Source: Parachlamydiales bacterium (lineage in GTDB: Bacteria; Chlamydiota; Chlamydiia; Chlamydiales; CALOCV01). Taken from it: a stretch of DNA of 64,000 nt. Below the pieces are notes generated by a model, which saw only the letters and a program-made list of their open reading frames with translations, ran no database searches and was not told the origin of the DNA. The stretch covers positions 47,762 through 111,761 of the forward strand of contig CALOCV010000015.1 in assembly GCA_942491955.1 (NCBI GenBank), in the 5' to 3' direction. Below are positions 1 through 64,000 of the stretch, piece by piece. Numbering within the stretch: the first letter of the stretch is position 1; the number at the start of each line of letters is the position of its first letter. The position numbers and the translations under genes were made by a program.

Positions 1-16
1 TGGAGAAGCATCCCGA

Positions 17-1639
17 TTGGATGCAAATCAATGCCCATATTTCACAAAAGCCCCTCTCCTCTACATGAATGATCTCGACGCCTTCGGCATTTTTGTTGCA
101 CGTGCTATTGAAAGACATGCGCGTCTCGTAATGGAATGGAGAAATGATCCCGTTTCGCGGAAATATTCGTTCCATACGGAAACCATTCCCTGGGAGAGCT
201 TTTGGCCCAGCTATTGTCAAAGCACGCACGCTCTTCCCGATGCTTCCCCTTTCTTTCTTGTGGAACATAGCGTTCCCGTTGCTTTTGTCTCGTTTCGCCC
301 TTTTGACGTCCCCCCTTATTTTCGAAAGGGATGTGAAATTTCTATTATGGTCGATCCGAAGAGGCGAAGAGAGGGTATCGGAACCAAGACGCTTTTTTTT
401 GCGCAAAAATGGCTCAGCCAACAAGGGTATGACGATCTCTATGGCCTCGTTCGAGAAGAGAACGAAGTCTCTCACCATCTTTTTAAAAAGCAAGGAGCTA
501 GGGATCTAGGTGGTGGTGTTCACGTTGTTGAGGAGACTCAGGAGCGCGTAGCCATGCGTACCTATTGTCTTGCCTTAACACCCCCTTCTTTGCGGAAACA
601 GGGGGGTGTCTATGTCGTTGCCGAAATCGGATCCAATTGGTTTGTTCCAGGCTCATCGCCCGAAGAGGAGGAAGAGCGCATTCAACGGCTGATTGATGGC
701 GCTGTGGAAGCCGGGGCCGATGCTGTGAAATTTCAAGTGTTTCGCCCCGAAACGTTATACGCTCCTACAGCGGGATCGGCAAAATATTTGGAAGAGCAAG
801 GAATTTCCGAATCGATGGAAGACCTTTTTTCTATGTTGTCTTTTCCCTATGAAAAAATTCCTCAGGTGGCAAAGTATTGTGAAGAAAGAGGGATCGACTT
901 CTTAGCCACCCCTTTCTCTCCGGAAGATTTTGCTGCTATCGATCCTTATGTGAGAATCCATAAGCTGGCTTCCTATGAAATCGCGCATATCCGTTTATTA
1001 GAGAAGATGGCAGAGTCACAAAAGCCTCTTTTGCTTTCAACGGGAGCTGCAACAGAGGAGGAAATCGCCTGGGCTGTTCAGACTTTTCAAGAGAGAGGAG
1101 GAAAGGGATGCACTCTTCTACAATGCACAGCAAAATATCCCGCCCCTTCTCCAACACTCGATTTGCGCGCGATCCCTTGGTTAAAAAGGCGGTTCGGCCT
1201 CTCTGTTGGGCTTTCCGATCATAGCCGAGATCCTCTGATAGCTCCCTTGGGAGCTGTGGCGTTAGGAGCCACAGTCATTGAAAAGCATTATACACTCGAC
1301 CGGCAGTTGCAAGGTCCCGACCACTCTTTTTCTGTTGAGCTTAAGGAATTGCAGCAGATGGTTTCGGCCATCCGCTCCATGGAGTCGTCACTAGGACCGG
1401 GATGGAAGCGGATCCATGATGAAGAAGAGGAGCTTCGCTCCTTTGCTCGCAGGGGAGTACAGGCCATACAGCCGATTTCTTCTGGCGATGTTTTACAAGA
1501 AGGGGTCAATATTGCAATTTTGCGTCCAGGAGGGCATGTGCTGGGAATCCATCCCCGATACATCGATGTTATGCAGGGGAAGAAGGCTAAGAGGAGCATC
1601 CTTTTAGGGGAAGGCCTTCAAGATGGGGATTGGCAATAA
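17..1639 (+). CDS. Fusion protein: GNAT-type N-acetyltransferase + NeuB/PseI-family nonulosonic (sialic/pseudaminic-type) acid synthase; frame is open back to base 2, so the true 5' end may lie outside the window
   Basis: 540-aa ORF (TTG start in track). N-terminal ~190 aa has a GNAT-like core (ISIMVDPKRRREGIGTKTL). Residues ~195-540 follow the NeuB pattern (VYVVAEIGSNW, GADAVKFQ, LSDHS, C-terminal SAF-like GDVLQEGVNIAILRPG). Confidence 0.8.
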   Translation: MDANQCPYFTKAPLLYMNDLDAFGIFVARAIERHARLVMEWRNDPVSRKYSFHTETIPWESFWPSYCQSTHALPDASPFFLVEHSVPVAFVSFRPFDVPPYFRKGCEISIMVDPKRRREGIGTKTLFFAQKWLSQQGYDDLYGLVREENEVSHHLFKKQGARDLGGGVHVVEETQERVAMRTYCLALTPPSLRKQGGVYVVAEIGSNWFVPGSSPEEEEERIQRLIDGAVEAGADAVKFQVFRPETLYAPTAGSAKYLEEQGISESMEDLFSMLSFPYEKIPQVAKYCEERGIDFLATPFSPEDFAAIDPYVRIHKLASYEIAHIRLLEKMAESQKPLLLSTGAATEEEIAWAVQTFQERGGKGCTLLQCTAKYPAPSPTLDLRAIPWLKRRFGLSVGLSDHSRDPLIAPLGAVALGATVIEKHYTLDRQLQGPDHSFSVELKELQQMVSAIRSMESSLGPGWKRIHDEEEELRSFARRGVQAIQPISSGDVLQEGVNIAILRPGGHVLGIHPRYIDVMQGKKAKRSILLGEGLQDGDWQ

Positions 1640-1711
1640 ACGCGATGTGCGGTTTTTTTCATGGCAATCGCACTCCACATGATACATGAAAATTCGCACA
1701 TCGCGTCAATA

Positions 1712-1873
1712 ATACCAATTCCGGTAAGAAAATGCATAAAGTGGATTCAGGATTTTTTTGCGAAATTTGTTTTGGAGATCGCAGCAAACTCTTGTGAGTT
1801 TGCAAGATAGAAAAACAGATTGCGCAAAGAAAGATGAAGATCAATTTGTGCACTTTCTTACCGGAATTGGTAT
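1712..1873 (+). mobile_element. MITE-1 copy A (162-bp non-autonomous element)
   Basis: Terminal inverted repeats ataccaattccggtaagaaa / tttcttaccggaattggtat. Central perfect hairpin gcaaactc-ttgt-gagtttgc. Near-identical copies at 15497-15658 (inverted), 36137-36791 (split) and 54568-54729. Confidence 0.85.
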
Positions 1874-1893
1874 AACCACATTTTTACCGTCGT

Positions 1894-3282
1894 TTACGTC
1901 TTTTCCCTTTTGCGAGGCAGTGCCATGGAAAGAGCTTCCTGAAGATGGTCAACGGGAAGAAGGGCGATTTTTTTGTGGAGAGCAGGGGAGAGATTCTTGA
2001 TCCCTTTTTTTGGGAGGATACATTGCTGAAAACCGAGGTGAATCGCTTCTTTAATGCGCGTTTCGATGCGCGTTACGGGGCGGATTTCTCCGCTAAGGCC
2101 AACCTCGCCAATAAAAAGTGTATGGGGATCAAGGGGTTGGTTATGGAGCGACGAGGCAATCGATAGAGACAAGCCGAGATCAGTAGCAGGTTCCGTGATG
2201 CGGATACCACCGACAACAGAAACGAAGACGTCGCATCGTTGAAGGGGGTAACCCGCTCTTTTTTCGAGGACAGCAAGCAAGAGAGCCAAGCGGTTGGGAT
2301 CGATACCAGCGCTCCTTCGAGAAGGAGTCGCATAGGCCGTTTCCGCAATGAGCGATTGGATTTCGATGAGCAAAGCTCGAGAACCTTCGAGCGTCGGGAT
2401 GATGGCTGAGCCAATCTGGTGGAGTTGTCTCTCTTGTAAAAAAAGAAGGGAGGGATTGGGGATTTCGACAAGCCCCTTTTCCGTCATCGAGAAAATGGCA
2501 ACCTCATCAGTGGGACCAAAGCGATTTTTGACGACGCGGATCATACGGAAAGGGTGCTGCTTATCTCCTTCGAAATAGAGGACGGTATCGACGAGGTGTT
2601 CTAGAACACGAGGGCCGGCGATCTCTCCCGCTTTGGTAACATGACCGATAAGGAAAGTGGTCATTTGAAGACCTTTGGCCAAATGCATCAACTCAGTGGT
2701 GATTTCGCGCACTTGAGAGATGGAACCGGGAGAAGAGGGGAGATCGCTTTTATAAAGGACCTGAATTGAGTCGGCAATGAGGATATCAGGTCGAAGTTTT
2801 TCAATGTGGTGGCGGATGGCTGAGAAATGTGTTTCTGAAAGGAGATAGAGAGAGGGTGAGTCAATCCCAAGGCGCTTGGCACGAAGAGAGGTTTGTTCGG
2901 CAGACTCCTCTCCACATATGTAGAGGACCGTCAAACCTTGCGAAGAAAAAGAGTGAGAGAGTTGAAGAAGAAGGGTTGACTTTCCAATGCCGGGGTCTCC
3001 TCCGACAAGATTTAAAGAGCCTGGGGTAGTGCCTCCACCAAGAAGACGGTCCCATTCAGGAATCGTTGTTTTTACGCGCTGAAGAGATTCAACGGGAATC
3101 TCTTTGATTAGGAGAGGACGGGATTCTTTTTTTAATGAGGAGGTAAAGCGAGATGGAGGCGGGGGAGCTTCACTTTCTTCTTGCAGAGTATTCCACTCGT
3201 GACAAGAAGAACATTGTCCCACCCATTTTTGATGCTGTCCGCCACAGGAAGTGCACGACCAAATGGTTTTTACTTTACCCAT
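1894..3282 (-). CDS. radA: DNA repair protein RadA/Sms
   Basis: 462 aa. N-terminal zinc finger CTSCGGQHQKWVGQCSSCHEW, Walker A GGDPGIGKST, KNRFG motif, Lon-protease-like C-terminal domain. Confidence 0.95.
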   Translation of the reverse strand: MGKVKTIWSCTSCGGQHQKWVGQCSSCHEWNTLQEESEAPPPPSRFTSSLKKESRPLLIKEIPVESLQRVKTTIPEWDRLLGGGTTPGSLNLVGGDPGIGKSTLLLQLSHSFSSQGLTVLYICGEESAEQTSLRAKRLGIDSPSLYLLSETHFSAIRHHIEKLRPDILIADSIQVLYKSDLPSSPGSISQVREITTELMHLAKGLQMTTFLIGHVTKAGEIAGPRVLEHLVDTVLYFEGDKQHPFRMIRVVKNRFGPTDEVAIFSMTEKGLVEIPNPSLLFLQERQLHQIGSAIIPTLEGSRALLIEIQSLIAETAYATPSRRSAGIDPNRLALLLAVLEKRAGYPLQRCDVFVSVVGGIRITEPATDLGLSLSIASSLHNQPLDPHTLFIGEVGLSGEIRPVTRIETRIKEAIHLGFQQCILPKKGIKNLSPALHKKIALLPVDHLQEALSMALPRKREKT

Positions 3283-3992
3283 AATCCTTCATTCTGAAGC
3301 TGTTGTATTGCATCACAAGCAGCGGCCTGCTGGGCTTCCTTTTTCGAAGAGCCAACACCTGTGCCAAGAAGCTCTTGGTTTTTATAGACGCCAATGCGGA
3401 AGTCTTTTTTGTGGTCAGGGCCATTGGTTTCTAGGTTCTCGTAATGCGGGGTCATCTGGTAGTTTTTTTGGCACCAATCTTGAAGAGTTGTTTTCCAATT
3501 CGAGGTGGGTTGAGAGAGCAGTTTTTCCATGGTTTCAGAGAAATGGGATGTGAGAAATTGGCGAACGGTGGAAAGATCTCCATCAAGGAGGAGGGCTCCT
3601 ATAAGAGCTTCAAAGAAATCGGCGAGAATCGAATCTCTCCCTCTTCCTTCATTTCTTTGCTCACCTTTGCCAAGAAGGAGGTATTTTCCTAAATCGAGTT
3701 GCTTGACGTAATGCGCACAGGCCGCAGCAGAAACAAGGGTGGCGCGCATCGTTGAGAGATCTCCCTCAGGTGTTGTTGGGTGCTTGAGATAGAGTTCCTC
3801 AGCAATAAGGAAACCAAGGACGGCATCGCCCAAAAACTCGAGACGTTCATTGTAGTTGTCAAGTAGATCGTTTTCGTTAGCAAAAGAGCGATGAATGAAT
3901 GCAAGGGCGAGCAGGTCGGGGTTTTTAAATGTGTACCCGACTTTTTTTTGTATGGTTTCAAGATTTTCTAAAAGGGGACTTGGAATGTTCAT
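3270..3992 (-). CDS. rnc: Ribonuclease III
   Basis: 240 aa. RNase III signature ERLEFLGDAVLG and C-terminal dsRNA-binding domain (GSSKKEAQQAAA). Overlaps the radA start by 13 nt (operon). Confidence 0.95.
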   Translation of the reverse strand: MNIPSPLLENLETIQKKVGYTFKNPDLLALAFIHRSFANENDLLDNYNERLEFLGDAVLGFLIAEELYLKHPTTPEGDLSTMRATLVSAAACAHYVKQLDLGKYLLLGKGEQRNEGRGRDSILADFFEALIGALLLDGDLSTVRQFLTSHFSETMEKLLSQPTSNWKTTLQDWCQKNYQMTPHYENLETNGPDHKKDFRIGVYKNQELLGTGVGSSKKEAQQAAACDAIQQLQNEGLWVK

Positions 3993-4003
3993 GGGTAAGA
4001 ATC

Positions 4004-5047
4004 CTACCCATTTTGGGATTTTCCAGAAAGCCTCTTTAATCGACTATTGAGGGAGTAGTAACTCCATCGTTCTGAACCATCGGGACACAACCAAAACTTC
4101 TTCCAGGTGCGGGTGATGAGATTTGAAGCCTTTGTAAGCTTTCTTCTGTTTTTTTGCTTTTCCCATTCAAGTAGAGTCTTTGCACCCTCTTTTACATTTG
4201 GTTTCCAATTCCACGCTTTTAAATCGGCTTTTTTGTTGAGAGAGCCGTTGAGGATAGGGCTAAATACCGAAGTAGCGATCAGTACGATGATTTCAATGGG
4301 GGTGACTATAGATAAGAGACCGGGGAAAAAGAGGAATGGAGTAAATACATAGTTCGCAATGTCCAACACGGTTTGTTTCCAGACGGAATTTTGGCGAATG
4401 TGTGCCAAATTTTTCAGAATGACAAATTTCCGTTGTGCACCATATTGTTTTGGTTCTATAGCAGAAGGAATTCCTTTTTTCTGTGCGAAAGTAGGGGAGA
4501 GCCATTCAAAGCGGAGGGAGATAATAGAGGAACAATGCTTTCCATGGCTGCCTCGGAAAGAGCCTTCGATAGGGTCTTTTTTGGAAAGGAAGAGCTCTGG
4601 TGTGTGATGCAGGCCAATTTTTCTGTTCCATTTCATTATTTTGGTCGCGAGGGTCGTTTGATTCTCTTTTACTTCGGCAATGATGCGGTCGATCTCTTCG
4701 GGAGAGAGGTTATACTTCTGTTTTTTGGCTTCAAGGGATAGGCGAAAGTATTTGATGCTGGCATCGGGAAGTGGATGGAACAATCGGAAAAAAGGGCTTT
4801 TTTTGGGTGCAACTGCTTGCAGAATGTGCATGGCAACGAAGAAGGCAGAAAGAGAAGAAGAAACAACATTACCCCAAGAAAACTGGGGACGGTAGTGAAT
4901 GGATGAGATGAAAGTGCGTAGAGATTCCATAAAGAAAGAATTAAAACATTTTGTTGGATTTAATGCAAGAAGGGGTTCTAAAAGTGTGGTAGGGTCCAGC
5001 AAGATTTTTGATGTTTTTCGCGGCCTTCGCCTTGCAATAATAGACAT
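4004..5047 (-). CDS. Hypothetical lineage-specific protein with one long (~40 aa) hydrophobic block (possible Inc-like membrane protein)
   Basis: 347-aa ORF with no catalytic motif recognised. Hydrophobic stretch VFTPFLFFPGLLSIVTPIEIIVLIATSVFSPIL. Confidence 0.5.
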   Translation of the reverse strand: MSIIARRRPRKTSKILLDPTTLLEPLLALNPTKCFNSFFMESLRTFISSIHYRPQFSWGNVVSSSLSAFFVAMHILQAVAPKKSPFFRLFHPLPDASIKYFRLSLEAKKQKYNLSPEEIDRIIAEVKENQTTLATKIMKWNRKIGLHHTPELFLSKKDPIEGSFRGSHGKHCSSIISLRFEWLSPTFAQKKGIPSAIEPKQYGAQRKFVILKNLAHIRQNSVWKQTVLDIANYVFTPFLFFPGLLSIVTPIEIIVLIATSVFSPILNGSLNKKADLKAWNWKPNVKEGAKTLLEWEKQKNRRKLTKASNLITRTWKKFWLCPDGSERWSYYSLNSRLKRLSGKSQNG

Positions 5048-5070
5048 TTTGCATCATTCATTTCCTTACA

Positions 5071-5652
5071 CTACGCGATTCGAATGGAGACGATCTTTTG
5101 CTCTTCAAGAGGTTTGTGCGATTCGTTCACAGGGACGCTTTCAATTTGGTGCACGACGTCCAATCCTTTGACGACCTCACCAAAGATGGTGTGCCGGAGA
5201 TCAAGCCAGGGTGTGGATGTTGTGGTAATAAAAAATTGGCTTCGATTGGTATTCGGGCCGGCATTGGCCATGGCCAAAAGACCAGGCTCGGTAAAACGAA
5301 CGTCAGGTGTGCATTCGTCCTCAAAAGATTCTTTCCAGATCGACTCACCACCAAAACCCGTTCCTGTTGGGTCGCCTCCTTGGATCATGAAATCTTGGAT
5401 GACGCGATGGAAGATGACTCCGTCATAGTAGTGATTTTTAGCGTGCTTGAGGAAATTTTCACACGCCTTGGGAGCGATATCAGGACGAAGTCGAATATGG
5501 ATTTCCCCTTGCGTTGTTTCAAAAATAGCCAAGGGAAAGGTTTCTTTATCCTCTTCTGTCGAGTAATGCGCAACAAGAGGAAGAAGGGGGAGAAGAGAAA
5601 ATACCGTGACGCTAGATACTTTGGGAAGCGTATCGAAAAAAAGAGACAACAT
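5071..5652 (-). CDS. Cyclophilin-type peptidyl-prolyl cis-trans isomerase with N-terminal signal/anchor
   Basis: FHRVIQDFMIQGGDPTGTG and SQFFITT motifs. Hydrophobic N-terminus SSVTVFSLLPLLPLVA. Confidence 0.9.
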   Translation of the reverse strand: MLSLFFDTLPKVSSVTVFSLLPLLPLVAHYSTEEDKETFPLAIFETTQGEIHIRLRPDIAPKACENFLKHAKNHYYDGVIFHRVIQDFMIQGGDPTGTGFGGESIWKESFEDECTPDVRFTEPGLLAMANAGPNTNRSQFFITTTSTPWLDLRHTIFGEVVKGLDVVHQIESVPVNESHKPLEEQKIVSIRIA

Positions 5653-5675
5653 AAAAATTCCTTTTTAATCCATTT

Positions 5676-5823
5676 ATACCAATTTCAATACACAAGCACA
5701 CAAATTGATCCGCATATTTCTTGCTAAATCTATTTTTCTATCTTGCAAACTCACAAGAATTTACATCGTTCTCCAAAAACAATTTTTAATTCAATTTGTG
5801 TCTTTATTTTTTTCCATTGGTAC
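5676..5823 (-). mobile_element. MITE-1 divergent copy
   Basis: Shares the core ttttctatcttgcaaactcacaaga and flanking blocks (cacaaattgatc..., ctccaaaaacaattt) with MITE-1. Termini are degenerate (ataccaatttcaat ... ccattggtac). Confidence 0.6.
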
Positions 5824-6299
5824 CAATCTAAAAGATCCGAGCATATTTCGCAACATTAAGTTGTTTGGGTATATCTCCCTTTACGGAGATGTGGACAAAG
5901 CATGAACCTGTCCACAAAGTGCTTCGGCTATTATAGGAAATACGACAAGTTATCGGGGTCTTTAGAACCTGTTTAAAATCTTTCTAATCCTGTATAAACA
6001 ATTATTTTCCAAGACAATTGTAGGTATTTTATGCCCCATTGCTATCCTAGCGATATGGATCGTGAACAGTTTAACAAAATTAAACCTCTTCTGGAATCTG
6101 CAAGAGAAAAAAACACGTCCTAGAGCGGTCGACTTATATGATGTAATTTGTGGCATTTCATATGTTTGAAAAACCAGTTTACATATGGTCATCCTTGCTT
6201 TTGTCGTTTTATTCGTAAAACAGTTTTGAACGAGTTTTTAGAAAATAAACTACCACAGAGCCCACAGAGAACACAGAGGGAGGACATATAGATTGTTTA

Positions 6300-6494
6300 G
6301 TGCATCCAGAAATGTCTGAAGAAGTTGTAGAGGATCAGGTAATTATAGAAATTAAATCTGTGAATGGAATAGCTCTAATACACGAAGCACAACGACTATC
6401 TTATTTAAAGCTCTATGGAACTTGTGCTCGAGGATTGCTGATCAATTTTAATGTGAAACGATTGGTAGAAGGCATTCGTCGAATGAAAATATAA
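6300..6494 (+). pseudogene. C-terminal fragment of a GxxExxY-family (PD-(D/E)XK-like) protein carried inside an inverted-repeat module (6197-6566)
   Basis: VEDQVIIEIKSVNGIALIHEAQRLSYLKLYGTCARGLLINFNVKRL matches the C-terminal half of the family; the N-terminal half is absent. Flanked by ~33-bp inverted repeats ctaccacagagcccacagagaacacagagggagg (6250-6282) / ccctctctctgtgctctctgtgggctctgtggtag (6495-6539). Confidence 0.6.
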
Positions 6495-6571
6495 CCCTCT
6501 CTCTGTGCTCTCTGTGGGCTCTGTGGTAGTTTTTATTGCTGAGATATGTCAACCAAGTTTCTTAAGAACCT

Positions 6572-7114
6572 GTGAGAAAGTTTAAAAAAAAAATGGTTGG
6601 AGAGGTCCGACAAAACAATGGTCGGAAAGAGAAAACCAGTTTTATAATAATTGATGCGCAAAGCGTTAAAAATACCGATACAGCTGAGAGTAAAGGGTAT
6701 GATGCAGGAAAAAAAATTTCAGGGATAAAACGACACATCGCTGTAGACACCCAAGGATTACCTCATGCAATTCATATAACTACAGCAAATATTACAGATA
6801 GGAAAGGAGCGCTAGAAGCATGTTCATTGAAGAAGAGTTTTTTATCTGAAGTAAAAAACGTTTTAGGTGATGGAGGATACTCTGGAGAACCATTTTCAGA
6901 TGGTATTCAAGAGATATTGGGTTGTCCAGTAGAAATAGCCAAGAGAAATGAATTGCATACTTTTAAAGTGATTCCCAAAAGATGGGTTGTGGAACGTTCT
7001 TTTAGCTGGCTTGAAAAGTGTAGAAGATTATGGAAAAACTGTGAAAGAAAGCTAAATACTAGCTTAACTATGGTAGTCTTAGCATTTGTAGTTCTTCTTT
7101 TAAAAAGATTTTAA
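6572..7114 (+). CDS. IS5-family (IS427-like) transposase DDE ORF (orfB) of the deleted IS copy; probably non-functional without orfA
   Basis: 180 aa, near-identical to 45455-45976 (IIDAQSVKNTD...DGGYSGEPF...RWVVERSFSWL). Confidence 0.8.
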   Translation: MRKFKKKMVGEVRQNNGRKEKTSFIIIDAQSVKNTDTAESKGYDAGKKISGIKRHIAVDTQGLPHAIHITTANITDRKGALEACSLKKSFLSEVKNVLGDGGYSGEPFSDGIQEILGCPVEIAKRNELHTFKVIPKRWVVERSFSWLEKCRRLWKNCERKLNTSLTMVVLAFVVLLLKRF

Positions 7115-7153
7115 ACAGGTTCTAAGCAAGGCAAATTGTAGGGGATTGTATCA

Positions 7154-7384
7154 ATGAAAATATTTTATAATATAACCTCTCCAAAAGACTCAATTGTCGA
7201 GAAAATGATCAAAAGGGGAACGGCTCAATGGCGCTATGGTGCACGGCATGTTGGTCTTGCAATCCAAAATCACCACCCTTTCTCTCTTTTTGATAGAATC
7301 CAACACCTGGTTCTTGGGGTTCTTGAGTGCATTCCTTTGATCGGTCTCGGCGTAGTGATTGCTGATTATGTTGTAAATCGATGA
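7154..7384 (+). CDS. Hypothetical small protein with C-terminal hydrophobic helix
   Basis: 76-aa ORF between IS debris. No recognisable family. Confidence 0.3.
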   Translation: MKIFYNITSPKDSIVEKMIKRGTAQWRYGARHVGLAIQNHHPFSLFDRIQHLVLGVLECIPLIGLGVVIADYVVNR

Positions 7385-7420
7385 ATAGTCATGGAGTTGC
7401 AGCGAGTATTCTTAAACAAG

Positions 7421-7790
7421 GCTTTTGTCGTTTTATTCGTAAAACAGTTTTGAACGAGTTTTTAGAAAATAAACTACCACAGAGCCCACAGAGAACACAG
7501 AGGGAGGACATATAGATTGTTTAGTGCATCCAGAAATGTCTGAAGAAGTTGTAGAGGATCAAGTAATTATAGAAATTAAATCTGTGAATGGAATAGCTCC
7601 AATACACGAAGCACAACGACTATCTTATTTAAAGCTCTAAGGAGCTTGTGCCCGAGGATTGCTTATCAATTTTAATGTGAAACGATTGGTAGAAGGCATT
7701 CGTCGAATGAAAATATAACCCTCTCTCTGTGCTCTCTGTGGGCTCTGTGGTAGTTTTTATTGCTGAGATATGTCAACCAAGTTTCTTAAG
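7421..7790 (+). repeat. GxxExxY module copy 2 (fragment ORF now carries an internal stop)
   Basis: Collinear with 6197-6566 and 44756-45124, including both 33-bp inverted repeats. TAT->TAA at aagctctaagg. Followed at 7815-7833 by an isolated IS right-end-like sequence gattttgaacaggttc. Confidence 0.7.
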
Positions 7791-7817
7791 TAAAGCAAAT
7801 TGTAGGGGATTGTTCAT

Positions 7818-8303
7818 TTAAAAGATTTTGAACAGGTTCTGAGTGCATCGTTTATCGAGTTGGATTTTTGGCAAAAGTTTGTGGAATAAGGGAGATAAAG
7901 TAAAAATTCTTTTAATATATGTGCCAATTTTTTGGGTTTTGGTAGCTTTTTTTAAGGTTTCGTCGCCCCATTTATTGAGTTGAGAGAGCTGATAGGCAAC
8001 GCGTTTTCCCGTTTCTATCTGTTCTGCACAATCGTATGGTGTCCAATTTTCAAATTTTTGTGTTTTACAACGAGCCGATTTCAGAGTTTTTTCTTGGAGA
8101 TGGCGCCAAGTAAAAATGAGTTTTGTCAGAGAGACGGAATCCCCCTCCTTCGGTTTTTCTTTTGCGAGTGTGAATCTTCGTCCTCCTCGCTTGCCAATGC
8201 TGGGGGAGAGTTGTATCACGAGTTGTTCAAATTCTACAAAATTTCTACAAGATGTGAGTTGAGAAGAGAGAGATTTTGCGGTCATAAATTCTTTTATATG
8301 CAA
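7818..8303 (-). CDS. Hypothetical protein
   Basis: 161-aa ORF with no recognisable motifs. Confidence 0.4.
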   Translation of the reverse strand: MHIKEFMTAKSLSSQLTSCRNFVEFEQLVIQLSPSIGKRGGRRFTLAKEKPKEGDSVSLTKLIFTWRHLQEKTLKSARCKTQKFENWTPYDCAEQIETGKRVAYQLSQLNKWGDETLKKATKTQKIGTYIKRIFTLSPLFHKLLPKIQLDKRCTQNLFKIF

Positions 8304-8367
8304 TAATGGGGTTGTTTTGGAGAATAGCTTAGGAAATTTGTATTTAAAAAGAAAGTTTTAATGGATT

Positions 8368-8949
8368 ATGGAGCCTTTTTTGACCAAACAAACGAAACAG
8401 TATTGGGCCCGCCTTATCTTTGAAAAGGCGCTCAATGCCTTGATTTTTTATTTTGGTTGGGTTCTTTGTATCTTTTTTGCTGCAAGTCACGAACCGTGGT
8501 GGGGCATTGGCATAACTAGTATTTTCCTTTTTTTTCACTGCTTGATGACGAGGACATTAAAAAAAGATCTGATTCTTATAGGAGTCTTTGTTATTCTCGG
8601 CTTTTTTGTCGACTCCCTTTATTCCATCACGGGCGTTGTCGCCTATGAATCGCCTAACCCCTTCTCTCCTCATTGGGCTCCATTCTGGATACTAACGATT
8701 TGGGCTGTTTTTGCCGTTTCCATCAACCATTCAATGTGGTGGTTAAAAAAACGTTATTTTCTTGCCGCTCTATTGGGGGCTTGGGGAGGTGTAGCCAGTT
8801 ATGTTGCAGGGGAGAGGTTGGGAGCTGCTCATTTTCCCGAATCGTATCTGAAGAGTGTTTTGGTAATCGGTGGTGTTTGGTTTTTTCTTTTACCGCTGTT
8901 GATGACTTTTTCTGTTTGGCTCGATCAACGCTTTCCTGATAAATACTGA
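8368..8949 (+). CDS. Integral membrane protein (about 5 TM), function unknown
   Basis: 193 aa with repeated hydrophobic helices. Family assignment not possible by eye. Confidence 0.6.
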   Translation: MEPFLTKQTKQYWARLIFEKALNALIFYFGWVLCIFFAASHEPWWGIGITSIFLFFHCLMTRTLKKDLILIGVFVILGFFVDSLYSITGVVAYESPNPFSPHWAPFWILTIWAVFAVSINHSMWWLKKRYFLAALLGAWGGVASYVAGERLGAAHFPESYLKSVLVIGGVWFFLLPLLMTFSVWLDQRFPDKY

Positions 8950-8993
8950 AACAGCTACAATTTTCTCAAATTTTTTTCTGAGTTGTATCGATC

Positions 8994-10223
8994 ATGATTC
9001 GTCTTTTACGCAGCCTTCTAAGCCCTATCATTAGTATCGCTCTGCTGATGTTTGGGATGGGCTTTTTTATGAGTTTTTTAAGTCTTTCTCTCAATCAGCA
9101 AGGGTATGCCGATCGCATTGTTGGATACATCCAAGCTGCGTTTTTCTTTGGTGTTATGATAGGAGCCCTTTATGTAGAGAGACTGATTCGACGGATTGGG
9201 CACATTCGTGCCTATGCCACTTTTGGCAGTATCTGTGGTGCTTCGGTCCTTATGCAGGGGATTATTCCCTCGTTTTGGGTGTGGATGGCTGCTCGTTTTT
9301 TTACAGGTCTCTCTTCAGCTGGAATCTGGATTTGTATCGAGAGTTGGCTAATGGAGATGAGCACAACGCAGACTCGGGGTAGGGTTCTTGCCGTCTATAT
9401 GATCGCCTTTTATTTTTCTCAGGCAAGCGGGCAATTTATCCTTGATTGGGTCGATCAGACATCACTCATTCCATTTCTCGTAGCAGGTTTATTGGCTATG
9501 ATTTCTGTGGTTCCCGTTTCCCTCACCCGCTACCCCTCTCCAGTAGTGACAGAGCCAACGATTCCCAATATATTTCACATTTTTTCCATCTCTCCTTTGG
9601 GTGTCAGTGGTTGTTTTCTTGCAGGATGGTTGCTTAGTGGGATTTATAGTTTTACTCCCATTTTTGCAAGGGATATGGGTCTCTCTGTCCCTCTTGTTAT
9701 GAGCGTAACCATTATGGGGGGAATGGTATTGCAATGGCCGATCGGGAAGCTTTCGGATATCTTTGATCGGAGAACGATTCTTGTCCTTGCGAGTCTTATT
9801 TTGGTGATTCCTAGTTTCTTGATTTTTCTGTTTCCCCATCAAGAATCTTTCGTTCTCGTATTCTCCTTCCTATTAGGGGGATTGAGTTTTACTCTTTATC
9901 CATTGAGCATCACACAAGTTTGCGACCATTTCGAAGCGCATAATATCACAGCCATTACGGGTATTCTTTTATTGGCATATGGAGCGGGGTCGAGTACTGG
10001 ACCTCTATTGGCTCCCTTGTTCATACAACCTTTTGGATCGGAATTTTTGTATATCTATCTCTCGTTAATTAGTCTGTTACTTGCGGCCATTGGTATGGCC
10101 TCGATTCTCTTTGGGAAAGCGATTCCTCAAGAAGAACAGCAAGAGTATGTTCCATTACCGAGTAGTGGGACAGCCGCTTTTGAGCTCGATCCCCGTTTTG
10201 GTGACGATTCACCTGATGAATGA
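8994..10223 (+). CDS. MFS-family transporter
   Basis: 409 aa, about 12 hydrophobic segments. MFS-like loop motif between TM2 and TM3 (ERLIRRIGHIR). Confidence 0.85.
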   Translation: MIRLLRSLLSPIISIALLMFGMGFFMSFLSLSLNQQGYADRIVGYIQAAFFFGVMIGALYVERLIRRIGHIRAYATFGSICGASVLMQGIIPSFWVWMAARFFTGLSSAGIWICIESWLMEMSTTQTRGRVLAVYMIAFYFSQASGQFILDWVDQTSLIPFLVAGLLAMISVVPVSLTRYPSPVVTEPTIPNIFHIFSISPLGVSGCFLAGWLLSGIYSFTPIFARDMGLSVPLVMSVTIMGGMVLQWPIGKLSDIFDRRTILVLASLILVIPSFLIFLFPHQESFVLVFSFLLGGLSFTLYPLSITQVCDHFEAHNITAITGILLLAYGAGSSTGPLLAPLFIQPFGSEFLYIYLSLISLLLAAIGMASILFGKAIPQEEQQEYVPLPSSGTAAFELDPRFGDDSPDE

Positions 10224-11012
10224 GATCGGAGCGATTGGATTCGTCAAGAAAGCGACAAGCAGAAGGAGGAACAACGTAAAGGCAATGACACGGACCTGTT
10301 GGGGAAAGGCAAGTTTTGCGATTTGAGGATGAGAAGAAGGCATGGGGGCATTCGTTGTTGGTGGAGTCATCATCCCGTGTTTGATCCCTTTGCGAACCAT
10401 CCAGGAATTAATGGGATAGGTCGTCATCGAACCGACGATCGTTGCCAGTGACATAATCGCCCAAAAATAGGGAGTAAAAGGGTTATCGCCTTCTGGAAGA
10501 AAATGCATGCCGATGACCATGATCGGAATCATTCCTACCATGACCATGTTCATGGAAGCAAATTCGACAAAAAACGTTTTTCTAACGGCCATCCAATAGT
10601 CTCCTTGGAACATGGATAGCATGAAGAGGGCTTGGAAGAGGAAGAGACCAACAATGAATGCCGAACCGTATTCAATGAGTAAATCGATTCCATTCGGCAG
10701 TCCAAAGTGGTAGACAACGGCAGCTGAGAGGATGATGCCCGTTGCATCGCCAGCAACGCAATGGACTAGGGAGCCAACGGTTTGTTTCCAATGTGCTTGG
10801 ATGTAGACATCATGTGTTTTGGGGAGAGGTTGTCGGCATGTGAGTAGATAGACGAATAGGCCGATGGGTCCGGTATAGGCAATGACGAGGATCCAGGCGA
10901 GTTTCATTACCCAGAGGGTTGGGGTATTGAAAAAAAGATCCCATATGACAAAGATAAGAGAGCCGAGGGTAAGGATGTACCAAAGAATCAAGGCACCGAG
11001 TAAAAAATCCAT
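10209..11012 (-). CDS. Integral membrane protein, DUF4396-like
   Basis: 267 aa, multi-TM. The conserved-looking HCVAGDATG motif is typical of that family (recalled, not searched). Confidence 0.55.
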   Translation of the reverse strand: MDFLLGALILWYILTLGSLIFVIWDLFFNTPTLWVMKLAWILVIAYTGPIGLFVYLLTCRQPLPKTHDVYIQAHWKQTVGSLVHCVAGDATGIILSAAVVYHFGLPNGIDLLIEYGSAFIVGLFLFQALFMLSMFQGDYWMAVRKTFFVEFASMNMVMVGMIPIMVIGMHFLPEGDNPFTPYFWAIMSLATIVGSMTTYPINSWMVRKGIKHGMMTPPTTNAPMPSSHPQIAKLAFPQQVRVIAFTLFLLLLVAFLTNPIAPISFIR

Positions 11013-11070
11013 ATTTCTCCTGATAAAAAGATTGGTATTTTTCCTTTCTTCCCTGTACCGTCAATAGCAT

Positions 11071-11490
11071 ATGCTCAGAATTCTTTTCTTACTTTTTTTT
11101 GTATGTTTGTTTCTCCACAGTGAAGAGGGCGTCAAAAATTCCAAACCTTTTCCTGAAGGAGTTCCAGTTGCAGAAAAGTGGCTCCAGCTCCTAGATCAAG
11201 GGCAATATGCAAAAAGTTGGGAGGAAGCCTCTTCAGAGCTGCAATCCAATGTTACCCAGGAGCAATGGGTTTTTGCTCTTGAGACCGTTCGGGGTCCATT
11301 AGGGCATGTTCTTTCCAGGGAATTTATCGATAGTCAGTGGGATGTCGACCAGGAAGGAGAGTGGAGCAAAGAGACTTTAGTTCTTAAATTTCTTACCACC
11401 TTTGCTGAGGCGAAAGAGGTGGATGAACAAGTTTCTTTGGTTCGGTATGGAACAAGAGAATGGAAAGTTCTCGGATACCACGTCGATTAG
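11071..11490 (+). CDS. Secreted DUF4019-like protein
   Basis: Signal peptide MLRILFLLFFVCLFLHS. Pattern LDQGQYAKSWEEAS...QEQWVFALETVRGPLGHVLSREF. Confidence 0.6.
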   Translation: MLRILFLLFFVCLFLHSEEGVKNSKPFPEGVPVAEKWLQLLDQGQYAKSWEEASSELQSNVTQEQWVFALETVRGPLGHVLSREFIDSQWDVDQEGEWSKETLVLKFLTTFAEAKEVDEQVSLVRYGTREWKVLGYHVD

Positions 11491-11556
11491 CCTGATATCT
11501 GAATATCGGCAGTTCTGGTATACTCGCTCTTTAGCGCTTTTATTTTTAAGGATATT

Positions 11557-13308
11557 ATGAATCATTTTGTCAAAATCGTTTTTTGTTGTTTTCTTACCCT
11601 TTCATCAATTCTTATTAGCGACGACGCCTCTCTTTCGTATTCCAAGCGAAAGATGGTGGGAGATTTGGAGTTCATTGCTAATACTTTTGATGTGCTATAT
11701 GCACCAAAGGATTGGAAAAGAAGTTATTCAGGATGGGATCTTGATGAGGAATCGCAACATGCGAAACAAGAAATTCTCTTTCATCCCAATCCAAAAACAA
11801 AGGATTTTTATCGCGTCATCAACCGCTTTATTCGTTCGACAAAAGACTATCATTGTGCTGTTGTCTACTTCTCAACAGAGGGTGCCTCTCTCCCTTTCCG
11901 TGTGAAAGGCCTCAAAGGAAAGTACTATTTCATCTATATTGATCGAGCGCGTCTTCCTAACGAAGTCTTTCCTTTTGAACTTGGCGATGAGCTCATATCT
12001 TTTAATGGGACACCGACAGATGTTGTTGTTCAGCGCCTTAAAGAAGAAGAGTGGCATTCCAATAATCCCGAAACCGATCAGACATTTTCCGAAAGGATGC
12101 TAACAGAGCGAATGGGATACTTAGGACATTTTGTTCCTCAAGGTTCGGTAAACATCGAAGTGCTTGTGCACAAAACAGGTCGAATTTCCTCTTACCAACT
12201 TGCATGGGAGTACCACCCAGAGCTTGTTAGAAATCCTCTTGATCGGGAGGAATGGAAACCCAAAAGTCTTGCCCCTATAGCCAAGAAAAAAGAGGAAGAC
12301 CTTTCCTCACAACGGCCCCTTTCTGTGAAGAATCGTAGAGTTTGTACGCCGCTTTTCTGTACACAAGAACGCCATCTTCGACGCATTGAAAAAGAGCCAG
12401 GCTTTTTAGGGAGTCGGAAAAGTCTACTGCCTCCGCTTGGAGAGGTTATGTGGGAATCTTCTGACGACCATTTCTTCCACGCCTATCTATTTCAAACAGG
12501 AGAACAGGGTCCTCTAATCGGTTATGTACGCATACCGAGTTATGATGGAAGTCATGACCAGCTCGAGGAATTTGGACAAATCATGAATTTTTTTGAACAG
12601 TATGCCAGTGCCGTTGTGATCGATCAACTCGATAATCCAGGGGGCAGTGTATTTTATCTCTATGCCCTAGCTGCAACGTTGACGGATAGGCCTTTGTTAA
12701 CGCCGAAACACCGCGTTTCCATTACCCAAGAAGATGTTTTGTACGCATTTACGGCCCTTCCCGTATGGGAGGCCATTGAATCCAATGAAGAAGCGGTTAA
12801 CTTTTTTGGAGAAACGTTTGACGGATACCCCGTCACCTATCAACTTGTTCGCTTTCTTATCGACTACAACCGCTTCATTATTGACCAGTGGAATCAAGGA
12901 AATTTATTGACCGATCCTCATCATTTGGAAGGAGTGGATCAGATCAATCCACACCCACGGTATCGATTCACAAAACCCATTATCATGCTCGTGAATGAAG
13001 ATTGTTTTTCTGGAGGTGATTTTATGCCTGCAATCTTACAAGACAATCAACGGGCGACGATCTTTGGAAAAAAAACGGCTGGAGCTGGAGGCTATGTTCT
13101 CGACGTTGCATTCCCCAATCGGTGGGGTATTGCTCTTATTGGAGTTACGGGATCGATTGCAGAGAGAATTGACAAAAAGCCGATAGAAAATTTGGGCGTA
13201 AAGCCCGATATTCCCTATGAGCTCGATGAAGAAGATCTCGTTAATGGTTACCAGGGCTATGTTTGTGCTGTGCATCAGGCGTTAGATGCCATGCTTGGTA
13301 AAAATTGA
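11557..13308 (+). CDS. CPAF-like (chlamydial protease-like activity factor) S41-family serine protease
   Basis: 583 aa with signal peptide. S41-type motifs VIDQLDNPGGSV and CFSGGDFMPAILQDNQRATIFGKKTAGAGGYV, resembling the CPAF catalytic-Ser region. Confidence 0.75.
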   Translation: MNHFVKIVFCCFLTLSSILISDDASLSYSKRKMVGDLEFIANTFDVLYAPKDWKRSYSGWDLDEESQHAKQEILFHPNPKTKDFYRVINRFIRSTKDYHCAVVYFSTEGASLPFRVKGLKGKYYFIYIDRARLPNEVFPFELGDELISFNGTPTDVVVQRLKEEEWHSNNPETDQTFSERMLTERMGYLGHFVPQGSVNIEVLVHKTGRISSYQLAWEYHPELVRNPLDREEWKPKSLAPIAKKKEEDLSSQRPLSVKNRRVCTPLFCTQERHLRRIEKEPGFLGSRKSLLPPLGEVMWESSDDHFFHAYLFQTGEQGPLIGYVRIPSYDGSHDQLEEFGQIMNFFEQYASAVVIDQLDNPGGSVFYLYALAATLTDRPLLTPKHRVSITQEDVLYAFTALPVWEAIESNEEAVNFFGETFDGYPVTYQLVRFLIDYNRFIIDQWNQGNLLTDPHHLEGVDQINPHPRYRFTKPIIMLVNEDCFSGGDFMPAILQDNQRATIFGKKTAGAGGYVLDVAFPNRWGIALIGVTGSIAERIDKKPIENLGVKPDIPYELDEEDLVNGYQGYVCAVHQALDAMLGKN

Positions 13309-13438
13309 CGGAAGCATTGGTTCAAAACGCGCATTCGTTTAGAGTAGAGTTAACAAGAAAACAGGATCTACAGAATCGACTTCATCGTGATCCTCTATTT
13401 CTTTCTATAAGGTTTCAACGTGTATAGGATGGTGGGGC

Positions 13439-15427
13439 ATGCAGCCTTTGATTTTCCAAGATGTCGCTGTTATTCTTCTTCTCTCGGTGGGCGTTCTCTT
13501 TCTTTGTCACCGCCTTCACATCCCATCTCTTGTCGGGTTTCTCATTACAGGCATTGCAGCAGGACCTGATGGGTTAAAACTCGTAGGGACGACAGAAAAC
13601 GTTAAAGTATTAGCGGAAACAGGTGTTATTCTTCTTCTGTTTAGTATCGGGATGAATTTTTCGATTCGAAAATTGTTTGATCTCAAACGTTTTTTCTTCA
13701 TTGGGGGTCCACTACAAGTTCTATTGACGGCATCCATTGGATTTCTTGCTGCACAGGTGATCGGCAGGCCGTTTGGAGAATCGATTTTTTTAGGATGGTT
13801 GATTTCGCTAAGTAGTACTGCGATTGTCTTGACTCTATTGGAAGAGAAAAAAGAGTTGTCAACTCCTCAAGGGAATGTGGCAACCTCTGTTCTTATTTTT
13901 CAAGATGTTGCTGCTGTATTAATGATCTTGTCGACGCATTTTCTTGTTGGAGAAAAGTCGATCGTTTTTTCGCCTGAAATTTTTGTGGATCTGGGAAAGG
14001 GACTACTACTCCTTATCTTTGTCTTTTTTGCTTCGGAGAAAATGGTTCCTTGGCTTCTATACCATGTTGTACGAACCCGTATTCGAGAGCTTTTTCTTTT
14101 TACCGTACTCTCCCTTTGTTTTGCTGTTGCATGGCTCGCTTCTTTCGTGGGTCTCTCTCTGTCGATTGGGGCTTTTTTGGCGGGATTAACAATTTCTGAG
14201 ACGGAGTATAGCAATGAGGCAGTAGGGGATATTCGCCCTTTACAAGCCCTGTTCACCAGTTTCTTTTTTATTTCCATAGGGATGTTATTAGATTTTGACT
14301 TTGTCATTCGCTATCCCATGCTCATTTTTCTTTTAGCGGCAGGTGTCATTTTTTTAAAAATCGTGGTTTGTTTTCTTGCAATGATTTTCATCGGATTACC
14401 CATTCGTATTGCTGTGACTGTGGGTTTTTTCCTTGCTCAAGTAGGAGAATTTTCCTTTGTACTTGTCGAATCGGGTATTGCGGCAGGTATAGGAACCGAT
14501 TACCACTATCAGCTTTTTCTGGCTGTTGCATTGTTGACGATGCTCGTTTCTCCCTTGTTGATCGCGCTAGCGCCACATGTAGGACGCTACATCTCCCAAT
14601 GGAAATATTGGCCTGAAAAGATCAAAACGGGAATCACAACATTTCCCAAGGGGAGTATTCCTCTTTTTGATCGTGCTCATGTCATTATTGTCGGTTATGG
14701 TCCTTGTGGTGAGTATTTAGCAAGAGCGTGCCGAATTGCTCAAGAGCCTTATGCCATTTTAGAAATGGACCCACACATTGTACGAAGAGAGAAAAGGAAA
14801 GGAGAGAAAATTTTCTTTGGGGATGCAACGCATGAAAATGTTTTGCACAGTGTTCATATACAAGATGCGGGTGTTCTTGCTGTGTTAGTTGATGAGCTGG
14901 CTGTTGCGCAATGCCTTGTTCGAATGGCAAGGCAAATCAATCCAAAGCTCTATATTGTTGTTCGCATGCGCTCGATGGAAAAAATGAAGATGATGCTCGA
15001 TCTAGGAGCTGACGATGTGATACCCGATGAATTTGGCACGTCCGTCGAGATTTTTACACGCGTGATGAAACATTGTCATGTTCCTGATGAGGAAATTTCC
15101 GCTTTCGTGAACGAAATCCGAGAAGAAGGGTATGAAATTTTACGACCACTTCATCAAAAGCGTTTTCTAGCCGATATCAACCTTGTTTCCACTGAATTAG
15201 AGATTGAAGCTTTTCGGATTCGAGAGGGTTCTTTTCTCTGTGGAAAAAGTTTAGAAGAGGCTTCTTTTCAAAGGACACACCGCATTCACGTGGTGATGGT
15301 AAAACGAAAAGGGGTAGTATTCTCGCAGCTAGATCCAAGTTTAGTCTTAGAAGAGCGTGATATCCTGATCGTTGTAGGAACAAAAGAACGCTTACGAGAA
15401 TTCGCTGAATACTTATACCAATCCTAA
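13439..15427 (+). CDS. CPA2 (Kef-type) monovalent cation:proton antiporter with C-terminal RCK (TrkA-N/TrkA-C) domains
   Basis: 662 aa. About 12 TM N-terminal domain, Rossmann-like VIIVGYGPCG, and a TrkA-C-like C-terminus. Confidence 0.9.
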   Translation: MQPLIFQDVAVILLLSVGVLFLCHRLHIPSLVGFLITGIAAGPDGLKLVGTTENVKVLAETGVILLLFSIGMNFSIRKLFDLKRFFFIGGPLQVLLTASIGFLAAQVIGRPFGESIFLGWLISLSSTAIVLTLLEEKKELSTPQGNVATSVLIFQDVAAVLMILSTHFLVGEKSIVFSPEIFVDLGKGLLLLIFVFFASEKMVPWLLYHVVRTRIRELFLFTVLSLCFAVAWLASFVGLSLSIGAFLAGLTISETEYSNEAVGDIRPLQALFTSFFFISIGMLLDFDFVIRYPMLIFLLAAGVIFLKIVVCFLAMIFIGLPIRIAVTVGFFLAQVGEFSFVLVESGIAAGIGTDYHYQLFLAVALLTMLVSPLLIALAPHVGRYISQWKYWPEKIKTGITTFPKGSIPLFDRAHVIIVGYGPCGEYLARACRIAQEPYAILEMDPHIVRREKRKGEKIFFGDATHENVLHSVHIQDAGVLAVLVDELAVAQCLVRMARQINPKLYIVVRMRSMEKMKMMLDLGADDVIPDEFGTSVEIFTRVMKHCHVPDEEISAFVNEIREEGYEILRPLHQKRFLADINLVSTELEIEAFRIREGSFLCGKSLEEASFQRTHRIHVVMVKRKGVVFSQLDPSLVLEERDILIVVGTKERLREFAEYLYQS

Positions 15428-15496
15428 TATACCCAAACAACTTCAAGAATTGGGTTTATGGCTTTGAAAAAAACCCGGATCAGTTGTTTGGGTATA

Positions 15497-15658
15497 ATAC
15501 CAATTCCGGTAAGAAAGTGCACAAATTGATCTTCATCTTTCTTTGCGCAATCTGTTTTTCTATCTTGCAAACTCACAAGAGTTTGCTGCGATCTCCAAAA
15601 CAAATTTCGCAAAAAAATCCTGAATCCACTTTATGCATTTTCTTACCGGAATTGGTAT
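15497..15658 (-). mobile_element. MITE-1 copy B (inverted orientation)
   Basis: Full-length reverse complement of copy A with both TIRs. Abutted on the left by a ~67-bp palindromic unit atacccaaacaact...agttgtttgggtat (15429-15495). Confidence 0.85.
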
Positions 15659-15851
15659 AAAGTGGAGTGCGAAGGCCCTGCCTTCGCGTTCTTCGCGTTG
15701 AATAGACTCTGGATTTTTTGTAGCCAATCCGTTAACCTTCTCTTGTGTCAGGAGTTTCTTTTGAAAAGATCAGCTTGAACGAATTCTTCTGAGTTTTGCT
15801 TATCAAGCTCAGAAAAAAGTTCCCTCACATCTCCAGAAAAATAAAAACAGA

Positions 15852-16784
15852 GTGATCGTTCTAGCAGGGCCTACCGCTGTTGGAAAGAGTGATTTTGCGA
15901 TCGAAATCGCTAAAAAAATCGAAGGAGAGGTGATCTCCGCCGATTCGATGCAAGTCTATCGGGGAATGGATATTGGTACAGCAAAAGTCGATCCCGTCGT
16001 GCGCTTGGAAGTTCCTCATCATCTACTCGATATTCGAAATCCCAGTGAGCCTTTCAATGTCGTCGATTTCTACTACGAAGCTCGACACGCGTGTCAAGAA
16101 ATACTGAATCGGGGAAGTGTTCCAATCATTACCGGAGGATCGGGATTTTATCTCCATGCATTTATCTATGGCCCTCCAAGTGGCCCTCCTTCCATTCCAG
16201 AAGTACGAGAAAAGCTCGAGAAAGAATGGGAGAAATGGGGCGCTGAATTTCTCTTTTCACGGCTTAAAAAAATCGACCCCGCCTATGCAAAAACCATCAC
16301 TCTTCACGATCGCCACAAGGTGATCCGTGGCCTTGAAATCATTGAGTTAACAGGAAAACCGGTTAGCTACCTTCCTTGGAGCGAGCGGCGAAGACCTCAA
16401 AATTATGATTTTCGTTGTTGGTTTCTCCATCGTCCGCGAGAAAGCCTCTACCAACGGATCAATGCTCGTTGCGATGCCATGCTAGAAGCTGGTTTTTTGC
16501 AAGAAGTGGAAGAGTTATTGGAAAAAAACATAGAAGAAAATCCTTCTGCAGCACAAGCGATTGGCTATCGTCATGCTATTGCTTATTTGCGAAGCGAACA
16601 GGGGCCCGAGGCTCATGCGGCATTTGTCCGTGAGTTCAAGCGAAGCTCGCGCCAATATGTCAAAAAACAACTGACATGGTTCCGGAATAAAAAAGAGGCT
16701 ATCTTCCAGTGGCTGGATCTTGATTTGCATGACAATGAAGTGGCTCAAGAAATGGTCATTAACGATTATTTTGAAACGCGCTAA
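15852..16784 (+). CDS. miaA: tRNA dimethylallyltransferase MiaA (start uncertain; frame open upstream to 15765)
   Basis: P-loop GPTAVGKS, ISADSMQVYRGMDIGTAK, and GGSGFYL motifs. Confidence 0.9.
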   Translation: MIVLAGPTAVGKSDFAIEIAKKIEGEVISADSMQVYRGMDIGTAKVDPVVRLEVPHHLLDIRNPSEPFNVVDFYYEARHACQEILNRGSVPIITGGSGFYLHAFIYGPPSGPPSIPEVREKLEKEWEKWGAEFLFSRLKKIDPAYAKTITLHDRHKVIRGLEIIELTGKPVSYLPWSERRRPQNYDFRCWFLHRPRESLYQRINARCDAMLEAGFLQEVEELLEKNIEENPSAAQAIGYRHAIAYLRSEQGPEAHAAFVREFKRSSRQYVKKQLTWFRNKKEAIFQWLDLDLHDNEVAQEMVINDYFETR

Positions 16785-16882
16785 GAATGTGATTGGGGCG
16801 TGTCATCAATCGTCTAAGAACCTGTCTTCACACTTCAAATGGCATCTCACGTTATCGGATTTGATGATAAGTCGTGTTCAGC

Positions 16883-16988
16883 TTTTCTATCTTGCAAACT
16901 CACAAGAGTTTGCTTCGATCTCCAAAATAAATTTCGCAAAAAAAAATCTTGAATCCAAGATATCTTATTATGTCTTTCCGCTGGCATC
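16883..16988 (-). mobile_element. MITE-1 truncated copy (one end missing)
   Basis: ttttctatcttgcaaactcacaagagtttgcttcgatctccaaaataaatttcgcaaaaaaa... matches the core and one arm only. Confidence 0.6.
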
Positions 16989-17423
16989 TTTTTTTCTAGT
17001 CATTGGTATTACTTTTTGTTTTTATTTTTCTATATCTCTTTGATAGTGATCTTTGTTCGAATGAATAGGATTCAATTTGATAAAAAAGATCTTGATTCAG
17101 TTGTCAAGAAAAGAAAATTGATTTATGATGCTTGTAAAAATATTTACCATTCAAAACCATATAAGGTTTTTGATAAATAATTGACTTGCAATGAGTTTTT
17201 CTCTGCACAATTCTTTCCCCTCGGGGGAGGAAAACTTACCTTAAAAACGATGCAAATAGAGAAAAATAAAATTTTGCAACGTTTCAATGAGACATCTTCT
17301 CATGAAGAATCTTCAAACCCCATCTGTGCCCCATATTGTGCTTAAACAAACGAATTATTCTCCCTTTTGTTGTGTTTAAGTGTGATCTAAGGTACAGATA
17401 GGGTTCAATCCATACCAATGTGA

Positions 17424-19046
17424 ATGGGTGATTTGATGACAACACAGTCAGAAAAAATAGTAATTTTAACAGAAGAACCAACACCATCTTCCTTATCAAC
17501 AGAAGAACCAAAAACCATCGTAATTCCTGAATTAGATGAAAAATTAAACTCTCTACAAACCGATGATGAATGTGTGGAAACCATTCTTCAATTTATGGAG
17601 CATATTATCCGCCAAAAAGGCGCCCCCAAAATAAAATGGTTTTGGGAGGCAAAAAAACGGTGTGCGCACCTCCTCAAAACCGGAAAAATTGGCCCCCGTT
17701 CGGCTCTTTTTTGGAGTCAATATGTCGATCTCACTAAAGAGGCACATGCTGTAAAAAATTTTCTTGAAGAACAAGGTCGGTTTCATGCCGACCAAATCGA
17801 AAAAGCCATTGCAGCTATTGAAAAAGGGATAGAAGAAAAAGAATCTCTTATCCTCCAAACACCCGTTTTTTCCGACGGAGAATTCCCACAAGTTCTCGAT
17901 CGTATCGATGTTTATCGAAATCGACAAAGAGAACTCAATATCTTGAACGCTTTTGCAAGCCGAATCCATGATATTCGAAAAGAACTGATCAAGACCGAAA
18001 TGCGTCTTCGAAAAAAAAATCTCTTTTTTCAACGTCTTTCTCAATTAGGAGATCAAGTTTTTCCACCTAGGAAAGAGAAAATTAAAGAACAAAGTAATCA
18101 TTTTGAAGAAGATGTAAAATCGTTTTTTAATGAATACTTTTCTCAATCTCAGGACTCCTCTCCACTCTATTTTCTTCGAGAGCAAATAAAAGCCCTGCAA
18201 ACCTTCGCCAAAGTAATTACCCTCAATACACGCGCATTCAATGCGTCTCGCTCTCTTTTGAGCCAATCGTGGGATATTCTTTCGCAAAGAGAGAAGGCAT
18301 TCCGAAAAGAACGAGCTGTGTTGCGACAAACGTCTAAAGCACATCGTCAAGAAATTGAAACCCACCTTCAAGCGATCTTCGATCATCAAGGACGCGAGGG
18401 ATTTTCTCCAGAACGTGCCCTCGATCAAATCGAACATATCGCAAAAGAGATGAAAAATATCGAACTTGAACATCATGATGTCAAGGCTTTGAAAGAGCAA
18501 ATGTATGCTCTTCGTCAACCCTATTTCGAAGAATTAAAAGAAAGAGAAGTAAATCGGAAAAAAGAACTGGAAAGGGAGAAAAAGCGGAAAGAGCAAGAAA
18601 AGAAGGCATTTCAAACCATGCTTTCCAATCTCTGCCAAGAAGCCCCAGATTTTTCTCTTGAAGATCTAAAAAAGCAGTTGAATGATATACGAAAGTCCAT
18701 GCAGAAACTTTCGCTTCAGCCCACGGAACAAAGAGAGTTTCTTTACTCTTTAAAACGCATCGAAGAGATTGTTTTAGATAAAACCGAACAAGAGATCCTT
18801 TCCGATGATGATCGGGAAGCTCTTGACACCTATCGGAAACTTTTACAAGAGCGATCACGGCGGCGTCAAGAAGTGAAAAATCAAGTCGAAGAACTTCGCC
18901 GCGCAGCGGGAAGCTCGGGGCTTGATTTTGCACAGGCTATGCAATACCAACAACAATTGCAAGAAGAGCGTGAACGATTAGAAAAGATGGAAGAAGGGAT
19001 TGTTGAGATGGAAAAAAAGATCGAAATCCTTCAACAAAACGTCTGA
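17424..19046 (+). CDS. Hypothetical Lys/Glu-rich coiled-coil protein
   Basis: 540-aa ORF with strongly charged heptad-like sequence and no enzymatic motifs. Confidence 0.6.
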   Translation: MGDLMTTQSEKIVILTEEPTPSSLSTEEPKTIVIPELDEKLNSLQTDDECVETILQFMEHIIRQKGAPKIKWFWEAKKRCAHLLKTGKIGPRSALFWSQYVDLTKEAHAVKNFLEEQGRFHADQIEKAIAAIEKGIEEKESLILQTPVFSDGEFPQVLDRIDVYRNRQRELNILNAFASRIHDIRKELIKTEMRLRKKNLFFQRLSQLGDQVFPPRKEKIKEQSNHFEEDVKSFFNEYFSQSQDSSPLYFLREQIKALQTFAKVITLNTRAFNASRSLLSQSWDILSQREKAFRKERAVLRQTSKAHRQEIETHLQAIFDHQGREGFSPERALDQIEHIAKEMKNIELEHHDVKALKEQMYALRQPYFEELKEREVNRKKELEREKKRKEQEKKAFQTMLSNLCQEAPDFSLEDLKKQLNDIRKSMQKLSLQPTEQREFLYSLKRIEEIVLDKTEQEILSDDDREALDTYRKLLQERSRRRQEVKNQVEELRRAAGSSGLDFAQAMQYQQQLQEERERLEKMEEGIVEMEKKIEILQQNV

Positions 19047-19062
19047 TTTTCACGGACTTTAA

Positions 19063-19103
19063 TCGAAAATGTCCCCATATTTATAATACGGGGGCATTTT
19101 CGA
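19063..19103 (+). terminator. Strong hairpin downstream of 17424-19046 (possible terminator)
   Basis: 14-bp stem tcgaaaatgtcccc / ggggcattttcga with a 13-nt loop, 17 nt after the stop codon. The trailing U-tract is weak (tcgtttg). Confidence 0.45.
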
Positions 19104-19437
19104 TCGTTTGATCCCCGGAATTTTCTCTTTGCCAGAAACCAATTCTTGAAGTTGGCGGTGGTGAACCCAAATTTTGATTCACCTGATAATCAAAAGTTTG
19201 TTAAGCTGTCTGCATAACTATTTGGTATAAGAACGATCTAACGATAGACACGATGTAGAAAATTGGAATGGAAGAGACTAGAAAGAATCCGAATTTAGCT
19301 CATTTCAAGTATGAAGACAGGTTCTTAGATGTGGAATAATACCAAATAGGGTCCAGAATAGTTACGGATAGGATTCAATCTCCCCGTGACGCGAAAAAGG
19401 CGTTTGTGGTATACCCACGTTAATATGAGGTGGTATT

Positions 19438-20561
19438 ATGGCAACAAAAGCATTTGAAGATATTGTCACAAAAAAATTGGATGAAGCAGGAATTGGCGTT
19501 AACGGCAACAATCCTTGGGATATCGCTGTTACAAATCCCCTCTTTTTTGAACGCGTTGCACGAGAAGGATCCATTGGCCTCGGAGATTCTTATGTCGACG
19601 GTTGGTTTGATGCACCCAAACTCGACGAAACGATCCAACGTATCCTTTGCTCGGATTTGCAGCGAAAAGGGATTCCTTTAGGACAACTTGTTCGTCTTCT
19701 TTTTGCTTCGTTTGTTTTCAATCAACAATCGAAAAAACGTGCAAAAGAAGTTGGAGAAAAACACTACGACTTAGGTAATGATCTATTGGAAAGGATGCTC
19801 GATAAACGACTCGTCGAGCCTCGTGGATATTGGCGAAAAGCCAATAACCTCGACGAAGCACAAGAGGCCAAACTCGATCTCATCTGTCAAAAACTCTCTC
19901 TTCAACCCGGGCAAAGAATTCTCGATATCGGATGTGGATGGGGAAGCTTCCTCCTTTATGCCGCAGAAAAATATGGGATCGAAGGAGTTGGCATCACCAT
20001 ATCCCAAGAACAAAAAGAATATGTACAAGCAAAAGCTAAAAATTTCCCCGTTGAAGTCCGCTATCAAGATTATCGCGATGTGAATGAAACCTTCGACCAT
20101 GTCGTCTCCGTCGGACAATTCGAACACGTCGGTTACAAAAACTACCGCACCTTCTTCAATAAAAAGTTCGTCAATGCCTCCATAAAGATGGACTCCTTCT
20201 TCTACATACCATCGGAGGCAACAAAACCACGTACACAAGTGATCCATGGATAGAAAAATACATCTTCCCTAATGGAAAGATTCCTTCATTGGTTCAAGTA
20301 ACAAAAGCCTTTGAAGGTCTGTTTACCATGGAAGATTGGCATAATTTTGGCGCCGATTATGATAAAACACTAATGGCCTGGCACCAAAATTTTGTCCATC
20401 ATTGGGATCAACTTAAAGGAAAATATGACGAGCGTTTTTATCGAATGTGGCGCTACTATCTCCTTGCCTGCGCAGGAGCTTTCCGAGCAAGGAAACTCCA
20501 ACTGTGGCAAATCGTCCTCTCCCCAAAAGGAGTGCCGGGGGGATACCTTTCTGTCCGATGA
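19438..20561 (+). pseudogene. cfa: Cyclopropane-fatty-acyl-phospholipid synthase, interrupted by a 1-nt frameshift in an A-run
   Basis: The two track ORFs (19438-20253, 20289-20561) together match Cfa end to end (HYDLGNDL, LDIGCGWG, VSVGQFEHVG | LLLLHTIGG...DPWIEKYIFPNG...MEDWHNFGADYDKTLMAW...AGAFRARKLQLWQIV). The frames switch at aaaaa 20161-20165. Confidence 0.8.
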
Positions 20562-21157
20562 TTGGGATTTTCGGAGGGACCTTTGACCCAATACACTATG
20601 GGCATATCCATCTTGCTCAATCGCTTGCTCAAAAATATTCACTAGAAGAGGTGTGGTTTCTCCTTGCAAAAAAAAGTCCTCTAAAAAACAAGAGCCAAGA
20701 GACTCCTTTCGATCATCGTGCTGCCATGGTTGCGCTTGCTATTGAGGACATTCCCAACTTTTTCCTTGTTGTTATCGAAAAAGATCTTCCTTCTCCATCA
20801 TATACCGTCGATACCCTCCGCTTCATCCAACAAAAAGAACATCGCCCCCTTGCTCTTATTTTGGGACAAGACGCCGCCGTTTCTCTCCCTCAATGGAAAG
20901 AACCAGAAGAAATCTGTCAACGAGCCACCCTCCTTGTTGGAGGGAGACCCGCTAGCCCACCGATCGGTACGGTTAGCAAGCACCCAATTCTTTACAAAGC
21001 CATACAGAATGGATGGACGCAGATTCCATTAAAAGAAATTTCTGCAACCCATTTGCGAGAACGCTTTCATCAGGGAGAGTCTTGTGACGGGCTGCTTCCT
21101 CCAAAAGTGGTGGACTATATTTACAAAAATGAATTATACTCGTGTTCTATAAAATAA
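20558..21157 (+). CDS. nadD: Nicotinate-nucleotide adenylyltransferase NadD
   Basis: MIGIFGGTFDPIHYGHI motif. The start was chosen at the ATGA overlap with the cfa stop rather than the track start 20447. Confidence 0.85.
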   Translation: MIGIFGGTFDPIHYGHIHLAQSLAQKYSLEEVWFLLAKKSPLKNKSQETPFDHRAAMVALAIEDIPNFFLVVIEKDLPSPSYTVDTLRFIQQKEHRPLALILGQDAAVSLPQWKEPEEICQRATLLVGGRPASPPIGTVSKHPILYKAIQNGWTQIPLKEISATHLRERFHQGESCDGLLPPKVVDYIYKNELYSCSIK

Positions 21158-21170
21158 ATTTTTCTGAGTA

Positions 21171-21557
21171 ATGGAAATACAAGAACATTCTTCTCATGCT
21201 TTGATCGCCGATCTCTGCCAAGCCATTTACAATAAAAAAGGGAAAAACATCCTTGCCCTCGACCTTCGAGGCATCTCGACAATGACCGACTTTTTCCTCA
21301 TCGCCGAAGGTTCCGTTGAGCGACATGTAAAAGCTTTGGCCAATGCCATTCTCGATGCCCTCCATCAATATCAAATCGAACCTTTACATGTTGAAGGAAC
21401 CTCAACAGCCGATTGGATCGTCATCGATCTCGGAAATATCGTTATCCATCTCTTTACACCCGATCTAAGACAAAAATATGCCTTAGAAGAACTTTGGCAC
21501 GATGGCACCATCGTTGATGTGCCGATCACCCTACAAAGTAGAGGAGAAAACGAATGA
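21171..21557 (+). CDS. rsfS: Ribosome silencing factor RsfS (Iojap family)
   Basis: 128 aa. TDFFLIAEG...WIVIDLGNIVIHLF pattern and the conserved nadD-rsfS gene order. Confidence 0.85.
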   Translation: MEIQEHSSHALIADLCQAIYNKKGKNILALDLRGISTMTDFFLIAEGSVERHVKALANAILDALHQYQIEPLHVEGTSTADWIVIDLGNIVIHLFTPDLRQKYALEELWHDGTIVDVPITLQSRGENE

Positions 21558-22795
21558 AAAACCATCGCGTCGTCGTTACAGGAATGGGTCTCGTTTCCTG
21601 CCTAGGAAATGACATTGAAGAGTTTACTCAAAACCTTCTTGCAGGGAAATCGGGCTCTAAAACCATTACCCATTTCGATTGTTCCGAATACCCTACCCAC
21701 TTCGCTTGCTATATCCCCGAATTCGATACCGAGCACTATATCGATAAAAAACAGGCCCGTCGTATCGATCCCTTCATCCGTTACACCTTCGTGGCAGGGA
21801 AAAAAGCTCTCGAAATGGCACAGGCAAACCCAGAGCAACTCGATCCCACCCGTTGCGGCATCCTCATCGGTTCCGGTATGGGAGGAATGCAAGTCTTTGT
21901 CGATGGCGTCGATACTCTCAAAGAAAAAGGCCTTCGCCGCCTCACTCCCTTCTTTATCCCCTATATCCTAACGAATATGGCCAGTGGTCTCCTCGGCATG
22001 GAACTCGGTTTCCTGGGACCCAACTACTCCGTATCCACCGCCTGCGCTACCGCAACCTACGGCATCGTCAATGCCGCAAACCATATCCGCCGTGGCGATG
22101 CCGACCTCATGCTCTGTGGCGGCGCCGAAGCCGCTATCCTCCCTATGGGTATCGCCGGCTTCTGCGCCTGCAAAGCCCTCTCAACAAGAAATGATGCTCC
22201 AGAAAAAGCCTCCCGTCCCTGGGACAAAGACCGCGATGGTTTTGTTATGGGCGAAGGCGCCGGTGTTCTCGTCCTCGAATCTCTCGAACATGCACAAAAA
22301 AGAGGGGCCCCCATCCTCGCCGAATACCTCGGCGGTGGCCTCTCCTGCGATGCCTACCATATGACCGATCCCCGCCCCGACGGAGAGGGAATTGCCCTCG
22401 CCATCCGCTCCACCCTCGATGATGCCCATATCACCCCCAATGATGTCGGTTATATCAATACCCACGGTACCTCGACCCCCGCCGGCGATATGACCGAAAT
22501 CCGCGCCTACAAAAAAGTCTTCCCCAATCCCGAAAACATCGCCATCAACTCAACAAAATCCATGATCGGTCACCTCCTCGGCGCCGCAGGCGGCGTCGAA
22601 GCCATTGCCACCATCCAAGCCCTCCGAACAGGAACTATCCATCCTACCATCAACCTCGATAACCCCGAACCCGATCTCGCCCCCTTCCATGCCCCCACAT
22701 CCCCCTACACCTGGAACCCTACCGTCGGTATCTCCTGCTCCTTCGGCTTCGGCGGCCATAACGGCGTTGTTGCCTTCGCCCCCTGGCGCGAATAA
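21554..22795 (+). CDS. fabF: 3-oxoacyl-ACP synthase II
   Basis: 413 aa. Active-site STACATA, HGTSTPAGD, and SFGFGGHN motifs. Confidence 0.95.
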   Translation: MKNHRVVVTGMGLVSCLGNDIEEFTQNLLAGKSGSKTITHFDCSEYPTHFACYIPEFDTEHYIDKKQARRIDPFIRYTFVAGKKALEMAQANPEQLDPTRCGILIGSGMGGMQVFVDGVDTLKEKGLRRLTPFFIPYILTNMASGLLGMELGFLGPNYSVSTACATATYGIVNAANHIRRGDADLMLCGGAEAAILPMGIAGFCACKALSTRNDAPEKASRPWDKDRDGFVMGEGAGVLVLESLEHAQKRGAPILAEYLGGGLSCDAYHMTDPRPDGEGIALAIRSTLDDAHITPNDVGYINTHGTSTPAGDMTEIRAYKKVFPNPENIAINSTKSMIGHLLGAAGGVEAIATIQALRTGTIHPTINLDNPEPDLAPFHAPTSPYTWNPTVGISCSFGFGGHNGVVAFAPWRE

Positions 22796-22800
22796 TGTTT

Positions 22801-23186
22801 TTTGGGGCTCTGCCCCAAACCCCGCGCTTTATGGGGCTCCGCCCCAAACCCCGCTTGGGGAGCATGGCTCCCCAAGACCCCTGCGGCTGCTTCGCAGCCT
22901 TCAAGTTTGTCGCTTGCTGTGACCTTTGTTTCTCTGAGGCCTCTTGGTTTTTTCGAGAAAGCTATCGCTTTCTCGAAAGAATGCCATCGCACGAACGTGC
23001 CGTTCCGCGCGATAAGCCTCCTCCCTTCGGTCGAGCGGTTGAAATCCGAGTTGCGCAACTCGGGTTTGAAGATCGTAGCGGACCGATACCTAAACAGCAA
23101 GCCCATAACAAGCTGACGTCATAAGCTTAAGACAAATGGAAGGCAGCTTTAGCCGCAGGGGGTTTGGGGGAACTGGTTCCCCCAAA
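22801..23186. repeat. Cluster of at least 7 GC-rich perfect palindromes (REP-like or structured RNA) in the fabF/ispG convergent intergenic region
   Basis: tttggggc-tct-gccccaaa; tggggc-tcc-gcccca; cttggggag-catgg-ctccccaag; ctgcg..cgcag; tttcgagaaagc-tatc-gctttctcgaaa; ccgagttgc|gcaactcgg; tttgggggaac-tg-gttcccccaaa. Direct repeat ggggctcYgccccaaaccccgc x2. Confidence 0.6.
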
Positions 23187-23207
23187 GGGAACTGGTTCTC
23201 TCAAACT

Positions 23208-25100
23208 CTAACAAACGTTGGTAGTGACGGGGTCGACCCAGCGGTTGTGGGCTTTGATGAGGTTAACGAGGCGGTCGTCGGCTTGGTCGAAAGGGATACT
23301 TTTTTCGACGCATTGTTTTCCGACGTATAGGTCGATCATTCCTGGTTTAGAACCGACGTAGCCGAAGTCGGCATCGGCCATTTCTCCTGGACCATTGACG
23401 ATACATCCCATGATAGCGATTTTGACGCCGGGGAGATGGGAGGTTCGTGCGTGGATTTTTTTTGTTACTTCTTGTAGGTCAAAGAGGGTTCTTCCACAGC
23501 TGGGGCAGGAGATGAATTCGGTTTTGAAGGTGCGCATGCGCGCGGCTTGGAGGATACCAAAAGCGAGGATACGGTTGAAGGAGATACCGTGGGGGGTATC
23601 GAGGAGGAGTCCTTCGCCCCACTTATCGCAGAAGAGGGATCCTGCTTCCATGGAGGCTTCGAGGATGGTGTCTTCTTTTTCTGAAGTGTAAGAAAAATGG
23701 AGAATAACGGGAAAGGGAAGGGTGTGTTGTTCTACGAAGTGGAAGAAGCGGCGGCAGAAGGGGACTCTGTTTGTAGAGGGGGATAGGAGGAGGTAGGCAG
23801 GGGAGAGAGAGAGGAGTGCATTCCATTGTTCGGAAGGGTCGTTGTCGGTGATGCGGACGACATAGGGGGTAGGGGAGGTGAGGGAGAAGGATTCGGTTTT
23901 TTGATGGGTGATGGCTTCGGAGAGAGAAAAGAGGGGAGTGGTTCTTCCGGTTCCTTGAAGAGAGAGAACTCCAACGCCGATCTCTTGCAACGGTTGAAGG
24001 GGGTTATTCAAGGCAGAGGAGGGAAGGTAGATGGCATCTGCACATGACATGCCTAGTTTTGGGGTAAGGGATGTGCCTTCGAGTCCGAGATCAGGGTAAA
24101 GGGTGGGGGAAGAGAGGTCGGATTCTTCGACTTTTACGAGTACCGAACCATCGCGATGGAGGGAGACATTGCGTGGAAAGGAAAGAGTGCGGCGTTCGGC
24201 TTTTCTTTTGAGATCGAGAAGGGGATCGATATCTGAGTGGGTGCGTTCTTGTGTAAGGCGGATGAGGCGTTGGCAGGGGTCTATTTCGTACCAAGGATCT
24301 TCTGTCAAAGAGACGCGGATGGTATCGCCGATCCCATCGAGAAGAAGAGAGCCCGTTCCCATGGCTGATTTGATCCTACCGTCTTCCCCTTCTCCCGCTT
24401 CGGTAACACCGAGGTGGAGGGGATAATCCCATCCGAGTTGGAGCATTTCTGCGACAAGGAGGCGGTAGGCTTCGATCATGACCTGAGGGTTCGATGCTTT
24501 CATCGAATAGATGATGTCGTGGTAGCCGAGTTTCCGGCATACACGGGTAAATTCAAAGGCCGATTCGACCATGCCCATTGGCGTATCGCCGTAGCGGTTC
24601 ATGATGCGATCGGATAGGGAGCCGTGGTTGGTGCCGATGCGCATGGCGCGTTTGAGGCGTTTGCATTTTTCAACAAGAGGAGTGAATTTCTCTTCTAGTC
24701 TTTCGATTTCGGCAGCATAGGTGGCATCGTCGTATTCAATGACTTTGAAAGTAGCGCGTTTATCGACGTAGTTTCCGGGGTTGACACGCACCTTGTCCAC
24801 AAAGTCGACGACGCGCATAGCGGCAGGAGGGAAGAAATGGATATCGGCAACGAGAGGGATGTCATATCCATGGCGTAGGAGTCCATTTTTGATCTCTTCG
24901 CAGGTGTCGGCCTCTTTCATTCCCTGTACTGTGACACGAGCAATTTCACAACCGTAGTCGGCAAGGCGCATGATCTGATCGATCGTTGCTTTTGCATCAC
25001 GTGTGCTTGAAGTCGTCATCGACTGGATCCGTATGGGATTCTTTCCCCCTACGCCAATGTTTCCTACTAAGACTTCTCGTGTTTTCCAATTTGAAGGCAT
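23208..25100 (-). CDS. ispG: 4-hydroxy-3-methylbut-2-enyl diphosphate synthase IspG/GcpE, long form with inserted domain
   Basis: 630 aa. N-terminal TIM-barrel motifs (IRIQSMT, RVNPGN, GTNHGSL). About 270-aa insertion. C-terminal 4Fe-4S motif FISCPSCGRT...GCIVNGPGE. Confidence 0.95.
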   Translation of the reverse strand: MPSNWKTREVLVGNIGVGGKNPIRIQSMTTSSTRDAKATIDQIMRLADYGCEIARVTVQGMKEADTCEEIKNGLLRHGYDIPLVADIHFFPPAAMRVVDFVDKVRVNPGNYVDKRATFKVIEYDDATYAAEIERLEEKFTPLVEKCKRLKRAMRIGTNHGSLSDRIMNRYGDTPMGMVESAFEFTRVCRKLGYHDIIYSMKASNPQVMIEAYRLLVAEMLQLGWDYPLHLGVTEAGEGEDGRIKSAMGTGSLLLDGIGDTIRVSLTEDPWYEIDPCQRLIRLTQERTHSDIDPLLDLKRKAERRTLSFPRNVSLHRDGSVLVKVEESDLSSPTLYPDLGLEGTSLTPKLGMSCADAIYLPSSALNNPLQPLQEIGVGVLSLQGTGRTTPLFSLSEAITHQKTESFSLTSPTPYVVRITDNDPSEQWNALLSLSPAYLLLSPSTNRVPFCRRFFHFVEQHTLPFPVILHFSYTSEKEDTILEASMEAGSLFCDKWGEGLLLDTPHGISFNRILAFGILQAARMRTFKTEFISCPSCGRTLFDLQEVTKKIHARTSHLPGVKIAIMGCIVNGPGEMADADFGYVGSKPGMIDLYVGKQCVEKSIPFDQADDRLVNLIKAHNRWVDPVTTNVC

Positions 25101-25102
25101 GA

Positions 25103-25315
25103 TTACCCTTTCAAAAAGGCTGGTTGTTTAGAGGAATTTTGGCTCTCTTTTTCGGAGGACATTTCCTTGCTAAATTGCTTTTTGATGGTATCGTAGACGG
25201 TGTCTCTCTCTTGTTGGGATTGGAAAACCCAGTAACCCACTTTTCGTTCAAATTCATAAAAGCCAATGGCATAAATTTTAGCTTCGGGCGTGACTTGTTG
25301 ATTCTCTTTCCCCAT
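25103..25315 (-). CDS. Hypothetical small protein upstream of ispG
   Basis: 70-aa ORF ending 2 nt before the ispG start. No family recognised. Confidence 0.35.
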   Translation of the reverse strand: MGKENQQVTPEAKIYAIGFYEFERKVGYWVFQSQQERDTVYDTIKKQFSKEMSSEKESQNSSKQPAFLKG

Positions 25316-25449
25316 GGTCCCGACTTTAGCAAGGTTAACCGGGGAAAATCTTTATAATGAACAAATTGCATGATGGGACTCCTTTTTATAAGGGCACGGA
25401 AATCGTAACAAAATTCTATATTTTCTAAAAGGCATTAAGATAAACAATC

Positions 25450-28400
25450 CTAATTATATGTATCCTCTGCATCATCCGATTCTTTGCCTTTACCATGAGG
25501 ATCCTTGCCAGAAGGTGCAATAGGCATGTAACACTCCTCTCGATCGGCTTGATTATAAAAGTCTCCTCTTGGCAATCCAGTTTGGTAATCGTCTTCTTGA
25601 TTCGAGACGGTTTCTGTAGAATGGATAGGCTGTGTTTGATAATCTTCTTCACTAGTTGGTGATATAGTGGAGGCGGCAGATCCAAATGGTTGATAGGCCT
25701 CTTCTTTCTCTGAGGATGATATCGATGTGGGTGAAGCTTTTCTTGCAGAAGAATAGGTAGATAGCTTGCTAAAAAAACCGACTCGTGTTTCTGAATTCTC
25801 CTTAAATTGTTTAAAATGGTCTGCTTTGAGCATTTGTTCTGCTGTCCAGCGTTGTTTTGGATCTATTTGAAGAAGATTTTTAATAACAAAATAGATAGAA
25901 GTCGTTTCAGGATTTTTGAGTTCAGGTATGGTATTAAGGGCATCTTGTATGGTTTCCTGGAGTTTTTCTAAGGTGTCATTGGTTTCAAAAAATGTTTGTT
26001 TTGCTTGCACATTCGGAACAGGAAGATTCAAGAGAGAAACAATGGGTTTTTCTTTCATAAATTCTAGCAACAGGGCTCCAAGCGACCACATATCTAAAGC
26101 TGCGCCGTCGACTTCTTTACAAAAAGGCTTTCGTGTCACGGAACTAAAGAGACCTTCTGGAGCACGATAGCGATAGTCTCCATCTCCTGGATAAATGAAT
26201 TTAGTTGTACTTTCTTTTGCACAGCCAAAGTCGGTGATGCCAATTTTTCCCTCTTTGCTAACAAGAACATTGGCCCCTTTAAGGTCTAGGTGAAAAATGC
26301 GAGGGGATTTTTTACTATCACGATGGAGATGGTAGAGGCCTATACCTATATCATGAGCAATATATTGCGCATATATTGTTTGATAGGTCGATCGATCTTC
26401 AGGGGGAAAGAGGGTTAATTTTGTATAAACATTATCCACACTACCTAAACCCGCTGGTTCCATAAGATGAATCAATCGGTTATTTGCAGGATCGCGGATG
26501 GTATTCTGAATGGGCCAAATGCCTTCCCCTCCTGATTTTTCCGCCGCTGTTTTCTGCGTATTGGCTTCTTTTTCAGAAGCTGTGCAATTTGCCTCTCCTT
26601 CAACCACTTTAGCGACGAAATAACAACCGGGATCCATCTTCCAACAAATGCGAATTTCTCCAAAATTGCCTTTTCCAAAGACTCCTTTCTCATTAGGGAC
26701 CCAACGTGGATTTACAGGGGAACCGGTATTGATTTTTTCGGGAATTACTAAACCTGTTTCCTCGCACACAGATTTTCTTTCTTCTACTTGGCTAAGATCG
26801 AGCCAACCATATTGTCCCTGTCCAAAGACACTTGTAATTTGTTTTTCAATAGGTTGGAGTTCAAAGCTAGCTATCGAACTTGCACGGCCGTTATATATAC
26901 TTTCACGATCCAACAATCGATCCCCATTCCGTCCTCGGCGTGTAAGAATGACGGCACCGCCTCCAATACCGACAGCGATGACGACCCCTGCTACCACGAT
27001 GATCACGATGGTGAGGGTGTTATTCCCTTCACTACTCGACGAATTTCCTGCTGGTGCTGTTGGTTCTGTTGACGAAGAAGAGGGGGGCAAAGAGCTCGAA
27101 AAGGATGGCTCGCTGGTAGGAAGAGAGGATGAGGTGGGTACATTTGAAGAAGAAGAAGAAATATCGGTGGGTAAAGAAGATGAGAAGGAACTTGAATGGG
27201 TAATTGAGGAGGAAGAAGAAGGGGAATGAGACGAAGTTCCTGCACTATCTGTTGTAGCAGGGGTGGAGTTTGATGGATTCATCGAAGAGCTCAAACTAGA
27301 AGAAGCCATGGAAGACGGGTTAGAACTAGAAGAAGCCGTGGAAGACGGGTTAGAACTAGAAGGAGTTGTGGTGGAAGAAGAAGAGGTTGGGATTGTTGAC
27401 CCTGTTGTTGCTTCTGTTGGAGGGGGAATTACCTCGATAAAAAAAGTGTTATTTGCAAAGCCCCCAAAGCCATCGGTTCCCGTTGCAATGACGATATGAG
27501 GACCTAGATGCTCCACAGTAGGCGTTCCCGAAAATGTGTTATTTACAAGAGCTAGCCAATTGGGAAATACTCCTCCAGAAAGGTGAATCGGGTCTTCATC
27601 GGGATCGCCAAATGCTTCCGTTGTGTTAGGTGTGAATGCAAAGAAATTTCCATAAGAGGCTGTTTGGTTACCAATGGGATTGGTTGCGAAAGGGTCGCGA
27701 TTCAATACAGTAATGGTAAAACTCCTGGGATGCGTACCACCAATGCCATCGGTGACACGAGGTGTTACCGTGTGCACTCCCTGATCTCCACTTTGAGGGG
27801 TGCCGTAAAGACTCAAACCAAGGATGTCATAAATGAACATCCCATTAGCAGTTGGAATATAGAGCCAATTATTTAGGGAAAAAGTGCTGGCTGGGGTTTC
27901 TGAGAGGGGGAATCTTCCCACAATTTGAGGAGGGGAGGGATTTCGTCTGATGATGACAATTTCTTGTTGTCCGGCAGAACAGTAGCTGCCGATAACAGCC
28001 CCGCCGCCAGAGGAAATAGCACAAGCACTATTTGAACCCTCATCGAAATTTTTGACAAGAACGGGAGTAAAGCCATCAAATCTGACATAAAGTGAAAAGC
28101 CATTAAAACGTTCAGCAGTATCGATGTACGTAACGGGAGACTGTCTTAACGTGCTTACGCCAAGAGGAATATCTCCGGAAGGGATGGTCTCGAGTGCTTG
28201 GGGATATGTTGTATTAGTGACATCGAGGATGCGTGTGCCTTGCTGATAACCATAAGGGATGAAAAGCAAACCATTTTCGCTGATATGTAACTCTCGGGCC
28301 GTTTCTGTATTGTTAAAAGAACTCACGATCGCAGGGGAGCCAGGATTACTAATATCGACACCATAGACCAGGGGACCTGAACGTTCATTGATCCAAATGA

Positions 28401-29739
28401 TATTTTCCGTTTCTTGCAAAGCAATGAATTCGTAGCTGCCGGGAAACACGGTTACAGGACTTGGAGAAAGAAGATTGGAGATGTCCACCACGCGTAGACC
28501 TCCGAAGCATGAAAGAAACGCAGAAAAAGCGTGGACAACACCATTACCACATAAGTCACCATGTGTATAGGTGCCGAGAGGTTGCGGATTGTTGGGATCC
28601 GAGACGTTCCACACTTGGAAAGGTTCATAGGAAGGAAAGGCGTAGAGGATCTTTGTTGTTGCATTCACAAAAACTTGATTGAAACCGCCAGTGGAAAAAT
28701 GGGAGCGAAGGGTTCCTGCTGTAAAATTTTCCATGACAAACCCTGGTTTAGCGGCAATATCAGGGAAAAGGACGTGTCCATCAGGATCTTCGAAATGATC
28801 GACAATATTTTCCACTTCAAAAGAGTCTCCGACATTGAGTACGATATTGGAGAATTCTTCAATCAAGTCGGGAGGGTTGTTTTGTGCGCGTGAAAAGCCC
28901 CACATCGAAGAAAAGACGATACATGCAGCTGCATGGGAGGAGCTGGCACTGTAGGATAAGGGAGACAGGGCTATACTTCCAAGAGCACCTGCTGCCCAAA
29001 GGGGAAGATCAGGTCCAGTGGAGTAGAGGTTGGATGAAGTAAGAAAAGGAGTCAAAGTGGCGTTGGAAAGGGGGAGTAAGGTCAATAAAAGAAGTTTGCC
29101 TTTGTGCTTTTCTGCGAACTTTGAGGAGTGAAAGAGGGGCTTTAGGGGTAAGCGCAATGTTCCAGTGGCTTCGCCAAGTGCTTGTGCGAGGTAAAAAAGA
29201 TCATCAAAAAAGACTTCTTGAAAAGGTTTTTTAGGAGTGGCATCTTTTGTACAAAAAAAATGCGCTTTTCCGGTATCGAGATGGTTAAAGCGGAAAAGGA
29301 TGCCAAACTCTTCTGTAAGGCAAGAAAATAGTTCCTCTTGAGAGAGATTGGTATAGCCCCATGCTCCGTTGTTGTGGAGTTTGTAGAGAAAAGTGGGTTT
29401 TTCTTTTCGAAGATCTTTGATTTCCCAAATGTCGCAATCGGATCGATTTGCTAACCATTCGTGGAGTGTTGTTTCATCCTGGAAAAGAATTTTTTCCTCC
29501 CAGGAGGTCGATGTATTGCGGAAGGTGATATTCAGAACGCATTTTCCCTTTTCTTTGGTTAGTCGTGCCGATTTGAAGGTGCAGGAGGGCAATTGCGAGG
29601 CAATGAGTCGATTCCAAGCGCTTTCAGTGGCATTGCTGACCCGAGGATCCGTTTGTTTAGAGTGGGAATCAAAAAGGGGAATTGGTTGCACAGGCCGAAA
29701 CCACGAACCAACAATAGGCAAAGAGGAAAAAACGTTCAT
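25450..29739 (-). CDS. Receptor-like membrane Ser/Thr protein kinase: N-terminal domain, LVIVD-repeat beta-propeller, two cadherin/He_PIG-like Ig domains, Ser/Thr-rich stalk, TM helix, eukaryotic-type kinase domain, acidic Tyr-motif tail
   Basis: 1429 aa.
- LVIVD-type repeats: VWNVSDPNNPQPL, LRVVDISNLLSP, VYGVDISNPGSPA, RILDVTNTTYP.
- GTPxxxxxG...D Ig-like repeats at aa 645-772.
- Ser-rich region at aa 775-905.
- TM helix LTIVIIVVAGVVIAVGIGGGAVIL.
- Kinase motifs GKGNFGEI, FVAKVV, HLDLKGANVL, ITDFGCA, YRAPE, DMWSLG. Confidence 0.85.
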   Translation of the reverse strand: MNVFSSLPIVGSWFRPVQPIPLFDSHSKQTDPRVSNATESAWNRLIASQLPSCTFKSARLTKEKGKCVLNITFRNTSTSWEEKILFQDETTLHEWLANRSDCDIWEIKDLRKEKPTFLYKLHNNGAWGYTNLSQEELFSCLTEEFGILFRFNHLDTGKAHFFCTKDATPKKPFQEVFFDDLFYLAQALGEATGTLRLPLKPLFHSSKFAEKHKGKLLLLTLLPLSNATLTPFLTSSNLYSTGPDLPLWAAGALGSIALSPLSYSASSSHAAACIVFSSMWGFSRAQNNPPDLIEEFSNIVLNVGDSFEVENIVDHFEDPDGHVLFPDIAAKPGFVMENFTAGTLRSHFSTGGFNQVFVNATTKILYAFPSYEPFQVWNVSDPNNPQPLGTYTHGDLCGNGVVHAFSAFLSCFGGLRVVDISNLLSPSPVTVFPGSYEFIALQETENIIWINERSGPLVYGVDISNPGSPAIVSSFNNTETARELHISENGLLFIPYGYQQGTRILDVTNTTYPQALETIPSGDIPLGVSTLRQSPVTYIDTAERFNGFSLYVRFDGFTPVLVKNFDEGSNSACAISSGGGAVIGSYCSAGQQEIVIIRRNPSPPQIVGRFPLSETPASTFSLNNWLYIPTANGMFIYDILGLSLYGTPQSGDQGVHTVTPRVTDGIGGTHPRSFTITVLNRDPFATNPIGNQTASYGNFFAFTPNTTEAFGDPDEDPIHLSGGVFPNWLALVNNTFSGTPTVEHLGPHIVIATGTDGFGGFANNTFFIEVIPPPTEATTGSTIPTSSSSTTTPSSSNPSSTASSSSNPSSMASSSLSSSMNPSNSTPATTDSAGTSSHSPSSSSSITHSSSFSSSLPTDISSSSSNVPTSSSLPTSEPSFSSSLPPSSSSTEPTAPAGNSSSSEGNNTLTIVIIVVAGVVIAVGIGGGAVILTRRGRNGDRLLDRESIYNGRASSIASFELQPIEKQITSVFGQGQYGWLDLSQVEERKSVCEETGLVIPEKINTGSPVNPRWVPNEKGVFGKGNFGEIRICWKMDPGCYFVAKVVEGEANCTASEKEANTQKTAAEKSGGEGIWPIQNTIRDPANNRLIHLMEPAGLGSVDNVYTKLTLFPPEDRSTYQTIYAQYIAHDIGIGLYHLHRDSKKSPRIFHLDLKGANVLVSKEGKIGITDFGCAKESTTKFIYPGDGDYRYRAPEGLFSSVTRKPFCKEVDGAALDMWSLGALLLEFMKEKPIVSLLNLPVPNVQAKQTFFETNDTLEKLQETIQDALNTIPELKNPETTSIYFVIKNLLQIDPKQRWTAEQMLKADHFKQFKENSETRVGFFSKLSTYSSARKASPTSISSSEKEEAYQPFGSAASTISPTSEEDYQTQPIHSTETVSNQEDDYQTGLPRGDFYNQADREECYMPIAPSGKDPHGKGKESDDAEDTYN

Positions 29740-29995
29740 TTTATCTCCTTAAAAAAGAAACTAATGCTAATGAAAAACGGGAGGTTTGTTTTCAAAAGGC
29801 GAAGAGATAAAAGAAAAGTCGGCAAGAAATGTAACTACGAGAAGTAACAATGTACTCCTCTAGTAAGTCTTCTGTCAAGGTGAAATAAATAGATCCCCAC
29901 CACTTTATCCCAGGAAACACATTCACAGCGGGAATGGCTCTAAGAACCTGTCTTCATACTTAAAATGAGCTAAATTCGTCTCCTGGAGAGAAAAT

Positions 29996-30340
29996 GACTG
30001 TGTTGCCTAATTCGTTTAAAAAGGTGAAATACAAAACGAAGAACGGTTGCGGTTAAGATAGCTGTGTCAGAAAAAAGAAAGGGTCTTCCCTTTTTATGGG
30101 GGATTTTCTTTGCGTGCCAAGCGCGCAACAAATCTTTGCGTACCCAGAAAGTAAGACTTCCTCTTTGAATCAGAGATTTGTTATACTGACGCCAATTACG
30201 TTTTTGAGATTTCATAAGGGTACTCCTTTGAGTTTTAACTGAACCTAGGAGATTACCCTTATTTTTTTGCCTTGAAAAGAGAATTTTCTGGAAAAATTCT
30301 CTATCGCGAATTTTTGCCCTAGGAATTAGGCAACACAGTC
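29996..30340 (-). mobile_element. Miniature deletion derivative of an IS (IS5-superfamily-like transposase N-terminal fragment) with perfect 18-bp TIRs
   Basis: TIRs gactgtgttgcctaattc (29996-30013) / gaattaggcaacacagtc (30323-30340). Internal minus-strand fragment MKSQKRNWRQYNKSLIQRGSLTFWV...KKGRPFLFSDTAI resembles transposase N-termini. Confidence 0.7.
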
Positions 30341-30573
30341 GCATTGGAGATAACCTTGACTCATTCCTACCCAAGCAATATCAATCTCGAACAAGTGGCG
30401 TACTTGTCACTATTTTTTTTACACAAGAAAAATTTCAAGAGGGATTATATACCCAAACAACTTCTGAACGGGTTCTTATACCAAATGCGATAAGCTTTTC
30501 TTTTCTTTTGTTTTCTTTTCTGCTATCTTTCTACAGAAGAACTCCTTGGAATAACTAGAATAAAGGGATTAAA

Positions 30574-31386
30574 ATGAAATTTTTTTTACACAGTACTTTG
30601 ATAGTACTACTCTTTACAACCGGACTTAGTGCTCAAGAAACGGAGAGCACTGAAGAGAAAAAACATGTTCCTGTTGGAGAAAGAAGAGTCTCTCTTGCAG
30701 AAGAGATGAAACTCTACGAGCAACAATGGGAAAAAATCAAAGAATACTTTGCTGAACAAGGGATCGCCTTAGGTGAAGAAGGAATCGTTCCAGAAGAAGT
30801 CTCTTTACCACAAGCTTCTGAAAAAACGGTGCCATCCTTGCATCGCGTTGCTGTAGGAGGTTCGCAACCCTCTACCGGCATTCCTCATAGTTTGGGCGCT
30901 TATTATATTCAGCATGCAGGTGCCCATTACTATCCTGCTGTGGTTGCATTTGATGGTTCCACTGTGGAGTTGCACGACGGCTCGATTTGGTCCATCCGTA
31001 TCGCTGATCGATTGGCAACATTGAATTGGTACACCAACGATCCTATTTTGGTCACACAAAATAACGATTTGTTTTCTTTATACAAATATCGTTTGATCAA
31101 TATGACAACGGGTGCTGCTGTTCGTACCAATCTCACCCTGGGTCCTATTTACAATGGGGTCTATACCTATTGGATCACTTGGATTGACTACGACAATCGT
31201 TTGGTTTTTTTAAACGATGGATCCTGTTTTCAGGTTTCGATTTGGGATAATTCTTCTCTCCATAAATGGATTGAAAATGATACGATCATCATCGGTGTGA
31301 ATAGCCAGTTCGATAAGAGTTGGAATCCCCATATTCTTTTGAATGTGACTTGGGGCGGTCACGTCAAGGCAGAAGCCCGTTATTAA
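30574..31386 (+). CDS. Secreted hypothetical protein
   Basis: 270 aa with signal peptide MKFFLHSTLIVLLFTTGLSAQE. No known motif recognised. Confidence 0.6.
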   Translation: MKFFLHSTLIVLLFTTGLSAQETESTEEKKHVPVGERRVSLAEEMKLYEQQWEKIKEYFAEQGIALGEEGIVPEEVSLPQASEKTVPSLHRVAVGGSQPSTGIPHSLGAYYIQHAGAHYYPAVVAFDGSTVELHDGSIWSIRIADRLATLNWYTNDPILVTQNNDLFSLYKYRLINMTTGAAVRTNLTLGPIYNGVYTYWITWIDYDNRLVFLNDGSCFQVSIWDNSSLHKWIENDTIIIGVNSQFDKSWNPHILLNVTWGGHVKAEARY

Positions 31387-31435
31387 TGACAAGGGGAGGA
31401 GTTCAGCTCCTCCCTGTAATGAATAGGAGTTTGGT

Positions 31436-32074
31436 ATGGTACAAATTTTAGGTGCGCAATTTCATCATCTTACGTCGCGTCTTGAAGAGCCTATTGATTC
31501 GAACAACAACCCGAATCACAATCCTTTAGAAAACTCACCTGTGGAGAATGAACCCAAACAGGAAAACCAAGGTTCTGGGATAACGTGGAAACACATAGGG
31601 ATTGCATTGGCGATTATCGCAGCTGTTGGTGCGGCTATTCTTATCCCTACGGCTCTTGTATTTTCTGTGGAAGTCCTTCTTATAGGAGGCCTTGTTGCTG
31701 CTCTTGCGGCGATAGGAGCCGTTTCATCCGTTTTTGCTGTTCCCTCTCGATCTTATGTCATAGGTCATCGACCGAATCGTTCATGGTATTTCACAAATCC
31801 TTTTGTCGTTCGTGGAGGTGGAGGAAGAGAAATTCCAGGAGCTGCTAGACGAGGTTTTTGGTCTTCTATGTTCTCTTCGGGAAGAGAAGTGCCTGGAGAC
31901 GGAAGAGGCGTTCCTGCTCGTGGGGGAGGAAGAGGTGGTGTTCCTGCAAGAGAAATTCCTGGAAGAGGAGGTCCCGCTCGGGAACCGGCTCCAGCGCGTG
32001 GTGGTAGCCCCGCTCGTGGTGGTGGAGATTCGGCAGGTGGAAGAGAACCTCCTGGTCGAGGATACCGTCGTTAA
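31436..32074 (+). CDS. Membrane protein with ~50-aa bilobed hydrophobic domain and Arg-Gly-rich (RGG/PARGG repeat) C-terminal tail; Inc-like candidate
   Basis: Hydrophobic block HIGIALAIIAAVGAAILIPTALVFSVEVLLIGGLVAALAAIGAVSSVFAV. Tail GGGREIPGAARRG...GRGVPARGGGRGGVPAREIPGRGGPAREPAPARGGSPARGGG. Confidence 0.6.
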   Translation: MVQILGAQFHHLTSRLEEPIDSNNNPNHNPLENSPVENEPKQENQGSGITWKHIGIALAIIAAVGAAILIPTALVFSVEVLLIGGLVAALAAIGAVSSVFAVPSRSYVIGHRPNRSWYFTNPFVVRGGGGREIPGAARRGFWSSMFSSGREVPGDGRGVPARGGGRGGVPAREIPGRGGPAREPAPARGGSPARGGGDSAGGREPPGRGYRR

Positions 32075-32092
32075 CAGCACAAGAACGGGTCT

Positions 32093-32197
32093 TATACCAA
32101 ACGCGATAAATAAACGCACAAATTGATCTCCATATCCAAAACAAATTCCAAAAAAAAATCTTGAATCCAATTTATGCGTTTATTTATCGCGTTTGGT
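32093..32197 (-). mobile_element. MITE-1-related short variant with its own 25-bp TIRs
   Basis: ataccaaacgcgataaataaacgca ... tgcgtttatttatcgcgtttggtat. The interior shares cacaaattgatc and aaaaaaatcttgaatcca blocks with MITE-1 but lacks the central hairpin. Confidence 0.6.
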
Positions 32198-32198
32198 A

Positions 32199-33143
32199 TT
32201 AGAGTCTTCGTGTCTCATCGCCTCGAGGTTTTGAAAGAAGTCTATTGCTATATTTAAGACCCTTAACACCGCGGCGTTGAAGAGGGGTTCCATGGAGTTT
32301 TTCGGGGGCGTTTTCTAGCTCTTCAATGTCGTTGCTCTGTAGGTGTGTTCCCAAACCCTGATCGGATGAGAATTCGGCATGAGAAGAGAGGAGAGTGCGT
32401 GCATTGTGAGGGCAGACATCTTGGCAGACATCACAACCAAAGAGGTAGCCTGGATTTTTTTCTTGAATCTCTTCGGGAATGGGGTCTTTAGATTCAATGA
32501 GATGATAGGAGAGGCACCGTGTTGCATCGAGAGTGTACGGTGAGATAAGAGCTTGCGTGGGGCAGCTATCCAGACATCGTGTGCAGGAACCGCATCGCGG
32601 AAGGCGGAGTTCGATTCTTTCCTCGGTAAAAGAGAGGGTCGTTAGCAGACCTGAGATGAGGATAAAAGTACCGAAGCGCCGGTGTATGAGAAGAGTATTT
32701 TTCCCCATCCATCCCAAACCCGCTTGGACGGCTAATGCTTTTTCTAATAGGGGAGAGGAGTCGCTAAATCCTTTGGCAATCTCTTTTTGACCCGTTTTTT
32801 CTTCGAGCCATTGAATGAAATTTTTTAATCGTTTTCGATGGATGTGGTGGTAATCTTTTCCTCGTGCGTAGGAAGCGATTAAGCCAGGTTTCTCTTTCGG
32901 ATCGATTTTCTCTTGTTTGTAGTAGGAAACAAAGAGAACGGCCGTTTTAGCTCCTGGAAAAAAAGCTTGAGGGTCGATGCGAGCGCGATTCTCCATATAA
33001 GACATCGACCCATGATATTCCTTCTCGAGCCATTGCAGATAGGAGTCGATCTCTTCTTGTGCGATTTGAGCCGGCGTAATGCCAATGTCATCATAGCCAA
33101 TGGTAAAAGCTTTCTCTCGTAATTCTTCGAACGAGAGGCTCAT
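32199..33143 (-). CDS. queG: Epoxyqueuosine reductase QueG
   Basis: 314 aa. Ferredoxin-type clusters CGSCTRCLDSCP and CDVCQDVCP, plus the QueG-like N-terminal pattern. Confidence 0.9.
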   Translation of the reverse strand: MSLSFEELREKAFTIGYDDIGITPAQIAQEEIDSYLQWLEKEYHGSMSYMENRARIDPQAFFPGAKTAVLFVSYYKQEKIDPKEKPGLIASYARGKDYHHIHRKRLKNFIQWLEEKTGQKEIAKGFSDSSPLLEKALAVQAGLGWMGKNTLLIHRRFGTFILISGLLTTLSFTEERIELRLPRCGSCTRCLDSCPTQALISPYTLDATRCLSYHLIESKDPIPEEIQEKNPGYLFGCDVCQDVCPHNARTLLSSHAEFSSDQGLGTHLQSNDIEELENAPEKLHGTPLQRRGVKGLKYSNRLLSKPRGDETRRL

Positions 33144-34072
33144 GCTTTTTTAAGTAAAAACTTTTTCATGAAGCGAGTCATTTTGCTTTTGGATGGTTGA
33201 GGGGGTGTTCCCTTTCTTCCATTCGCGACTTCGTGAAGGTTTTCTATGGCAATAAATGCATGAGGGTCTTCTTGTAGGATAAGCTCTTTTAATTCAGCAA
33301 GTTGAAGTCTTTCTGCAATCACGTACAAAATCTCTCTTTCACGTCCTGAAAATCCCCCTCTTCCATACATGATGGTACACCCTAAACCGAGTTCATGAAT
33401 GACGCGATATGTAATTTCTTTGGAATGTGTGGAAATGACAATGACCGATTTGGTTTCATCGAGTCCAACGATCACGGCATCCATTACTTTGATGACCACT
33501 AGATAGGTGATCAACGAAAGAAGAGGAGGATGCCAATCTTGGAAGACGAGACCTGCTGCGCCAAAAACAAAGACATTACAAAAGAGGACGACTTGTCCGA
33601 CAGTAAAATCACTTTTTTTATTGAGAATGATCCCAAGGACTTCGGTTCCATCAAGACTGCCTCCGGTCCGAATAATCAAGCCAAGTCCAATACCAAGAAT
33701 GGCACCTGCAATAACAACCACCTCCAAAATTTCCCCGTGAAACTCGAGGTGGGGGAAAAATGTTGAGAAGACCCAAAGCCAAACCGAGAAGACCATCACG
33801 GCGACAAACATGTGAATAAGGAATACTTTCCCAATAAAGCGGTATGCAAGAAACAAAAAGGGGAGGTTAAAGAGAATTAGAAAAAAGGGAATCATATTCT
33901 TTCCAACAAGAGTTCCACAGATCATTGCTGCACCGACCATCCCTCCATCAATGAGGCGATTCGGAATGAAAAAAACGCGAATCGAGAACGCTGCCAATAG
34001 AGCCCCGATAATCATGATGAAATAGAGAAAAAGCTCTCCTTTCCAAGATTTGGCGGATGTCGATGTTTTCAT
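33140..34072 (-). CDS. YitT-family membrane protein (DUF2179 C-terminal domain)
   Basis: 310 aa. 5-6 TM followed by a soluble C-terminal domain (ISTHSKEITYRVIHELGLGCTIMYGRGGFSG). 4-nt overlap with queG. Confidence 0.8.
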   Translation of the reverse strand: MKTSTSAKSWKGELFLYFIMIIGALLAAFSIRVFFIPNRLIDGGMVGAAMICGTLVGKNMIPFFLILFNLPFLFLAYRFIGKVFLIHMFVAVMVFSVWLWVFSTFFPHLEFHGEILEVVVIAGAILGIGLGLIIRTGGSLDGTEVLGIILNKKSDFTVGQVVLFCNVFVFGAAGLVFQDWHPPLLSLITYLVVIKVMDAVIVGLDETKSVIVISTHSKEITYRVIHELGLGCTIMYGRGGFSGREREILYVIAERLQLAELKELILQEDPHAFIAIENLHEVANGRKGTPPQPSKSKMTRFMKKFLLKKA

Positions 34073-34312
34073 AGTACGGAATCCAAGGGGTCAAGATTAG
34101 GATCTAATACCAATCCTAATAAATAAGAGACTAGTGTGTGTCGGCAAAAAACTAGAGGAGTGTCTCATGATACTGATTGCGTTGAACGATATTCAGCCTC
34201 ACCCACGAAGTCCAACGTGTTTTGGCTTCTGCATCGCTCATCCACTACAACGATCCACCAATATAGATAAGCTTTAAGAGTCGATGCGAATGAATGCGTG
34301 TTCAACGCATTT

Positions 34313-34386
34313 CGCGGGAGACGGGACTCGAACCCGTAACTTCCGGCGTGACAGGCCGGTGCTCTAACCAGTTGAACTACTCCCGC
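34313..34386 (-). tRNA. tRNA-Asp (GTC)
   Basis: The reverse complement folds as a cloverleaf: acceptor gcgggag/ctcccgc, anticodon loop ctGTCac, T-loop ttcgagt. Confidence 0.9.
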
Positions 34387-34400
34387 AGTGATTCATATGA

Positions 34401-34473
34401 TGGGCGCAACAGGACTCGAACCTATGACCACCTGTGTGTAAGACAGGCGCTCTACCAACTGAGCTATGCGCCC
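34401..34473 (-). tRNA. tRNA-Val (TAC)
   Basis: Reverse complement: acceptor gggcgca/tgcgccc, anticodon stem cctgt/acagg with loop ctTACac, T-loop ttcgagt. Confidence 0.9.
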
Positions 34474-34881
34474 ACACAAAATTCGGTATTACGATAGCCT
34501 GAAAGAAATTAAAAGACAAGTGATTTTCTGGCCGTTGATGTCTCGATCAAAAAATCGTCGCCAAGCTAGAAAAACTTTCAGAACCTGTCTTCACACTTCA
34601 AATGGTATTACGTTTTTCAATCGCCTTGGGTGCGGAATGTAGGGTACATCAGTTTACCAAAATTTTCCGGAGAAAAGAGAATAAAAAATAATAAATTTGA
34701 TACAATGAAGTGGTTTTCTCGGAAAGACGCCAAGAAGATCCTGGCCCAATTTTTGATTTGGTCACCATAGGGCGTGTCATCAATTGGATGAATTTGTGAA
34801 TCATTGTAAATACTGCCAGACAGAATTTTAGCCAATTGGCAACACGCCCTAGTTTTGCAAATGCCTTAAGAATGGATTTTT

Positions 34882-35997
34882 ATGAATAATACCTCGTCTC
34901 TATTCCGCATCTTTTTCTCTTTGGAACATTTATTGCACCCCATGAGTCGAGCAAAGGACAAGCAAGATTTATCTAAAATTGCGACGAAGGAAAAAGTTCT
35001 TACAGCTGCCCTATACGTCTTATTAGGGTGCACAGTGCTTGGGTTTGTTGTCGTTGGGGCTTATTTTTGGACAGCAAGGAAAAAAGTAATCCAATTATCA
35101 TCGAGTGATTTTCCGAAAGTGCCTCGACCACAAGCACCGAGTCGATCGACTACACCACCTCCAAAGCCGAGATCTACACTATCCCCAAAACCGTTAGAAA
35201 CCGTACCTCCTCCCAAAGAAATAGAAAAAGAAGAAAAGGTAGCAAGGCAGGTTCATGCAGATGAGTTTGATTCCTTCCTCTTCGCTCTCTTTACCGAAAC
35301 GGATCGCCTCGATTGCCTTTTTAAAGAAAAAAACAATGATACCGAAGAGGCAAAACAGGTAAGATGTTATTTACGACAAATTAAAAAGGAATTGGAAGGG
35401 GATAGGGGGAAAATGAATCCAGAATTAACGGCAAAGATGTATGGTATCTTGTTGAGAGAGGTGGAAGGAATAGAGCCATTACATAATAAAACCCTCGGAG
35501 ATCAAACGATCATCGGGATTCAAATGATTCCAGCTTTGCAGAAGCTTTTACAGATTGGTGTGAATGAGATACAAAGTTTTGATATTTTCGCTCCTACCGG
35601 TTTGCTTGATTTGGATGACTTGCTTCGAAGTGGCGAAGTGTGGATGGATTTAGATTTGAAAGGCATTAAGGAGAGCGAGCCCGAAATGGTTTTTTTTAAC
35701 ATTCGCCGTCCTAAAAAATCGGAAGGCTGTTCGTTTGTTCAGGTTCCAACAGAGTGTACATTGAGGGGAGTGGAATATTTTGTTCGAGGGGGGGCTTTTC
35801 AAACCAAGGACAACCAATTTGTTGGTATTCAGATGAGAGAGGCAGAGTGGCGTCAACAGCTTAGTAAAGTTCCGGAGAAAGGAGAAATGCATTCTGTAAA
35901 AGAGCTATGTCTATGTACGGAAGAAGATAAAGATACATTTCAGAGAAGAATGCATTTGTTAATTTTGGTAAAAAAAAATAGTGTATCTCGGTCGTGA
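34882..35997 (+). CDS. Hypothetical membrane-anchored protein with Pro-rich linker
   Basis: 371 aa. TM segment VLTAALYVLLGCTVLGFVVVGAYFW, then PRPQAPSRSTTPPPKPRSTLSPKPLETVPPPKE. The C-terminal domain is unassigned. Confidence 0.55.
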   Translation: MNNTSSLFRIFFSLEHLLHPMSRAKDKQDLSKIATKEKVLTAALYVLLGCTVLGFVVVGAYFWTARKKVIQLSSSDFPKVPRPQAPSRSTTPPPKPRSTLSPKPLETVPPPKEIEKEEKVARQVHADEFDSFLFALFTETDRLDCLFKEKNNDTEEAKQVRCYLRQIKKELEGDRGKMNPELTAKMYGILLREVEGIEPLHNKTLGDQTIIGIQMIPALQKLLQIGVNEIQSFDIFAPTGLLDLDDLLRSGEVWMDLDLKGIKESEPEMVFFNIRRPKKSEGCSFVQVPTECTLRGVEYFVRGGAFQTKDNQFVGIQMREAEWRQQLSKVPEKGEMHSVKELCLCTEEDKDTFQRRMHLLILVKKNSVSRS

Positions 35998-36136
35998 ATG
36001 CAAAAAGGTTCTATACGATGTATACCCAAACAACTTCAAGAATTGGATTTATGGCTTTGAGAAAACCCATAAATCCAATTAGCGACTTTGCGTTTCCATT
36101 TTTTTAGGCAAAACTTCTCCGACAAGACCTTGCTTT

Positions 36137-36791
36137 ATACCAATTCCGGTAAGAAAATGCATAAAGTGGATTCAGGATTTTTTTGCGAAATTTGTTTTGG
36201 AGATCGCAGCAAACTCTTGTGAGTTTGCACTATAGTTTATAGGTTTTCGCGTTGTCCATGGGGTGTTTTGAGAAAAAAAGGATTGAAAGAGGCTTCAATG
36301 TGGAGTGCGGAGGCCTTGGCCTCCGCTGTGGTAGATGCCGGCCCCGCCGGCATCATTAACGCCGGCAGGGCCGGCGTTTGAAAAGCGATGGCAGGGCCAT
36401 CGCACTCCATATTACAGCTAATTTCAATGTACCTTCGGGAAGGTGTGAGGAATTACAAGGGCCTTGGCCTTCGCTGTAGAAGATGCCGGCCCTGCCGGCA
36501 TCACTGCAGATGGCGAGTTCTTTAGCTCGAATAAAAGCTTCTTCTTTGCAAAAAGCATCTCTCCACGAATCGAATATCTGAAATAAAGGTTTGAGTAGGT
36601 TCTTAGTGTTCCTTTAGTTGATTAAATAGAATGACTATGAACCTTACTATTTTTTCCAAAAAGAAAAATTTCTCCTAACTAAAAATCCTATAAACTATAG
36701 AGCAAATTCTTGTGAGTTTGCAAGATAGAAAAACAGATTGCGCAAAGAAAGATGAAGATCAATTTGTGCACTTTCTTACCGGAATTGGTAT
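36137..36791 (+). mobile_element. MITE-1 copy C, split by a nested 471-bp element
   Basis: The left arm ends at ...cttgtgagtttgca (36229). The right arm resumes at agcaaattcttgtgagtttgcaagatag (36701). Both TIRs are intact. Confidence 0.8.
36230..36700. mobile_element. Nested non-coding element with 14-bp perfect TIRs and a GC-rich multi-hairpin core
   Basis: TIRs ctatagtttatagg / cctataaactatag. Flanked by a 22-bp duplication of the MITE hairpin (agcaaaCtcttgtgagtttgca / agcaaaTtcttgtgagtttgca). The core at 36298-36412 has an outer stem tggagtgcg/cgcactcca enclosing 3-4 GC hairpins. No ORF of 60 aa or more. Confidence 0.65.
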
Positions 36792-36936
36792 TAATTAGTT
36801 TTTGAATTTACTTCGGTATCATACCAATCCTAATAAAAATAAATCGAGAGAGGGCAAAGGCACCTCTGATTGTCTTCAGTCCTTGACAAATAGAAAAGTA
36901 TCGAGTATCAATGTTGGGTTTTTGAAAGGTTAAAAC

Positions 36937-39027
36937 ATGTTTTACGGAATGTTTGCATTTATTCTTATTTGTGGCTTCATAGCCCTTTTCTTTGGTCTCC
37001 TCTTTATTCGTTCTATCTTGTCACAACCAACAGGGAATGAAGAGATGAAGCGGATTGCACAAGCAATCCAAGAGGGTGCCAATGCCTATCTCAATCGACA
37101 GTATCGCGTGATTACTTTGGTAGGCATTGTGATCTTTTTGTTGCTTACCTGGCAGCTTGGCCTCCATGTGGGTGTTGGCTTCATTATAGGAGCGGTGCTC
37201 TCTGGTCTTGCTGGATATGTTGGGATGCACGTCTCGGTTCGTGCCAACGTAAGAACAACAGAAGCTGCAAGAAAAGGATTATCACAAGCGCTTGATGTCG
37301 CCTTTCGAGCCGGTGCTGTGACGGGGTTGCTCGTCGTCGGTTTAGGCCTTTTAGGAATCACCTTTTATTTTCTCTATCTAACGCTTGCTAGGTATGATGT
37401 GCGCACCATGATGGAGTCTCTTGTTGCCTTGAGCTTTGGAGCCTCTTTGATTTCCATTTTTGCTCGTCTTGGTGGAGGCATATTCACAAAAGGAGCTGAT
37501 GTTGGAGCTGACCTCGTGGGAAAAGTGGAATCGAATATTCCCGAGGATGATCCAAGAAATCCTGCTGTCATTGCGGATAATGTTGGCGATAACGTAGGAG
37601 ATTGTGCAGGAATGGCTGCCGATCTTTTTGAGACTTATGTTGTCACTCTTGTTGGATCGATGCTACTCGCCGCGATTTTTTTTAAGGGTGCTATTCTGGA
37701 AAAATTGATTCTGTATCCTTTGGCAATAGGTGGTGTATGCATCCTGATGACCATCATTGGGACTTTTTTTGTTCGTTTAGGCAAAACAAACAACATCATG
37801 GGAGCCCTGTATAAAGGATTTTTTGCTACAGCGATTCTTTCGGCAGTTAGCATTGGTATTCTCACCTATGCGTATCTCGACAAAGGTGCATCCTACCGAG
37901 TTAACGAGACCACCTTTACCAATATGAACCTTTTCATTTGTGCCTTGACTGGCCTTTTTGTTACAGGACTTTTGATGTGGTTGACCGAGTACTACACCTC
38001 GACGAAGTATCGTCCCGTTCGGAGCATTGCATTCGCTTCTACTTCGGGACATGGGACGAATGTGATTCAAGGTCTTGCTATTTCCATGGAAGCAACCGCT
38101 TTGCCCGTTCTAGTCATTTGTGGAGGAATTCTCGTATCGTATCTCAATGCAGATCTTTTTGGTATTGCTATTGCAGCGACTTCGATGTTGGCATTAGCTG
38201 GAATGGTCGTCGCTTTGGATGCCTATGGTCCTGTAACCGACAATGCAGGAGGGATTGCAGAGATGGCGCATCTTCCTGATGAAATTCGGACAACAACGGA
38301 TGCATTGGATGCTGTTGGGAATACGACAAAAGCGGTAACAAAAGGGTATGCGATTGGATCCGCAGCCTTTGCAGCTCTTGTGCTTTTCACGGCATTCATT
38401 GAAGATTTGACCTATTATTTCCCCAATCTAGAATGTAATTTCTTTTTACAAAATCCGTATGTCGTTCTCGGGCTTTTTATTGGAGGTCTTCTTCCCTATC
38501 TCTTTGGTGGAATGAGCATGATGGCAGTCGGTCGAGCAGCTCAGGCGGTTGTTGCCGAAGTGAGGCGGCAATTTTCTGAGATCAAAGGAATTATGGAAGG
38601 GAAAGCCCGTCCCGATTATGGACAAGCGGTCGACATATTAACACGGGCAGCGATCCGTGAAATGATCGCCCCCTCCCTTCTTCCCGTTCTTGCTCCGATC
38701 CTTCTCTACATGGTGATCCATTTCATAGCGGGGCAAAAGGAAGCTCTGGTTGCTTTGGGCTCGATGCTTCTTGGTCTTGTCGTCACTGGGATCTATGTTG
38801 GCATTTCCATGACAGCAGGTGGTGGGGCATGGGATAATGCTAAAAAACTCATCGAAGATGGGCAGCACGGAGGAAAAGGAGCTGAAGCCCATAAAGCGGC
38901 TGTTACAGGAGATACTGTGGGAGATCCCTACAAAGATACTGCTGGTCCAGCTATCAATCCGATGATTAAGATTGCCAATATCGTTGCCTTGCTTCTTTTA
39001 GCGGTATTATCACAATATTTTTCGTAA
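36937..39027 (+). CDS. hppA: Membrane-bound proton-translocating pyrophosphatase
   Basis: 696 aa, about 16 TM. Motifs [20 protein letters not shown] and [21 protein letters not shown]. Confidence 0.95.
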
Positions 39028-39034
39028 GGGTTCA

Positions 39035-40273
39035 TTGATGCGCAGAAATCCTTGCTGCCGGCATCTTGTTGGCCACTATCTTTTCCCTGAGATCGAGAGG
39101 AGGAAGCAAGAATTTTGCCAGAACCATCATCCAGAGGCTTCCCTGATTTCCTTAGGGATTGGTGATACGACGCAACCTTTGCCCAAACCGGTATCTCGTG
39201 CGATGGCAGAGATGGCTATGCAGTTAGGGGAGCCCGAGGGGTATCGAGGGTATGGTTCCTCTCAAGGGAACCTCTCTTTGAGAGAAAAGATTGCATCGAT
39301 TATTTACCAAGGTCGCGTCGAGGCTGATGAAATCTTTATTTCGGATGGATCTAAGTGTGATATTGGCCGTTTGCAACTCCTTTTTGGTTCTTCTCTTCGA
39401 ATCGGTGTTCAAGATCCATCCTATCCTGTGTATGTCGATGGATCTGTTTTAAGTGGGGGAGCAAGGGGGTATGATCCAGAAAAAAAGAGATACCAGAATA
39501 TATGCTATCTTCCTTGCACACCTACAAACAATTTTTTTCCTTCGGTAGATGATGAAGAAGAGATCGATCTGCTTTATCTCTGTTTACCAAATAATCCAAC
39601 AGGAACCGTGCTCAATCGCACACAAGTTCGCGCTTTGCTTGATTCCATTAAAAAAAAGAAAATTATCACGGTCCTCGACACCGCTTATGCTGAGTATATC
39701 CAAGAGCATGATGTTCCCAAAACATGGTACGAATGGGAGGAGGCGAAGTCTTGCGTTATCGAGACCGGCTCCTTTTCAAAAATGGCGGGTTTCACGGGGG
39801 TTCGTCTTGGTTGGGTTGTGGTTCCGAAAGCAGTGCGGTGGGAGGATGGCTCTTCTTTGTATGATGATTGGGCACGTCTGCATGGAACGATCTTTAATGG
39901 CGCCTCCAATATTGCCCAAGCAGGAGGAGAAGCCGTTCTTGATCGATTGGACACGGAGATACGGGAAAATATTGCCTACTATTTAGAAAATGCAAGGTTG
40001 TTGCGCCAATTCTTTCTCGAACAAAAAATCTCTGTTTTTGGAGGAGTCAACGCACCATTTGTTTGGGCCTCTTTTCCAGAGTTTTCCTCTTGGGAGGCTT
40101 TCCAATGGCTGTTAGAAAAAGCTCATCTTGTAACGACACCAGGAAGCGGTTTTGGTCCTCATGGAGAGGGATTCATTCGGTTCAGTGCTTTCGGAACACG
40201 AGAGAGCCTTCTCCGTGCCATTGATCGCCTTCAAAACCTCCTAAAACACCCTACACTGAGTTCAATATCATGA
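39035..40273 (+). CDS. dapL: LL-diaminopimelate aminotransferase
   Basis: 412 aa. YLFPEI...LISLGIGDTTQPLP N-terminal signature and PLP-lysine region SFSKMAGFTGVRLGW. Confidence 0.9.
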   Translation: MMRRNPCCRHLVGHYLFPEIERRKQEFCQNHHPEASLISLGIGDTTQPLPKPVSRAMAEMAMQLGEPEGYRGYGSSQGNLSLREKIASIIYQGRVEADEIFISDGSKCDIGRLQLLFGSSLRIGVQDPSYPVYVDGSVLSGGARGYDPEKKRYQNICYLPCTPTNNFFPSVDDEEEIDLLYLCLPNNPTGTVLNRTQVRALLDSIKKKKIITVLDTAYAEYIQEHDVPKTWYEWEEAKSCVIETGSFSKMAGFTGVRLGWVVVPKAVRWEDGSSLYDDWARLHGTIFNGASNIAQAGGEAVLDRLDTEIRENIAYYLENARLLRQFFLEQKISVFGGVNAPFVWASFPEFSSWEAFQWLLEKAHLVTTPGSGFGPHGEGFIRFSAFGTRESLLRAIDRLQNLLKHPTLSSIS

Positions 40274-40857
40274 AAAAAATTTGGTTCCTTTTTCCTCTCC
40301 TTCTTATCACCTTTCCTCTTCAGGGAATGGGGCTAAGTGGCATATTTAAAGGGGGGTATTTCGTCCCTCACGACAGAGAGCTTCAAGAAATTTATCATGG
40401 AGGTTTCTTTTTTGAAAGAGAAATCAACTATGCAATTACCTCCAACATCTTGACTTGGGGAAGTGCTGGTTTTTTCAGAAAATGTGGAGAACTGCACGAA
40501 ACGCATGAAAAGACGCGATTGATGCTCATTCCTGCCGGTCTTGGCTTAAAGGTGCGTCTTTCTCTTCCTCTTCTTTCCATGATTCGTTTTTATGCAGGAG
40601 GGGGAGTCCAATACATCTATGCTAGCATGAAAAATGAGTCAGAAATCGTGGAAAAGAAGATTCATAACCACGGCATTGGATGGGTTGCCAAGGGAGGAAT
40701 TCAGGTAGCTGTTGGGTTTGGCGTCGTGTGCGAAGCCTTTGCTAATTATATGGATGTGAAGGCGACATTGCGTGATGTTCATCATGGAGAAGAGGAATCT
40801 CTTAAAACAAACGTAGGTGGATGGGTTATTGGTCTCGGCGCTGGGTACGAGTTTTAG
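40270..40857 (+). CDS. Outer-membrane beta-barrel protein (small porin/OmpW-like)
   Basis: Signal peptide, alternating amphipathic strands, and C-terminal GLGAGYEF ending in Phe. ATGA overlap with the dapL stop. Confidence 0.65.
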   Translation: MKKIWFLFPLLLITFPLQGMGLSGIFKGGYFVPHDRELQEIYHGGFFFEREINYAITSNILTWGSAGFFRKCGELHETHEKTRLMLIPAGLGLKVRLSLPLLSMIRFYAGGGVQYIYASMKNESEIVEKKIHNHGIGWVAKGGIQVAVGFGVVCEAFANYMDVKATLRDVHHGEEESLKTNVGGWVIGLGAGYEF

Positions 40858-40920
40858 GTTTGTTTTAAAAGTTTATTTTTATTATAATTTCTCTAAAAAC
40901 TATTTGAATTAGGGCAAATC

Positions 40921-42314
40921 GTGAATATTCCTCTTTTTCTTCTCATCATCTGCCTATTGCAAGGGCTTTGCCTGTGGCTTGGGTCGCGAGAGGGACGCAA
41001 ATTGTCAACAAGTAAAGAATATTTTTTAGGAGGGAGAAAAATTTCTTTTTTTCCTCTTATGATGACCCTTATTGCGACCCAATTGGGAGGGGGACCATAC
41101 TGGGTTCTGCAGAAGAGGCATATCGAATCGGGTGGGGGGTTCTTTTTTTTCCTTTGGGCTATGCCTTGGGTTTCTTGGTCCTTGCACTTGGCATCGGGAG
41201 AAAAATGGCTCAATTTCCCGTTTCGACAATTGCGCAGCTATTTGAGGTCGCCTATAACTCTTCCCTGTTGAAAAAGATCGCCTCGGCTCTCTCCATTTTA
41301 TCTCTTTTCCTTGTTCTCATTACGCAAGTGCTTGCCATGAAGAAATTAATGGTCAGTCTCGGTGTTTCCAGTGAAGCACTTTTTCTTTTCTTTTGGGGCA
41401 TTGTCATCCTTTATACCGTAATGGGAGGTTTTAATGCTGTTGTTGCCACCGATGTCGTGCAAGCTCTTTTTTTTATTGCTGCCTTTGCCATCGCTTTGGT
41501 AAGCCTCTATTGGACGCAACAAACGCTTGCATGGGGCGATTTTTCTTTTCCTGAACAAGGGGGAGGAGAAGTCGTCTCTTATGCGAGTTGGATCCTCATG
41601 CCGTTGCTTTTTATGATTTTGTCCCAAGATATGGGGCAAAGATGTTTTTCTGCTCGATCGGGCAATGTCGTCTCTCTTGCCTCTGCGGGTGCGGCGATTC
41701 TTCTCTTTGTCGTCTGTTTGATTCCCATTGGTTTTGGTGTACTCGGGAAGGCGTGGGGCATCCCCATTCCTGAAGGAGGGAGTGCATTGCTTGCTGTCGT
41801 TGGAGCAACGACATCGCCCGTTGTTACGGCCATTGTCGGAGCGGGTTTATTGGCAGCAATCATCTCCACAGCCGATTCCTTACTCAATGCGATCGCTTCG
41901 AATGTCACACAAGATTTTGTATGGAAGAGAGGAGGAACGATTCTTTTTTCACGTACTATTTCCGCTGTGCGTGGGTTAGGTGCTTTAATCCTTTCTTATG
42001 CCTTTACGAATATTGTCGGTTTAATGGTCGTCAGTTATGAGCTCTCCGTCAGTTGTCTTGTCGTTCCCGTTATAGGGGCCCTGTTTCGGAAGCACAACAC
42101 GGCGATACCCGCCTTTTGCGCCATAGTGGGAGGGGTGATCGGTTTCCTTCTATTTCGTTTTTGGATCCCTCCTCTTCCTCGAGAGATCGCAACGGTTCTT
42201 CTCTCTTCTTTTGCTTATGGTCTCGGTTCTCTGCTTTCTTGGATCCGTACAAAAGACTCGCTCGAGCAAGATTTTCTCCAGCAGAAGGAAACGTCGCCTC
42301 CAGCACTTCAATGA
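40921..42314 (+). pseudogene. Sodium:solute symporter (SSF) family transporter, interrupted by a 1-nt change in a G-run
   Basis: Track ORFs 40921-41271 and 41154-42314 are two frames of one SSF gene (EYFLGGRK...ATQLGGG | TILGSAEEAYRIGWGVLFFPLGYALGF...). The frame switch is at ggggg 41089-41093. Confidence 0.8.
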
Positions 42315-42948
42315 GATCCCGTGTTTGGCGTCGTTTTGAATTTTGCCCAACAGGGCATCGGCAGACAATGCGGGCAAAACCCTGTTGTTTGGCAAAGTTA
42401 CGGATCTGTTGTTCACCGATGTAGATCAATGGACGGATGATGGTGACACCATAGTCGTGCATGGTCAGTTTGGGAAGCATGCCAGCACATTCTCCTTTGT
42501 GCAAGAGATTGAGAAGGAGGGTTTGCGCATTGTCATCGCGATGGTGTCCAAAAGCGATCGTGGTCGCGCCTATCCGTTTGGCTGCTTCAAAAAGAAGAGA
42601 GCGTCTCTTTCTTGAGCAGGGGTAGCAGGCGAGAGTCTCTCGTTGTTGGGATGCTGTTTCAATGGTGAGAGGGATATTTAGTGAAGCACAGATCGATTCG
42701 AGATAGGGAACCTCCACACCGGCGCCACAAGAAAAGGTACCCGTCACATGAACTGCGTGGAGAGAGTAGGGAGGAAAACCCCTTCCCGAGATAGCATGGA
42801 GGAGATGGAGGAGTGTTAGGCTGTCTTTCCCACCGCTGAGGGCGATGGCAACCTTCTCTACTTCCTGTACCATTTGGTAATCGTGGAGAGCTTTTCGCGT
42901 AGCACTTTCAAGTTTGCGATAGAGTTGTGTAGGGCGTGAGGAAGTCAT
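42070..42948 (-). CDS. ttcA: PP-loop ATPase, TtcA-like tRNA 2-thiocytidine biosynthesis protein
   Basis: SGGKDS PP-loop plus CxxC pairs (CYPCSRKRR, CRCPVG). The C-terminal ~80 aa are low-complexity and antisense to the symporter gene. Confidence 0.7.
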   Translation of the reverse strand: MTSSRPTQLYRKLESATRKALHDYQMVQEVEKVAIALSGGKDSLTLLHLLHAISGRGFPPYSLHAVHVTGTFSCGAGVEVPYLESICASLNIPLTIETASQQRETLACYPCSRKRRSLLFEAAKRIGATTIAFGHHRDDNAQTLLLNLLHKGECAGMLPKLTMHDYGVTIIRPLIYIGEQQIRNFAKQQGFARIVCRCPVGQNSKRRQTRDLIEVLEATFPSAGENLARASLLYGSKKAENRDHKQKKREEPLRSLEEEEGSKNEIEGNRSPLPLWRKRRVSPCCASETGPL

Positions 42949-42953
42949 TGACG

Positions 42954-43778
42954 TTAATGGGTAAAGGAATATCTGTTATCAGCTCGAATGGTTAAACCTT
43001 TCAAAAATTTCTCTTTTGATAAAATGACGTGTTTTTCTCTTGAAGGATCGATCACTTCCACACCTTCATCAGTGATGGCTTGAACAAAGACATCGGTGCC
43101 ATAGAATTTTGTAATTCCCGGGCATTTATCACGGTTAGGGAGCTTTTCTTTGTTATAGTAGCCTACAACACCTTTGAATTCTGCTAATAGAGGGGTACGT
43201 TTGATGGTATCGAGCAGATTTGTCTGAGCCGTATTCTTGAGCTTTGTCAAAGCCTCTTCATCGAAAGTTTCACCTTTTGCTTTGTAGAGAAGACGGAAAA
43301 CGTCGTATCCATCGCTTTTGAAATCGGTGTTTTTTTGATACTCGAGTTCTTTAGAAATGCTCCCTTCAGGATAGGGAGTCGTAGAAGGTGGAATTGGTGG
43401 GGTGGATGGAAGATTCCCTTGTTGAAGGATGTGTAATTGGATCTTGTCGATCAGGGTTTGTGTCGTATCGTGATAGTCCGCTGTTTGTTTCTTTGTTTGA
43501 TTGTTGATCCATTTCACAAGGCTTTTTTTATTGATGTAAAAGTCGTTATTGTGTTGATCTTGAACACGCACAACGACAGAACACAGCCCTAGCCATGCAA
43601 AACCATTGCGAAGAGCAGCCGCCCATCGATGGTGTACCCTGACTCCTCGATCATCGGATCCATTCGTCAAGCGAGCGCGTTCAGGGGAATAAATGGTAAT
43701 CGAGTGTGCATATTTGGGGATTTTATCCATGTACAAACCCTTTCGTTTGATTGTAAATGATTTTTTTTTGATTGTCAA
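42954..43778 (-). CDS. Hypothetical protein (start uncertain)
   Basis: 274-aa ORF with no recognised motif. Confidence 0.5.
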   Translation of the reverse strand: MTIKKKSFTIKRKGLYMDKIPKYAHSITIYSPERARLTNGSDDRGVRVHHRWAAALRNGFAWLGLCSVVVRVQDQHNNDFYINKKSLVKWINNQTKKQTADYHDTTQTLIDKIQLHILQQGNLPSTPPIPPSTTPYPEGSISKELEYQKNTDFKSDGYDVFRLLYKAKGETFDEEALTKLKNTAQTNLLDTIKRTPLLAEFKGVVGYYNKEKLPNRDKCPGITKFYGTDVFVQAITDEGVEVIDPSREKHVILSKEKFLKGLTIRADNRYSFTH

Positions 43779-43870
43779 AATAAGGATGTCTCATCCTCTT
43801 TTGCGATATACCAAAAACGATGAAATGATTTATACTCTTTTTCATTTAGAAAAGAACAAGTGAGCCATTC

Positions 43871-44179
43871 ATGCCTGCACAAGAGAAAATCCAACGCAAT
43901 GACCCATGTCCTTGTGGATCAGGGAAAAAATATAAGCAGTGTTGTTTGAAAAAAGAGGGGCCCAAGCGCTCTTTTAAGGCCAAAGTTCTCTCGAACCGTC
44001 CGAACCCATCTCGATCTGAAGACGAGCCCATGGCGCCTCCACTAGAACAAAAAGTCGATCTTATGGATCGTGCTTTTGGGAAGGCCTTGCAGCAGATGAA
44101 GGAGCCTTTTATTGCGAGGGAAGATGGTGAGGCAGGGGAGAGTGATCTTAAGGGGAAAATTTCGAAAAAATCAGAGTAA
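43871..44179 (+). CDS. Small SEC-C metal-binding motif protein
   Basis: N-terminal [17 protein letters not shown]. Confidence 0.7.
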
Positions 44180-44226
44180 TCGCTTGTGAGGGAAAAGCTT
44201 ATTTTGTTATAAGTACTGCCGTTTTT

Positions 44227-44299
44227 GCTAGCATAGCTCAATTGGTAGAGCACCCGACTTGTAATCGGACGGTTGTGGGTTCAAGTCCTACTGCCAGCA
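44227..44299 (+). tRNA. tRNA-Thr (TGT)
   Basis: Cloverleaf: D-arm gctc aattggta gagc, anticodon loop ctTGTaa, T-arm gtggg ttcaagt cctac. One A:C mismatch in the acceptor stem. Confidence 0.85.
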
Positions 44300-44306
44300 T
44301 TTTCTT

Positions 44307-44388
44307 GGGGGTGTCGCATAGTGGCAATTGCAAGGGACTGTAAATCCCTCGACTTCGGTCTTCGTCAGTTCGAGTCTGACCGCCCCCA
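44307..44388 (+). tRNA. tRNA-Tyr (GTA), class II with long variable arm
   Basis: Acceptor gggggtg/cgccccc, anticodon arm aggga ctGTAaa tccct, variable arm cgacttcggtcttcg, T-arm gtcag ttcgagt ctgac. Confidence 0.85.
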
Positions 44389-44524
44389 AACCTAGTTCTG
44401 AGTGGGAATTTTCTTCTTTACCCACTTTCTCTAAAATCCTCCAATTACGCAAATTTTACGCACTTGATTGCAGCAAACAGCAGCTATTTTCTGTTACTTT
44501 TCTTTCAGATCATTTTATTTCTTA

Positions 44525-45124
44525 GAACCTGTTTAAAATCTTTCTAATCCTGTATAAACAATTATTTTCCAAGACAATTGTAGGTATTTTATGCCCCATT
44601 GCTATCCTAGCGATATGGATCGTGAACAGTTTAACAAAATTAAACCTCTTCTGGAATCTGCAAGAAAAAAAACACGTCCTAGAGCGGTCGACTTATATGA
44701 TGTAATTTGTGGCATTTCATATGTTTGAAAAACCAGTTTACATATGGTCATCCTTGCTTTTGTCGTTTTATTCGTAAAACAGTTTTGAACGAGTTTTTAG
44801 AAAACAAACTACCACAGAGCCCACAGAGAACACAGAGGGAGGACATATAGATTGTTTAGTGCATCCAGAAATGTCTGAAGAAGTTGTAGAGGATCAGGTA
44901 ATTATAGAAATTAAATCTGTGAATGGAATAGCTCTAATACACGAAGCACAACGACTATCTTATTTAAAGCTCTATGGAACTTGTGCCCGAGGATTGCTGA
45001 TCAATTTTAATGTGAAACGATTGGTAGAAGGCATTCGTCGAATGAAAATATAACCCTCTCTCTGTGCTCTCTGTGGGCTCTGTGGTAGTTTTTATTGCTG
45101 AGATATGTCAACCAAGTTTCTTAA
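44525..45124 (+). mobile_element. IS variant left-end fragment (44525-44750) + GxxExxY module copy 3 (44756-45124)
   Basis: Collinear with 5965-6566. The variant orfA fragment MPHCYPSDMDREQFNKIKPLLESARKKTRPRAVDLYDVICGISYV* ends in a premature stop. Confidence 0.75.
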
Positions 45125-45174
45125 GAATCTGTTTAAAATCTTTCTAATCCTGTATAAAAATTGTTTTCAAAACT

Positions 45175-45516
45175 TTGGAGGCAATGATGGCTCACTCTTA
45201 TCCAAGCGATATTTCTCGAAAGCAATTTGACAAAATCAAACCTTTGCTTGAGTCTGTGCGAAAAAAAACACGCCCTAGAACCGTAGACCTTTTTGATATT
45301 TTTTGTGGAATTTTATATGTTTTAAAAAGTGGCTGTCAGTGGCGTATGTTGCCAAAAGAATATCCTAAATGGGAACTTTGCTATTACTATTTCCAGTTAT
45401 GGAAAGAAAGCGATGATAATTCAGAAAGCATCCTTGAGAAAGTTTTAAAAAAAAATGGTTGGAGAGGTCCGACAAAACAATGGTCGGAAAGAGAAAACCA
45501 GTTTTATAATAATTGA
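45175..45516 (+). CDS. IS5-family transposase orfA (HTH part)
   Basis: 113 aa. YPSDISRKQFDKIKPLLE...GCQWRMLPKEYPKW is typical of IS5/IS427-group InsA. Confidence 0.8.
   Translation: MEAMMAHSYPSDISRKQFDKIKPLLESVRKKTRPRTVDLFDIFCGILYVLKSGCQWRMLPKEYPKWELCYYYFQLWKESDDNSESILEKVLKKNGWRGPTKQWSERENQFYNN
45447..45455 (+). promoter_or_regulatory. Probable programmed -1 ribosomal frameshift site (A9) joining orfA and orfB
   Basis: The A-run lies in the orfA/orfB overlap. A -1 slip gives ...EKVLKKKMVGEVRQNNGRKEKTSFIIIDAQSVK. Confidence 0.55.
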
Positions 45517-45976
45517 TGCGCAAAGCGTTAAAAATACCGATACAGCTGAGAGTAAAGGGTATGATGCAGGAAAAAAAATTTCAGGGATAAAACGACACAT
45601 CGCTGTAGACACCCAAGGATTACCTCATGCAATTCATATAACTACAGCAAATATTACAGATAGGAAAGGAGCGCTAGAAGCATGTTCATTGAAGAAGAGT
45701 TTTTTATCTGAAGTAAAAAACGTTTTAGCTGATGGAGGATACTCTGGAGAACCATTTTCAGATGGTATTCAAGAGATATTGGGTTGTCCAGTAGAAATAG
45801 CCAAGAGAAATGAATTGCATACTTTTAAAGTGATTCCCAAAAGATGGGTTGTGGAACGTTCTTTTAGCTGGCTTGAAAAGTGTAGAAGATTATGGAAAAA
45901 CTGTGAAAGAAAGCTAAATACTAGCTTAACTATGGTAGTCTTAGCATTTGTAGTTCTTCTTTTAAAAAGATTTTAA
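45455..45976 (+). CDS. IS5-family transposase orfB (DDE domain)
   Basis: 173 aa. IIDAQSVKNTD, ADGGYSGEPF, RWVVERSFSWLEKCRRL. Confidence 0.85.
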   Translation: MVGEVRQNNGRKEKTSFIIIDAQSVKNTDTAESKGYDAGKKISGIKRHIAVDTQGLPHAIHITTANITDRKGALEACSLKKSFLSEVKNVLADGGYSGEPFSDGIQEILGCPVEIAKRNELHTFKVIPKRWVVERSFSWLEKCRRLWKNCERKLNTSLTMVVLAFVVLLLKRF

Positions 45977-46068
45977 ACAGGTTCTAAGGGACAAAACCTT
46001 TAAACGTAAGTCCTTTTTGTCTTTTAGGTCTCTCAGGTCCTTTTCGTCCCTTTGTCCCTTTTAGTACG

Positions 46069-46148
46069 ATGAAAAGCCTTTTCCGCCCTCCCAAGGTGTC
46101 TATCAAGTCTGCTTTCCTATTCGGAAAGCGGACATTATTTTCTCTATA
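46069..46148 (+). pseudogene. Degenerate 5' remnant of a four-helix-bundle-family gene with its upstream leader repeat
   Basis: DNA similarity of 45990-46148 to 54400-54560 (…ttttcgtcccttNNgtcccttttagtacgatgaaaa…ctatcaagtNtgctttcctat…). The remnant ends in a stop after 26 codons. Confidence 0.4.
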
Positions 46149-46360
46149 GAAAAATTCTGGACAAAAAAGAATATAGATAAGAGGATGTTGTTGATTTAAA
46201 TCCATAACAAGGAGACAGGCATGGAAGTTGGTGATTGCTCATACTCTGAGGTTTATTTTGAAAATTTAGGAGATAATGCAACGAAAGATGAGGATTATTC
46301 TTATAATCATGATCCAGTTTGTCACGTTGCAAAAACGATAACATTTGAGATCCTGAAAGG

Positions 46361-46996
46361 ATGTTTACTGTGCAGTATTTTGATGAACAGGGAAATATGA
46401 CTATTCGTAGTGGTGGTACTCGAGCTTGGAGATGTAATAATCCTGGAAATCTTAGAAAAAGCACTTATAGTACAGGCAAGAACAGAAGATCTATAGGCGT
46501 TGCGGGTTTCGGAGAGGATTTTTATCCTGTTTATCCTGATTATGAAACTGGTCATGAAGCTTTAGTTGTCATGCTAAGGGGTTCTGTTTATTCTCCTCTT
46601 ACATTGCGCGCAGCTATAAAAAGATATGACAATACAAACCCTAATTATATTAATGAGATTGTCAAAATCACAAAATTTGACCCAGAGAGGACTATTGAAT
46701 CTCTAAGTGACAAGGAATTTGAGATATTTTGGAAAGCAATAGAATTCGTAGAGAAATGGAAAGAGGGCACCGAAGATTTTATCGAGAAATGGATAATTTT
46801 AGGTGTCCACAAGAAACGAGGTGTCATTTTCGAATATCTAGTTCGCAAATCTCCAAAAGATATGTGGATTACAAAAGAACAAGCAATTCAATTTGCATTA
46901 GAAGGAAGGCTTTATGCTGTAATTGTCCATCTGAAAAATGGAACGAATTATCTCCGTCCTAAATATAGAGAAAAGCCGTTTGAAATCATTGTATGA
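46361..46996 (+). CDS. Hypothetical protein (NNPGNLR motif N-terminal region; DUF3892-like C-terminus, low confidence)
   Basis: 211-aa ORF, AT-rich. C-terminal pattern WITKEQAIQFALEGRLYAVIVHLKNGTNYLRP. Confidence 0.5.
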   Translation: MFTVQYFDEQGNMTIRSGGTRAWRCNNPGNLRKSTYSTGKNRRSIGVAGFGEDFYPVYPDYETGHEALVVMLRGSVYSPLTLRAAIKRYDNTNPNYINEIVKITKFDPERTIESLSDKEFEIFWKAIEFVEKWKEGTEDFIEKWIILGVHKKRGVIFEYLVRKSPKDMWITKEQAIQFALEGRLYAVIVHLKNGTNYLRPKYREKPFEIIV

Positions 46997-47010
46997 GGTG
47001 GAAGTAACCG

Positions 47011-47604
47011 ATGAAATTTAGATCTCTAATACTTTTTTCTGCTTCTATTATCTTTATAGGATGTGAAAACAAAAAAAATGATTTAAACTCTATAAAGAAA
47101 GAATTTTTAAATAAAATTTTATTGTCGGAGATAGAAGAAAGTCCTTTCAATATGCATTACAGTATGAAAACTGTTTTTTTCTCAAAAGATCTTGTTAGCC
47201 TTTTTGGTGAAATCAATGTCTATGATTGTATGCCTCATGGTTGGAAGTGTTACGAAGGAAAGACTTATATCAAAATAAATGGGGAATTCAGGGAAATCGC
47301 TTTGGAGGATCTTTTTACATCTAACAAGCAAAAAGAATTTTTGCGAAGCTATTGTGAAAATTGCTTAAAAAGAGATTCTATGACCTATTTTGGAGGAGAT
47401 AATCCTCTTAAAGAAAAACTCGCTTCTGAAGATATCCAAACTTTTGTTATTGATGAACACTCTCTAAGTATTATTTTCCAACCTTATGTTGCTGTCAGCA
47501 GTGCTGATAGTCCCTGTATTATAAAAATTCCCTTAGAGGATCTTAAAGAACATTGGGACTCTGGGAATATTTTGTTTCCCTTCCTGCAAGAATTTAGTAA
47601 ATGA
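47011..47604 (+). CDS. Lipoprotein, DUF3298/RsiV-like fold candidate
   Basis: Lipobox LFSASIIFIGC. The patterns LVSLFGEINVYDCMPHG...IALEDLF...LSIIFQPYVAVSSA resemble DUF3298. Confidence 0.65.
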   Translation: MKFRSLILFSASIIFIGCENKKNDLNSIKKEFLNKILLSEIEESPFNMHYSMKTVFFSKDLVSLFGEINVYDCMPHGWKCYEGKTYIKINGEFREIALEDLFTSNKQKEFLRSYCENCLKRDSMTYFGGDNPLKEKLASEDIQTFVIDEHSLSIIFQPYVAVSSADSPCIIKIPLEDLKEHWDSGNILFPFLQEFSK

Positions 47605-47678
47605 TATCTAGTTCTAGAAAAGTTGTCTAAGCATTCATGGAACTGGAGTCTTTTGAGTAACATGATGGAAGTGAGGAA

Positions 47679-47957
47679 TTAGTCAGCATCTCCTCCGTCA
47701 CCCCCATTGCCTCCGATGCCATAGACGCTTCCACCTCCATTACCACCGTGGCCGCCATGTTGCCCATTTTTGCCGTCCTCTCCGTCTTCTCCATTCTCTC
47801 CATCTTCAAGATAGCTTGAAGAGCCATGTTCTCCGTCTTTTGTCCTGGAGGGTTGTTCAACATCATTGGAAATTCTTCTCGTTCCATAGGCATTTAATGA
47901 AGAAAATGTAATGAGCATACATCCAATGAGCATACAAAATAAATCAGTCATTTTCAT
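47679..47957 (-). CDS. Secreted Gly-rich repeat protein 3 (acidic: GEDGEDG...GGHGGNGGG...GGNGGDGGDAD)
   Basis: 92 aa. Signal-peptide-like N-terminus ending SSLNA|Y. RBS-like aaaggaa 10 nt upstream of the ATG. Confidence 0.65.
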   Translation of the reverse strand: MKMTDLFCMLIGCMLITFSSLNAYGTRRISNDVEQPSRTKDGEHGSSSYLEDGENGEDGEDGKNGQHGGHGGNGGGSVYGIGGNGGDGGDAD

Positions 47958-47981
47958 TTGTTAAAATTCCTTTTAATAGGG

Positions 47982-48299
47982 TTACTTGCTTTTACCGTCT
48001 TGTCCGTCACTGCCATTGCCAGCGGGTCCTCTGCCTCCCATGCCGCCTAAGCCCCCGCCTTGCGAGCCATCTCCACCGTTTCCTCCATTGCCACCCCTGC
48101 CATATTGGCTATCTCCTCCATTACCGCCGTGGCCGCCACGCCCAGAATTGCTGTTCCCGCCATTCCCTCCGTTACCACCATCCTCATGAATGCTATTTCC
48201 CCCATGGCCACCATTACCTCCATCTCTTGCATGCAATGCTATTGTTGCGTTCATGAAAACAACCAAAGAAAGCAAAATTTTTAGAGTCATATTTTTCAT
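47982..48299 (-). CDS. Secreted Gly-Asn-His repeat protein 2
   Basis: 105 aa. Signal peptide MKNMTLKILLSLVVFMNATIALHA, then GGNGGHGGNS...GGNGGNGGNSNSGRGGHGGNGGDSQYGRGGNGGNGGDG. The start overlaps the upstream gene's stop (ATGA). Confidence 0.7.
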   Translation of the reverse strand: MKNMTLKILLSLVVFMNATIALHARDGGNGGHGGNSIHEDGGNGGNGGNSNSGRGGHGGNGGDSQYGRGGNGGNGGDGSQGGGLGGMGGRGPAGNGSDGQDGKSK

Positions 48300-48526
48300 C
48301 CCGCATCTCCTCCATGACCGCCATTACCACCGCTAACTCCTCCATGTCCGCCGTTGCCACCATGTCCTCCATTGCCAGAACCACTATTCCCGCCATTACC
48401 ACCATTGCCTGCGCTTCCAGGAGAATGACCTCCATGACCACCATTCCCTCCATTAGCAGCTTGTAAATCTGCTGCTAATAACAACGCCAATAAAGAAAAG
48501 ATTAACAAAATTTTTCTCGATTTCAT
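48296..48526 (-). CDS. Secreted Gly-Asn-His repeat protein 1
   Basis: 76 aa. Signal peptide MKSRKILLIFSLLALLLAADLQA, then ANGGNGGHGGHSPGSAGNGGNGGNSGSGNGGHGGNGGHGGVSGGNGGHGGDAG. RBS aagggag 7 nt upstream. Confidence 0.7.
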   Translation of the reverse strand: MKSRKILLIFSLLALLLAADLQAANGGNGGHGGHSPGSAGNGGNGGNSGSGNGGHGGNGGHGGVSGGNGGHGGDAG

Positions 48527-48593
48527 GAGCTACTCCCTTTTATAGCACAAGTGAACGGACGGTAGCATTTTTAGGAATTGTTTTCTATATTTC

Positions 48594-49064
48594 ATGAATT
48601 CATCAATCCGGATGAAATTGCGTGAACAAATAACCTCATTCACTTCTATTTTTGTAGTCGTTGTAGCTCTTTTGGGCAGTGTCGTTTATAGTTTGATTCC
48701 CATATCAAATCAATTTTTTCTTGCTGTTGGAGTCTTTTCTTTTACGATGGGCCTTTTTAACCTAATGCAAATCTCCACAGGGGTTCTGATCCAGAATCAA
48801 TTGCAGGACGAAAACAGAATGCTTACTACAAAGCAAGTTTCATTTTACTCTCGAATAGGAATGATTACTTCCCTTATTGTTCTCCATTGGTTGTTTGCAT
48901 GGAATTGGGGGATCATTGATATCTATGGGTTATACGGGAGGATAGGCGTTTGTATTTTTGGTTTGATTCTAGGATGGATGGGGATAAAAAAATGGCTGGG
49001 CAAACGACATGCGCTTGTTAATGAGCGAAAGGCAACCTCACTGAATGTAGGAGAATCGAGATGA
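48594..49064 (+). CDS. Small 4-TM membrane protein, unknown function
   Basis: 156 aa with four hydrophobic helices. Its stop overlaps the start of the next gene (ATGA). Confidence 0.6.
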   Translation: MNSSIRMKLREQITSFTSIFVVVVALLGSVVYSLIPISNQFFLAVGVFSFTMGLFNLMQISTGVLIQNQLQDENRMLTTKQVSFYSRIGMITSLIVLHWLFAWNWGIIDIYGLYGRIGVCIFGLILGWMGIKKWLGKRHALVNERKATSLNVGESR

Positions 49065-50065
49065 CAACAGAAGGAGAGAGGCTCTTTCCTGAAAAATTAC
49101 GACCGGGTGATGAGGTCCGTGTAATAGCACCTTCGAGGAGTATGGGGATTATTTCTCATTCTGTCCGTTCGCTGGCGAAACAGCGTTTAGAGGATATGGG
49201 GCTTATGGTGAGTTTTTCAAAGCATTGCGAGGAAAGGGACAGTCTTGACTCTTCTGCCATTTCGTCGCGGTTGGAGGATCTACACGAAGCATTTGCAGAC
49301 AAGAATGTCAAAGGCGTTTTGACTACGATTGGTGGATTCAACTCCATCCATTTGCTTAAGGGAATTGACTACCGGTTAATCCACGAGAATCCGAAAATCC
49401 TGTGTGGCTACTCGGATATTACAACGTTGCAGAATGCGCTCTTTGCAAAAATAAATCTTGTTACTTACTCGGGTCCGCATTTTTCGACTTTCGGTTGCCT
49501 TAAGGGGATGGACTATGTGGTCGAATATTTTAGAAAGTGTCTTCTCTTGGAAGAGAAGGAGATCACGCTGCTCCCTTCCGACTTATGGAGTGATGATGAG
49601 CAATGGTATCTCGACCAGGAAAAACGTACGTTTTTTCCGAATGGTGGTTATTTTCCACTTAACACAGGGACTGCTTCTGGAATGGTGATAGGAGGTAATA
49701 TTGATTCGTTCATGGTTTTACAGGGGACAGAGTTCATGCCTTCTCTTAAGGGGACAATTTTGTTCTTAGAAGATAACTTTCCCCTGACTGCGGAAGTGCT
49801 TGACAGACAACTCCATTCGCTTGTTTTGCAAAAGGAATTTGCCTATGTCAGAGGGATTGTCTTTGGGCGTTTTCAAAAAGCGTCAAAGATTACACCAAAT
49901 CTATTGCGAGAAATTGTGCAAAAAGAGGAAGAGCTGCAAGGTATTCCCATCATCGGAGGAGTTGACTTTGGTCATACCCTTCCCATCTTCACATATCCTA
50001 TCGGAGGAGATGTGAAGTTAAAAGTGACTTCAGAAGATATTGCAATCACTTTAACAAAAAAATAA
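49061..50065 (+). CDS. S66-family LD-carboxypeptidase (LdcA / microcin C7 immunity MccF-like)
   Basis: 334 aa. LRPGDEVRVIAPS, nucleophile region ILCGYSDITTLQNAL, and C-terminal GGVDFGHTLPIFTYPIGG. Confidence 0.85.
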   Translation: MTTEGERLFPEKLRPGDEVRVIAPSRSMGIISHSVRSLAKQRLEDMGLMVSFSKHCEERDSLDSSAISSRLEDLHEAFADKNVKGVLTTIGGFNSIHLLKGIDYRLIHENPKILCGYSDITTLQNALFAKINLVTYSGPHFSTFGCLKGMDYVVEYFRKCLLLEEKEITLLPSDLWSDDEQWYLDQEKRTFFPNGGYFPLNTGTASGMVIGGNIDSFMVLQGTEFMPSLKGTILFLEDNFPLTAEVLDRQLHSLVLQKEFAYVRGIVFGRFQKASKITPNLLREIVQKEEELQGIPIIGGVDFGHTLPIFTYPIGGDVKLKVTSEDIAITLTKK

Positions 50066-50114
50066 GGCGAGTCCCTTTGCTGAGTATGCATAATTATTCA
50101 TTAGATTTTGATTA

Positions 50115-50375
50115 GGAGTGCCTATTGAGACGAGCAAATTGAAACGTCCGCGCAAAAGGAAGACCTAGGAGTACTTTGGATATGTCGGCTGAGAAATTAC
50201 GCAAATTTTATGTACTTGGCCACAAACAAGTGGAGCAAAAGGGCACAATCCAGCATAATAGTTTGTTTGAAACACTTTGATTTTGCTGTGATTCTGTGTT
50301 CTTGCTTGCTAGGGATAGCAGAAAGAGATCCGACAGTAAATTCTTGGTCTTGGTTGGTTTGAGGCCTACAGAGGA
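50115..50375 (+). repeat. att-like repeat block R1: tail of small gene + ttacgcaaattttatgtacttg motif + degenerate tRNA-Tyr 3' fragment
   Basis: Collinear with 54095-54365. Ends in ccgacagtaaattcttggtcttggttggtttgagg, compared with tRNA ggactgtaaatccctcgacttcggtcttcgtcagttcgag. Confidence 0.6.
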
Positions 50376-50496
50376 AAAGGATTGGGTTCTGGATTTCTAC
50401 TTGGTTTGTTCTATAACAAATAGTTGACATCAATGATTAAACAGTTTTCCTTAGTAAAAGGCCTTACAGAGTTTGCCTTACCGTTCTTAAAATGAA

Positions 50497-51897
50497 ATGA
50501 ATCAACAAAAAAAAGCAGCTTTCATGGTTTGTGGCACCCACAGTGGTGTAGGTAAGACAACAGCGAGTTTCGTTATTTTATCTCTTCTTAAAGAAAAAAG
50601 ATATACAGTCCAGCCATTCAAACAAGGACCCGATTTTATCGATCCAGGTTATCATCAGTTTGTTACAGGGAAAAATTCGATAAACTTGGATTTTTGGATG
50701 ATGAGGCGAAAAGAAATCATCAACAGCTTTCACGAGGCTATGCAAGATGCTGAAATAGGAGTTGTTGAGGGAATGGGAGCTATCTTCGATGGTCATAACG
50801 GAACATATGAAGGGTGTGGAGCTGATTTGGCCTCTTTACTTTCGATTTCGATGGTACTTGTGGTCGATGTTTCTGGGATGACACGAAGTGTTAATGCACT
50901 TTTACAAGGATTTATCGACTATCTTCCTTCTCTTTCCATTGTAGGTATTCTTTTTAATCGTGTAGGAAGCAAAAAACACTATGAAATGATTCTTGATACT
51001 TTATCTCCTCGATTTCGTTCGTTATCTATCGGTTATCTCCTCAATTTTCATTCTGCAAATATTCCTGAAAGACATCTGGGTTTGCTTACTATTGAAGAAA
51101 ACCAGCAAATGCAAGAAATCATGAAACCATATCTCGAGCTCGCAAGAAGCACTCTTGCACTAGATTCTCTTCTTCAAAAAATTCTTCCTTTAAAAAATGC
51201 GATCATCAAAAGAAAGGCGAGCTCTGTAAAAAAAAATCATATACGTATAGGAATTGCTCGAGACAAGGCCTTTTGTTTTTACTATCAAAAAAATTTAGAA
51301 ATTTTGGAGAGAAGTGGAGCCGCTCTTGTTGATTTTAGTCCTATAAATGACACAACTCTTCCAGATGATATTGATGCACTCTATTTAGGAGGGGGGTATC
51401 CAGAAATATTTGCCAAAGAATTAGAAGAAAACCAGACCTTAAAATCGCAAATTGTAAAAAGGGCTGATGCAGGAATGCCCATTTATGCTGAGTGTGGTGG
51501 ATTTATTTTCCTTTGTAAGACACTCATGTTAGATGATTCGACGAGTTATTTGATGGCAGGAGTGTTTCCTTATACGATTCGATGGGACAAAACATTTCTT
51601 GCGATTAAATATGTGAGAGTGAGAACAACACGCGGAACGATACTTGGTCCTAAGAATACTTTCGTCCAAGGCCAAGAATTTCACCAGACACGCGTAGAGA
51701 AGCCAACCGCAGAATATTGTGGCTCTTATGAAGTGACGAGCTCTACTCAGGAACATTTTTTTGAGGGATATTGTACAAAAAATGTGTTAGGCGGCTATAT
51801 TCACCTCTACTTTCCTTCCAATCCGAAGATAGTAGAAAATTTTATAAAAAAAGGTGCTCTTTATCGAAGACGAAGGCATGCTTTATCATTTTCTTAA
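50497..51897 (+). CDS. CbiA/CobB-family ATP-dependent amidotransferase (cobyrinic acid a,c-diamide synthase-like)
   Basis: 466 aa. P-loop GTHSGVGKTT, ERHLGL, ARDKAFCFYY, GGGYPE, and GATase Cys in AECGGFIF. Confidence 0.85.
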   Translation: MNQQKKAAFMVCGTHSGVGKTTASFVILSLLKEKRYTVQPFKQGPDFIDPGYHQFVTGKNSINLDFWMMRRKEIINSFHEAMQDAEIGVVEGMGAIFDGHNGTYEGCGADLASLLSISMVLVVDVSGMTRSVNALLQGFIDYLPSLSIVGILFNRVGSKKHYEMILDTLSPRFRSLSIGYLLNFHSANIPERHLGLLTIEENQQMQEIMKPYLELARSTLALDSLLQKILPLKNAIIKRKASSVKKNHIRIGIARDKAFCFYYQKNLEILERSGAALVDFSPINDTTLPDDIDALYLGGGYPEIFAKELEENQTLKSQIVKRADAGMPIYAECGGFIFLCKTLMLDDSTSYLMAGVFPYTIRWDKTFLAIKYVRVRTTRGTILGPKNTFVQGQEFHQTRVEKPTAEYCGSYEVTSSTQEHFFEGYCTKNVLGGYIHLYFPSNPKIVENFIKKGALYRRRRHALSFS

Positions 51898-53023
51898 TCG
51901 AAAAGTCATTTTTTTATTCGTTTTTTGTTTTCCAGTACAGGATGTTTGGAGCATTGAAGAAAAAGTAAAGGTTGCTGTTGTTCATTTTAAACCAGACCAT
52001 AGAGAGGTTGAAGCCAATATCAACCGATTAGTACATTTAGCGGAAGAAGCTGGGAATAATGGTGCTAAAATTGTTGTGTTTCCAGAGCTTGCAACATCAG
52101 GTTATTCCTATTTTAACAGGAATCAGATACGCGAAGTCGCTGAAGAATTTCCAGGGGAGACGACAAAAAGTCTTGGCCGGGTAGCAAAAAAATATGGATT
52201 ATACATTGTTGTCGGAGTTCCAGAGTATAGCAGTTTGACAAATCTTTTTTACAATTCTTGCGCTCTTATTGATCCCTATGGAGAGATTGTTGGTATATCT
52301 CGAAAACACTCTCATTTAATGGAATCTTGTTGGTGTGCTTCAGGAAATGGACATGTTCCTATTTTTGACACAATATATGGAAAAATAGCCATTTTGATTT
52401 GTGCAGATTTACATTTCTCTGATCTCGCAATCCAAGTATTTCGTGAAGATGTCCTGTTTTTGATTGCACCGACAAATGCAGGGGTGAGCACAGATTTGTT
52501 GAAGGCTAGAGCTGTTGAAGGTCGCTGTCATCTTCTTCTTTCTAATCGCTATGGAAATGAAAAAGAAGCTTTTTCAAGTATAGAGAAATCAGAACAGTTC
52601 AATGAGGACACTTTAACGATAATTCCTCCTTTTCCGTATGATTTTCAAGATGGGAAAAGTGTGATTGTGGATATGCAAGGTCAGATACAAGTCATGATCG
52701 AAGATCCCTATGATTCTATTGGTTATTGTGAACTTTTTTTTAAGGATAGGCCAAAAGAGACTGTAGTGAGAAGATCTGACTTGGATGTTATTTTAGAAAA
52801 ATCAATTATTGTCAATTCAAGGCGGTTCCAAAAGGAAGAAAAATCTTCTGAAAACTATGTTAAAGGAGGAATGGAAGCAGATTCTGATGGCAATGTCAAG
52901 GCATATGGAGAATTGGGAAGAACAACCACAGACAAAGATTCTAGTGACACGATAACGCTGTCAGGAGAGATTGATTCAGACGGAAATTATGCTGTGCGGG
53001 GAGAATATAAAAGTACTTGGTAA
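51878..53023 (+). CDS. Nitrilase-superfamily carbon-nitrogen hydrolase with N-terminal signal/anchor and ~100-aa C-terminal extension
   Basis: Glu-Lys-Cys triad contexts VFPELATSGY, ISRKHSHLM, ILICADLHF. The start was moved to the internal MLYHFLNRKVIFLFVFCF (track start 51854). Confidence 0.8.
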   Translation: MLYHFLNRKVIFLFVFCFPVQDVWSIEEKVKVAVVHFKPDHREVEANINRLVHLAEEAGNNGAKIVVFPELATSGYSYFNRNQIREVAEEFPGETTKSLGRVAKKYGLYIVVGVPEYSSLTNLFYNSCALIDPYGEIVGISRKHSHLMESCWCASGNGHVPIFDTIYGKIAILICADLHFSDLAIQVFREDVLFLIAPTNAGVSTDLLKARAVEGRCHLLLSNRYGNEKEAFSSIEKSEQFNEDTLTIIPPFPYDFQDGKSVIVDMQGQIQVMIEDPYDSIGYCELFFKDRPKETVVRRSDLDVILEKSIIVNSRRFQKEEKSSENYVKGGMEADSDGNVKAYGELGRTTTDKDSSDTITLSGEIDSDGNYAVRGEYKSTW

Positions 53024-53024
53024 T

Positions 53025-53891
53025 ATGTATCGATTGATTGCTGCTCTGCTTGTTGTATTCGTTCTATGGATCCATTCAAATCTTAACGGAATAACAAAAA
53101 TATCATTTAATGTTGATAAAGCCGGTATGCCTTTTTTTGAAGGTTGTCTTGAAGGTAAAACATTTCCCGTATGGTTTGACTTTGGATCCGCATCTTCTCA
53201 TTTCAGGTCTGAAAAGGTGTCAGGTAATGTTAAACAAAAACTTACATCCGAAGCACGACTTGTAAATAATATTACGGGAGAAAAAGAAACTCATACCGAA
53301 TGGAAAATACAAGGATTGCAAATCAATGGATATACTATTCCGTTTATTATTGCAATAGAACAAACAGAAGATTGTCATTATTTTTCTGTGAATTCGGAAA
53401 ATGATATTTCACAACTTTCTGGTACAGAGCCTTATCCACCTATTGTATTAGGTAATCCTGTTTTTGCTCAAACTCCTTTTCTTCTTGATCTTATGAACAA
53501 AGAAATGATTATTTATGAAGAAAATGATTCATATGTTGAAATGATTCAGGGATGGGTGGAACTTCCTTTAAAAAAAGAAAGAGGAATGTATGTTGTTGTC
53601 TTAAAGAATGAAGATACGCCTTTATTACTTTGCGTAGATACGGGTTCTACTGTGAATATGTTTTTTAATAAAGAGGAGAAGAGTAATAAGAACTTTCTTC
53701 TCAAAAAGACGGATATTCATATGTTGAAATACCAGGATTTTCTATTGGACGTCGGATTTTTTTATCAAATGTCAAGAGAGGATGATTCTGCGATCAGCGG
53801 AGTTCTTGGAGCTCCTTTTTTTAAAAACAGACCCGTATTGATTGATTGTAAGAAGGAAAAAATGTTTTTCCCATTAACAAGTCAATCTTGA
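53025..53891 (+). CDS. Secreted protein with two retropepsin-like half-domains (DFGS and DTGS motifs); putative pseudo-dimeric aspartic protease
   Basis: Signal peptide MYRLIAALLVVFVLWIHS. Motifs FPVWFDFGSASSHF and LLLCVDTGSTVNMFF sit about 160 aa apart. The start was moved to the ATG 2 nt after the upstream stop. Confidence 0.45.
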   Translation: MYRLIAALLVVFVLWIHSNLNGITKISFNVDKAGMPFFEGCLEGKTFPVWFDFGSASSHFRSEKVSGNVKQKLTSEARLVNNITGEKETHTEWKIQGLQINGYTIPFIIAIEQTEDCHYFSVNSENDISQLSGTEPYPPIVLGNPVFAQTPFLLDLMNKEMIIYEENDSYVEMIQGWVELPLKKERGMYVVVLKNEDTPLLLCVDTGSTVNMFFNKEEKSNKNFLLKKTDIHMLKYQDFLLDVGFFYQMSREDDSAISGVLGAPFFKNRPVLIDCKKEKMFFPLTSQS

Positions 53892-53919
53892 GATCTTGCA
53901 ATGAATATTTGGAAGCAGA

Positions 53920-54147
53920 TTGAGAGAGGTTATTATGGCGGATAAAGAAAAGCAAGACATTCATAAGATTCTATTGGCTGCCCACAAACGAGGCGTGCAG
54001 CAGGCGATTGATCTCTCGATCCGCACGGGCGTGCCGCTTGTCATAGAAAAGAATGGGAAGATTATTGAAATACCACCAAAGTACAAATACATTCGGGTGC
54101 CCATTGAGGCGGACAAGCCTAAGCGTCCGCACAAAAGGAAGACCTAG
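53920..54147 (+). CDS. Small protein with basic tail (KPKRPHKRKT) at the distal end of an island module
   Basis: 75-aa ORF. Its 3' end is duplicated as a remnant at about 50115-50170 (PIETSKLKRPRKRKT*). Confidence 0.5.
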   Translation: MREVIMADKEKQDIHKILLAAHKRGVQQAIDLSIRTGVPLVIEKNGKIIEIPPKYKYIRVPIEADKPKRPHKRKT

Positions 54148-54365
54148 GAATTTCTTGGATATGTCGGCTGAGAAATTTACGCAAATTTTACGCACTTGGC
54201 CACAAACAAGTGGAGCAAAAGGGCACAATTCAGCACAATAGAGTCTTTCGAAAAGGATTGATTTTGCTGTGCTTATGTGCTCTTGTTTGCTGCGGTCTAT
54301 AGAAAGAGAACCGACTGTAAATCCCTCGACTTCGGTCTTCGTTGGTTCGAGTCCAATCGCCCCCA
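54095..54365 (+). repeat. att-like repeat block R2 ending in a 53-nt near-perfect copy of the tRNA-Tyr 3' part
   Basis: 54313-54365 gactgtaaatccctcgacttcggtcttcgttggttcgagtccaatcgccccca, compared with tRNA 44336-44388. The T-stem differences are compensatory (gtcag/ctgac -> gttgg/ccaat). Confidence 0.75.
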
Positions 54366-54479
54366 AAAAGGACAAGGGACATAAAGGACCTAAGGGACCT
54401 AAAAAAAGAGACCAAAGGGACAATGTTTCAGTTTGGTGTCTCTTTGGTCCTTTTCGTCCCTTAAGTCCCTTTTAGTACG

Positions 54480-55203
54480 ATGAAAAAATCCTTCTTACCA
54501 CCCCATGGTGGCTATCAAAGTTTGCTTTCCTATCAAAAAGCTGAAATCGTTTACGACGCTACCGTTTATACCAATTCCGGTAAGAAAATGCATAAAGTGG
54601 ATTCAGGATTTTTTTGCGAAATTTGTTTTGGAGATCGTAGCAAACTCTTGTGAGTTTGCAAGATAGAAAAACAGATTGCGCAAAGAAAGATGAAGATCAA
54701 TTTGTGCACTTTCTTACCGGAATTGGTATTACTTCACGCAAAGGTTTTATCGAAAAGGGGATCGCACGATGGATCAAATGGTTCAGGCGGCGCGTTCGGG
54801 TAAGCAAAACATTGCCGAAGCCAGTCAAGCATCGGGAACATCGAAAGAGATGGAGATTAAGTTGACGAATGTCGCTCGAGCAAGTCAAGAAGAGTTATTG
54901 TTAGATTATCGGGATTTTCTTCGGATTCATCAACTCGAAGAGTGGGCAAAAGATCACCCCCTTACAAGTCGGTTGCGTATTTTATGTAAATCTCCTCAAC
55001 CCACCTACACAACGTTTCAAAAAGGGATAGAACATTCCGAACCAGTCATTTCCGCCAATGTCATCATCGGTTTAATCAAAGTAACCAATTATCTTCTTGA
55101 CCAGCAAATTCGTCGGTTAGAGGAAGACTTTTTGCGCGAAGGAGGCTTGCGCGAACGGATGACCAAAGCCAGACTTGCTGTTCGCAATCAAAGAAAACGC
55201 TAG
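54480..55203 (+). pseudogene. Four-helix-bundle family protein (with suffix-type C-terminal domain) interrupted by a MITE-1 insertion
   Basis: MKKSFLPPHGGYQSLLSYQKAEIVYDATVY | 162-bp MITE | (Y)FTQRFYRKGDRTMDQMVQAARSGKQNIAEASQASGTSKEMEIKLTNVARASQEELLLDYRDFL... The flanks are in frame, and the MITE contains stop codons. Confidence 0.8.
54568..54729 (+). mobile_element. MITE-1 copy D, inserted inside a coding sequence
   Basis: Full-length, with both TIRs. Differs from copy A at only a few positions. Confidence 0.85.
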
Positions 55204-55345
55204 TCAACATCTCCTCCATTACCCCCATTGCCACCCCTGCCATATTGGCTATCTCCTCGATTACCGCCGTGGCCGCCATGCCCAGAATTGCTGTTCCCAT
55301 CATTCCCTCCATTAGCAGCTTGTAAATCTGCTGCTAATAACAACG
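55200..55345 (-). pseudogene. Truncated chimeric paralogue of the Gly-Asn-His repeat genes
   Basis: Minus-strand reading LLAADLQAANGGNDGNSNSGHGGHGGNRGDSQYGRGGNGGNGGDVD*. It joins protein-1-like signal-peptide end to a protein-2-like core. An in-frame stop lies immediately upstream, so there is no full signal peptide. Confidence 0.6.
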
Positions 55346-55437
55346 TCAATATCGGATGGCAGGTGCAAGATTATTTGTATCTGTCCTTCCAGGAGATGAG
55401 GACGAAATAGAAGAGCTTTACAAGAGGTGGTATTAAT

Positions 55438-56439
55438 TCAAGTCTCTTTGCTTAGTGGGAGATTCTCTAGTTCAATAATATCGGCCTTATCCGCTTCCAA
55501 TTTTTCTAGGTGCTTTCTATTATTGTTAAATTCTGTGTAACGTTCCAATGCTAGTTGTTCGGCTATCTGTGCTGAAATTTGTCCTGAATGATTCAAAATT
55601 GCTCTATCATTAAATGAAAGAAAGGCGTCAAGTTTATCAGCCCATTCGTTCATGGTCATAGTTTTACGTCTTTTAGCTTGATCTTCAGCATAGTCTAGAT
55701 ACATCGTAACAATTCTATTAAGTTCATTAATTTCTTCTTGAGAAAGATAGTTTTTAGCAATCGTTATATCGCCTTGACGAACTCGACTTCCCTTCCAGCT
55801 GGTAAGACCCATATTTGGTAGCTGTGGATTTGCACGATGACAAATTAGTTCGGCGGCAGTATGTCCAGTCAACGCCCAAAACATCTTATTTTGGACCTTT
55901 TTAAAGAAAAAATGTGCTTGACCGCTCTTAGGGTCGTAGTCTACAGCGGTTGTATAGATATCTTTTACTTTTTGATAGAATCGCTTTTCAGAAGCCCGAA
56001 TTTCACGAATTCGCTCAAGCAATTCATCAAAGTAATCCCAACTTCCAGGCTCTTTAAGACGAACATCGTCTAGTATGAAGCCTTTAACTAGATATTCTTG
56101 CAAATGAGATGTTGCCCATCTGCGAAACTGGGTGCCTCGTGCAGAGCGAACTCTGTATCCAATTGCCAAAATGATGCTAAGCTCATAGAGCTTTACCTCT
56201 CTTTGTATGTTCCTATTTCCCTCCTTTTGAACTAGTAAGTAATCCTTACTAGTTGAGTTGGGATCTGCCTCATTTTCTTCGTAAATTCTTTGTATATGAA
56301 GAGTTATGTTCTGGGGAGTTGTTTGAAACAGTTCGGCAATTTCTGAGCGAGTTAACCAAACTGTTCCTTCTTCGGCTTTCAATTGAACAGAAGTCTTTCC
56401 GTCATCAGTTGTGTAAAGGATAATTTCGCCGTTAGACAT
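55438..56439 (-). CDS. RhuM-family protein
   Basis: 333 aa. ILYTTDDGKTSVQL...VWLTRSEIAELFQTTPQNITLHI...AIGYRVRSARGTQFRRWAT is characteristic of the RhuM family. Confidence 0.85.
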   Translation of the reverse strand: MSNGEIILYTTDDGKTSVQLKAEEGTVWLTRSEIAELFQTTPQNITLHIQRIYEENEADPNSTSKDYLLVQKEGNRNIQREVKLYELSIILAIGYRVRSARGTQFRRWATSHLQEYLVKGFILDDVRLKEPGSWDYFDELLERIREIRASEKRFYQKVKDIYTTAVDYDPKSGQAHFFFKKVQNKMFWALTGHTAAELICHRANPQLPNMGLTSWKGSRVRQGDITIAKNYLSQEEINELNRIVTMYLDYAEDQAKRRKTMTMNEWADKLDAFLSFNDRAILNHSGQISAQIAEQLALERYTEFNNNRKHLEKLEADKADIIELENLPLSKET

Positions 56440-56639
56440 TGACTGCTTCTTTTGGATAAATTTTAGAAATTATCATACTTGCGATAACTAAATTTTCCCA
56501 GTCAAAAGTTCTGAATCCGTCCAACCGCCCTCAATAAAAGAACAAAGGGACAATGTCTTTCAGTGAGGTGTCTAATAGGGTCCCCAAAAATTAGACAACC
56601 CATTTTGCCTCTTAGGTCCTTTTTGTCGTTTTCGTCCCT

Positions 56640-56729
56640 TTAATACGATGAAAAGTCTTTTCCCTCCTTTAACACTTCGATTACTGCTTTTAATTTGAAT
56701 TCGGGTGTGTGCCGTTTTCTTTGTGACAT
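56640..56729 (-). pseudogene. IS3-family transposase orfA N-terminal remnant
   Basis: Minus-strand MSQRKRHTPEFKLKAVIEVLKEGKDFSSY*, a typical IS3 InsA start truncated after 29 aa. Confidence 0.45.
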
Positions 56730-56912
56730 TTTTGCCTCCACATTTTTGAGAGGCTATAAGCTTAGCAAGTGGTCCTATTTTGGGGGACCATTACACTATT
56801 TTAAACAGCTATTGATAAGGAGGTTTAGCGGAGTTTGTCATCAAGAGATTTCCAATCAAAAGTTCTGACATCGTCCGGTCTCTCCCAAAAAGGAAAAAGT
56901 GCGTAAAGCCAG

Positions 56913-57149
56913 TTACTCAGCAAGTCGTTTCAAAGCGCCTCCATATTTCTTATTGACTCTTTTTAAAGAATTTGAAAATTGCTTTTTTCCCACCTTACTC
57001 TTTACTGGCGTGACAACAATGGTGACACCATCTGGTGTCGAAATCTGAAGTAAGGTTTGCTCATCGATTCCTAAAAGTTCTAGAACTGCCTTTTCAATCA
57101 CTAGGGCATAGCTATTACCATGCTTCGTCAGTTTTTTAGTAATCGTCAT
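56913..57149 (-). CDS. AbrB/MazE/SpoVT-family antitoxin-like protein (no intact partner toxin adjacent)
   Basis: 78 aa. KLTKHGNSYALVIEKAVLELLGIDEQT swapped-hairpin motif. Confidence 0.7.
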   Translation of the reverse strand: MTITKKLTKHGNSYALVIEKAVLELLGIDEQTLLQISTPDGVTIVVTPVKSKVGKKQFSNSLKRVNKKYGGALKRLAE

Positions 57150-57327
57150 AAAAGCCCTCTTGTTTGTATATCCTTATGTATATTCATTGTATCAACACAT
57201 TAATTTTCTATCAAAAGAAATTAATAACCAATAATTTTTCAAAATATATGATGAATGAACGGCAAAGTATTGATGAAAATCCAGTAAATGGACAAAAAAC
57301 AACGTGTTGCGTTATTTGCGGTCTACC

Positions 57328-57801
57328 CTAGATCGAGTGCACCTCTATTTTGGGCGCTACCTCAATGGAAAAGTTGACTGAATTGGCGATGAAACACTTG
57401 TGATGGGCTTCGTCGTGGAGCTTTGTGGCAAGATCGAGGCGGTCGGGGTCAGAAATGGTAATCGTCGGTTGCAGCGTCGCACGGACAAACCGACCGCCTC
57501 CAGATGTACTGCTATCAACCTCACCTGATATCTGGTCTTGATAACGTGTAACGACAATTTGATTTTCCGAACAAAGATGTAAATACCAAAGCATATGACA
57601 CGACGATAGAGAGGCAAGAAACCATTCTTCTGGGTTATATTTCGTCGCATCTCCTAAAAACTTCGGATCAGAAGATCCTTGGATGTCGGGTTTGCCCTCA
57701 ACAGAAACGACATAGGAACGCTCATAGCTGCGGTAGCTTTCCGTCCCTTGCCCACGGTTTCCCGTCCATTCGACCTCGAGTTGGTAATGGTGCTTTGGCA
57801 T
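57328..57801 (-). CDS. OsmC-family peroxiredoxin-like protein
   Basis: 157 aa. Paired Cys contexts LASLSSCHMLWYL and HHKCFIANSV. Confidence 0.8.
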   Translation of the reverse strand: MPKHHYQLEVEWTGNRGQGTESYRSYERSYVVSVEGKPDIQGSSDPKFLGDATKYNPEEWFLASLSSCHMLWYLHLCSENQIVVTRYQDQISGEVDSSTSGGGRFVRATLQPTITISDPDRLDLATKLHDEAHHKCFIANSVNFSIEVAPKIEVHSI

Positions 57802-57929
57802 GGAGCATCCCTGTTTAGAGCTTGATCGCTCATCATAGGCAGCCTAGTAAAATCGTTCAAGGGCTTTTGCAAAAAATGCGATTTGCTTTTAACCTCTCCA
57901 TAAGAGAGTAAACTTAGTGAAGAGAGGGA

Positions 57930-58601
57930 ATGATGAATCGATGTTATCCGTTATGCATGGCTTTGTTGGTAGTGATGGGTCTTGGTGGACCGGTGTTTTC
58001 GGCTACGACTGAAAATGACCCTCCGGTAAACAAGGCGTTGGAAAAATTAATGGAAGGCAATCAGCGCTACATCAGTGCATCATCCGTTTGTCATGAAGAT
58101 TGGACGGCAAAGCGAGCGGCCCTTGTGGCAGGTCAAGCCCCTTTTGCTGTGATTCTCGCCTGCTCCGATTCACGGGTGCCACCGGAAATCATCTTTGATC
58201 AACCTTTAGGAACTCTTTTCGTCGTTCGGGTGGCGGGGAATGTGGTCGATGATTTTGCCATTGGGAGCATCGAATATGGCGCCAGCGTCCTCGGAGCCAA
58301 ACTGGTGATGGTTCTTGGTCATACTCGTTGTGGTGCCGTCGATGCCGCTTTAAAGGGATTAACCTTCGATAACCATATTCAAGAGGTTTTGAATGCCATT
58401 CAACCCGCTGTCCAAGCGACAAAAGGGGAATCGGGAAATCTCCTCGAGAGAACGATTAAGGCAAATGTGAGACATGTTGAGGAAAAACTAAAGAGCTCTA
58501 AACCGGTCCTTGCTCCATTATTACAAGAAGGAAGATTGCATATCGTCGGAGCCTATTACGACCTGGAATCGGGAAAAGTTGAAATCCTTGACAAAGGATA
58601 G
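57930..58601 (+). CDS. Beta-class carbonic anhydrase with signal peptide
   Basis: CSDSRVPPEIIFD, FVVRVAGN, GHTRCGAV zinc-ligand motifs. N-terminal hydrophobic leader. Confidence 0.9.
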   Translation: MMNRCYPLCMALLVVMGLGGPVFSATTENDPPVNKALEKLMEGNQRYISASSVCHEDWTAKRAALVAGQAPFAVILACSDSRVPPEIIFDQPLGTLFVVRVAGNVVDDFAIGSIEYGASVLGAKLVMVLGHTRCGAVDAALKGLTFDNHIQEVLNAIQPAVQATKGESGNLLERTIKANVRHVEEKLKSSKPVLAPLLQEGRLHIVGAYYDLESGKVEILDKG

Positions 58602-58969
58602 AATGGATTGGGCTTTGCTCCCCGAAATTGGGCTCATTCTTGGAAATAATGAAACGCAAATTTCTTTGCGTCTTAGCGACTTTGCGTTTCCATTTTTTTA
58701 GGCAAAACTTCCCCGACAAGACCTTGTTTCAACCAATTTTTGAATTTATTTCGGTATAACAATCCAATTTACACATTTAGTTACCCTATTTGGTATAACT
58801 CAATTTTTTCTCCACGAATTATTTTCCTCTCCAATGACTACTGATTTTTCTTTTCGATGATGGATGTTGAATATTTACCCTCTATCAGGTAATTAAAGAA
58901 TAATACCTATTCTTAAAAGCTGTCTGCTAAAGATAGGGAGTTCTTGTTTTCTGTAAAAAAGAGGTTTTT

Positions 58970-61900
58970 ATGGTTCTTCCCTTGTCCACAAGAGTAACTA
59001 CTAGGCAATTTTCTATTAATATGGAGCACGAGAAAAAACTCTATCATTGCACCTTAAATATTGAGCAAAAAGAACTTGAGGAGCTTTCAGGTAAAATTCT
59101 ATCTTCTTCTGAAGAAAAAGACTCCCGCTCTTCTATGGAAAGAGAGTATGACGTTATCCGTTCCATCGTCGAAAAGGCTTTTACTCGAGAACTTGGGAAG
59201 ATGAGAGGGAAGAAATTTTCCATCGATGTGAGCAAATCTACTGAATCAAAGGAGCCAGCACGAGCTGTGGTTCGTGGAGGAGACCGTCCTGAAGGATTCT
59301 TCGATGTTGAGCTCAAGAGAACAGAGATGGGGGCTACTCCCTGGAAGGCCCTACGTATAGTAGAAACAACAAACCATAAAACTCTTCTTGAGAGATTTAA
59401 TACGGAGAGAGTAAAAAAACAAGGTATTTTTGGAAAAATCGAACAAATTCTAGATAAATTTTTCCAACTGTTAGGAAAGAAGTTCGCCTGTATCGATCGC
59501 TTATGGAGGGGAATAACAGGACGCCATACCCTTCCATGGAACATAAAAGACTTGGTCGCTGTTTGTGATTACGGGGAAGGTTCCGAGGTGAAAATGGAAG
59601 AGGCCCTAGCATATATGGGGAGGGCAGTAAAATCAACAGAGCCGAAATTGTCTAATCAGTTACTTCAAGCTTCCCGCATGAGCAAAAGGGTGCGAAACAG
59701 GAAAAAACTACCAGAGGAAGAGAAAAAATTTTCCAAACGATTGCAAGAACTTCCTCCAAGCTCTTTTTCTGATGAGGTACTCTTCCTCCCCTACTTCTAT
59801 GGAACAGCAGAGATGTTGGGGAAGGTGACCCGGACAGAGAAGGGGTACTCTCTCCTAATCGTGAACTTCACAGACGATGTTAAAAAAGAACTTAATCTGC
59901 CTGAGGAAATAGAGTCGTTGGAAGTTACCGATCTTGAATTCACTGATATTGAAAACATCACGAGGCAAATGATTCGTGGAGAAAAAATTGAGTTAGAAAA
60001 ACAAAAGAAAAAAGGAAAATGCTTGCAAAAAGAGGGTGAGAAGAAAGAAGACACCTTCTCTTTACTCTCGGAGATGGTCTCACGTTCGATCGGGAATAAG
60101 GACGAATATGAATATAGCCAACTCGGCTTAAAGCTACGTCTCTTTCTCGACATTTGTAAGGGGACAGATAAATGGTTGCAAGATCCTGATTATCATGACC
60201 TTGTCGAGCGGTCATGTTATGCTCTAATGGATGAGGCAAAACAGAAAATCTCTACCTCTACCATTCCAAAAACTCTCAAAGACACAGATCTTGGAAATAT
60301 TGAAAGAGAGTTGCGAAAGATTCTTAACTTAACAGAAGAGCATCATCCCCAGGTGCCCGAAATCACCAACTACACCTTGGCTAACCTTGGGGGCTCGTCA
60401 TTCCCTCGTATCGACGAGGAGCCAACACAAGTAGGAACGCTCTCTCCTAAGGAACTCACTGCCGACCTCTCAGTGCAAAAGGGAATTACAAGGGGTACCA
60501 ATGGCTTGCTTCAGGACATCAAGGATAAGCTGCAATTTGTTCCCACACTCCCTGCAGAAATAGAGGGGGAGATCAAAAAAGAACTTAAATATATGCCTTA
60601 CCCGTTTACCGATGCGACGATTGTGAAAGATGCTGAAAGAGCACTCTATTTCCCTTCTATTTCTAGCGAGAAATTCGGCCTCTCGAGAGAAGAGCAGAAA
60701 GCTCTTATCTACACCTTGCATAGCCAAAAAACAAATCCTCCTGCTGAGCGTGAGTTTATCACAATTGCCAATCAGGAGGAAAAAAAAGCCCTTGCACACT
60801 ATACCCTCCAGGCTATTCTCGACAATCCGAGGATTGGAAGGAGCGAAACTGCTCAAGCATGGTTGATGAAACAGCTGTTTGTTGAGAAAAGAATCGATAC
60901 ATTACTTGCTGATGATCAGGGGAAGCGCATCCTTAAAGAAATTGGGGAAGAATTTAAGAGAATGATTCCAAAAATGATTGAGGTTCCTCGAAAAGGTGCT
61001 ATCGACAAGGAACAATATGCTGGGGGTCTTTTCCTTCTCCGTCTTGTGGGGGAAATCGACTATTATGCTAAGCAAAAAAATATCGATCTTCAGCTTTTTA
61101 ATGAAAAAGAAACTAACAATTACGAAATGCTTGTTACCACGATTACTCGCCTTGCAGGACAAGATGATGCGCGATCCAATGAAATCAAAGCTCTTGTCAT
61201 CCCCGAATTTATCGGGATGATTCATGACAGGATCGCTACAGGATTATTGAGTAAAGAACAGATTCCCGAACCCCTCCTTGGCCACCTACTGAGCGCGATC
61301 ACGTACTGTCGTAGAGAAGGGGTTGCATCGCCATTCCTTGCAAGTAAGGTGAAACAGCTCGAACCCTTCGTCTTTGCCCTTGCAAAAGAGAGGGTGGAAC
61401 AGAGTCAATTTGATGGGGTAAGAACCTATTTAAATGATATTGATAGTGAACTCGCTGGAGAAAACATTCAATGGCAAATAAAAGAGTTTCCCATATTACA
61501 AGCCCTTCGTCATGGACAGAAGATTGAACTCGACTTGTTGACCGGAGAGGTTTTCTCCGGTGGTAAACGGGTCGGTTATCTTCCTCAAGAGGTAAAGAAT
61601 CATGAAGATCTTATCCGCCTCTATCCGAAAGCTGGTTCACTTCTCTGGGTTATCGAACGTTCCGATGACGATCCTTCCCTGGTTGTCTATAGCCCTCCTG
61701 AAGATTCCACAATTCGGATTATTACCAAAGATGGAGCTTTCCAATCCATTGAGAAAAAATTCTCAAATGAGAAGGGAGAGGTTTGGGGTGTCTATCACCA
61801 TTTTCCTGCACAAGATGCTGTAGTTGAAGGGAAACCTGTCTCTGGTGAGGAAGATGACCTCCCCCTAAAAGTCGCTCAGGCAATACGAAATCGATTTTGC

Positions 61901-64000: not shown

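Follow-up and report, generated by a model that had tools for sequence, protein, structure and literature searches.

The 64,000-nucleotide stretch of DNA analysed here (the window) holds four near-identical copies of a short repeat (A–D), three diverged or truncated relatives (E–G), and two further end fragments, and the question is whether these are a family of MITEs that has moved recently and, if so, what kind of enzyme moved them. In all likelihood they are a real, recently transposed MITE family, probably driven by a DDE transposase of the IS5/Harbinger type. The family is new and clear-cut, while elements of this kind are well known.

The element proper measures 160 bp, from TACC to GGTA, with TACCAATTCCGGTAAGAAA at the left end and TTTCTTACCGGAATTGGTA at the right, and contains no transposase gene. 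Its TIRs are perfect over 19 bp counted from TACC and over 20 bp counted from ATACC. The sequence-only reading had described a 162-bp MITE with 20-bp TIRs; the TIRs survive computational alignment, whereas the length does not, the outer A/T belonging to a 3-bp target-site duplication (TSD). The TIR 19-mer TACCAATTCCGGTAAGAAA has eight matches in the window (0.03 expected), forming four inverted pairs exactly where that reading had placed its full copies, and in the copy alignment identity stops exactly at TACC/GGTA, beyond which the flanks are unrelated. Every full copy has a central hairpin, GCAAACTC-TTGT-GAGTTTGC, with a perfect 8-bp stem, as had been noted for the intact ones; in copy A it lies at 1784–1803 (+), at the apex of an imperfect palindrome that takes in the whole element, the two halves being about 75% self-complementary and the 20-bp TIRs only the perfect outer part. 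The GC content is 36%, versus 43% for the window. Six-frame translation gives stop-rich frames without a transposase-sized ORF, plus one 53-codon frame open from end to end, which is not beyond chance and has other element copies as its sole homologues; no copy encodes a transposase, where the sequence-only reading had said no protein.

Copy A (1710–1875, +) is formed by the element at 1713–1872 between TAA at 1710–1712 and TAA at 1873–1875, and sits between the 3′ ends of two convergent genes, a NeuB-like gene (17–1639, +) and radA (1894–3282, −). The host is a chlamydia-like bacterium, and its radA product shares about 64% identity with Protochlamydia RadA. Copy B (15495–15660, −; element 15498–15657, TAA/TAA on the + strand) is 100% identical to A. 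It directly adjoins the right end of a 65-bp mini-element with TACCCAAACAAC ends (15430–15494). Copy D (54566–54731, +; element 54569–54728, TTA/TTA) is identical to A at 161 of 162 positions, with one mismatch, and lies inside a four-helix-bundle gene. Copy C (36135–36793, +), 146 bp upstream of an H+-PPase gene (36937–39027), is split: the element spans 36138–36790, with TTA at 36135–36137 and 36791–36793, and once the nested insert is taken out it differs from A by a single C>T, in the later of the two hairpin copies. The mutual identity of the four, 99.4–100%, bears out the near-identity first reported and indicates that the last burst was recent.

The insert in copy C, nested element X (36230–36700), is 471 bp long, non-coding, and unique in the window, with TIR CTATAGTTTATAGG and GC-rich internal palindromes. 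As the sequence-only reading had proposed, it interrupts the MITE hairpin, 22 bp of which are duplicated on either side of it as AGCAAA[C/T]TCTTGTGAGTTTGCA; both flanks were located (36208–36229 and 36701–36722), and they differ by one C>T. That X duplicated the whole 22-bp palindrome could reflect an insertion mechanism that targets palindromes and staggers its cuts unusually far, or one that is site-specific.

Transposition is supported by a 3-bp TSD, which flanks all five elements that retain both ends (A, B, C, D, and the short relative G): three have TTA and two have TAA, and an identical TWA pair so spaced would arise by chance at 4.9e-4 per site. The first reading had passed over this TTA/TAA duplication. 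Insertion itself is demonstrated twice, at copies D and C, and that of copy D knocked out a gene. Copy D splits a four-helix-bundle (4helix_suffix) gene at 54480–55203 (+), and deletion of 54569–54731, that is, the copy and one TTA, restores an intact 186-aa ORF that matches TIGR04258 (3.9e-21) and whose match to TIGR02436 spans the insertion point; read into the copy, the interrupted gene meets a stop after 27 codons. For copy C, a paralogous empty site exists at 58673–58770 (+), colinear with the flanks of C minus the element and one TTA, the target TTA being TCA there.

The copies are, moreover, not restricted to the window, a restriction that by the first reading's own terms would have refuted it. 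Searching with element-encoded peptides brought up five ORFs outside the window, with element-derived segments 94–100% identical and different flanks, on five NCBI-only contigs of 12,403, 61,415, 59,901, 75,220, and 31,155 bp. For three of the five, matched TSDs can be deduced from the residues on either side (Y...L giving TTA/TTA, N...stop giving TAA/TAA). Two of the five contigs are equal in size to contigs carrying the IS transposase cluster of the window, and this agreement, together with the NCBI-only source, suggests that the five copies come from the same organism as the window. Element copies are thus dispersed on at least six contigs, the window's included. Their density had been called high for an obligate intracellular lineage, which overstates the case: repeat-rich genomes are documented in the intracellular symbionts Amoebophilus (PMC3196728), Cardinium (PMC9769881), and Orientia (PMC2575882).

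The count of at least seven copies also holds, since the three relatives are real by nhmmer profile search (E-values of 8e-34, 2.5e-28, and 2e-15), and the two end fragments add to it. Relative E (5674–5822, −; 146 bp) is separated by 24 bp from the downstream start of a cyclophilin gene and has a TTA/TACC junction at its window-left end and, at the other, GGTA with no matching TSD; its arms mismatch at 8/26 positions. The truncated relative F (16878–17011, −) still has the hairpin core and a single true end, GGTA followed by TTA (17005–17011), its other arm being cut off beside an IS5-type end (GAACCTGTCTTCA at 16818); the bounds first given, 16883–16988, become 16878–17008 with this true right end. 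Subfamily G (32092–32201, −; element 32095–32198, 104 bp, TTA/TTA) lacks the central ~56 bp and with them the hairpin, whose absence had been seen, and has TIRs of different inner sequence that are perfect over 24 bp, not 25; its right TSD is also the stop codon of a queG-like gene (32199–33143, −). One end fragment, TTA followed by TACCAAATAGGGTAACTAAATGTGTAAATTGGATTG (58758–58798, −), has a family-type arm of ~38 nt and a marginal profile score (E = 0.16); the other, TAA followed by TACCAAATAGGGTCC..GGATTCAATC (19337–19390, +), has the terminus TACCAAATAGGG in common with it. E, F, and G, with other small TACC(C)AA-ended elements, reveal an older, diversified superfamily in this genome.

What, then, drives the family? 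Present in the window are IS elements of two or more IS5-type families, along with several small repeat families of other kinds. IS-A (45122–45987, +) is a resident IS5-family element of 860 bp (45125–45984, TSD TAA/TAA), with orfA (DUF4096) and orfB (DDE_Tnp_1), an A-run frameshift, and a TIR, GAA[T/C]CTGTTTAAAATC, unrelated to those of the MITE; IS-B is decayed and GAACCTGTCTTCA-ended. An IS5-type enzyme is the likeliest driver because the 3-bp TWA TSD is a signature of the IS5 and PIF/Harbinger lineage and two such IS types are present; it is the length and sequence of the TSD that make the IS5/Harbinger assignment probable. The element inserts at T(T/A)A and duplicates the triplet; in the mechanism we propose, a DDE transposase supplied in trans would bind both ends, staggered cuts of 3 bp would be made in the target, and repair would leave the TSD. 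The partner encoding this enzyme would have to carry TACCAA... ends, and would lie outside the window or be extinct. No autonomous element sharing the MITE TIRs occurs within the window, and public collections of genomes, metagenomes, viruses, plasmids, and phages yielded no partner ending in TACCAATTCCGG: exact scans returned nothing real for the TIR 19-mer in 185,579 species genomes and the viral collection, for the TIR 24-mer and hairpin core in JGI metagenomes, or for the core in the viral collection, and BLAST against plasmids and phages gave no partner. Of the earlier proposal, recent mobilisation by a transposase encoded elsewhere, the recent transposition and the supply in trans are supported, while the autonomous element with the same TIRs was not found in these searches.

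It is unlikely, in our view, that the resident IS5-family transposases (of IS-A, 45125–45984, or IS-B) cross-mobilise the MITE with no dedicated TACCAA-ended partner. Such cross-mobilisation would agree with the IS copies at 5962, 44522, and 45122, whose TSD (TAA/TTA) and target type are the same as those of the MITE, with the intact, multi-copy state of IS-A in the assembly (five contigs carry its exact protein, whose 90% cluster comprises 22 members), and with the repeated adjoining of IS-B ends and TACCAA-type ends. However, DDE transposases normally require their own terminal bases, and the TIRs have no meaningful similarity (GAACCTGTTTAAAATC versus TACCAATTCCGGTAAG): the two IS5-type elements of the window end in GAACCTGT..., unrelated to the MITE TACCAATT, and TACCAATTCCGG resembles neither GAACCTGTTTAAAATC (IS-A) nor GAACCTGTCTTCA (IS-B). 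When the MITE is compared with the window by BLAST, no IS is matched significantly, and separate solo ends that do match IS termini are already present there.

There is a slim chance that the TACC(C)AA-ended elements make up a superfamily specific to this lineage, with a transposase that recognises no fixed TIR sequence but just the terminal TACCAA and an arm that is folded or symmetric. Between A and G, 7/7 differences in the left TIR recur at the matching positions of the right arm, and the interiors are 86% identical; these mirrored changes, the whole-element hairpin, and the ends unlike those of the IS types here are suggestive of such recognition.

That the family is primarily a structured RNA or DNA palindrome maintained by selection for some host role (as terminator, mRNA stabiliser, or sRNA; compare RPE, ERIC, and REP), with spread secondary, we consider quite improbable. 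The fold of the whole element as RNA is very stable (−80.4 kcal/mol, z = −15), nine pairs are changed on both sides between subfamilies (reached by 0/500 shuffles), conservation among A, E, and F is highest in the central core, and most copies are intergenic, two of them between convergent genes. Yet this arm co-variation is equally expected if one transposase must bind both TIRs, and precise TSDs and a gene-disrupting insertion are the behaviour of a transposon. The element shows no promoter motif, terminator motif, or U-tract terminator and matches no Rfam family, the strands differ little in G–U pairs (4 versus 1), and the copies have no consistent orientation to neighbouring genes.

Very improbable indeed is an IS630/Tc1-mariner-type MITE, in which the TA of TACC would itself be the TSD. 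Elements of that type, Correia in Neisseria and RUP in Streptococcus pneumoniae, are ~100–160 bp long and intergenic, with long TIRs starting in TA and a TA TSD; they are like the present family in size, TA-starting TIRs, and intergenic dispersal, and differ from it in the 2-bp TSD versus 3 bp here. Every copy does have TA at both ends of TACC...GGTA, which formally allows this reading, but the three bases outside it are direct repeats in 5/5 complete elements and vary together (TAA/TAA or TTA/TTA). The reconstruction at copy D effectively refutes the TA reading, which leaves five extra bases and a frameshift, restoration requiring removal of TACC...GGTA plus 3 bp. Local segmental duplication or gene conversion, to which the near-identity of the copies and other duplicated segments in the window might point, is refuted by flanks unrelated up to the element ends, the TSDs, and the copies on five other contigs with different flanks.

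Three other classes do not fit. Elements derived from IS200/IS605 have subterminal hairpins but neither TIRs nor TSD, and they insert on the 3′ side of one fixed tetra- or pentanucleotide; the family here has perfect TIRs and a TSD. Rickettsia palindromic elements (RPE), found in an obligate intracellular host, are of 100–160 bp, with a whole-element hairpin and an open frame, and insert in frame in ORFs. An RPE-like in-frame insert does not fit the stop that follows 27 codons into copy D. REP/BIME sequences, mobilised by RAYT, are palindromes of 20–40 bp with a GTAG/CGTC tag and no TSD (PMC3733652); the element here is 160 bp long, has a TSD, and ends in TACC.

In host type, size, hairpin, and open frame the family does resemble RPE and the palindromic repeats of intracellular bacteria, such as the Cardinium MITE (PMC9769881); it differs in its sharp TIRs and TSD, and its one intragenic insertion introduces a stop, not an in-frame peptide. 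It also resembles Tourist-like MITEs and PIF/Harbinger elements, which have TIRs and a 3-bp TSD (PMC2213677), and the related bacterial IS5 family (IS1031/IS427/ISL2-type), with which it has the 3-bp TWA TSD in common, along with small size, AT-richness, TIRs, and the lack of coding capacity. Its termini, TACCAATTCC, are nevertheless unlike both the GA/GG-starting GAACCTGT... ends of the IS5-type elements in the window and the IS5 TIRs of GAGACCTTTGCA type that PMC4596501 lists. BrickBuilt, MITE293, and MITE700 of Porphyromonas gingivalis (PMC4596501) are likewise bacterial, non-autonomous, nested with other mobile elements, and present in roughly ten or more copies; however, their TIRs are identical or nearly so to those of resident IS5-family elements and their TSDs are irregular, in contrast to the unmatched TIRs and strict 3-bp TWA here.

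Full-text literature searches found no paper describing a MITE in chlamydiae, so that this is, as far as searched, the first MITE family for the phylum. Our understanding of how MITEs work is unchanged by it; the copies can serve as strain-typing markers and flag assembly breaks. For the organism, the family documents recent transposition in a chlamydia-like lineage, one copy amounts to a dated gene knock-out, and the strict TWA target coupled with unmatched TIRs points towards a transposase of this genome that awaits discovery.

Eight occurrences of the 19-mer TACCAATTCCGGTAAGAAA lie in the window, against 0.03 expected from dinucleotide shuffles, and form four inverted pairs (1713/1872, 15498/15657, 36138/36790, and 54569/54728) at the ends of the four near-identical full copies of the element, A to D. 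By BLASTN within the window, A is matched at 100% identity over 162 nt by copy B, which lies on the opposite strand, and at 99.4% by copy D. Copy C aligns as two pieces (36137-36235 and 36701-36791) which, once rejoined, equal A save for a single C>T, in the second repeat of a duplicated hairpin. That hairpin, GCAAACTC-TTGT-GAGTTTGC, is carried by every full copy. A profile built from the family detects seven members in the window: A, B, and D (E-value ~1e-52), the halves of C (~1e-28), the diverged relative E at 5676-5823 (8e-34), the end-truncated relative F at 16877-16986 (2.5e-28), and G, a short subfamily lacking the hairpin, at 32094-32199 (2e-15); a marginal eighth lies at 58760-58795 (0.16). 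The sequence-only reading, which had proposed terminal inverted repeats (TIRs), near-identical full copies, at least seven copies in all, and a hairpin in the intact ones, is thus confirmed in each of these respects.

When the copies are aligned with 30 bp of flank, similarity ends exactly at TACC... and ...GGTA, and each element keeping both ends is bordered by a directly repeated triplet: TAA on the left and right of A and of B (read on the window strand), and TTA on both sides of C, D, and G. At that spacing, identical triplets are found at 1.9% of window positions, and identical triplets that are TTA or TAA at 0.049%. Because the ends are sharp and the flanking triplets are repeated beyond chance, the element is 160 bp long and gives a target-site duplication (TSD) of 3 bp, T(T/A)A; the 162 bp originally proposed described a real element, but had counted one TSD base per side. 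The 20-bp TIR is just the perfect outer portion of a longer palindrome, the element being ~75% identical to its own reverse complement over its full length, so that either strand by itself folds back into a single long hairpin, at -80.4 kcal/mol (z = -15) when read as in copy A and at -64.8 kcal/mol (z = -12) in the opposite sense. The asymmetry in G-U pairs between strands (4 vs. 1) is uninformative on selection at the RNA level. The element has 36% GC in comparison with 43% for the window.

Copy D sits within a gene, and so records its own insertion. Removal of 54569-54731, that is, copy D and one TTA, restores a 186-residue ORF (...YDATVY|FTQRF...) that matches a four-helix-bundle suffix domain (TIGR04258, 3.9e-21) and, at residues 18-86 and across the junction, a four-helix-bundle family (TIGR02436, PF05635); with copy D present, the reading frame meets a stop 27 codons into the element. 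Under a 2-bp (TA) duplication, five bases too many would remain and the frame would be shifted; since this model fails where the 3-bp model restores the gene, copy D by itself settles where the element ends and how long the TSD is. The flanks of copy C are another short repeat, of which a second copy lies at 58673-58770; once the element is taken out together with one TTA, both repeat loci align colinearly across the insertion point, the target TTA corresponding to TCA in the paralogue.

The insert splitting copy C, element X, occupies 36230-36700 (471 bp, TIR CTATAGTTTATAGG) and has neither an ORF nor a second copy within the window. It directly follows the hairpin, and a 22-bp duplication that takes in the whole palindrome flanks it, just as the sequence-only reading had it. 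A 22-bp TSD that duplicates an entire hairpin is unusually long; long TSDs do occur in some IS groups, such as the subgroup of the IS1202 family with more than 15 bp (PMC10132070), but element X ends in CTATAG and not in the TGT/ACA of that family. This single case may stem from a long staggered cut with the palindrome at its centre, or else from site-specific recombination there. Beside copies A and B (1663-1677 and 15663-15677) and inside element X (36301-36315 and 36395-36409) are GC-rich palindromic repeats that share the ending ...CGCACTCCA (four against 0.24 expected) and form a separate REP-like family.

We looked for copies beyond the window with the 53 codons of the only frame open throughout the element, on its minus strand, using an indexed search and an exhaustive HMMER search of 1.84 billion representatives. 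Four ORFs (P0143, P0144, P0145, and P0146) contain element-derived segments with 94-100% identity, and a peptide from the opposite strand found a fifth, P0148. All five are singletons found only in NCBI, on contigs of 12,403, 61,415, 59,901, 75,220, and 31,155 bp; the window proteins sit on a 206,862-bp NCBI contig. As the IS transposase cluster of the window is also present on the contigs of 61,415 and 59,901 bp, the simplest inference is that the five ORFs belong to other contigs of the same draft assembly. Local segmental duplication would have confined the copies to the window, and these five lie outside it, with flanking residues that differ among them and from the window copies. The frame also allows the duplications to be decoded, a Y before the element corresponding to TTA and an N to TAA, and an L after it to TTA and a stop to TAA: Y...L in P0143 and P0145 and N...stop in P0144 again give matched duplications. 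Because a census of called ORFs misses most copies, none of the four window copies being represented in it, the true copy number is probably well above nine. In P0146 (75,220-bp contig), the annotated 321-residue ORF begins inside the element and reads out of it into an apparent signal-peptide-bearing protein; the start annotated for this gene may come from the element or have been displaced by it.

The seven members belong to a wider superfamily of elements. TTA or TAA directly before TACCAA is found at 18 places in the window in comparison with 0.87 expected; outside the seven members, such ends lie at 15413, 19222-19230 (-), 19337, 30476, 34105, and 58790-58798 (-). Terminal TACCAA and subterminal arms are common to the subfamilies, whose inner TIRs differ. 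All seven differences between the left-arm TIRs of A and G recur at the same positions of the right arm, whereas the left arms are 86% identical over the adjoining 42 bp; in a four-sequence alignment nine pairs change on both sides, a number reached by 0 of 500 shuffles, with slid controls giving 0-1. Such co-variation fits TIRs that co-evolve with distinct transposase variants, and fits hairpin selection or conversion equally well. A 65-bp mini-element at 15430-15494 (TACCCAAACAAC...GTTGTTTGGGTA, 12-bp TIRs) directly adjoins copy B, which inserted at the triplet immediately beside one of its ends. Other such ends lie at 5860-5871 (-), 30450, and 36023, and four of the five TACCCAAACAAC ends are within 120 bp of a TACCAA-type element; this clustering suggests that nesting or end-targeted insertion is common.

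As to what mobilises the family, the window contains two IS5-type elements. The first, IS-A, is an intact 860-bp IS5-family IS at 45125-45984 (NF033580) with a DUF4096 orfA, a DDE_Tnp_1 orfB, and an A-run frameshift in between; its TIR is GAA[T/C]CTGTTTAAAATC, also written GAACCTGTTTAAAATC. It is flanked by TAA/TAA (45122-45987), and other copies at 5962-7125 and 44522-44716 are preceded by TTA; the exact transposase is present on five assembly contigs, and its 90% cluster has 22 members. The second, IS-B, is decayed: its ends, GAACCTGTCTTCA, lie at 16818, 19324 (19312-19324 on the minus strand), 29944, and 34581, TAA precedes those at 16818 and 29944, and a DDE_Tnp_1_5 transposase fragment at 29970-30374 (-) accompanies them. 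The duplications of these IS point to enzymes duplicating TTA or TAA that are active in this genome or recently were, and a 3-bp TSD is described as a hallmark of the related PIF/Harbinger superfamily (PMC2213677). The MITE ends, TACCAATTCCGG, are unrelated to those of either IS. Pfam scans of ~45 window ORFs found as transposases only the IS5-type orfA/orfB and one DDE_Tnp_1_5 fragment, neither bounded by TACCAA, nor is any other ORF in the window; pairing of ends (15416-17008 over miaA, 34108-36790, and 30479-32198) gave no credible larger TACCAA-ended element. The proposed driver would be a DDE transposase of IS5/Harbinger type with TACCAA ends, encoded elsewhere in the genome and acting in trans. 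As the TSD is the one basis for this assignment and the TIRs show no similarity to the local IS5-type elements, we give such an enzyme roughly an even chance; that the element is a MITE we regard as very probable.

Exact searches elsewhere were essentially empty. Among 185,579 species genomes, the TIR 19-mer gave three matches, in Lachnospiraceae and Gracilibacteria contigs, all lone 19-20-mers lacking a second arm and at chance level; in JGI metagenomes neither the TIR 24-mer nor the 22-mer core of the hairpin had a match, and exact scans of viral contigs and BLAST against plasmids and phages were likewise empty.

The window has several further repeats. Inverted IS-B ends at 16818 and 19324 bracket 2.5 kb that hold relative F and a 540-residue ORF lacking a Pfam match. 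A truncated GxxExxY/PD-(D/E)XK mini-gene with ~35-bp inverted repeats (CTACCACAGAGCCCACAGAGAACACAGAGGGAGG) splits orfA in two IS copies, each time at one and the same point, with a third partial copy nearby (6157-6530, 44716-45090, and 7381-7700); it resembles a small mobile cassette or else a composite that was duplicated. The tRNA-Tyr 3' end recurs 10 kb downstream of the gene as a 55-bp copy (91%; 44336-44390 vs. 54313-54367), adjoined by a 235-bp repeat (50118-50351 vs. 54097-54332); these att-like repeats suggest an integrated island, and no integrase was found between 44336-44390 and 54313-54367. Preceding the four-helix-bundle gene is a 60-bp repeat, GGTCCTTTTCGTCCC...TTTTAGTACGATGAAAA, with two more occurrences elsewhere (46030-46089, 54441-54500, and 56609-56668); it may be an upstream or 5' region common to a small family of paralogous genes. 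Minus-strand ORFs at 47687-48463 and 55208-55351, paralogous and small, have 9-nt periodicity and Gly-rich repeats (GGNGGHGG-like).

The copies lie in varied settings. Copy A is flanked by convergent genes, a NeuB-like gene and radA; copy B lies 3' of a gene for a KefB-type antiporter and 5' of miaA; copy C is 146 bp and E 24 bp upstream of the genes for an H+-pyrophosphatase and a cyclophilin, respectively; and G lies between convergent genes, one of them queG-like, with a stop codon provided by the TSD of G. Orientation relative to neighbouring genes is inconsistent, sigma-70 promoter and intrinsic-terminator motifs are absent in and around copy A, and an Rfam scan of the window returned four tRNAs and no family for the element. 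The window RadA is 100% identical to one NCBI protein, and its next-best matches, at 60-65% identity, include proteins named as Protochlamydia, Parachlamydia, and "Chlamydiia bacterium"; judged by these matches, the host is a chlamydia-like bacterium with no close sequenced relative in the collections searched.

Among known elements, the features defining REP, IS200/IS605-derived, and RPE-like repeats were not found, and an IS630/mariner-type MITE fails on the TA duplication. The element behaves as a Tourist-type or IS5-derived MITE and has all the generic features of a MITE except an identified partner. Full-text literature searches returned no MITEs described in chlamydiae. The high density that the sequence-only reading remarked on for an intracellular lineage is notable but not startling, because such repeat richness is well documented for the genomes of other intracellular symbionts (PMC3196728, PMC9769881, and PMC2575882). 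Its central claim of recent mobilisation is borne out: this is a genuine MITE family that has recently transposed.

Follow-up and report, generated by a model that had tools for sequence, protein, structure and literature searches.

Positions 36230-36700 of the 64-kb stretch of DNA analysed here (the window) are probably occupied by a non-autonomous, MITE-like TIR element that integrated in a structure-guided manner and that has relatives elsewhere. It is highly likely that this is a mobile TIR element flanked by a true duplication of hairpin length, and we hold with good confidence that its targeting was guided by structure. The element lies within a second one, a resident MITE of about 160 bp that was hit at its central stem-loop (Table 1).

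Table 1. Coordinates of the nested elements, their boundaries and the associated palindromes in the window.
Feature	Position	Strand	Description
Intact copies of the host MITE	~1710-1875; 15495-15662 (minus); 54565-54734		Hairpin single
Solitary GC-hairpin unit	15663-15690	-	GCGAAGGC-AGG-GCCTTCGC, then ACTCCA; adjoins another MITE copy
Host MITE's own 3-bp duplication	36135-36137 (left); 36791-36793 (right)		TTA
Host MITE left arm	36138-36207	+	TIR start TACCAATTCCGG; identical to the copies at 1710 and 15495
Left duplicated hairpin	36208-36229	+	A-GCAAACTC-TTGT-GAGTTTGC-A; perfect 8-bp stem
Left TIR (M end)	36230-36247	+	CTATAGTTTATAGGTTTT
GC-rich (64%) palindrome cluster	36282-36428		Closed by an imperfect 42-nt inverted repeat
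Perfect hairpins of the core	H1 36307-36326; H2 36334-36354; H3 36358-36378; H4 36385-36403
Partial second copy of the core	36460-36503		91% identical to 36312-36355; contains H5 (36482-36502)
AT-rich interior (~31% GC)	36504-36678		No known-family ORF, no similarity elsewhere
Right TIR (M end)	36679-36700	-	Inward reading CTATAGTTTATAGGATTTTTAG
Right duplicated hairpin	36701-36722	+	T at 36707 for C, giving a G.T pair in the stem
Host MITE right arm	36723-36790	+	Ends CCGGAATTGGTA

The insert is 471 bp long, and its ends form a perfect 14-bp inverted repeat, with CTATAGTTTATAGG at 36230-36243 matched by the exact reverse complement at 36687-36700, as the initial annotation had proposed; these two ends are the only exact copies of CTATAGTTTATAGG in the window. 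A 22-bp hairpin stands on either side, as AGCAAACTCTTGTGAGTTTGCA on the left and AGCAAATTCTTGTGAGTTTGCA on the right. The two copies match at 21 of 22 positions, the single mismatch being C36214 versus T36707, and the left copy carries the C of the MITE consensus. In the three intact copies of the host MITE, the hairpin is present once and is followed by AGATAG, and the interrupted MITE, when the insert and one hairpin are removed, matches two of these intact copies at every position of an alignment of about 160 bp (100% identity). This comparison fixes both the 22-bp duplication and the insert boundaries independently of the TIRs, indicating that one element does sit within another and that the repeat on either side of the insert arose by duplication of the entire target hairpin, both of which had been claimed from a first reading of the sequence. 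A perfect 14-bp inverted repeat falling exactly at these boundaries is no chance event (about 4^-14).

The insert is present in one copy in the window. It shows the features expected of a MITE, namely TIRs at its exact ends, a target duplication, small size and the absence of a transposase gene, and the 22-bp length of its duplication is atypical for this class. The ORFs listed inside it (initiated by ATG, GTG or TTG) are 40-57 aa long; two of them on the minus strand (57 and 44 aa) matched no Pfam family, and the 57-aa ORF, which spans the GC-rich core, was rejected as a coding sequence because no homologue of it was found. The interior gave no transposase or family match.

The end motif of the element, CTATAGTTTATAGGWTTTT (hereafter M; ends CTATAGTTTATAGG(A/T)TTTT), recurs in nine other contigs, namely six metagenome contigs and L087, L088/L110 and L113. 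The same 14-19 nt as in the left TIR are found at the ends in L001-L006, L087 and L088, and the CTATAGTTTATAGGATTTTTAG form of the right TIR is conserved in the metagenome relatives, the right end having 28 nt in common with L004 and matching L006 at 91% over 33 nt. Of the two sequences whose further copies the initial annotation had suggested looking for, the TIRs thus recur, whereas no homologue of the GC-rich core was found in any collection searched. M elements are 471-594 bp long with TIRs of 14-20 bp. Elsewhere, M ends bound cassettes of 496-594 bp with a GxxExxY (PD-(D/E)XK) gene, or adjoin a gene for a four-helix-bundle "23S rRNA IVS protein", and these GxxExxY (TIGR04256) or four-helix-bundle (TIGR02436) genes lie inside long inverted-repeat stems. 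The relatives were found in metagenome and MAG contigs and come from uncultured Chlamydia-like bacteria.

M was absent from viral contigs and, with up to two mismatches allowed, from 1.45 Mb of unrelated genomes that were drawn from an hppA-based scan of GTDB genomes and served as a negative control. Its 22-nt end pattern had no match in 185,579 GTDB species genomes, and a BLAST search of the insert against plasmids and phages gave none either. The hppA-based scan returned relatives at no more than 70% identity, mostly Alphaproteobacteria together with one Chlamydiae MAG, and no syntenic empty site was found among them. In the literature, the M sequence was found in no paper, and nothing was found on MITEs of Chlamydiae.

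The flanks of the relatives point to structure as the feature that is recognised. In L088, two M ends lie 496 bp apart and each is flanked by TCCTTCGC[C/T]TTTAGGCGAAGGT; this is a further duplicated 22-bp hairpin, whose sequence is unrelated to that of the window hairpin, indicating that the hairpin is derived from the target; a hairpin carried by the element was rejected on the same ground, as the hairpins differ between sites. The window and L088 are the two complete hairpin duplications known. The same element (97% protein identity, and no difference in the inner 90 nt counted from the M end) stands beside different hairpins in L001 and L087, indicating mobility, and in L001 itself two different hairpins flank the element without duplication. 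Altogether, a perfect hairpin lies 0-1 nt away from 9 of 13 M ends, whereas the background frequency is 0.0015 per position (P about 1e-20, computed for 8 of 12 M ends); the four ends with no abutting hairpin are those of L002, L003, L005 and L006. Seven different flanking hairpins of 22-40 bp occur at six sites. Staggered cleavage around a DNA hairpin, which the initial annotation had offered as one explanation of the long duplication, fits best, because L088 also duplicates an unrelated 22-bp hairpin and because M ends abut hairpins so often. At the L088 locus, the element now contains the stop of a convergent gene.

We propose that the element integrated into the central stem-loop of the resident 160-bp MITE, its target being chosen by DNA structure rather than by sequence. 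Each end would have been joined at the foot of the extruded hairpin, 1 nt outside the 8-bp stem; the two joints would then lie 22 bp apart on opposite strands, so that gap repair would duplicate the whole hairpin. Because the element lacks an enzyme, it must be moved in trans, and its most likely mover would be an unseen DDE transposase working like those of the stem-loop-targeting IS1182 family, an assignment that we make tentatively and at somewhat less than even chances. No transposase was found inside the element in the 10 M-carrying loci, and no IS1182-type transposase (NF033551) was found in the element, in window ORFs of at least 150 aa or in the M loci. The transposase content of the window consists of IS5-family fragments with unrelated TIRs, one of which scored 32.7 bits versus the cut-off of 270 for NF033551.

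The closest known kind is IS1272, a member of the IS1182 family that targets stem-loops of 21-85 bp with no mutual sequence similarity (Wan et al. 2017, PMC5678879). This element is 1.9 kb long, with 16-bp TIRs and a 548-aa transposase, and its new insertions replace the stem-loop without duplication (PMC5678879). M elements resemble it in their short TIRs, variable stem-loop targets and insertion at the feet; of the traits of the IS1182 family, the stem-loop targets are seen here, whereas the transposase was not found in the element, the window ORFs of at least 150 aa or the M loci. Unlike IS1272, M elements are only 471-594 bp long, encode no transposase and duplicate the stem-loop instead of replacing it. 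Direct repeats of 0-60 bp are reportedly given for the IS1182 family in ISfinder. In the model of the IS1272 authors (Fig. 13, pathway b), the entire stem-loop would be duplicated if the ends were joined at its 5' feet (PMC5678879), and this hypothetical pathway corresponds to the outcome in the window and in L088.

Other known systems share fewer features with the element. Bacterial MITEs such as Correia, RUP and Nezha are likewise small, bounded by TIRs, free of a transposase and flanked by a target duplication, with a highly folded interior and nesting in other repeats; here, however, the 22-bp duplication comprises a whole hairpin, compared with 2-9 bp, the element has one copy in 64 kb, and its relatives carry GxxExxY or four-helix-bundle genes. 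The genes of the 23S rRNA IVS, GxxExxY and four-helix-bundle cassettes are carried by these relatives but not by the window element, and most such cassettes are without M ends. IS1397/ISKpn1 and IS110/IS621-type elements also prefer extragenic palindromes as targets. Unlike M, they recognise specific REP sequences, insert in the loop or at a fixed site, generate duplications of 0-4 bp and have their own transposase. Two further geometries were rejected: hairpin ends of the IS200/IS605 type, since the hairpin remains in the empty sites, and a TA-duplicating IS630/Tc1 geometry, which did not reproduce the empty site.

Several other explanations of the movement were weighed. M elements might move themselves, as the vehicle of an undescribed structure-guided process whose enzyme, not of the DDE, HUH or recombinase type and possibly their own GxxExxY nuclease, cuts cruciform feet in the way of a junction-resolving enzyme and joins the element at both feet of any extruded hairpin, so that the hairpin is duplicated; the 22-nt staggered break would receive the element by ligation or copying, and the window copy would be a gene-less derivative moved in trans. 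We consider this unlikely. In its favour, GxxExxY is the sole ORF in three M elements (L001, L087 and L088), 70 diverse homologues all retain its catalytic residues E, D and ExK, and the family, with 20,694 clusters at 50% identity, is very large and patchily distributed; the observed stagger would follow from symmetric nicks at the feet of a cruciform, and the window carries remnants of a GxxExxY cassette at 6195-6560. Against it, the confident structure model of the protein (pLDDT 94.7) yields only weak, generic PD-(D/E)XK matches, the best being Cas4 SSO0001 (E 4e-3, TM 0.46), with the Holliday-junction resolvase ST1444 ranking 16th (E 0.13). Most GxxExxY cassettes lack M ends: none was present at the contigs of the homologues P0047, P0019, P0091, P0012, P0002 and P0005, indicating that M is no general feature of these cassettes, and a 45-aa N-terminal query returned M-less GxxExxY fragments alone. 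The other cargo of M elements is a four-helix-bundle gene or palindromes alone, and no nuclease of the PD-(D/E)XK superfamily is known to perform the joining step by itself. If self-movement were true, it would explain the spread of the GxxExxY and four-helix-bundle "rRNA intervening sequence" cassettes through bacterial genomes, and their endpoint in helix tips.

Site-specific recombination of the MITE hairpin with a hairpin site on a circular cassette, as at integron attC or integrase att sites and with the flanking hairpins as attL and attR, would suit cassettes that are small and in some cases have a single ORF, hairpins that flank the cargo, and the position of L001 between two different hairpins, as in a cassette array. 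It is nevertheless very improbable: the hairpins are near-identical within a site and unrelated between sites (window versus L088), which leaves the cassette no site of its own, and what is conserved is an inverted pair of sequences placed between cargo and hairpin, an arrangement foreign to attC sites. The hairpins that flank the elements are perfect, mutually unrelated and devoid of conserved core motifs (no RYYYAAC / GTTRRRY core sites), and neither IntI nor any other recombinase, integrase or invertase was found in the window. This last result also bears on an equally improbable reading, in which the M repeats serve as recombination sites for a phase-variable, invertible segment in front of hppA. 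Inverted repeats of 14-18 bp do enclose about 440 bp of DNA, 237 bp upstream of the gene, and the TATAGT inside M has the score of a -10-like hexamer. Compared with the sister MITE copies, however, the segment is an insertion that is accompanied by a target duplication; its ends recur around unrelated cargo at other, unrelated loci, and the promoter-like matches do not exceed shuffled expectation. A final candidate is a Cas1-type, casposase-like integrase that inserts M elements while duplicating a measured palindromic target. Cas1 integrases attack both borders of a repeat, CRISPR repeats being duplicated at spacer acquisition, and casposon duplications are 14-15 bp long and lie at specific genes. 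As in these systems, staggered attack at the two borders of an often palindromic target of tens of bp would duplicate it whole; TIRs are found in casposons too, and both complete duplications known here measure 22 bp and have a palindrome as the target. We regard this explanation as extremely unlikely, however, since no Cas1 gene was found in window ORFs, in any M locus or in the 20 kb around the L088 element, the targets here are any hairpin, and the flanking hairpins of 22-40 bp fit recognition of the feet better than a fixed ruler.

The GC-rich interior of the element poses a separate question. Its hairpins and outer stem are present as the initial annotation described them: H1-H5 are 19-21 nt long, with perfect stems of 8-9 bp and loops of 2-3 nt, and the outer pairing joins TGGAGTGCG (36301-36309) to CGCACTCCA (36401-36409), with a 3-nt overlap with H1 and H4. 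The half-copy of the core was recovered as well (Table 1), and fragments of the outer stem do lie beside other MITE copies, CGCACTCCA at 1669 and TGGAGTGCG with a hairpin at 15663-15687. The five perfect palindromes in the core are of the type NNNGGC-AGG/CCY-GCCNNN and differ in their stems in a compensatory manner. H3 repeats H2 in inverted orientation (93% complementary), as in a REPIN doublet, and in the stem of the unit at 15663-15690 a T/A pair of H4 is replaced by A/T, a compensatory change. Folding was far below shuffled controls on both strands (z of -11.4 for the plus RNA, -10.6 for the minus RNA and -8.8 as DNA), as is expected of any cluster of perfect palindromes. The stems of the compact multi-branch structure that had been proposed are real, but the structure as a whole is the minimum-energy fold with DNA parameters only; in the RNA minimum-energy folds, the hairpins pair with one another instead.

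We lean towards reading the core as DNA palindromes and not as an RNA gene. A functional structured RNA at 36298-36412, either an sRNA or a ribozyme-like module carried by the element, is unlikely. The very stable predicted folds, the compensatory differences between paralogous hairpins and a weak match to the Pseudomonas sRNA P24 (E 2e-5) would agree with such an RNA, but that match, the best in an Rfam scan of the region, reached 27.4 bits versus a gathering score of 100, so that no family passed the threshold; in the window as a whole, tRNAs alone pass. All core stems are perfect Watson-Crick helices with no G.U pairs and fold with similar strength on both strands, the loops are only 2-3 nt long and alternative folds compete. 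No core homologue was found in metagenome loci, plasmids, phages or the protein collection, no second complete copy appeared in any collection searched, and a promoter and terminator scan of the region gave nothing above shuffled expectation. These results speak against the structured RNA gene or ribozyme that had been suggested, and leave its alternative, REP-type palindromes riding on mobile DNA, as plausible but unproven. REP, BIME and REPIN palindromes are moved by RAYT, and REPs are tagged by GTAG or CGTC (PMC3733652). Like these, the core contains GC-rich perfect palindromes of 19-21 nt, an inverted doublet (H2/H3), compensated stems and a GTAG before H2. Unlike them, it belongs to a set of six units in the window, five of which are in the insert; the tag, which directly precedes H2 and lies 2 nt from H5, is missing from most units (H1, H3, H4 and 15669), and no RAYT gene was seen in the window. 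From these six units, we infer a REP-like nature, and the palindromes may have been carried or accreted as cargo of the TIR element.

Structure-guided target choice is poorly documented for transposons, and in the only analysed case, IS1272, the stem-loop is deleted. Where the complete stem-loop is duplicated instead, the product still shows what the target was and where it was cut, and such a family would be a natural system well suited to working out how a transposase recognises a cruciform. Its targets look like terminator hairpins and hairpins in mobile elements, so that insertion could duplicate terminators and alter gene ends. M ends are also tied to the GxxExxY and four-helix-bundle "IVS protein" genes, which belong to very large families with a patchy, multi-copy distribution. 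No sign of a regulatory effect was found for the nested mobile DNA. For the window itself, the practical consequence is modest and amounts to a nested stretch of mobile DNA, about 650 bp long, that lies upstream of hppA.

Re-examination confirmed the initial annotation's sequence description of the 471-bp insert, including its perfect 14-bp terminal inverted repeats and the duplication of the whole 22-bp hairpin, of which intact copies of the host MITE have one. Comparing the region with the whole window by BLAST defined this MITE as an element of ~160 bp (TACCAATTCCGG...CCGGAATTGGTA) with a 3-bp TTA/TAA duplication, and its intact copies carry a single central hairpin with an 8-bp stem, followed by AGATAG. 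A MAFFT alignment of the interrupted MITE, with the insert and the right hairpin taken out, showed no difference from the copies at 1710 and 15495. The intact and realigned MITE copies thus fix both the limits of the insert and the 22-bp duplication without reference to the inverted ends, which lie precisely at the limits so defined. Besides these two ends, the window has no exact copy of CTATAGTTTATAGG in either orientation, and a window search at up to 3 mismatches gave no additions beyond chance. Mutual identity among the interrupted copy and the three intact ones is 99-100%, indicating that the host MITE family was recently active; its TWA duplication suggests an IS5/Harbinger-type mobiliser.

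Features of the insert, its host repeat and the contigs carrying its end motif M (window positions unless a contig is named)
Feature	Position	Sequence or description
Left end of insert	36230-36243	CTATAGTTTATAGG
Right end of insert	36687-36700	exact reverse complement of CTATAGTTTATAGG
Left flanking hairpin of insert	36208-36229	AGCAAACTCTTGTGAGTTTGCA
Right flanking hairpin of insert	36701-36722	AGCAAATTCTTGTGAGTTTGCA
Intact host MITE copies	~1710-1875; 15495-15662 (minus); 54565-54734	
Interrupted host MITE copy	36138-36790	
Degenerate host MITE copies (n=4)	5672-5785; 16883-16957; 32094-32199; 58694-58798	
Spacer containing the insert		940 bp, between a gene of no assigned function (34882-35997) and hppA (36937-39027)
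Sixth GC unit	15663-15690	GCGAAGGC-AGG-GCCTTCGC, then ACTCCA; abuts another MITE copy
L088 left flanking hairpin	L088, 3013-3034	TCCTTCGCCTTTAGGCGAAGGT
L088 right flanking hairpin	L088, 3531-3552	TCCTTCGCTTTTAGGCGAAGGT
Hairpin-abutting M ends		both ends of the window element, L088 and L001; also L004, L087, L113
L001		inverted M pair 594 bp apart; single ORF inside, a PDDEXK_3/TIGR04256 GxxExxY protein
L002		long repetitive ORF, candidate pmp-like (by reading), whose stop codon M directly follows
L004		M adjoins a 23S_rRNA_IVP/TIGR02436 four-helix-bundle ORF
L087		same element as L001 (97% protein identity)
L088/L110		81-kb NCBI contig; M pair 496 bp apart
L113		M variant, one mismatch

The 22-nt end pattern had no match in GTDB species genomes, and a scan of JGI metagenomes recovered six contigs with the motif M, CTATAGTTTATAGG(A/T)TTTTTAG; L087, L088/L110 and L113 came from the contigs in which the nearest GxxExxY homologues lie. 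M was absent from viral contigs, plasmids and phages, and 1.45 Mb of unrelated genomes contained no match even with 2 mismatches allowed over 19 nt. The window element and every other M element are without a transposase. Since most GxxExxY cassettes lack M and the cargo differs between M elements, M represents a separate outer layer with variable cargo. In L002, the region after M is filled with GC-rich hairpins, analogous, not homologous, to the window cargo. A contig related through M also carries an ankyrin-repeat gene.

A perfect hairpin of 22-40 bp abuts M at a distance of 0-1 nt in 9 of 13 ends; the ends are not all independent, and counted by site the figure is six with a hairpin out of ten. 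Only 0.15% of positions in the same sequences precede a perfect hairpin with a stem of at least 8 bp, giving a chance probability of ~1e-20 for 8 of 12 ends, and because the contigs were chosen by M alone, the hairpin enrichment is an independent observation. The second complete duplication, in L088, is likewise 22 bp (8-bp stem, 4-nt loop and one extra base per side), lies between convergent genes, the stop codon of one of which is now inside M, and is unrelated in sequence to the window hairpin. As the hairpins of the window and L088 differ, the hairpin is derived from the target and does not travel with the element. The element ends of L001 and L087 are identical (inner 90 nt displayed from M) and their flanking hairpins differ, indicating that the same element inserted at two places, both of them hairpins. 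L001 is flanked by two different hairpins with no duplication, which fits insertion between two tandem hairpins whose feet coincide. Four M ends (L002, L003, L005 and L006) have no abutting hairpin and may be decayed solo ends. The solitary M end of L006 (2133-2321), without partner M or outer hairpin, precedes a 35-bp perfect palindrome (TATACACAAACAACCTGAAAAATCGGTTTCTGACG/complement), directly after which comes a tRNA gene.

One geometry would generate both complete duplications. In an extruded palindrome, the two-fold symmetry of the cruciform would relate one foot to the other; on either strand, one 3' end of the element would be joined to the 5' foot of that strand's hairpin, placing the joints 22 bp apart on opposite strands; and each flank would retain one hairpin strand as a 5' overhang, so that gap repair would yield two complete copies. 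In both the window and L088, the two hairpin copies differ at one base, located in the stem arm adjacent to the element, where the perfect-stem copy has C and the other has T, so that a G.T pair results; in the window, the host MITE has no other substitution along its entire length. Deamination of a single-stranded template before gap repair would give this difference, a hint from two cases.

Structure-targeted insertion is a concept already familiar from IS1182-family elements, for which ISfinder records direct repeats of up to 60 bp. Within this family, new IS1272 insertions occurred at stem-loops of 22, 24 and 30 bp, and 19 target/insertion sets from database searches had targets of 21-85 bp with no sequence similarity (PMC5678879). 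Whereas IS1272 replaces the stem-loop without duplication, the M elements show the outcome of a whole-stem-loop duplication geometry drawn for it as a hypothetical pathway (PMC5678879). The window ORFs of at least 150 aa include no recombinase, Cas1, RAYT or IS1182-type transposase; their only transposase-like content is IS5-family fragments, with terminal inverted repeats unrelated to M. Tentatively, the likeliest mover is an IS1182-like DDE enzyme acting in trans. That the GxxExxY nuclease itself moves the element is an improbable, minority alternative: its catalytic residues are invariant, but its predicted structure (pLDDT 94.7) bears a weak, generic resemblance to solved structures, the best match of the model being Cas4 SSO0001 (E 4e-3), with a Holliday-junction resolvase 16th (E 0.13). 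Our literature search yielded neither the M sequence nor any account of MITEs that duplicate hairpins, or of GxxExxY or IVS-protein cassettes bounded by M.

The GC-rich core of the insert (36298-36412; 64% GC versus 31-39% in neighbouring stretches of the element) comprises four perfect palindromes, with a fifth in a 91% partial duplicate at 36460-36503, in agreement with the half-copy described initially. Four of the five palindrome units have the form NNNNNGGC-(AGG/CCY)-GCCNNNNN, and H2 (36334-36354) and H3 (36358-36378) are inverted copies of one another. Related fragments had also been noted beside other MITE copies, and we recovered the sixth unit, which differs from H4 (36385-36403) by one compensated change, and CGCACTCCA at 1669. 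The initial annotation had further suggested either a structured RNA gene or ribozyme-like module or a REP-type recombination substrate on mobile DNA. The extreme stability of the fold is near-equal on both strands, all pairs are Watson-Crick, loops are 2-3 nt, the multi-branch fold is lowest in energy with DNA parameters only (with RNA parameters, the lowest-energy folds pair one hairpin with another), an Rfam scan returned no family above threshold and the collections searched gave no homologue of the core at the DNA or ORF level; therefore, the core bears the signature of putative REP/REPIN-type DNA palindromes, and not that of an RNA gene. In its outer stem, GC-rich arms and place inside M, the core resembles the inverted-repeat stems enclosing the GxxExxY or four-helix-bundle ORFs of L001, L004 and L088, and we speculate that it is an ORF-less remnant of such a cassette. 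A GC hairpin unit, AGGGGCTGCT...AGCCCCTCTGCAC(T/A)CCC, occurs twice in L002 (4700-5198) and shares a ...GCACTCC... tail with the window units (CGCACTCCA, 1669 and 36401); this 7-nt likeness may be due to chance.

The GxxExxY family comprises 20,694 clusters at 50% identity (E up to 1e-3), including tandem two-domain proteins of ~275 aa (P0185-P0194 and similar); across 70 diverse members, G40, E45, D85, E95 and K97 (P0001 numbering) do not vary. In about 20 of the contigs listed (L089-L107, L112), from different samples, GxxExxY lies directly beside the 3' end of a two-ORF IS5-like transposase (HTH_Tnp_4 plus DDE_Tnp_1/4; for example, L098 356-1703), arranged identically in every case, and it is paired with an IS5-like gene in L001 and the window as well, so the association is recurrent. 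In the window, the transposase gene of an IS5-family element (~5962-7125; terminal inverted repeat TTAGAACCTGTTTAAAATCTTT; NF033580, 148.7 bits) is split by a remnant GxxExxY cassette (6195-6560), whose ORF (6300-6494) encodes the C-terminal 64 aa of PDDEXK_3 between inverted repeats of CACAGAG units. A duplicate of this cassette (~7421-7790) lies beside a solo IS end (~7820-7843), and a further IS5-like DDE fragment is found at 45455-45976.

Judged by its gene content, the window is chromosomal DNA of a Chlamydia-like bacterium, with a plant/Chlamydia-type LL-DAP aminotransferase (TIGR03542), a 630-aa GcpE and a large Ser/Thr kinase. Nested mobile DNA occupies ~650 bp of the spacer upstream of hppA, and the sequence gives no sign of an effect on hppA. 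By eye, TTGACA (~36884) and TATCAA lie ~17 nt apart downstream of the MITE; a formal promoter scan did not report this pair. The spacer also contains a hairpin with an 18-bp stem (AATTGGATTTATGGCTTT/AAACCCATAAATCCAATT, 36041-36080) and a repeat (GCGACTTTGCGTTTCCATTTTTTTAGGCAAAACTTC..., 36083-36146) found again at ~58670-58738; the region is a mosaic of several repeat families. Among GTDB species genomes, the closest relatives of the HppA pyrophosphatase are from Alphaproteobacteria (at most 70% identity), plus a single Chlamydiae MAG, and the remainder of the window beyond hppA looks chlamydial; this reflects either horizontal acquisition of hppA or sparse sampling of the lineage. A RhuM-family 'virulence protein' gene (55438-56439; PF13310, E 3e-112) lies near the MITE copy at 54565-54734, and this region may be part of an island.

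Follow-up and report, generated by a model that had tools for sequence, protein, structure and literature searches.

The segment at 44390-56891 of the window (the whole 64,000-nt stretch of DNA analysed) is probably a decayed, integrase-free composite genomic island that arose through site-specific insertion of elements into the 3' portion of a tRNA-Tyr gene. The kind of feature is ordinary, namely worn-down mobile DNA at the end of tRNA-Tyr whose integrase was later lost. The window holds an attL, consisting of the tRNA and a truncated P' arm, and two attR-type junctions between a P arm and a core copy, R1 and R2, suggesting that two integrations are documented. The preliminary description had proposed successive site-specific integrations with the tRNA as attL, followed by decay, and the two attR-type junctions, the lack of an integrase and the comparison with 200 related loci agree with this. 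The target, core copies and arms are:

44226-44300, plus strand: tRNA-Thr(TGT), detected by ARAGORN and Rfam (65.6 bits); the conserved left neighbour of tRNA-Tyr.
44306-44389, plus strand: tRNA-Tyr(GTA), detected by ARAGORN and Rfam; its 3' part, 44336-44390, is the attL core.
44390-44512, plus strand: P' arm remnant of the last integrated element, with a doublet at 44445-44463 (alignment A2 with L073, L078, L005 and L001).
50118-50330, plus strand: P arm copy 1, with the tail of a small basic ORF and a doublet with 2 mismatches at 50197-50215 (repeats D6-D8 and D11; alignment A1).
50331-50375, plus strand: R1, a decayed core copy of attR type with 7-nt and 1-nt deletions and its acceptor end gone.
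54148-54312, plus strand: P arm copy 2, with a perfect doublet at 54177-54195 (alignment A1; blastn).
54313-54367, plus strand: R2, an intact attR core copy of a different tRNA-Tyr allele (repeat family D10).

The attL core (53-55 nt) covers tRNA-Tyr from its anticodon loop through its 3' end. In a repeat search of the window, R2 was 91% identical to 44336-44390 across 55 nt, and the match begins exactly at GACTGTAAAT in the anticodon loop. The T-stem differences retain pairing (C-G to T-A, A-T to G-C and G-C to G-T), as the preliminary description had noted of this near-identical copy. Its attribution to a different functional allele also stood: the R2-type T arm (GTTGG...CCAAT) occurs in a full-length tRNA-Tyr gene found by ARAGORN in the metagenome locus L167, which matches R2 at 53 of 54 positions, and this T arm is the majority type among relatives. 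R1, previously listed as a degraded copy, has the T stem of the R2 allele. Taken alone it is weaker: its score ranks among the best 1% of background tiles when compared with the tRNA and the best 0.2% when compared with R2. It is convincing only because a ~200-bp block continues into it. R1 has decayed far more than R2, yet no order of events makes R1 the older copy, which counts against the reading preferred here.

The block that precedes R1 and R2 (50118-50351 versus 54097-54332) is 74-89% identical between its copies and contains the 3' end of the small basic ORF (VPIETSKLKRPRKRKT versus VPIEADKPKRPHKRKT, each up to the stop), as reported before. The motif TTACGCAAATTTTACGCAC occurs at 44445, 50197 and 54177, three matches in the window compared to 0.03 expected at up to 3 mismatches; the first lies 56 nt past the end of tRNA-Tyr, which bears out the earlier observation of this 22-bp motif 3' of the intact tRNA. 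The doublet, TTACGCA-N4-TTACGCA, has an 11-bp phasing. It lies 134 nt ahead of the core at R1 and 136 nt ahead at R2, and 135±1 nt (full range 133-141, mostly 135-136) ahead of the displaced core in 45 junctions. The same spacing was observed ahead of displaced pieces of tRNA-Tyr, tRNA-Leu, tRNA-Met and tmRNA, so that one arm architecture is used at at least four targets; the tmRNA genes were confirmed. Between tRNA-Tyr and the integrase gene of relatives, the doublet stands at +56 to +65, with an inverted copy ~200 nt further on. All 22 motif matches in 1.28 Mb of genome loci lie downstream of tRNA-Tyr, and metagenomes contain more than 120 exact matches. Alignment A1 of the P arm has a mean column identity of 75% across 8 genomes, and P arm copy 2 matched by blastn the P arms of L141, L142, L177, L191 and others. 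The P' arm remnant is truncated at +124 by an IS end. Modules 2 and 3 of the window have no P' arm, which counts against the preferred reading. Collectively, the alignments indicate that the block is the P arm of an element rather than an incidental flank. They also give good support, by position, to the doublets as candidate arm-type sites, a role proposed earlier for the motif and fitting its P' and P arm positions and its constant spacing.

Mobile DNA does integrate at tRNA-Tyr in environmental chlamydiae. Relatives conserve the TtcA-like/SEC-C/tRNA-Thr/tRNA-Tyr block, and the Thr-Tyr pair is kept in 65 of 80 related loci, whereas the sequence past tRNA-Tyr differs in every relative. A second ~53-nt piece of tRNA-Tyr, a tyrosine integrase adjoining the tRNA or an arm motif was found in 23 of 56 informative loci. 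Eleven genome loci carry a second copy of the 3' ~53 nt of their own tRNA-Tyr, starting at the same base (GACTGTAAAT), and eight have a tyrosine integrase or its remnants immediately 3' of the tRNA. The recombinase family lies 117-423 nt past tRNA-Tyr in L054, L013, L066, L073 and L006, with remnants in L078, L005 and L018. Decayed P-arm/core junctions resembling R1 occur in L031 and L030. Nine contigs stop within 800 nt past tRNA-Tyr. The collections searched contained no close relative of the source genome, the closest TtcA match having 69% protein identity.

Intact members of the element family are ~10 kb long, as in Parachlamydiaceae HS-T3 (L201) and the metagenome contig L140. Their order is tRNA-Tyr, doublet at +56, inverted doublet ~200 nt on, tyrosine integrase, replication genes (primase and DUF927/DUF3987), cargo, and a ~135-nt P arm that opens with the same doublet and is followed by the displaced core. 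In HS-T3 the 53-nt repeat is perfect, its copies lying 9.7 kb from each other, with doublets at +56 and -136. L140 encodes the integrase, DUF3987 and a CHC2/Toprim primase, a backbone common to L073 and L078 and absent from the window. More than 4,900 homologues of the integrase were found at E <= 1e-40, and its N terminus is invariant across 44 homologues. This N-terminal region was not recognised by Pfam; it was modelled as a beta-hairpin and helices before the core-binding domain, with pLDDT below 50 at residues 28-56. The sequences and the model suggest that the family integrases could bind the doublets, as arm-type sites, through their conserved N-terminal ~56 residues. Heterobivalent integrases with arm-type sites include lambda Int, L5 Int and the Int proteins of Tn916 and Tn1549. 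As in these systems, short repeats lie in P and P' at a fixed distance from the core, direct and inverted, and an additional N-terminal region precedes the core-binding domain. The 11-bp-phased TTACGCA doublet and an N-terminal domain outside Pfam set the present family apart, in which the sites are putative.

These observations are consistent with tandem integration of two or more related elements. The full core lying furthest to the right, R2, would be the original 3' end of the host tRNA, and the present 3' half of tRNA-Tyr would have been supplied by an element. The integrase and backbone may have been removed through IS insertion and deletion, and the left end of module 2 by a deletion starting within R1. 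R3, R4, the extra four-helix-bundle (4HB) leaders and a Gly/Asn-rich gene fragment would stem from local duplication and rearrangement. An array without a cis integrase would be frozen unless a sibling element provides one.

A composite with an internal P-arm/core junction might instead have been acquired in a single integration, which we consider improbable. P arm-core-P' arm-integrase junctions that lack a full tRNA are found in L141, L177 and L103, and L001 is similar but without an integrase match; tandems able to move as units therefore exist. Transfer of a whole composite is also left open in other systems (review, PMC5704250). The two P arms are only ~80% identical and the modules differ in composition, as would equally be expected for two events, and no feature of the window separates the two histories.

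The DNA between and beyond the junctions contains, as described earlier, IS elements, orphan enzymes, RhuM, an antitoxin and gene fragments:

44513-44740, plus strand: truncated IS5-family copy (left inverted repeat and start of orfA), 75-89% identical to the full copy (I2, D4, D13).
44801-45096, plus strand: GxxExxY/PDDEXK_3 mini-cassette with a 64-aa ORF at 44859-45053 and 42-nt inverted repeats (I1; PF13366; TIGR04256).
45120-45996, plus strand: full IS5-family copy, with DUF4096 orfA and DDE_Tnp_1 orfB overlapping in different frames (I5).
45997-46170, plus strand: remnant of a 4HB leader and gene start, copy 1 (D5, D12; alignment A3).
46361-50065, no single strand: module 1 cargo (unk211, DUF3298-like, a membrane protein, LD-carboxypeptidase and, on the minus strand, three Gly/Asn-rich genes encoding signal peptides).
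50497-53891, plus strand: module 2 cargo (CobB/CobQ-like amidotransferase, CN hydrolase and an unknown 306-aa ORF; GC3 0.25-0.29).
53935-54147, plus strand: small basic protein gene, 70 aa from ATG.
54367-55203, plus strand: 4HB cassette, with a hairpin leader at 54367-54478 and the 4HB gene at 54480-55203 (TIGR04258, TIGR02436).
55204-55351, minus strand: chimeric Gly/Asn-rich gene fragment, 91-96% identical to 48068-48492 (D3, D9).
55438-56439, minus strand: RhuM-family gene (Pfam 3.4e-112), a recurrent island cargo.
56519-56537, plus strand: R3, a ~16-19-nt remnant of the tRNA-Tyr acceptor 3' end, joined to 4HB leader copy 3 (56538-56680).
56640-56729, minus strand: fragment of an IS3-like orfA N-terminus (MSQRKRHTPEFKLKAVIEVLKEG), assigned by eye from the translation.
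56849-56891, plus strand: R4, probably copied locally from the R3 junction; it comprises the end of the RhuM upstream sequence, the acceptor remnant and the opening ~20 nt of the leader (D15, D16).
56913-57149, minus strand: orphan AbrB/MazE-type (doc-partner) antitoxin gene with a low GC3 of 0.34, possibly still island DNA.

The preliminary description had reported no tyrosine or serine recombinase, with IS copies in the expected place. For tyrosine integrases this stood, since a profile of five tRNA-Tyr-adjacent integrases found none in the window, and IS5-family copies do occupy the site, the full copy sitting at the position of the integrase gene in relatives. In L016 and L039, unk211 and the DUF3298-like gene have homologues downstream of tRNA-Tyr, and homologues of RhuM are located past tRNA-Tyr or close to P arms in L040, L055, L058 and L159. 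The small basic protein had no match in family searches and only two homologues in the 200 loci, neither beside an arm, indicating recurring cargo rather than element backbone. The 4HB gene is interrupted by a ~160-bp inverted-repeat insert (54568-54729; I3) and has an uninterrupted homologue in L004; its leader folds at -46.1 kcal/mol (z -4.06). The claim that the cargo is more AT-rich than its flanks was only partly true: GC3 is 0.24-0.31 for the IS, unk211, DUF3298-like, CobB-like, CN hydrolase, unk306 and RhuM genes, compared to 0.40-0.50 in flanking genes. It did not hold for TM156 and LD-carboxypeptidase, whose core-like composition (0.38-0.44) counts against the preferred reading.

R3 and R4 had been taken for two further ~30-nt copies (56505-56535 and 56858-56890), giving four in all from successive integrations. 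That they are scars of two more independent events is doubtful. Each retains ~16 nt of an acceptor-like 3' end followed by the leader of R2, and both are among the best tiles of the window against the junction formed by the last 16 nt of R2 and the start of the 4HB leader. R3 scored 20 against this junction, a score reached by 7 of 2842 tiles, all of them itself or other leader copies. However, no P arm precedes either, and against the tRNA alone both are at background (5% and 27% of tiles do as well). The 5' part of the earlier intervals (TTCCCAGTCAAAAGTTCT) is RhuM upstream sequence, as comparison with locus L159 revealed. R3 scored 24 against R4, with a shuffle maximum of 16. Because they share their indels as well as 19 nt from upstream of RhuM, the two are copies of each other, suggesting that they are short remnants of one junction and that R4 is a local duplicate of R3 rather than a separate integration scar. 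The documented integrations thus remain those at R1 and R2.

Local segmental duplication or homologous recombination, with no site-specific recombinase, is a very unlikely source of the block and core copies. The island does contain duplications: R3/R4, three 4HB leaders and the Gly/Asn-rich fragment, whose identity to its parent points to a recent event within the island. However, dozens of other genomes have unrelated cargo flanked by the block, with its 135-nt spacing and core boundary; each genome's core copy matches its own tRNA-Tyr, the two copies in the window enclose unrelated cargo, and confinement of P arms to this lineage is already contradicted. That the ~135-nt block and tRNA-like end form a structured small RNA gene is scarcely credible: conservation is high even in distant genomes, but Rfam (E <= 1) returned the two tRNAs and one sub-gathering match antisense to tRNA-Thr, the RNAalifold energy was -12 kcal/mol (covariation term -0.44), the clear compensatory changes lie in the T arm while the few others are mixed with broken pairs, and the block precedes pieces of four different genes.

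Integration into tRNA genes is well established, as for mycobacteriophage L5 in tRNA-Gly and HP1 in tRNA-Leu. Genomic islands and prophages integrated in tRNA or tmRNA genes by tyrosine integrases are catalogued in Islander (PMC4383910). The island attributed here to tandem integration resembles them in that element DNA regenerates the target gene and the far boundary shows a displaced 3' fragment, the core begins in the anticodon loop, arm repeats are distinct from the core, and the integrase gene adjoins the tRNA in intact members. It differs in that the window copy has lost integrase and backbone, and the family, found in environmental chlamydiae, combines its primase and DUF927/DUF3987 module with a multi-target arm architecture and no capsid or conjugation genes that we could see. 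CIMEs and the streptococcal ICESt1/ICESt3-type elements undergo tandem accretion (review, PMC5704250). Like CIMEs, the window island has kept attL and attR without integration genes, and related elements are stacked by site-specific recombination. In contrast, the CIME/ICESt1/ICESt3 elements belong to Firmicutes, have known conjugative partners and target other tRNAs or a protein gene at its 3' end, whereas here one internal site (R1) has decayed and mobilisation is only putative. Among chlamydiae, Pam100G of Protochlamydia amoebophila UWE25 is described as a 100-kb island at tRNA-Gly with 17-bp repeats and an F-like transfer system (PMC548262), and PnaK_GI2 of Protochlamydia naegleriophila as 'directly downstream of tRNA-Thr' (PMC5010888); both are islands of Parachlamydiaceae that, like the present one, adjoin a tRNA gene. 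The matching passages of these two papers and the abstracts examined make no mention of the 53-nt tRNA-Tyr core, the arm motifs or this integrase family. The window island points to a large and apparently undescribed family of such elements in environmental chlamydiae, and PnaK_GI2 may lie at the same Thr-Tyr pair.

The island (44390-56891) starts directly after its target gene, tRNA-Tyr, which is intact. The 3' part of this gene from the anticodon loop to the 3' end (44336-44390) is referred to here as the core.

44226-44300, + strand, tRNA-Thr (ARAGORN, Rfam)
44306-44389, + strand, tRNA-Tyr (ARAGORN; Rfam, 54.3 bits)

A displaced 3' fragment of tRNA-Tyr is present as a direct repeat, with the same boundary in 11 relatives. 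A repeat search aligned this fragment, R2 (54313-54367), with 44336-44390 at 91% identity over 55 nt without gaps. R2 departs from the tRNA at five positions, all of them in the T stem and with pairing preserved; judged by its sequence, R2 is beyond doubt a genuine tRNA-Tyr core copy. The same search revealed a block of ~234 bp (50118-50351 versus 54097-54332, 74-89% identity) that extends into the tRNA-like part, and a 24-nt motif that occurs three times in the window, at 44443, 50195 and 54175. When up to 3 mismatches were allowed, TTACGCAAATTTTACGCAC had exactly 3 matches in 64 kb compared to 0.03 expected. The block takes in the final 16 codons of a small basic ORF. The shared motif, and the shared block with the tail of a small basic protein gene, had both been proposed in the preliminary description and are borne out by these searches. 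The small basic protein was considered as an excisionase or backbone gene; this was rejected, as it has 2 homologues in 200 loci, neither adjoining an arm, and no family match, and it is treated as cargo.

Scored on its own, R1 (50331-50375) was among the top 1% of window tiles when compared with the tRNA, and among the top 0.2% when compared with R2. It has the R2-type T stem, deletions of 7 nt and 1 nt and no acceptor end, and its assignment is secure because the block runs on into R1. R3 (56519-56537) and R4 (56849-56891) gave background-level scores against the tRNA alone. Both were among the best window tiles when compared with the junction between the last 16 nt of R2 and the start of the leader of the four-helix-bundle (4HB) gene, and R3 versus R4 scored 24, with a shuffle maximum of 16. 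The related locus L159 showed that TTTTCC(C/T)AGTCAAAAGTTCT, located 5' of R3 and R4, is the conserved RhuM upstream region. The possibility that R3 and R4 are T-arm copies was rejected, since their 5' halves proved to be this RhuM upstream sequence. Together, the L159 evidence and the scores indicate that R3 is a short remnant, some 16-19 nt long. Since R4 shares its RhuM piece and its indels with R3, it is a local duplicate, not an independent scar. The four core copies described initially, each attributed to an integration, thus comprise R2, R1 by virtue of its block, and one short remnant with its duplicate, and two integrations are documented instead of four. With this change, the original interpretation of successive integration followed by decay is supported.

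Alignment with related loci was used to compare the DNA on either side of the core. Positions 44390-44512 aligned with the post-tRNA-Tyr DNA of three relatives (L073, L078 and L005) and with a second junction in L001. In these four loci the doublet (TTACGCA-N4-TTACGCA) is located at +56 to +65 and is followed ~200 nt on by an inverted doublet, found in relatives at +245 to +285 after the tRNA, and then by the integrase gene. The ~135 nt before the displaced core in six loci (L001, L016, L032, L034, L065 and L040) aligned with both window blocks at 75% mean column identity, with the doublet at the start. This alignment identifies the window block as the P arm, the arm ahead of a displaced core, and places the motif in both arms. 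The doublet-core spacing in the window is 136 nt for R2 and 134 nt for R1. Integrases of other subfamilies are accompanied by different doublets at the corresponding positions, again with ~11 bp spacing, namely CCCCAC-N5-CCCCAC in L013 and L066 and TGGGACA-type doublets in L054, L038 and L067. All 22 motif matches in 1.28 Mb of genome loci fall after tRNA-Tyr. A metagenome scan detected the exact 19-mer in >120 contigs, in which the doublet precedes displaced tRNA or tmRNA pieces by 133-141 nt (mostly 135-136). At 45 junctions these pieces derived from tRNA-Tyr (18), tRNA-Leu-TAA (8), tRNA-Met(CAT) (8) and tmRNA (11), and the distance from doublet to core was 135±1 nt. In the metagenome loci L081-L200, the doublet was also found beside full tRNA-Phe, tRNA-Met and tmRNA genes. 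Since the same doublet and ~135-nt P arm precede different targets, one arm architecture serves several genes. The block was also considered as a structured RNA and rejected, as no RNA structure accounted for its conservation in Rfam or in secondary structure and covariation analysis. The doublets are repeated, distinct from the core and conserved in position in both arms, and are predicted to be arm-type integrase sites.

The block of TtcA-like, SEC-C, tRNA-Thr and tRNA-Tyr genes is conserved in 65 of 80 related loci. Beyond tRNA-Tyr, each of the 56 informative relatives (those whose sequence continues for at least 1 kb past the tRNA) has different content. The window derives from an environmental chlamydia, and the best match to its TtcA-like PP-loop protein was 69% identical, both in 185,579 species genomes and in 5.8 billion proteins; exact look-ups of the OsmC and RhuM sequences gave no match. 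With TtcA only 69% identical in the nearest relative, there is no true empty site for comparison. Nine contigs break within 800 nt after tRNA-Tyr. In eleven loci the 3' part of the locus's own tRNA-Tyr is repeated 0.9-9.2 kb downstream; most of these repeats extend from GACTGTAAAT as far as the 3' end, and four of them are perfect over 52-54 nt. A tyrosine recombinase family was found 117-423 nt after the tRNA in five loci, with remnants in three more, and the integrase is present in relatives L054, L013, L066, L073, L006, L140 and L201. Signs of integration, arm-motif remnants counted, were observed in 23 of the 56 loci, upholding the view that tRNA-Tyr is an integration site. Two relatives, L032 and L065, have small integrase-less islands (1.1-1.5 kb) in which the duplication runs 70-100 nt past the tRNA 3' end, which fits tandem remnants with similar P' ends. 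In another relative, L050, a degraded full-length second tRNA-Tyr-like copy, 5' half included, lies ~0.9 kb after tRNA-Tyr; the copy is a duplicated pseudo-tRNA and does not represent an attachment-site repeat.

Searches with Pfam and NCBIfam confirmed the cargo genes listed in the preliminary description. They comprise two IS5-family copies (one truncated), a GxxExxY mini-ORF, an LD-carboxypeptidase, a CobB/CobQ-like amidotransferase, a CN hydrolase, RhuM, an AbrB/MazE-type antitoxin, the 4HB gene and several ORFs without a family match. The cargo had also been judged AT-rich, and this held for most of it, with GC3 of 0.24-0.31 compared to 0.40-0.50 in the flanking genes. Most of the cargo is therefore foreign by GC3; the exceptions, a membrane-protein ORF (TM156) and the LD-carboxypeptidase, are not so marked. 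The reported absence of a recombinase was likewise confirmed: a profile of five family integrases had no match in the 64-kb window, and none was present among the window ORFs scanned with Pfam. Proteins of the intact family member L140 had no match in the window either, indicating no element backbone there. Capsid, terminase and tail genes were absent from the Pfam-scanned window ORFs, from L140 and from the L201 gene table. What is kept is attL, consisting of the tRNA and a partial P' arm, and attR, consisting of a P arm with a perfect doublet and the intact R2 core. With its integration genes lost and both attL and attR retained, the island is CIME-like.

The right border of the island can be placed only roughly, between 56891 and about 57330. 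No relative has a counterpart of OsmC, carbonic anhydrase or any other ORF up to 64 kb after its tRNA-Tyr, and the conserved native downstream sequence seen in Parachlamydiaceae (TCCTTTTGGACAC...) scored no higher than background in the window. A doc-partner/MazE-type antitoxin gene without a toxin gene is located at 56913-57149, with R4 at the expected toxin position. Its GC3 is 0.34, and the island may therefore extend to about 57300.

Two intact members illustrate the element family. In Parachlamydiaceae bacterium HS-T3 (L201), tRNA-Tyr is followed by the doublet at +56, the inverted doublet, the integrase, two unknown ORFs, a DUF927 protein, a DnaG-like protein, a HepT/MNT pair, a second doublet and, 136 nt after it, a perfect 53-nt core copy, giving an element of 9.7 kb. 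In the metagenome contig L140 the element measures 10.1 kb and encodes DUF3987 and a CHC2/Toprim primase. A further contig (L202; Logan SRR29904085, 9678 nt) is nearly the length of the HS-T3 element, begins just past the core and ends within it; the contig is an excised circle or else the product of an assembly break at the repeat. The integrase family has >4,900 proteins at E <= 1e-40, annotated merely as 'integrase'. Its first ~56 residues are strongly conserved, with 13 invariant in 44 homologues. Residues 1-56 are predicted to form a beta-hairpin and helices (pLDDT 44-69), followed by a typical core-binding and catalytic body. A Pfam search of the N terminus up to E 10 returned no arm-binding family, and Foldseek matched full-length lambda Int, a match that was not N-terminus-specific. 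The structure prediction fits a candidate arm-binding domain at the N terminus, an assignment we make tentatively.

These observations suggest a history for the locus. R2 should be the host's original tRNA-Tyr 3' end because it is the rightmost full core. Its T-arm allele is that of most relatives, and it is 53/54 identical to the tRNA-Tyr gene of the related locus L167. The gene's present allele, GTCAG/CTGAC, also occurs in L009 and L076 and would have been brought in with an element; foreign DNA is the probable source of the current 3' half of tRNA-Tyr. At least two related elements would have integrated in tandem, and the two window P arms are about 80% identical. Insertion of an IS5-family element at +124 and subsequent deletion may have removed the integrase and backbone of the left element, and a deletion starting inside R1 may have removed the left end of the right element. 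The Gly-rich chimeric fragment at 55204-55351, which is 91-96% identical to 48068-48492 at a distance of 7 kb, would stem from later local duplication, as would the three 4HB leader copies and R3/R4. R1 is far more decayed than R2, yet no event order makes R1 older. Possible explanations are collateral damage from the adjacent deletion, an incoming core that was already degenerate, or continued use of R2.

Islands that target tRNA genes are a well-known pattern (PMC4383910), and tandem accretion with decay to CIME-like remnants is also known (PMC5704250); the window combines the two. Parachlamydiaceae islands adjoining tRNA genes have been described (PMC548262; PMC5010888). A literature search returned no paper joining chlamydiae, tRNA-Tyr and integrase, and we found no account of the tRNA-Tyr element family or its arms. 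The data largely show that self-replicating integrative elements of ~10 kb in environmental chlamydiae form a very large superfamily that is recognizable by its TTACGCA doublet and fixed 135-nt P arm and that has swapped core specificity (tRNA-Tyr, -Leu, -Met, -Phe and tmRNA) and kept one arm architecture. Integrase-less islands could alternatively be cargo hitchhikers, not dead remnants, that sibling integrases still excise and move. The perfect arms and undecayed outer core would then persist because the island is still being moved, a reading we consider unlikely. The integrations account for some 12.5 kb of unusual content, made up of IS copies, orphan enzymes, RhuM, a lone antitoxin and gene fragments. 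The locus itself is ordinary, and the element family it revealed is of moderate interest: a common chlamydia-like family with a precise attachment site, conserved arm geometry and cognate integrases. Genetic tools are scarce for these intracellular bacteria, and an integrase with attP/attB at a conserved tRNA could become an integration vector. The family is also a marker for gene flow among amoeba symbionts.

Within 54367-55203, the 4HB gene, a member of the 23S-rRNA-intervening-sequence protein family (TIGR02436/TIGR04258), has a long GGGAC-rich hairpin (-46 kcal/mol, z -4.1) ahead of it. Its leader and gene start occur three times in the window, at 54367-55203, 45997-46170 and 56538-56680, and the cassette follows a core copy both in the window and in L032. 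The hairpin leader was considered as a second kind of P' arm; this was rejected, since the 4HB gene of L004 (19600-20233, reverse-complemented to the window orientation) has the same hairpin type far from any tRNA piece. The comparison assigns the leader to the gene instead of the attachment site, and leader and gene together resemble a small cassette bounded by a hairpin. A second small cassette of this kind sits between the truncated and full IS5-family copies, where a 64-aa GxxExxY/PD-(D/E)XK ORF lies between 42-nt CACAGAG-rich inverted repeats (44801-45096). On the minus strand, 47627-48526 holds three tandem signal-peptide genes with Gly/Asn/His-rich GGNGG repeats and no family match. The 4HB gene itself is split at 54568-54729 by an insert of ~160 bp whose 32-nt inverted-repeat ends are 91% complementary, and which resembles a miniature inverted-repeat element.

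Follow-up and report, generated by a model that had tools for sequence, protein, structure and literature searches.

A mobile pair of a CbiA-like amidotransferase and an exported hydrolase in a chlamydial island, and its possible role in corrinoid salvage

Background

The enzymes CbiA and CobB, cobyrinate or hydrogenobyrinate a,c-diamide synthases (EC 6.3.5.11 / 6.3.5.9), are built of a DTBS-like ATPase domain and a GATase_3 domain. A gene for an enzyme of the same build is found in a genomic island of a Parachlamydiales bacterium, and it overlaps a gene for an exported hydrolase of the nitrilase superfamily. What could such an enzyme do in this place, and which of its neighbours belong to it? 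An earlier note, made from the DNA sequence alone, had proposed that the two genes form one module together with a gene for a putative aspartic protease. We analysed the module within the window, by which we mean the whole stretch of 64,000 nucleotides, and compared it with related loci in other bacteria.

The island and its repeats

The features of the window that are discussed here are the following.

44306..44389, + strand: tRNA-Tyr (GTA), anchor of the island array (ARAGORN and Rfam)
50118..~50380, + strand: R1, left att-like direct repeat (repeat search, alignment)
50497..51897, + strand: ORF1, ATP- and glutamine-dependent amidotransferase of the CbiA/CobB family, intact (Pfam, NCBIfam, invariant residues)
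51878..53023, + strand: ORF2, exported nitrilase-superfamily amidase, truncated form (CN_hydrolase match, alignment, model)
53025..53891, + strand: ORF3, aspartic protease of the tandem retropepsin-like (pepsin-like bilobal) type with a signal or anchor (homologues, AF2, Foldseek)
53935..54147, + strand: ORF4, small ORF with a basic C-terminus (ORF list; 3' end inside R2/R1)
54097..54367, + strand: R2, right att-like direct repeat (repeat search, alignment)

The repeats had been suspected to be att-like, and the comparison agrees with this: each is about 270 nt long, their column identity is 85%, and both carry the 3' half of tRNA-Tyr. The end of R2 (54313-54367) is a copy of tRNA-Tyr 44336-44390 with 91% identity (repeat D10), reaching from the anticodon loop to the 3' end, and in R1 the tRNA half is decayed and carries a 7-nt deletion. 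The rest of R1 is a spacer and a remnant of the final 16 codons of an ORF4-like gene, and R2 likewise includes the final 16 codons of ORF4. All four ORFs between the repeats were confirmed as tightly packed genes that run in one direction. The G+C content of the module (0.36-0.38) is below that of the window (about 0.43), the surrounding island holds other gene fragments, and the sequence of 51744-54015 recurs with 99.96% identity in an independent assembly (L087). The amidotransferase and hydrolase genes would have arrived here at tRNA-Tyr, within a tandem island array.

The CbiA-like amidotransferase

The product of ORF1 is 466 aa long, and an alternative start at 50524 agrees with the 457-aa NCBI product (P0001). 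As had been supposed, it is a complete CbiA/CobB-like enzyme. It matches CbiA and GATase_3 in Pfam, it scores 429.7 bits with the CobB equivalog model NF002204 of NCBIfam (cut-off 254), and in the alignment it retains every residue that is invariant over 18 family members, namely S16/G19/K20/T21 of the P-loop, K42-G44-P45-D46, D49, E91, E332-C333-G334-G335 and H436. It thus has in common with CbiA and CobB the P-loop, the motif KxGPD(F/Y)(I/L)DP and the ECGG nucleophile with its His. With the CfbB model it scores 359, below the cut-off of 560. The gene is also an orphan inside the window, since no other cob gene was found among the about 45 larger ORFs that were scanned. We found no CbiA structure that could be used for checking substrate residues. 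A link of the window to corrinoids is that it also encodes the cobalamin-dependent enzyme QueG.

The exported hydrolase

ORF2 starts at ATG 51878, with a GTG upstream at 51854, and overlaps ORF1 by 20 nt; the overlap in its chlamydial relatives is similar, 20-25 nt. The description of this gene as a C-N hydrolase with an intact triad context and a hydrophobic N-terminus was confirmed: the N-terminus is signal-like, the match to CN_hydrolase has an E-value of 2e-34, the active domain (about aa 28-300) is uninterrupted, and the catalytic tetrad E70, K143, E149 and C175 is intact. Single-domain amidases of the nitrilase superfamily share its fold and its Glu-Lys-Glu-Cys set, and the closest solved structures are PH0642 (1j31), 6ypa, 7ovg and 3ivz, with E-values of 1e-21 to 1e-25. 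The full-length partner hydrolases at other loci, of about 560 aa, differ from these amidases in having an export signal before the active domain and a dead duplicate domain of about 250 aa behind it, in which the catalytic Glu and Cys are lacking. All the partner hydrolases carry an SPI or a lipoprotein signal, and their subfamily is sharply separated, with at least 38% identity inside it and at most 30% to other C-N hydrolases.

The second domain is present in 10 of the 12 aligned homologues and is missing from ORF2, where residues 301-381 have no homologue and were modelled with a pLDDT below 50. The unusual tail of about 100 aa that had been remarked on does exist, but it is not a trait of the family; it marks the loss of the dead nitrilase domain, which an unrelated tail of about 80 aa has replaced. 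In the nearest genome copy (L001) the hydrolase gene is broken by two or more frameshifts and by a stop codon in frame. The amidase of the window may be decaying, and because the hydrolase is damaged in both NCBI Chlamydiales genomes, by truncation in the one and by frameshifts and a stop in the other, the window copy may be non-functional.

It might even be that the module is nothing but the decaying remains of a cassette once acquired horizontally, with no current function, and that the tightness of its four genes is accidental packing. The lost domain and the low-confidence tail, the broken gene of L001, a CobQ remnant at another locus (L097), the decayed att copy R1 and the gene fragments in the surrounding island all fit such a relic. 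We still find it unlikely, since the CbiA-like ORF is full length with all its invariant residues, the first hydrolase domain is unbroken with its tetrad intact, the 20-nt overlap that is typical of intact chlamydial copies has been kept, and the independent contig L087 gives an identical product of 381 aa.

A conserved two-gene pair

Of the four genes, ORF1 and ORF2 alone are conserved as a unit. A CbiA-like gene paired with a gene for the exported hydrolase was found at about 20 loci in six phyla, with hosts among the Chlamydiales, Hyalangium, Paraliomyxa, Pseudobdellovibrionaceae, Thermoanaerobaculia, Actinomycetes (including Streptomyces rimosus) and Bradyrhizobium. Wherever the hydrolase scored above 200 bits and the flanking sequence was sufficient, the CbiA-like gene adjoined it (15/15 loci). 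The genes overlap by 4-25 nt at eight loci, and the pair has been kept despite an inverted order (L006, L008) and a convergent orientation (L009). The functional linkage of the two enzymes that the earlier note had proposed is well borne out by this spread and these changes of gene order. Signs of mobility accompany the pair, with a tRNA-Leu directly 5' of it in L001, an integrase in L096, and resolvase, Mob and methyltransferase genes in L086. We found no published description of the cassette and no characterised member of either paired subfamily.

The CbiA-like proteins of the pair were compared with seven CbiA/CobB enzymes taken from annotated cob operons, and all 16 paired sequences fell into one clade of the NJ tree (bootstrap 65). 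Identities are 40-78% inside the clade and 26-43% to the operon-embedded enzymes (42-58% and 28-35%, respectively, for ORF1), and 11 positions are invariant in the clade and absent from the canonical enzymes. Unlike CbiA and CobB, no member of the clade was found in a cob operon, and its members always adjoin an exported tandem nitrilase-fold protein, often in a mobile context. This bears on a further reading of ORF1, that it is the ordinary cobyrinate a,c-diamide synthase of a genome whose de novo cobalamin pathway lies beyond the window. The family membership of ORF1 would suit such a role, and the scan covered 64 kb of a contig of 206,862 bp in a larger genome. We nevertheless consider it very improbable, since ORF1 belongs to the hydrolase-paired clade and not among the operon-embedded enzymes, the module lies in an island of low G+C flanked by att-like repeats, the pair of Bradyrhizobium sp. 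NC92 sits amid resolvase, Mob and methyltransferase genes, and Chlamydiae are, to our knowledge, not producers of corrins.

Corrinoid context and proposed function

Near the pair, CobQ is found at five loci, at a distance of at most 3 kb in L002/L003, L101 and L102, and as a remnant in L097. In L098, two cobalamin riboswitches (82.6 and 60.7 bits, gathering score 31.5) stand ahead of genes for a TonB-dependent receptor, for a 599-aa exported tandem hydrolase and for CobQ (553.9 bits, cut-off 273). This operon is divergent from the CbiA-like/hydrolase pair. The riboswitches control this neighbouring operon and not the pair itself, and a PduO-type adenosyltransferase and a B12-binding domain are encoded in the vicinity. 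CobQ/CbiP, cobyric acid synthase, is a sister corrin amidotransferase, and in L098 its translation is likewise coupled to that of an exported tandem C-N hydrolase, although this hydrolase shares only about 26% identity with the CbiA-linked subfamily and the window, unlike L098, has no CobQ. In Hyalangium one operon encodes, in this order, the Peripla_BP_2, ABC_tran and FecCD proteins of a BtuFCD-type importer, the CbiA-like protein (11-nt overlap) and the hydrolase. Against a direct regulatory link, no cobalamin riboswitch was found in the window module or at the about 20 other pair loci, and at most of these there are no other corrinoid genes within 8-10 kb. The genes cbiA/cobB have been reported in 2.6% of predicted non-producers (PMC6461909).

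Where the context is informative, cobalamin riboswitches and genes for CobQ, for a TonB receptor or for a BtuFCD-type importer point to corrinoid uptake. Our best reading, to which we give an even chance, is that this mobile two-gene cassette serves the uptake and salvage of exogenous corrinoids or very similar tetrapyrrole polycarboxylates. The full-length amidase, with its signal peptide or lipobox, its active domain and a dead copy of that domain, would cleave amide-type side chains of the incoming corrinoid outside the cytoplasmic membrane, the hydrolysed corrinoid would be taken into the cell, and the cytoplasmic enzyme of the CbiA/CobB clade, which would turn carboxylates into amides with ATP and glutamine, would restore the acetamide side chains, and CobQ, at the loci that have it, the propionamides. 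The suggestion that the two enzymes tailor amides and carboxylates outside cobalamin synthesis stands as far as de novo synthesis is concerned, but the informative context points to corrinoid uptake and amidation and not to an unrelated substrate. The adenosylcobinamide amidohydrolase CbiZ cleaves a side-chain amide of corrinoids in salvage and cobamide remodelling, and is the sole established precedent of amide hydrolysis in corrinoid salvage that we know of. CbiZ is a cytoplasmic enzyme of an unrelated fold and without coupling to CbiA, whereas the hydrolase of the pair is a nitrilase-superfamily protein and exported. Hydrolysis outside and re-amidation inside would also spend ATP and glutamine, an expense that we cannot explain and that counts against the proposed cycle.

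Less probably, the CbiA fold has instead been recruited to tailor or recycle a polycarboxylate or amide other than a corrinoid; candidates would be siderophores, haem- or sirohaem-type tetrapyrroles and envelope components. CbiA homologues act on other tetrapyrroles as well (CfbB; DsrN on sirohaem), and the genomes with the pair presumably include both those with and those without de novo B12 synthesis. The distinct clade with its 11 invariant positions and the many loci, the window among them, without cob genes or a riboswitch nearby point in the same direction, and the transport genes are ambiguous, since haem and siderophores, and not B12 alone, are carried by TonB receptors and by importers of the BtuFCD and FecCD types. 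Against this, ORF1 lies far above the CobB cut-off and below that of CfbB, the divergence of the paired from the canonical enzymes (mean identity 35%) resembles that among canonical CbiA/CobB (39%), a bona fide CobQ adjoins the pair at five loci, and in L098 two cobalamin riboswitches precede a CobQ with an exported hydrolase of its own. A further conjecture, that the two enzymes interconvert Asn and Asp in neighbouring secreted proteins, found no support: the Gly/Asn-rich paralogues already differ in their DNA, and we know of no CbiA-family enzyme that acts on proteins.

The aspartic protease and the small ORF

The proposed triad of amidotransferase, hydrolase and protease did not hold in the neighbourhood comparison, as relatives of ORF3 or ORF4 were absent from all other pair loci examined. 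The protease is lineage-specific cargo outside the conserved cassette, and the best reading is that it and the small ORF are unrelated passengers of the island. ORF4 (70-75 aa; start ATG 53935, upstream TTG 53920) had no homologue detected in Pfam, NCBIfam and homologue searches, and since its 3' end is part of R2/R1, it belongs to the end of the island and not to the enzyme cassette.

ORF3 (start ATG 53025, upstream TTG 52971) encodes 288 aa with an N-terminal helix, and 42 remote homologues were found. The bilobal pepsin-like fold with paired Asp, which its two motifs had led one to expect, was recovered in the AF2 model (pLDDT 90.1, pTM 0.86); its top Foldseek matches, all with a probability of 1.0, are renin, plasmepsin, conglutin-gamma and a putative B. 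fragilis endopeptidase (9iy9), and these top matches include catalytically inactive plant homologues. D52 (DFGS) and D205 (DTGS) are invariant across a family of 34 members, as are G54, T206 and G207, and 30 of the 34 relatives match PF13650. With pepsin-like (A1) and tandem retropepsin-like proteases (clan AA, PF13650/PF13975) ORF3 has in common the bilobal fold, one Asp-x-Gly in each lobe and an (I/L)(L/I)G motif after each of them. It differs from them in being short, in its N-terminal anchor, in scoring below the Pfam thresholds, and in an N-lobe motif that is D-F/L-G-S instead of D-T/S-G.

Gene organisation and island setting

Four co-directional ORFs are packed between two direct repeats in the window, an observation of the earlier note that is confirmed by the ORF coordinates and by the alignment of the repeats. 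The features needed here are:

44306-44389, genuine tRNA-Tyr gene, source of the tRNA copies in the repeats
50118-~50380, R1, the left att-like direct repeat
50497-51897, ORF1, CbiA-like amidotransferase with CbiA and GATase_3 domains, co-directional with ORF2-ORF4
51878-53023, ORF2, C-N hydrolase, co-directional, with an ATG start, an upstream GTG at 51854 and a 20-nt overlap with ORF1
53025-53891, ORF3, aspartic-protease-like protein, co-directional, starting two bases past the ORF2 stop
53935-54147, ORF4, small protein, co-directional, the last of the four
54097-54367, R2, the right att-like direct repeat

The two repeats share 85% column identity. R2 ends in a 91% copy of the tRNA-Tyr gene that starts at the anticodon loop and extends to the 3' end, and R1 carries a decayed copy of the same gene with a 7-nt deletion; the 3' part of the target tRNA is thus contained in the repeats, as expected of a tRNA-linked island. 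The window copy of the cassette, by which we mean the CbiA-like gene together with the adjacent exported hydrolase gene, sits inside a tandem tRNA-Tyr island array. The G+C content of the module is 0.36-0.38, below the ~0.43 of the window at large. A Logan contig from another run (L087) matches the window at 99.96% over 51744-54015, and the gene arrangement is therefore not an assembly artefact. There is no integrase gene among the ORFs of 44.4-57 kb, and no RNA or riboswitch was found in 49.9-54.5 kb of the window at relaxed thresholds. The sole mobility gene in 44.4-57 kb encodes a DDE transposase (45455-45976, a 173-aa ORF, possibly partial), bracketed by a 35-nt inverted repeat (44513-44547 / 45962-45996) just 3' of the tRNA-Tyr gene. 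A defence system was considered and rejected, as no PADLOC model was matched by any of the four proteins.

The first stretch of both repeats consists of the final 16 codons of ORF4 or of an ORF4-like gene, and ORF4 is thus a part of the repeated island end and not of the enzyme operon. It has no match in Pfam, NCBIfam, PADLOC or PHROGs, and the only sequence related to it is the remnant of its own 3' end in R1.

Conservation and likely mobility of the gene pair

A CbiA-like gene was found next to the hydrolase gene in 15 of the 15 loci where the hydrolase scored above 200 bits and the flanks were usable, and both genes are also present on four shorter metagenome contigs.

Loci carrying the pair
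L001, L002/L003, L004: chlamydial or uncultured sources
L005: Hyalangium versicolor NZ_JAHXBF010000005.1
L006: Pseudobdellovibrionaceae
L007: Thermoanaerobaculia
L008: Paraliomyxa miuraensis
L009: uncultured actinomycete
L085, L096: JGI
L086: Bradyrhizobium sp. NC92
L088: Streptomyces rimosus
L097: TARA
L098, L101: the last two of the set

In eight pair loci the genes overlap by 4-25 nt. Their order is inverted in L006 and L008 and they are convergent in L009, which means that the linkage outlasts rearrangement. All-versus-all clustering of the flanking ORFs gave no third conserved gene beside the pair. The idea in the earlier note that the four ORFs make up one module was not borne out, since relatives of ORF3 and ORF4 are absent from the other pair loci, and its interpretation is supported in part only: the real unit is a two-gene cassette, to which the protease is unrelated.

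The 16 paired CbiA-like proteins form one clade in a neighbour-joining tree (bootstrap 65), with identities of 40-78% inside the clade and of 26-43% to seven CbiA/CobB proteins from annotated cob operons (Klebsiella, Thermus, Deinococcus, Ralstonia, Pseudosulfitobacter, Trichlorobacter and Haloferax). Mean identity is 35% between the paired clade and the canonical enzymes and 39% among the canonical enzymes themselves, and as we regard the former divergence as no greater than the latter, sequence alone is no argument for a new substrate.

The chlamydial locus L001, from the MAG that also encodes the nearest named CbiA relative, is 66% identical to the window at the DNA level over 2.1 kb, and its pair begins ~70 nt past a tRNA-Leu. 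A probable chlamydial origin of the window agrees with its gene content, which includes an H+-PPase and a giant Ser/Thr kinase. A phage-type integrase is found at the pair locus L096, and the Bradyrhizobium locus has resolvase, Mob and methyltransferase genes. Together with the tRNA-Tyr repeats of the window, this suggests that the cassette is mobile.

The CbiA-like amidotransferase

ORF1 has an N-terminal DTBS-like ATP-binding domain (PF01656, 5.5e-12) followed by a C-terminal GATase_3 domain (PF07685, 1.1e-36). It scores 429.7 bits against the CobB equivalog NF002204 of NCBIfam (cut-off 254) and 376.1 bits against TIGR00379 (cut-off 261.4), and stays below the cut-off of the CfbB model (359.1 bits vs 560). 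The nearest named CbiA relative, a "Chlamydiales bacterium" MAG protein, is 58% identical. The P-loop residues S16, G19, K20 and T21 are present, K42-G44-P45-D46, D49 and E91 are kept, and so are the nucleophile elbow of the glutaminase, E332-C333-G334-G335, and its partner H436. Every residue that is invariant across the 18 aligned family members is present, and the gene is intact. There is no full-length CbiA structure in the PDB. The canonical CbiA/CobB enzymes compared here are located in cob operons; ORF1 is not embedded in one, and no other cob genes were found among the ~45 larger ORFs scanned in the 64-kb window.

A family of exported tandem hydrolases

ORF2 is a C-N hydrolase (PF00795, 2.2e-34). 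In the AF2 model the core, residues ~28-300, shows alpha-beta-beta-alpha secondary structure, and many of its blocks exceed pLDDT 85; E70, K143, E149 and C175 are present and invariant in a 12-member hydrolase alignment. A search of 5.8 billion proteins gave just 14 close relatives (38-60% identity), followed by an abrupt drop to generic nitrilase-superfamily proteins at 30% identity or less. We define this grouping here as the CbiA-linked exported tandem hydrolase subfamily. Its full-length members are ~550-600 aa long and consist of an SPI or lipoprotein signal, an active domain, a linker and a second domain. The export signals (SPI or lipobox) were judged by eye, from the N-terminal sequences of ORF2 and of 10 homologues, and on this inspection ORF2 has a predicted one.

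The second domain of the relatives (~250 aa) is a diverged copy of the first: residues 361-534 of P0121, one of these relatives, match ORF2's own domain with 29% identity (E = 1e-9). With the catalytic Glu replaced by Ser and the Cys by Gly, domain 2 of the homologues is predicted to be catalytically dead. ORF2 tracks the family until ~residue 299, then diverges and lacks the second domain, of which no remnant exists anywhere in the window, including downstream of 52.8 kb. The unusual tail of ~100 aa pointed out in the earlier note is thus the scar of a lost pseudo-enzyme domain; residues 301-381 are without homologue and have a pLDDT below 50. That ORF3 might be the C-terminal half which the hydrolase lacks was also considered and rejected (BLASTP E = 0.6).

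What the window holds is a damaged copy of the cassette. In the nearest genome, that of L001 (Chlamydiales MAG BAAHGQ010000010.1, 11298-12320), the hydrolase gene has become a pseudogene, which carries at least two frameshifts and one in-frame stop and has likewise lost domain 2; it is cut off at another point than ORF2, ~aa 338, and the CbiA-like gene beside it is intact.

Tandem nitrilases of Bacillus methanolicus, Klebsiella and Pantoea were examined as possible members and rejected, as they lack export signals and CbiA neighbours and belong to another subfamily. These cytoplasmic, nitrilase-related proteins of Bacillus methanolicus PB1 (L012, 9974-11596) and of Klebsiella and Pantoea plasmids (L172 and L173) have one active and one degenerate domain, so the tandem architecture is wider than the exported subfamily. 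The Bacillus gene adjoins AIR-synthase-like, glycosyltransferase and FMN-reductase genes, and those of Klebsiella and Pantoea adjoin AmiC-like and ANTAR regulators.

Corrinoid-linked contexts and a possible role

At most pair loci there is neither a cobalamin riboswitch nor any other cob gene. In L098 (ENA ERZ25039586 contig_63595, 558-11051), one of the informative loci, two tandem Cobalamin riboswitch aptamers (82.6 and 60.7 bits, gathering score 31.5) lie ahead of an operon that encodes a TonB-dependent receptor, an exported tandem C-N hydrolase of 599 aa and CobQ (553.9 bits against the equivalog, cut-off 273). The 599-aa hydrolase has an intact first-domain triad and is ~26% identical to the CbiA-linked subfamily. 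The pair itself is divergent from this operon, out of a shared intergenic region, and a PduO-type adenosyltransferase domain and a methylmalonyl-CoA-mutase-type B12-binding domain are encoded 4-6 kb off. The hydrolase of the L098 pair is broken by a frameshift into 426 + 122 aa.

CobQ also adjoins the pair on the chlamydial contig L002/L003 (546.9 bits) and is found in L101 and L102, and L097 has an 89-aa CobQ remnant. In Hyalangium (L005, 5780-11575) the pair closes an operon of Peripla_BP_2, ABC_tran, FecCD, CbiA-like and hydrolase genes, with an 11-nt overlap between the FecCD and CbiA-like genes; the three first products are a BtuFCD-type importer, which is translationally coupled to the pair. 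The window, for its part, encodes the epoxyqueuosine reductase QueG (Fer4_16 and QueG_DUF1730; 32199-33143, minus strand), and as this enzyme is cobalamin-dependent, at least one B12 client exists in the organism. Next to CobQ and the pair, the chlamydial contig encodes a polytopic membrane protein of 196 aa (L002, 5453-6043; Pfam DUF6580), possibly a transporter, to which no match was found in NCBIfam, the PDB or the literature.

Uptake machinery, both of the corrin side-chain amidotransferases, exported amidases matched to them and one B12-controlled unit together point to a role in acquiring and processing exogenous corrinoids. The informative loci all point one way: they argue for such a role, and they disfavour an unrelated substrate as well as any export or pro-drug scheme. 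For the pair as a whole we consider the chance of a link to corrinoids to be about even. A possible, rather tentative scheme is that the exported amidase would hydrolyse amide-type corrinoid side chains outside the cytoplasmic membrane, that the ring would be imported as the carboxylate, and that the carboxylates would be re-amidated in the cytoplasm. There are other chemistries as well: the exported enzyme could instead open a c-lactam, or it could act like CbiZ in removing the nucleotide loop, after which the amidation would be completed. To return to hydrolysis outside and re-amidation inside, it is conceivable, if somewhat doubtful, that at least six phyla hold an undescribed corrinoid salvage route, in which amide side chains would be stripped or opened in the periplasm, before import and re-amidation, by exported amidases of the nitrilase superfamily, with one subfamily as the partner of CbiA and a second as the partner of CobQ. 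No described CbiA-nitrilase or periplasmic corrinoid amidase system was found in the literature library searched. Our best explanation of the two-gene, horizontally mobile cassette is that it serves corrinoid salvage, with a partner enzyme of a new type.

Implications

Among predicted cobamide non-producers, orphan cbiA/cobB genes have been tallied and left unexplained (PMC6461909). A fixed, mobile partnership with an exported amidase is a candidate explanation for orphan cbiA, and if true, the salvage route would account for such genes in some B12 non-producers. CobQ can have the same kind of exported-amidase partner, under the control of a cobalamin riboswitch, which gives the testable idea that environmental corrinoids are processed before or during uptake. 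Cultured carriers of the pair are Streptomyces rimosus, Bradyrhizobium sp. NC92, Hyalangium versicolor and Paraliomyxa miuraensis. The cbiA/cobB gene serves as a marker for B12 production in metagenomes, and the paired CbiA-like clade would there be a false positive. The window's own contribution is smaller, a damaged copy of the cassette and, separately, a well-modelled family of bacterial pepsin-like proteases.

The pepsin-like protein

A word-indexed search with ORF3 gave a 99% identical copy as its sole match, and an exhaustive phmmer search gave 42 relatives of similar length; none was found in JGI metagenome contigs. In a 34-member alignment D52, G54, G143, D155, D205, T206 and G207 are invariant or nearly so, and likewise L261, G262, F265 and D274. 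These residues make up a motif pair as in a tandem of two retropepsin-like halves. In the C-lobe the motif, D205-T206-G207-S, is canonical; in the N-lobe motif D52-F-G54-S the Asp and Gly are present in 34/34 members, the middle residue is hydrophobic, and the Thr/Ser of the classical "fireman's grip" is lacking. PF13650 is matched by 30/34 members and PF13975 by 26/34, and ORF3 itself has no Pfam or NCBIfam match.

The pepsin-like bilobal fold that the earlier note had predicted is borne out at the level of the AF2 model (pLDDT 90.1, pTM 0.86) and of a Foldseek comparison with the PDB, in which the top 50 matches have E-values of 7e-11 to 6e-9, probability 1.0 and TMq 0.50-0.60. The best matches are renin, plasmepsins, conglutin-gamma, basic 7S globulin and the putative Bacteroides fragilis endopeptidase 9iy9, and among the top ones are some inactive homologues. 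Nothing ties ORF3 functionally to the cassette. A phage origin of ORF3 and ORF4 was rejected, as there were no PHROG matches. A 1-nt indel (window ~53860, L087 ~2120) makes the last ~12 codons of ORF3 differ between the two sequences, 288 vs 299 aa.

Other genes of the window

Three paralogous small signal-peptide proteins with GGNGGHGG-type Gly/Asn/His repeats and, at a distance of 7 kb, what is left of the 5' part of a fourth copy are encoded at 47679-48526, minus strand, and 55208-55351. The Asn versus Asp/Glu differences between these paralogues are DNA-encoded.

The members of a 60-nt repeat family (46030-46089, 54441-54500 and 56609-56668) match the 5' flank and initial codons of "four-helix-bundle / 23S rRNA IVS" genes. 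Of these copies the one at 54480 alone runs on, at 54480-54653 and then 54769-55203, being interrupted near a 32-nt inverted repeat (54568-54599 / 54698-54729). The next island segment encodes a RhuM-family protein and a small AbrB/MazE-like ORF (55438-56439 and 56913-57149, minus strand), and no toxin partner was identified. Elsewhere in the window are a 1429-aa protein that has a Ser/Thr kinase domain at its C-terminus and whose long N-terminal part is without annotation (25450-29739, minus strand), and an H+-PPase.
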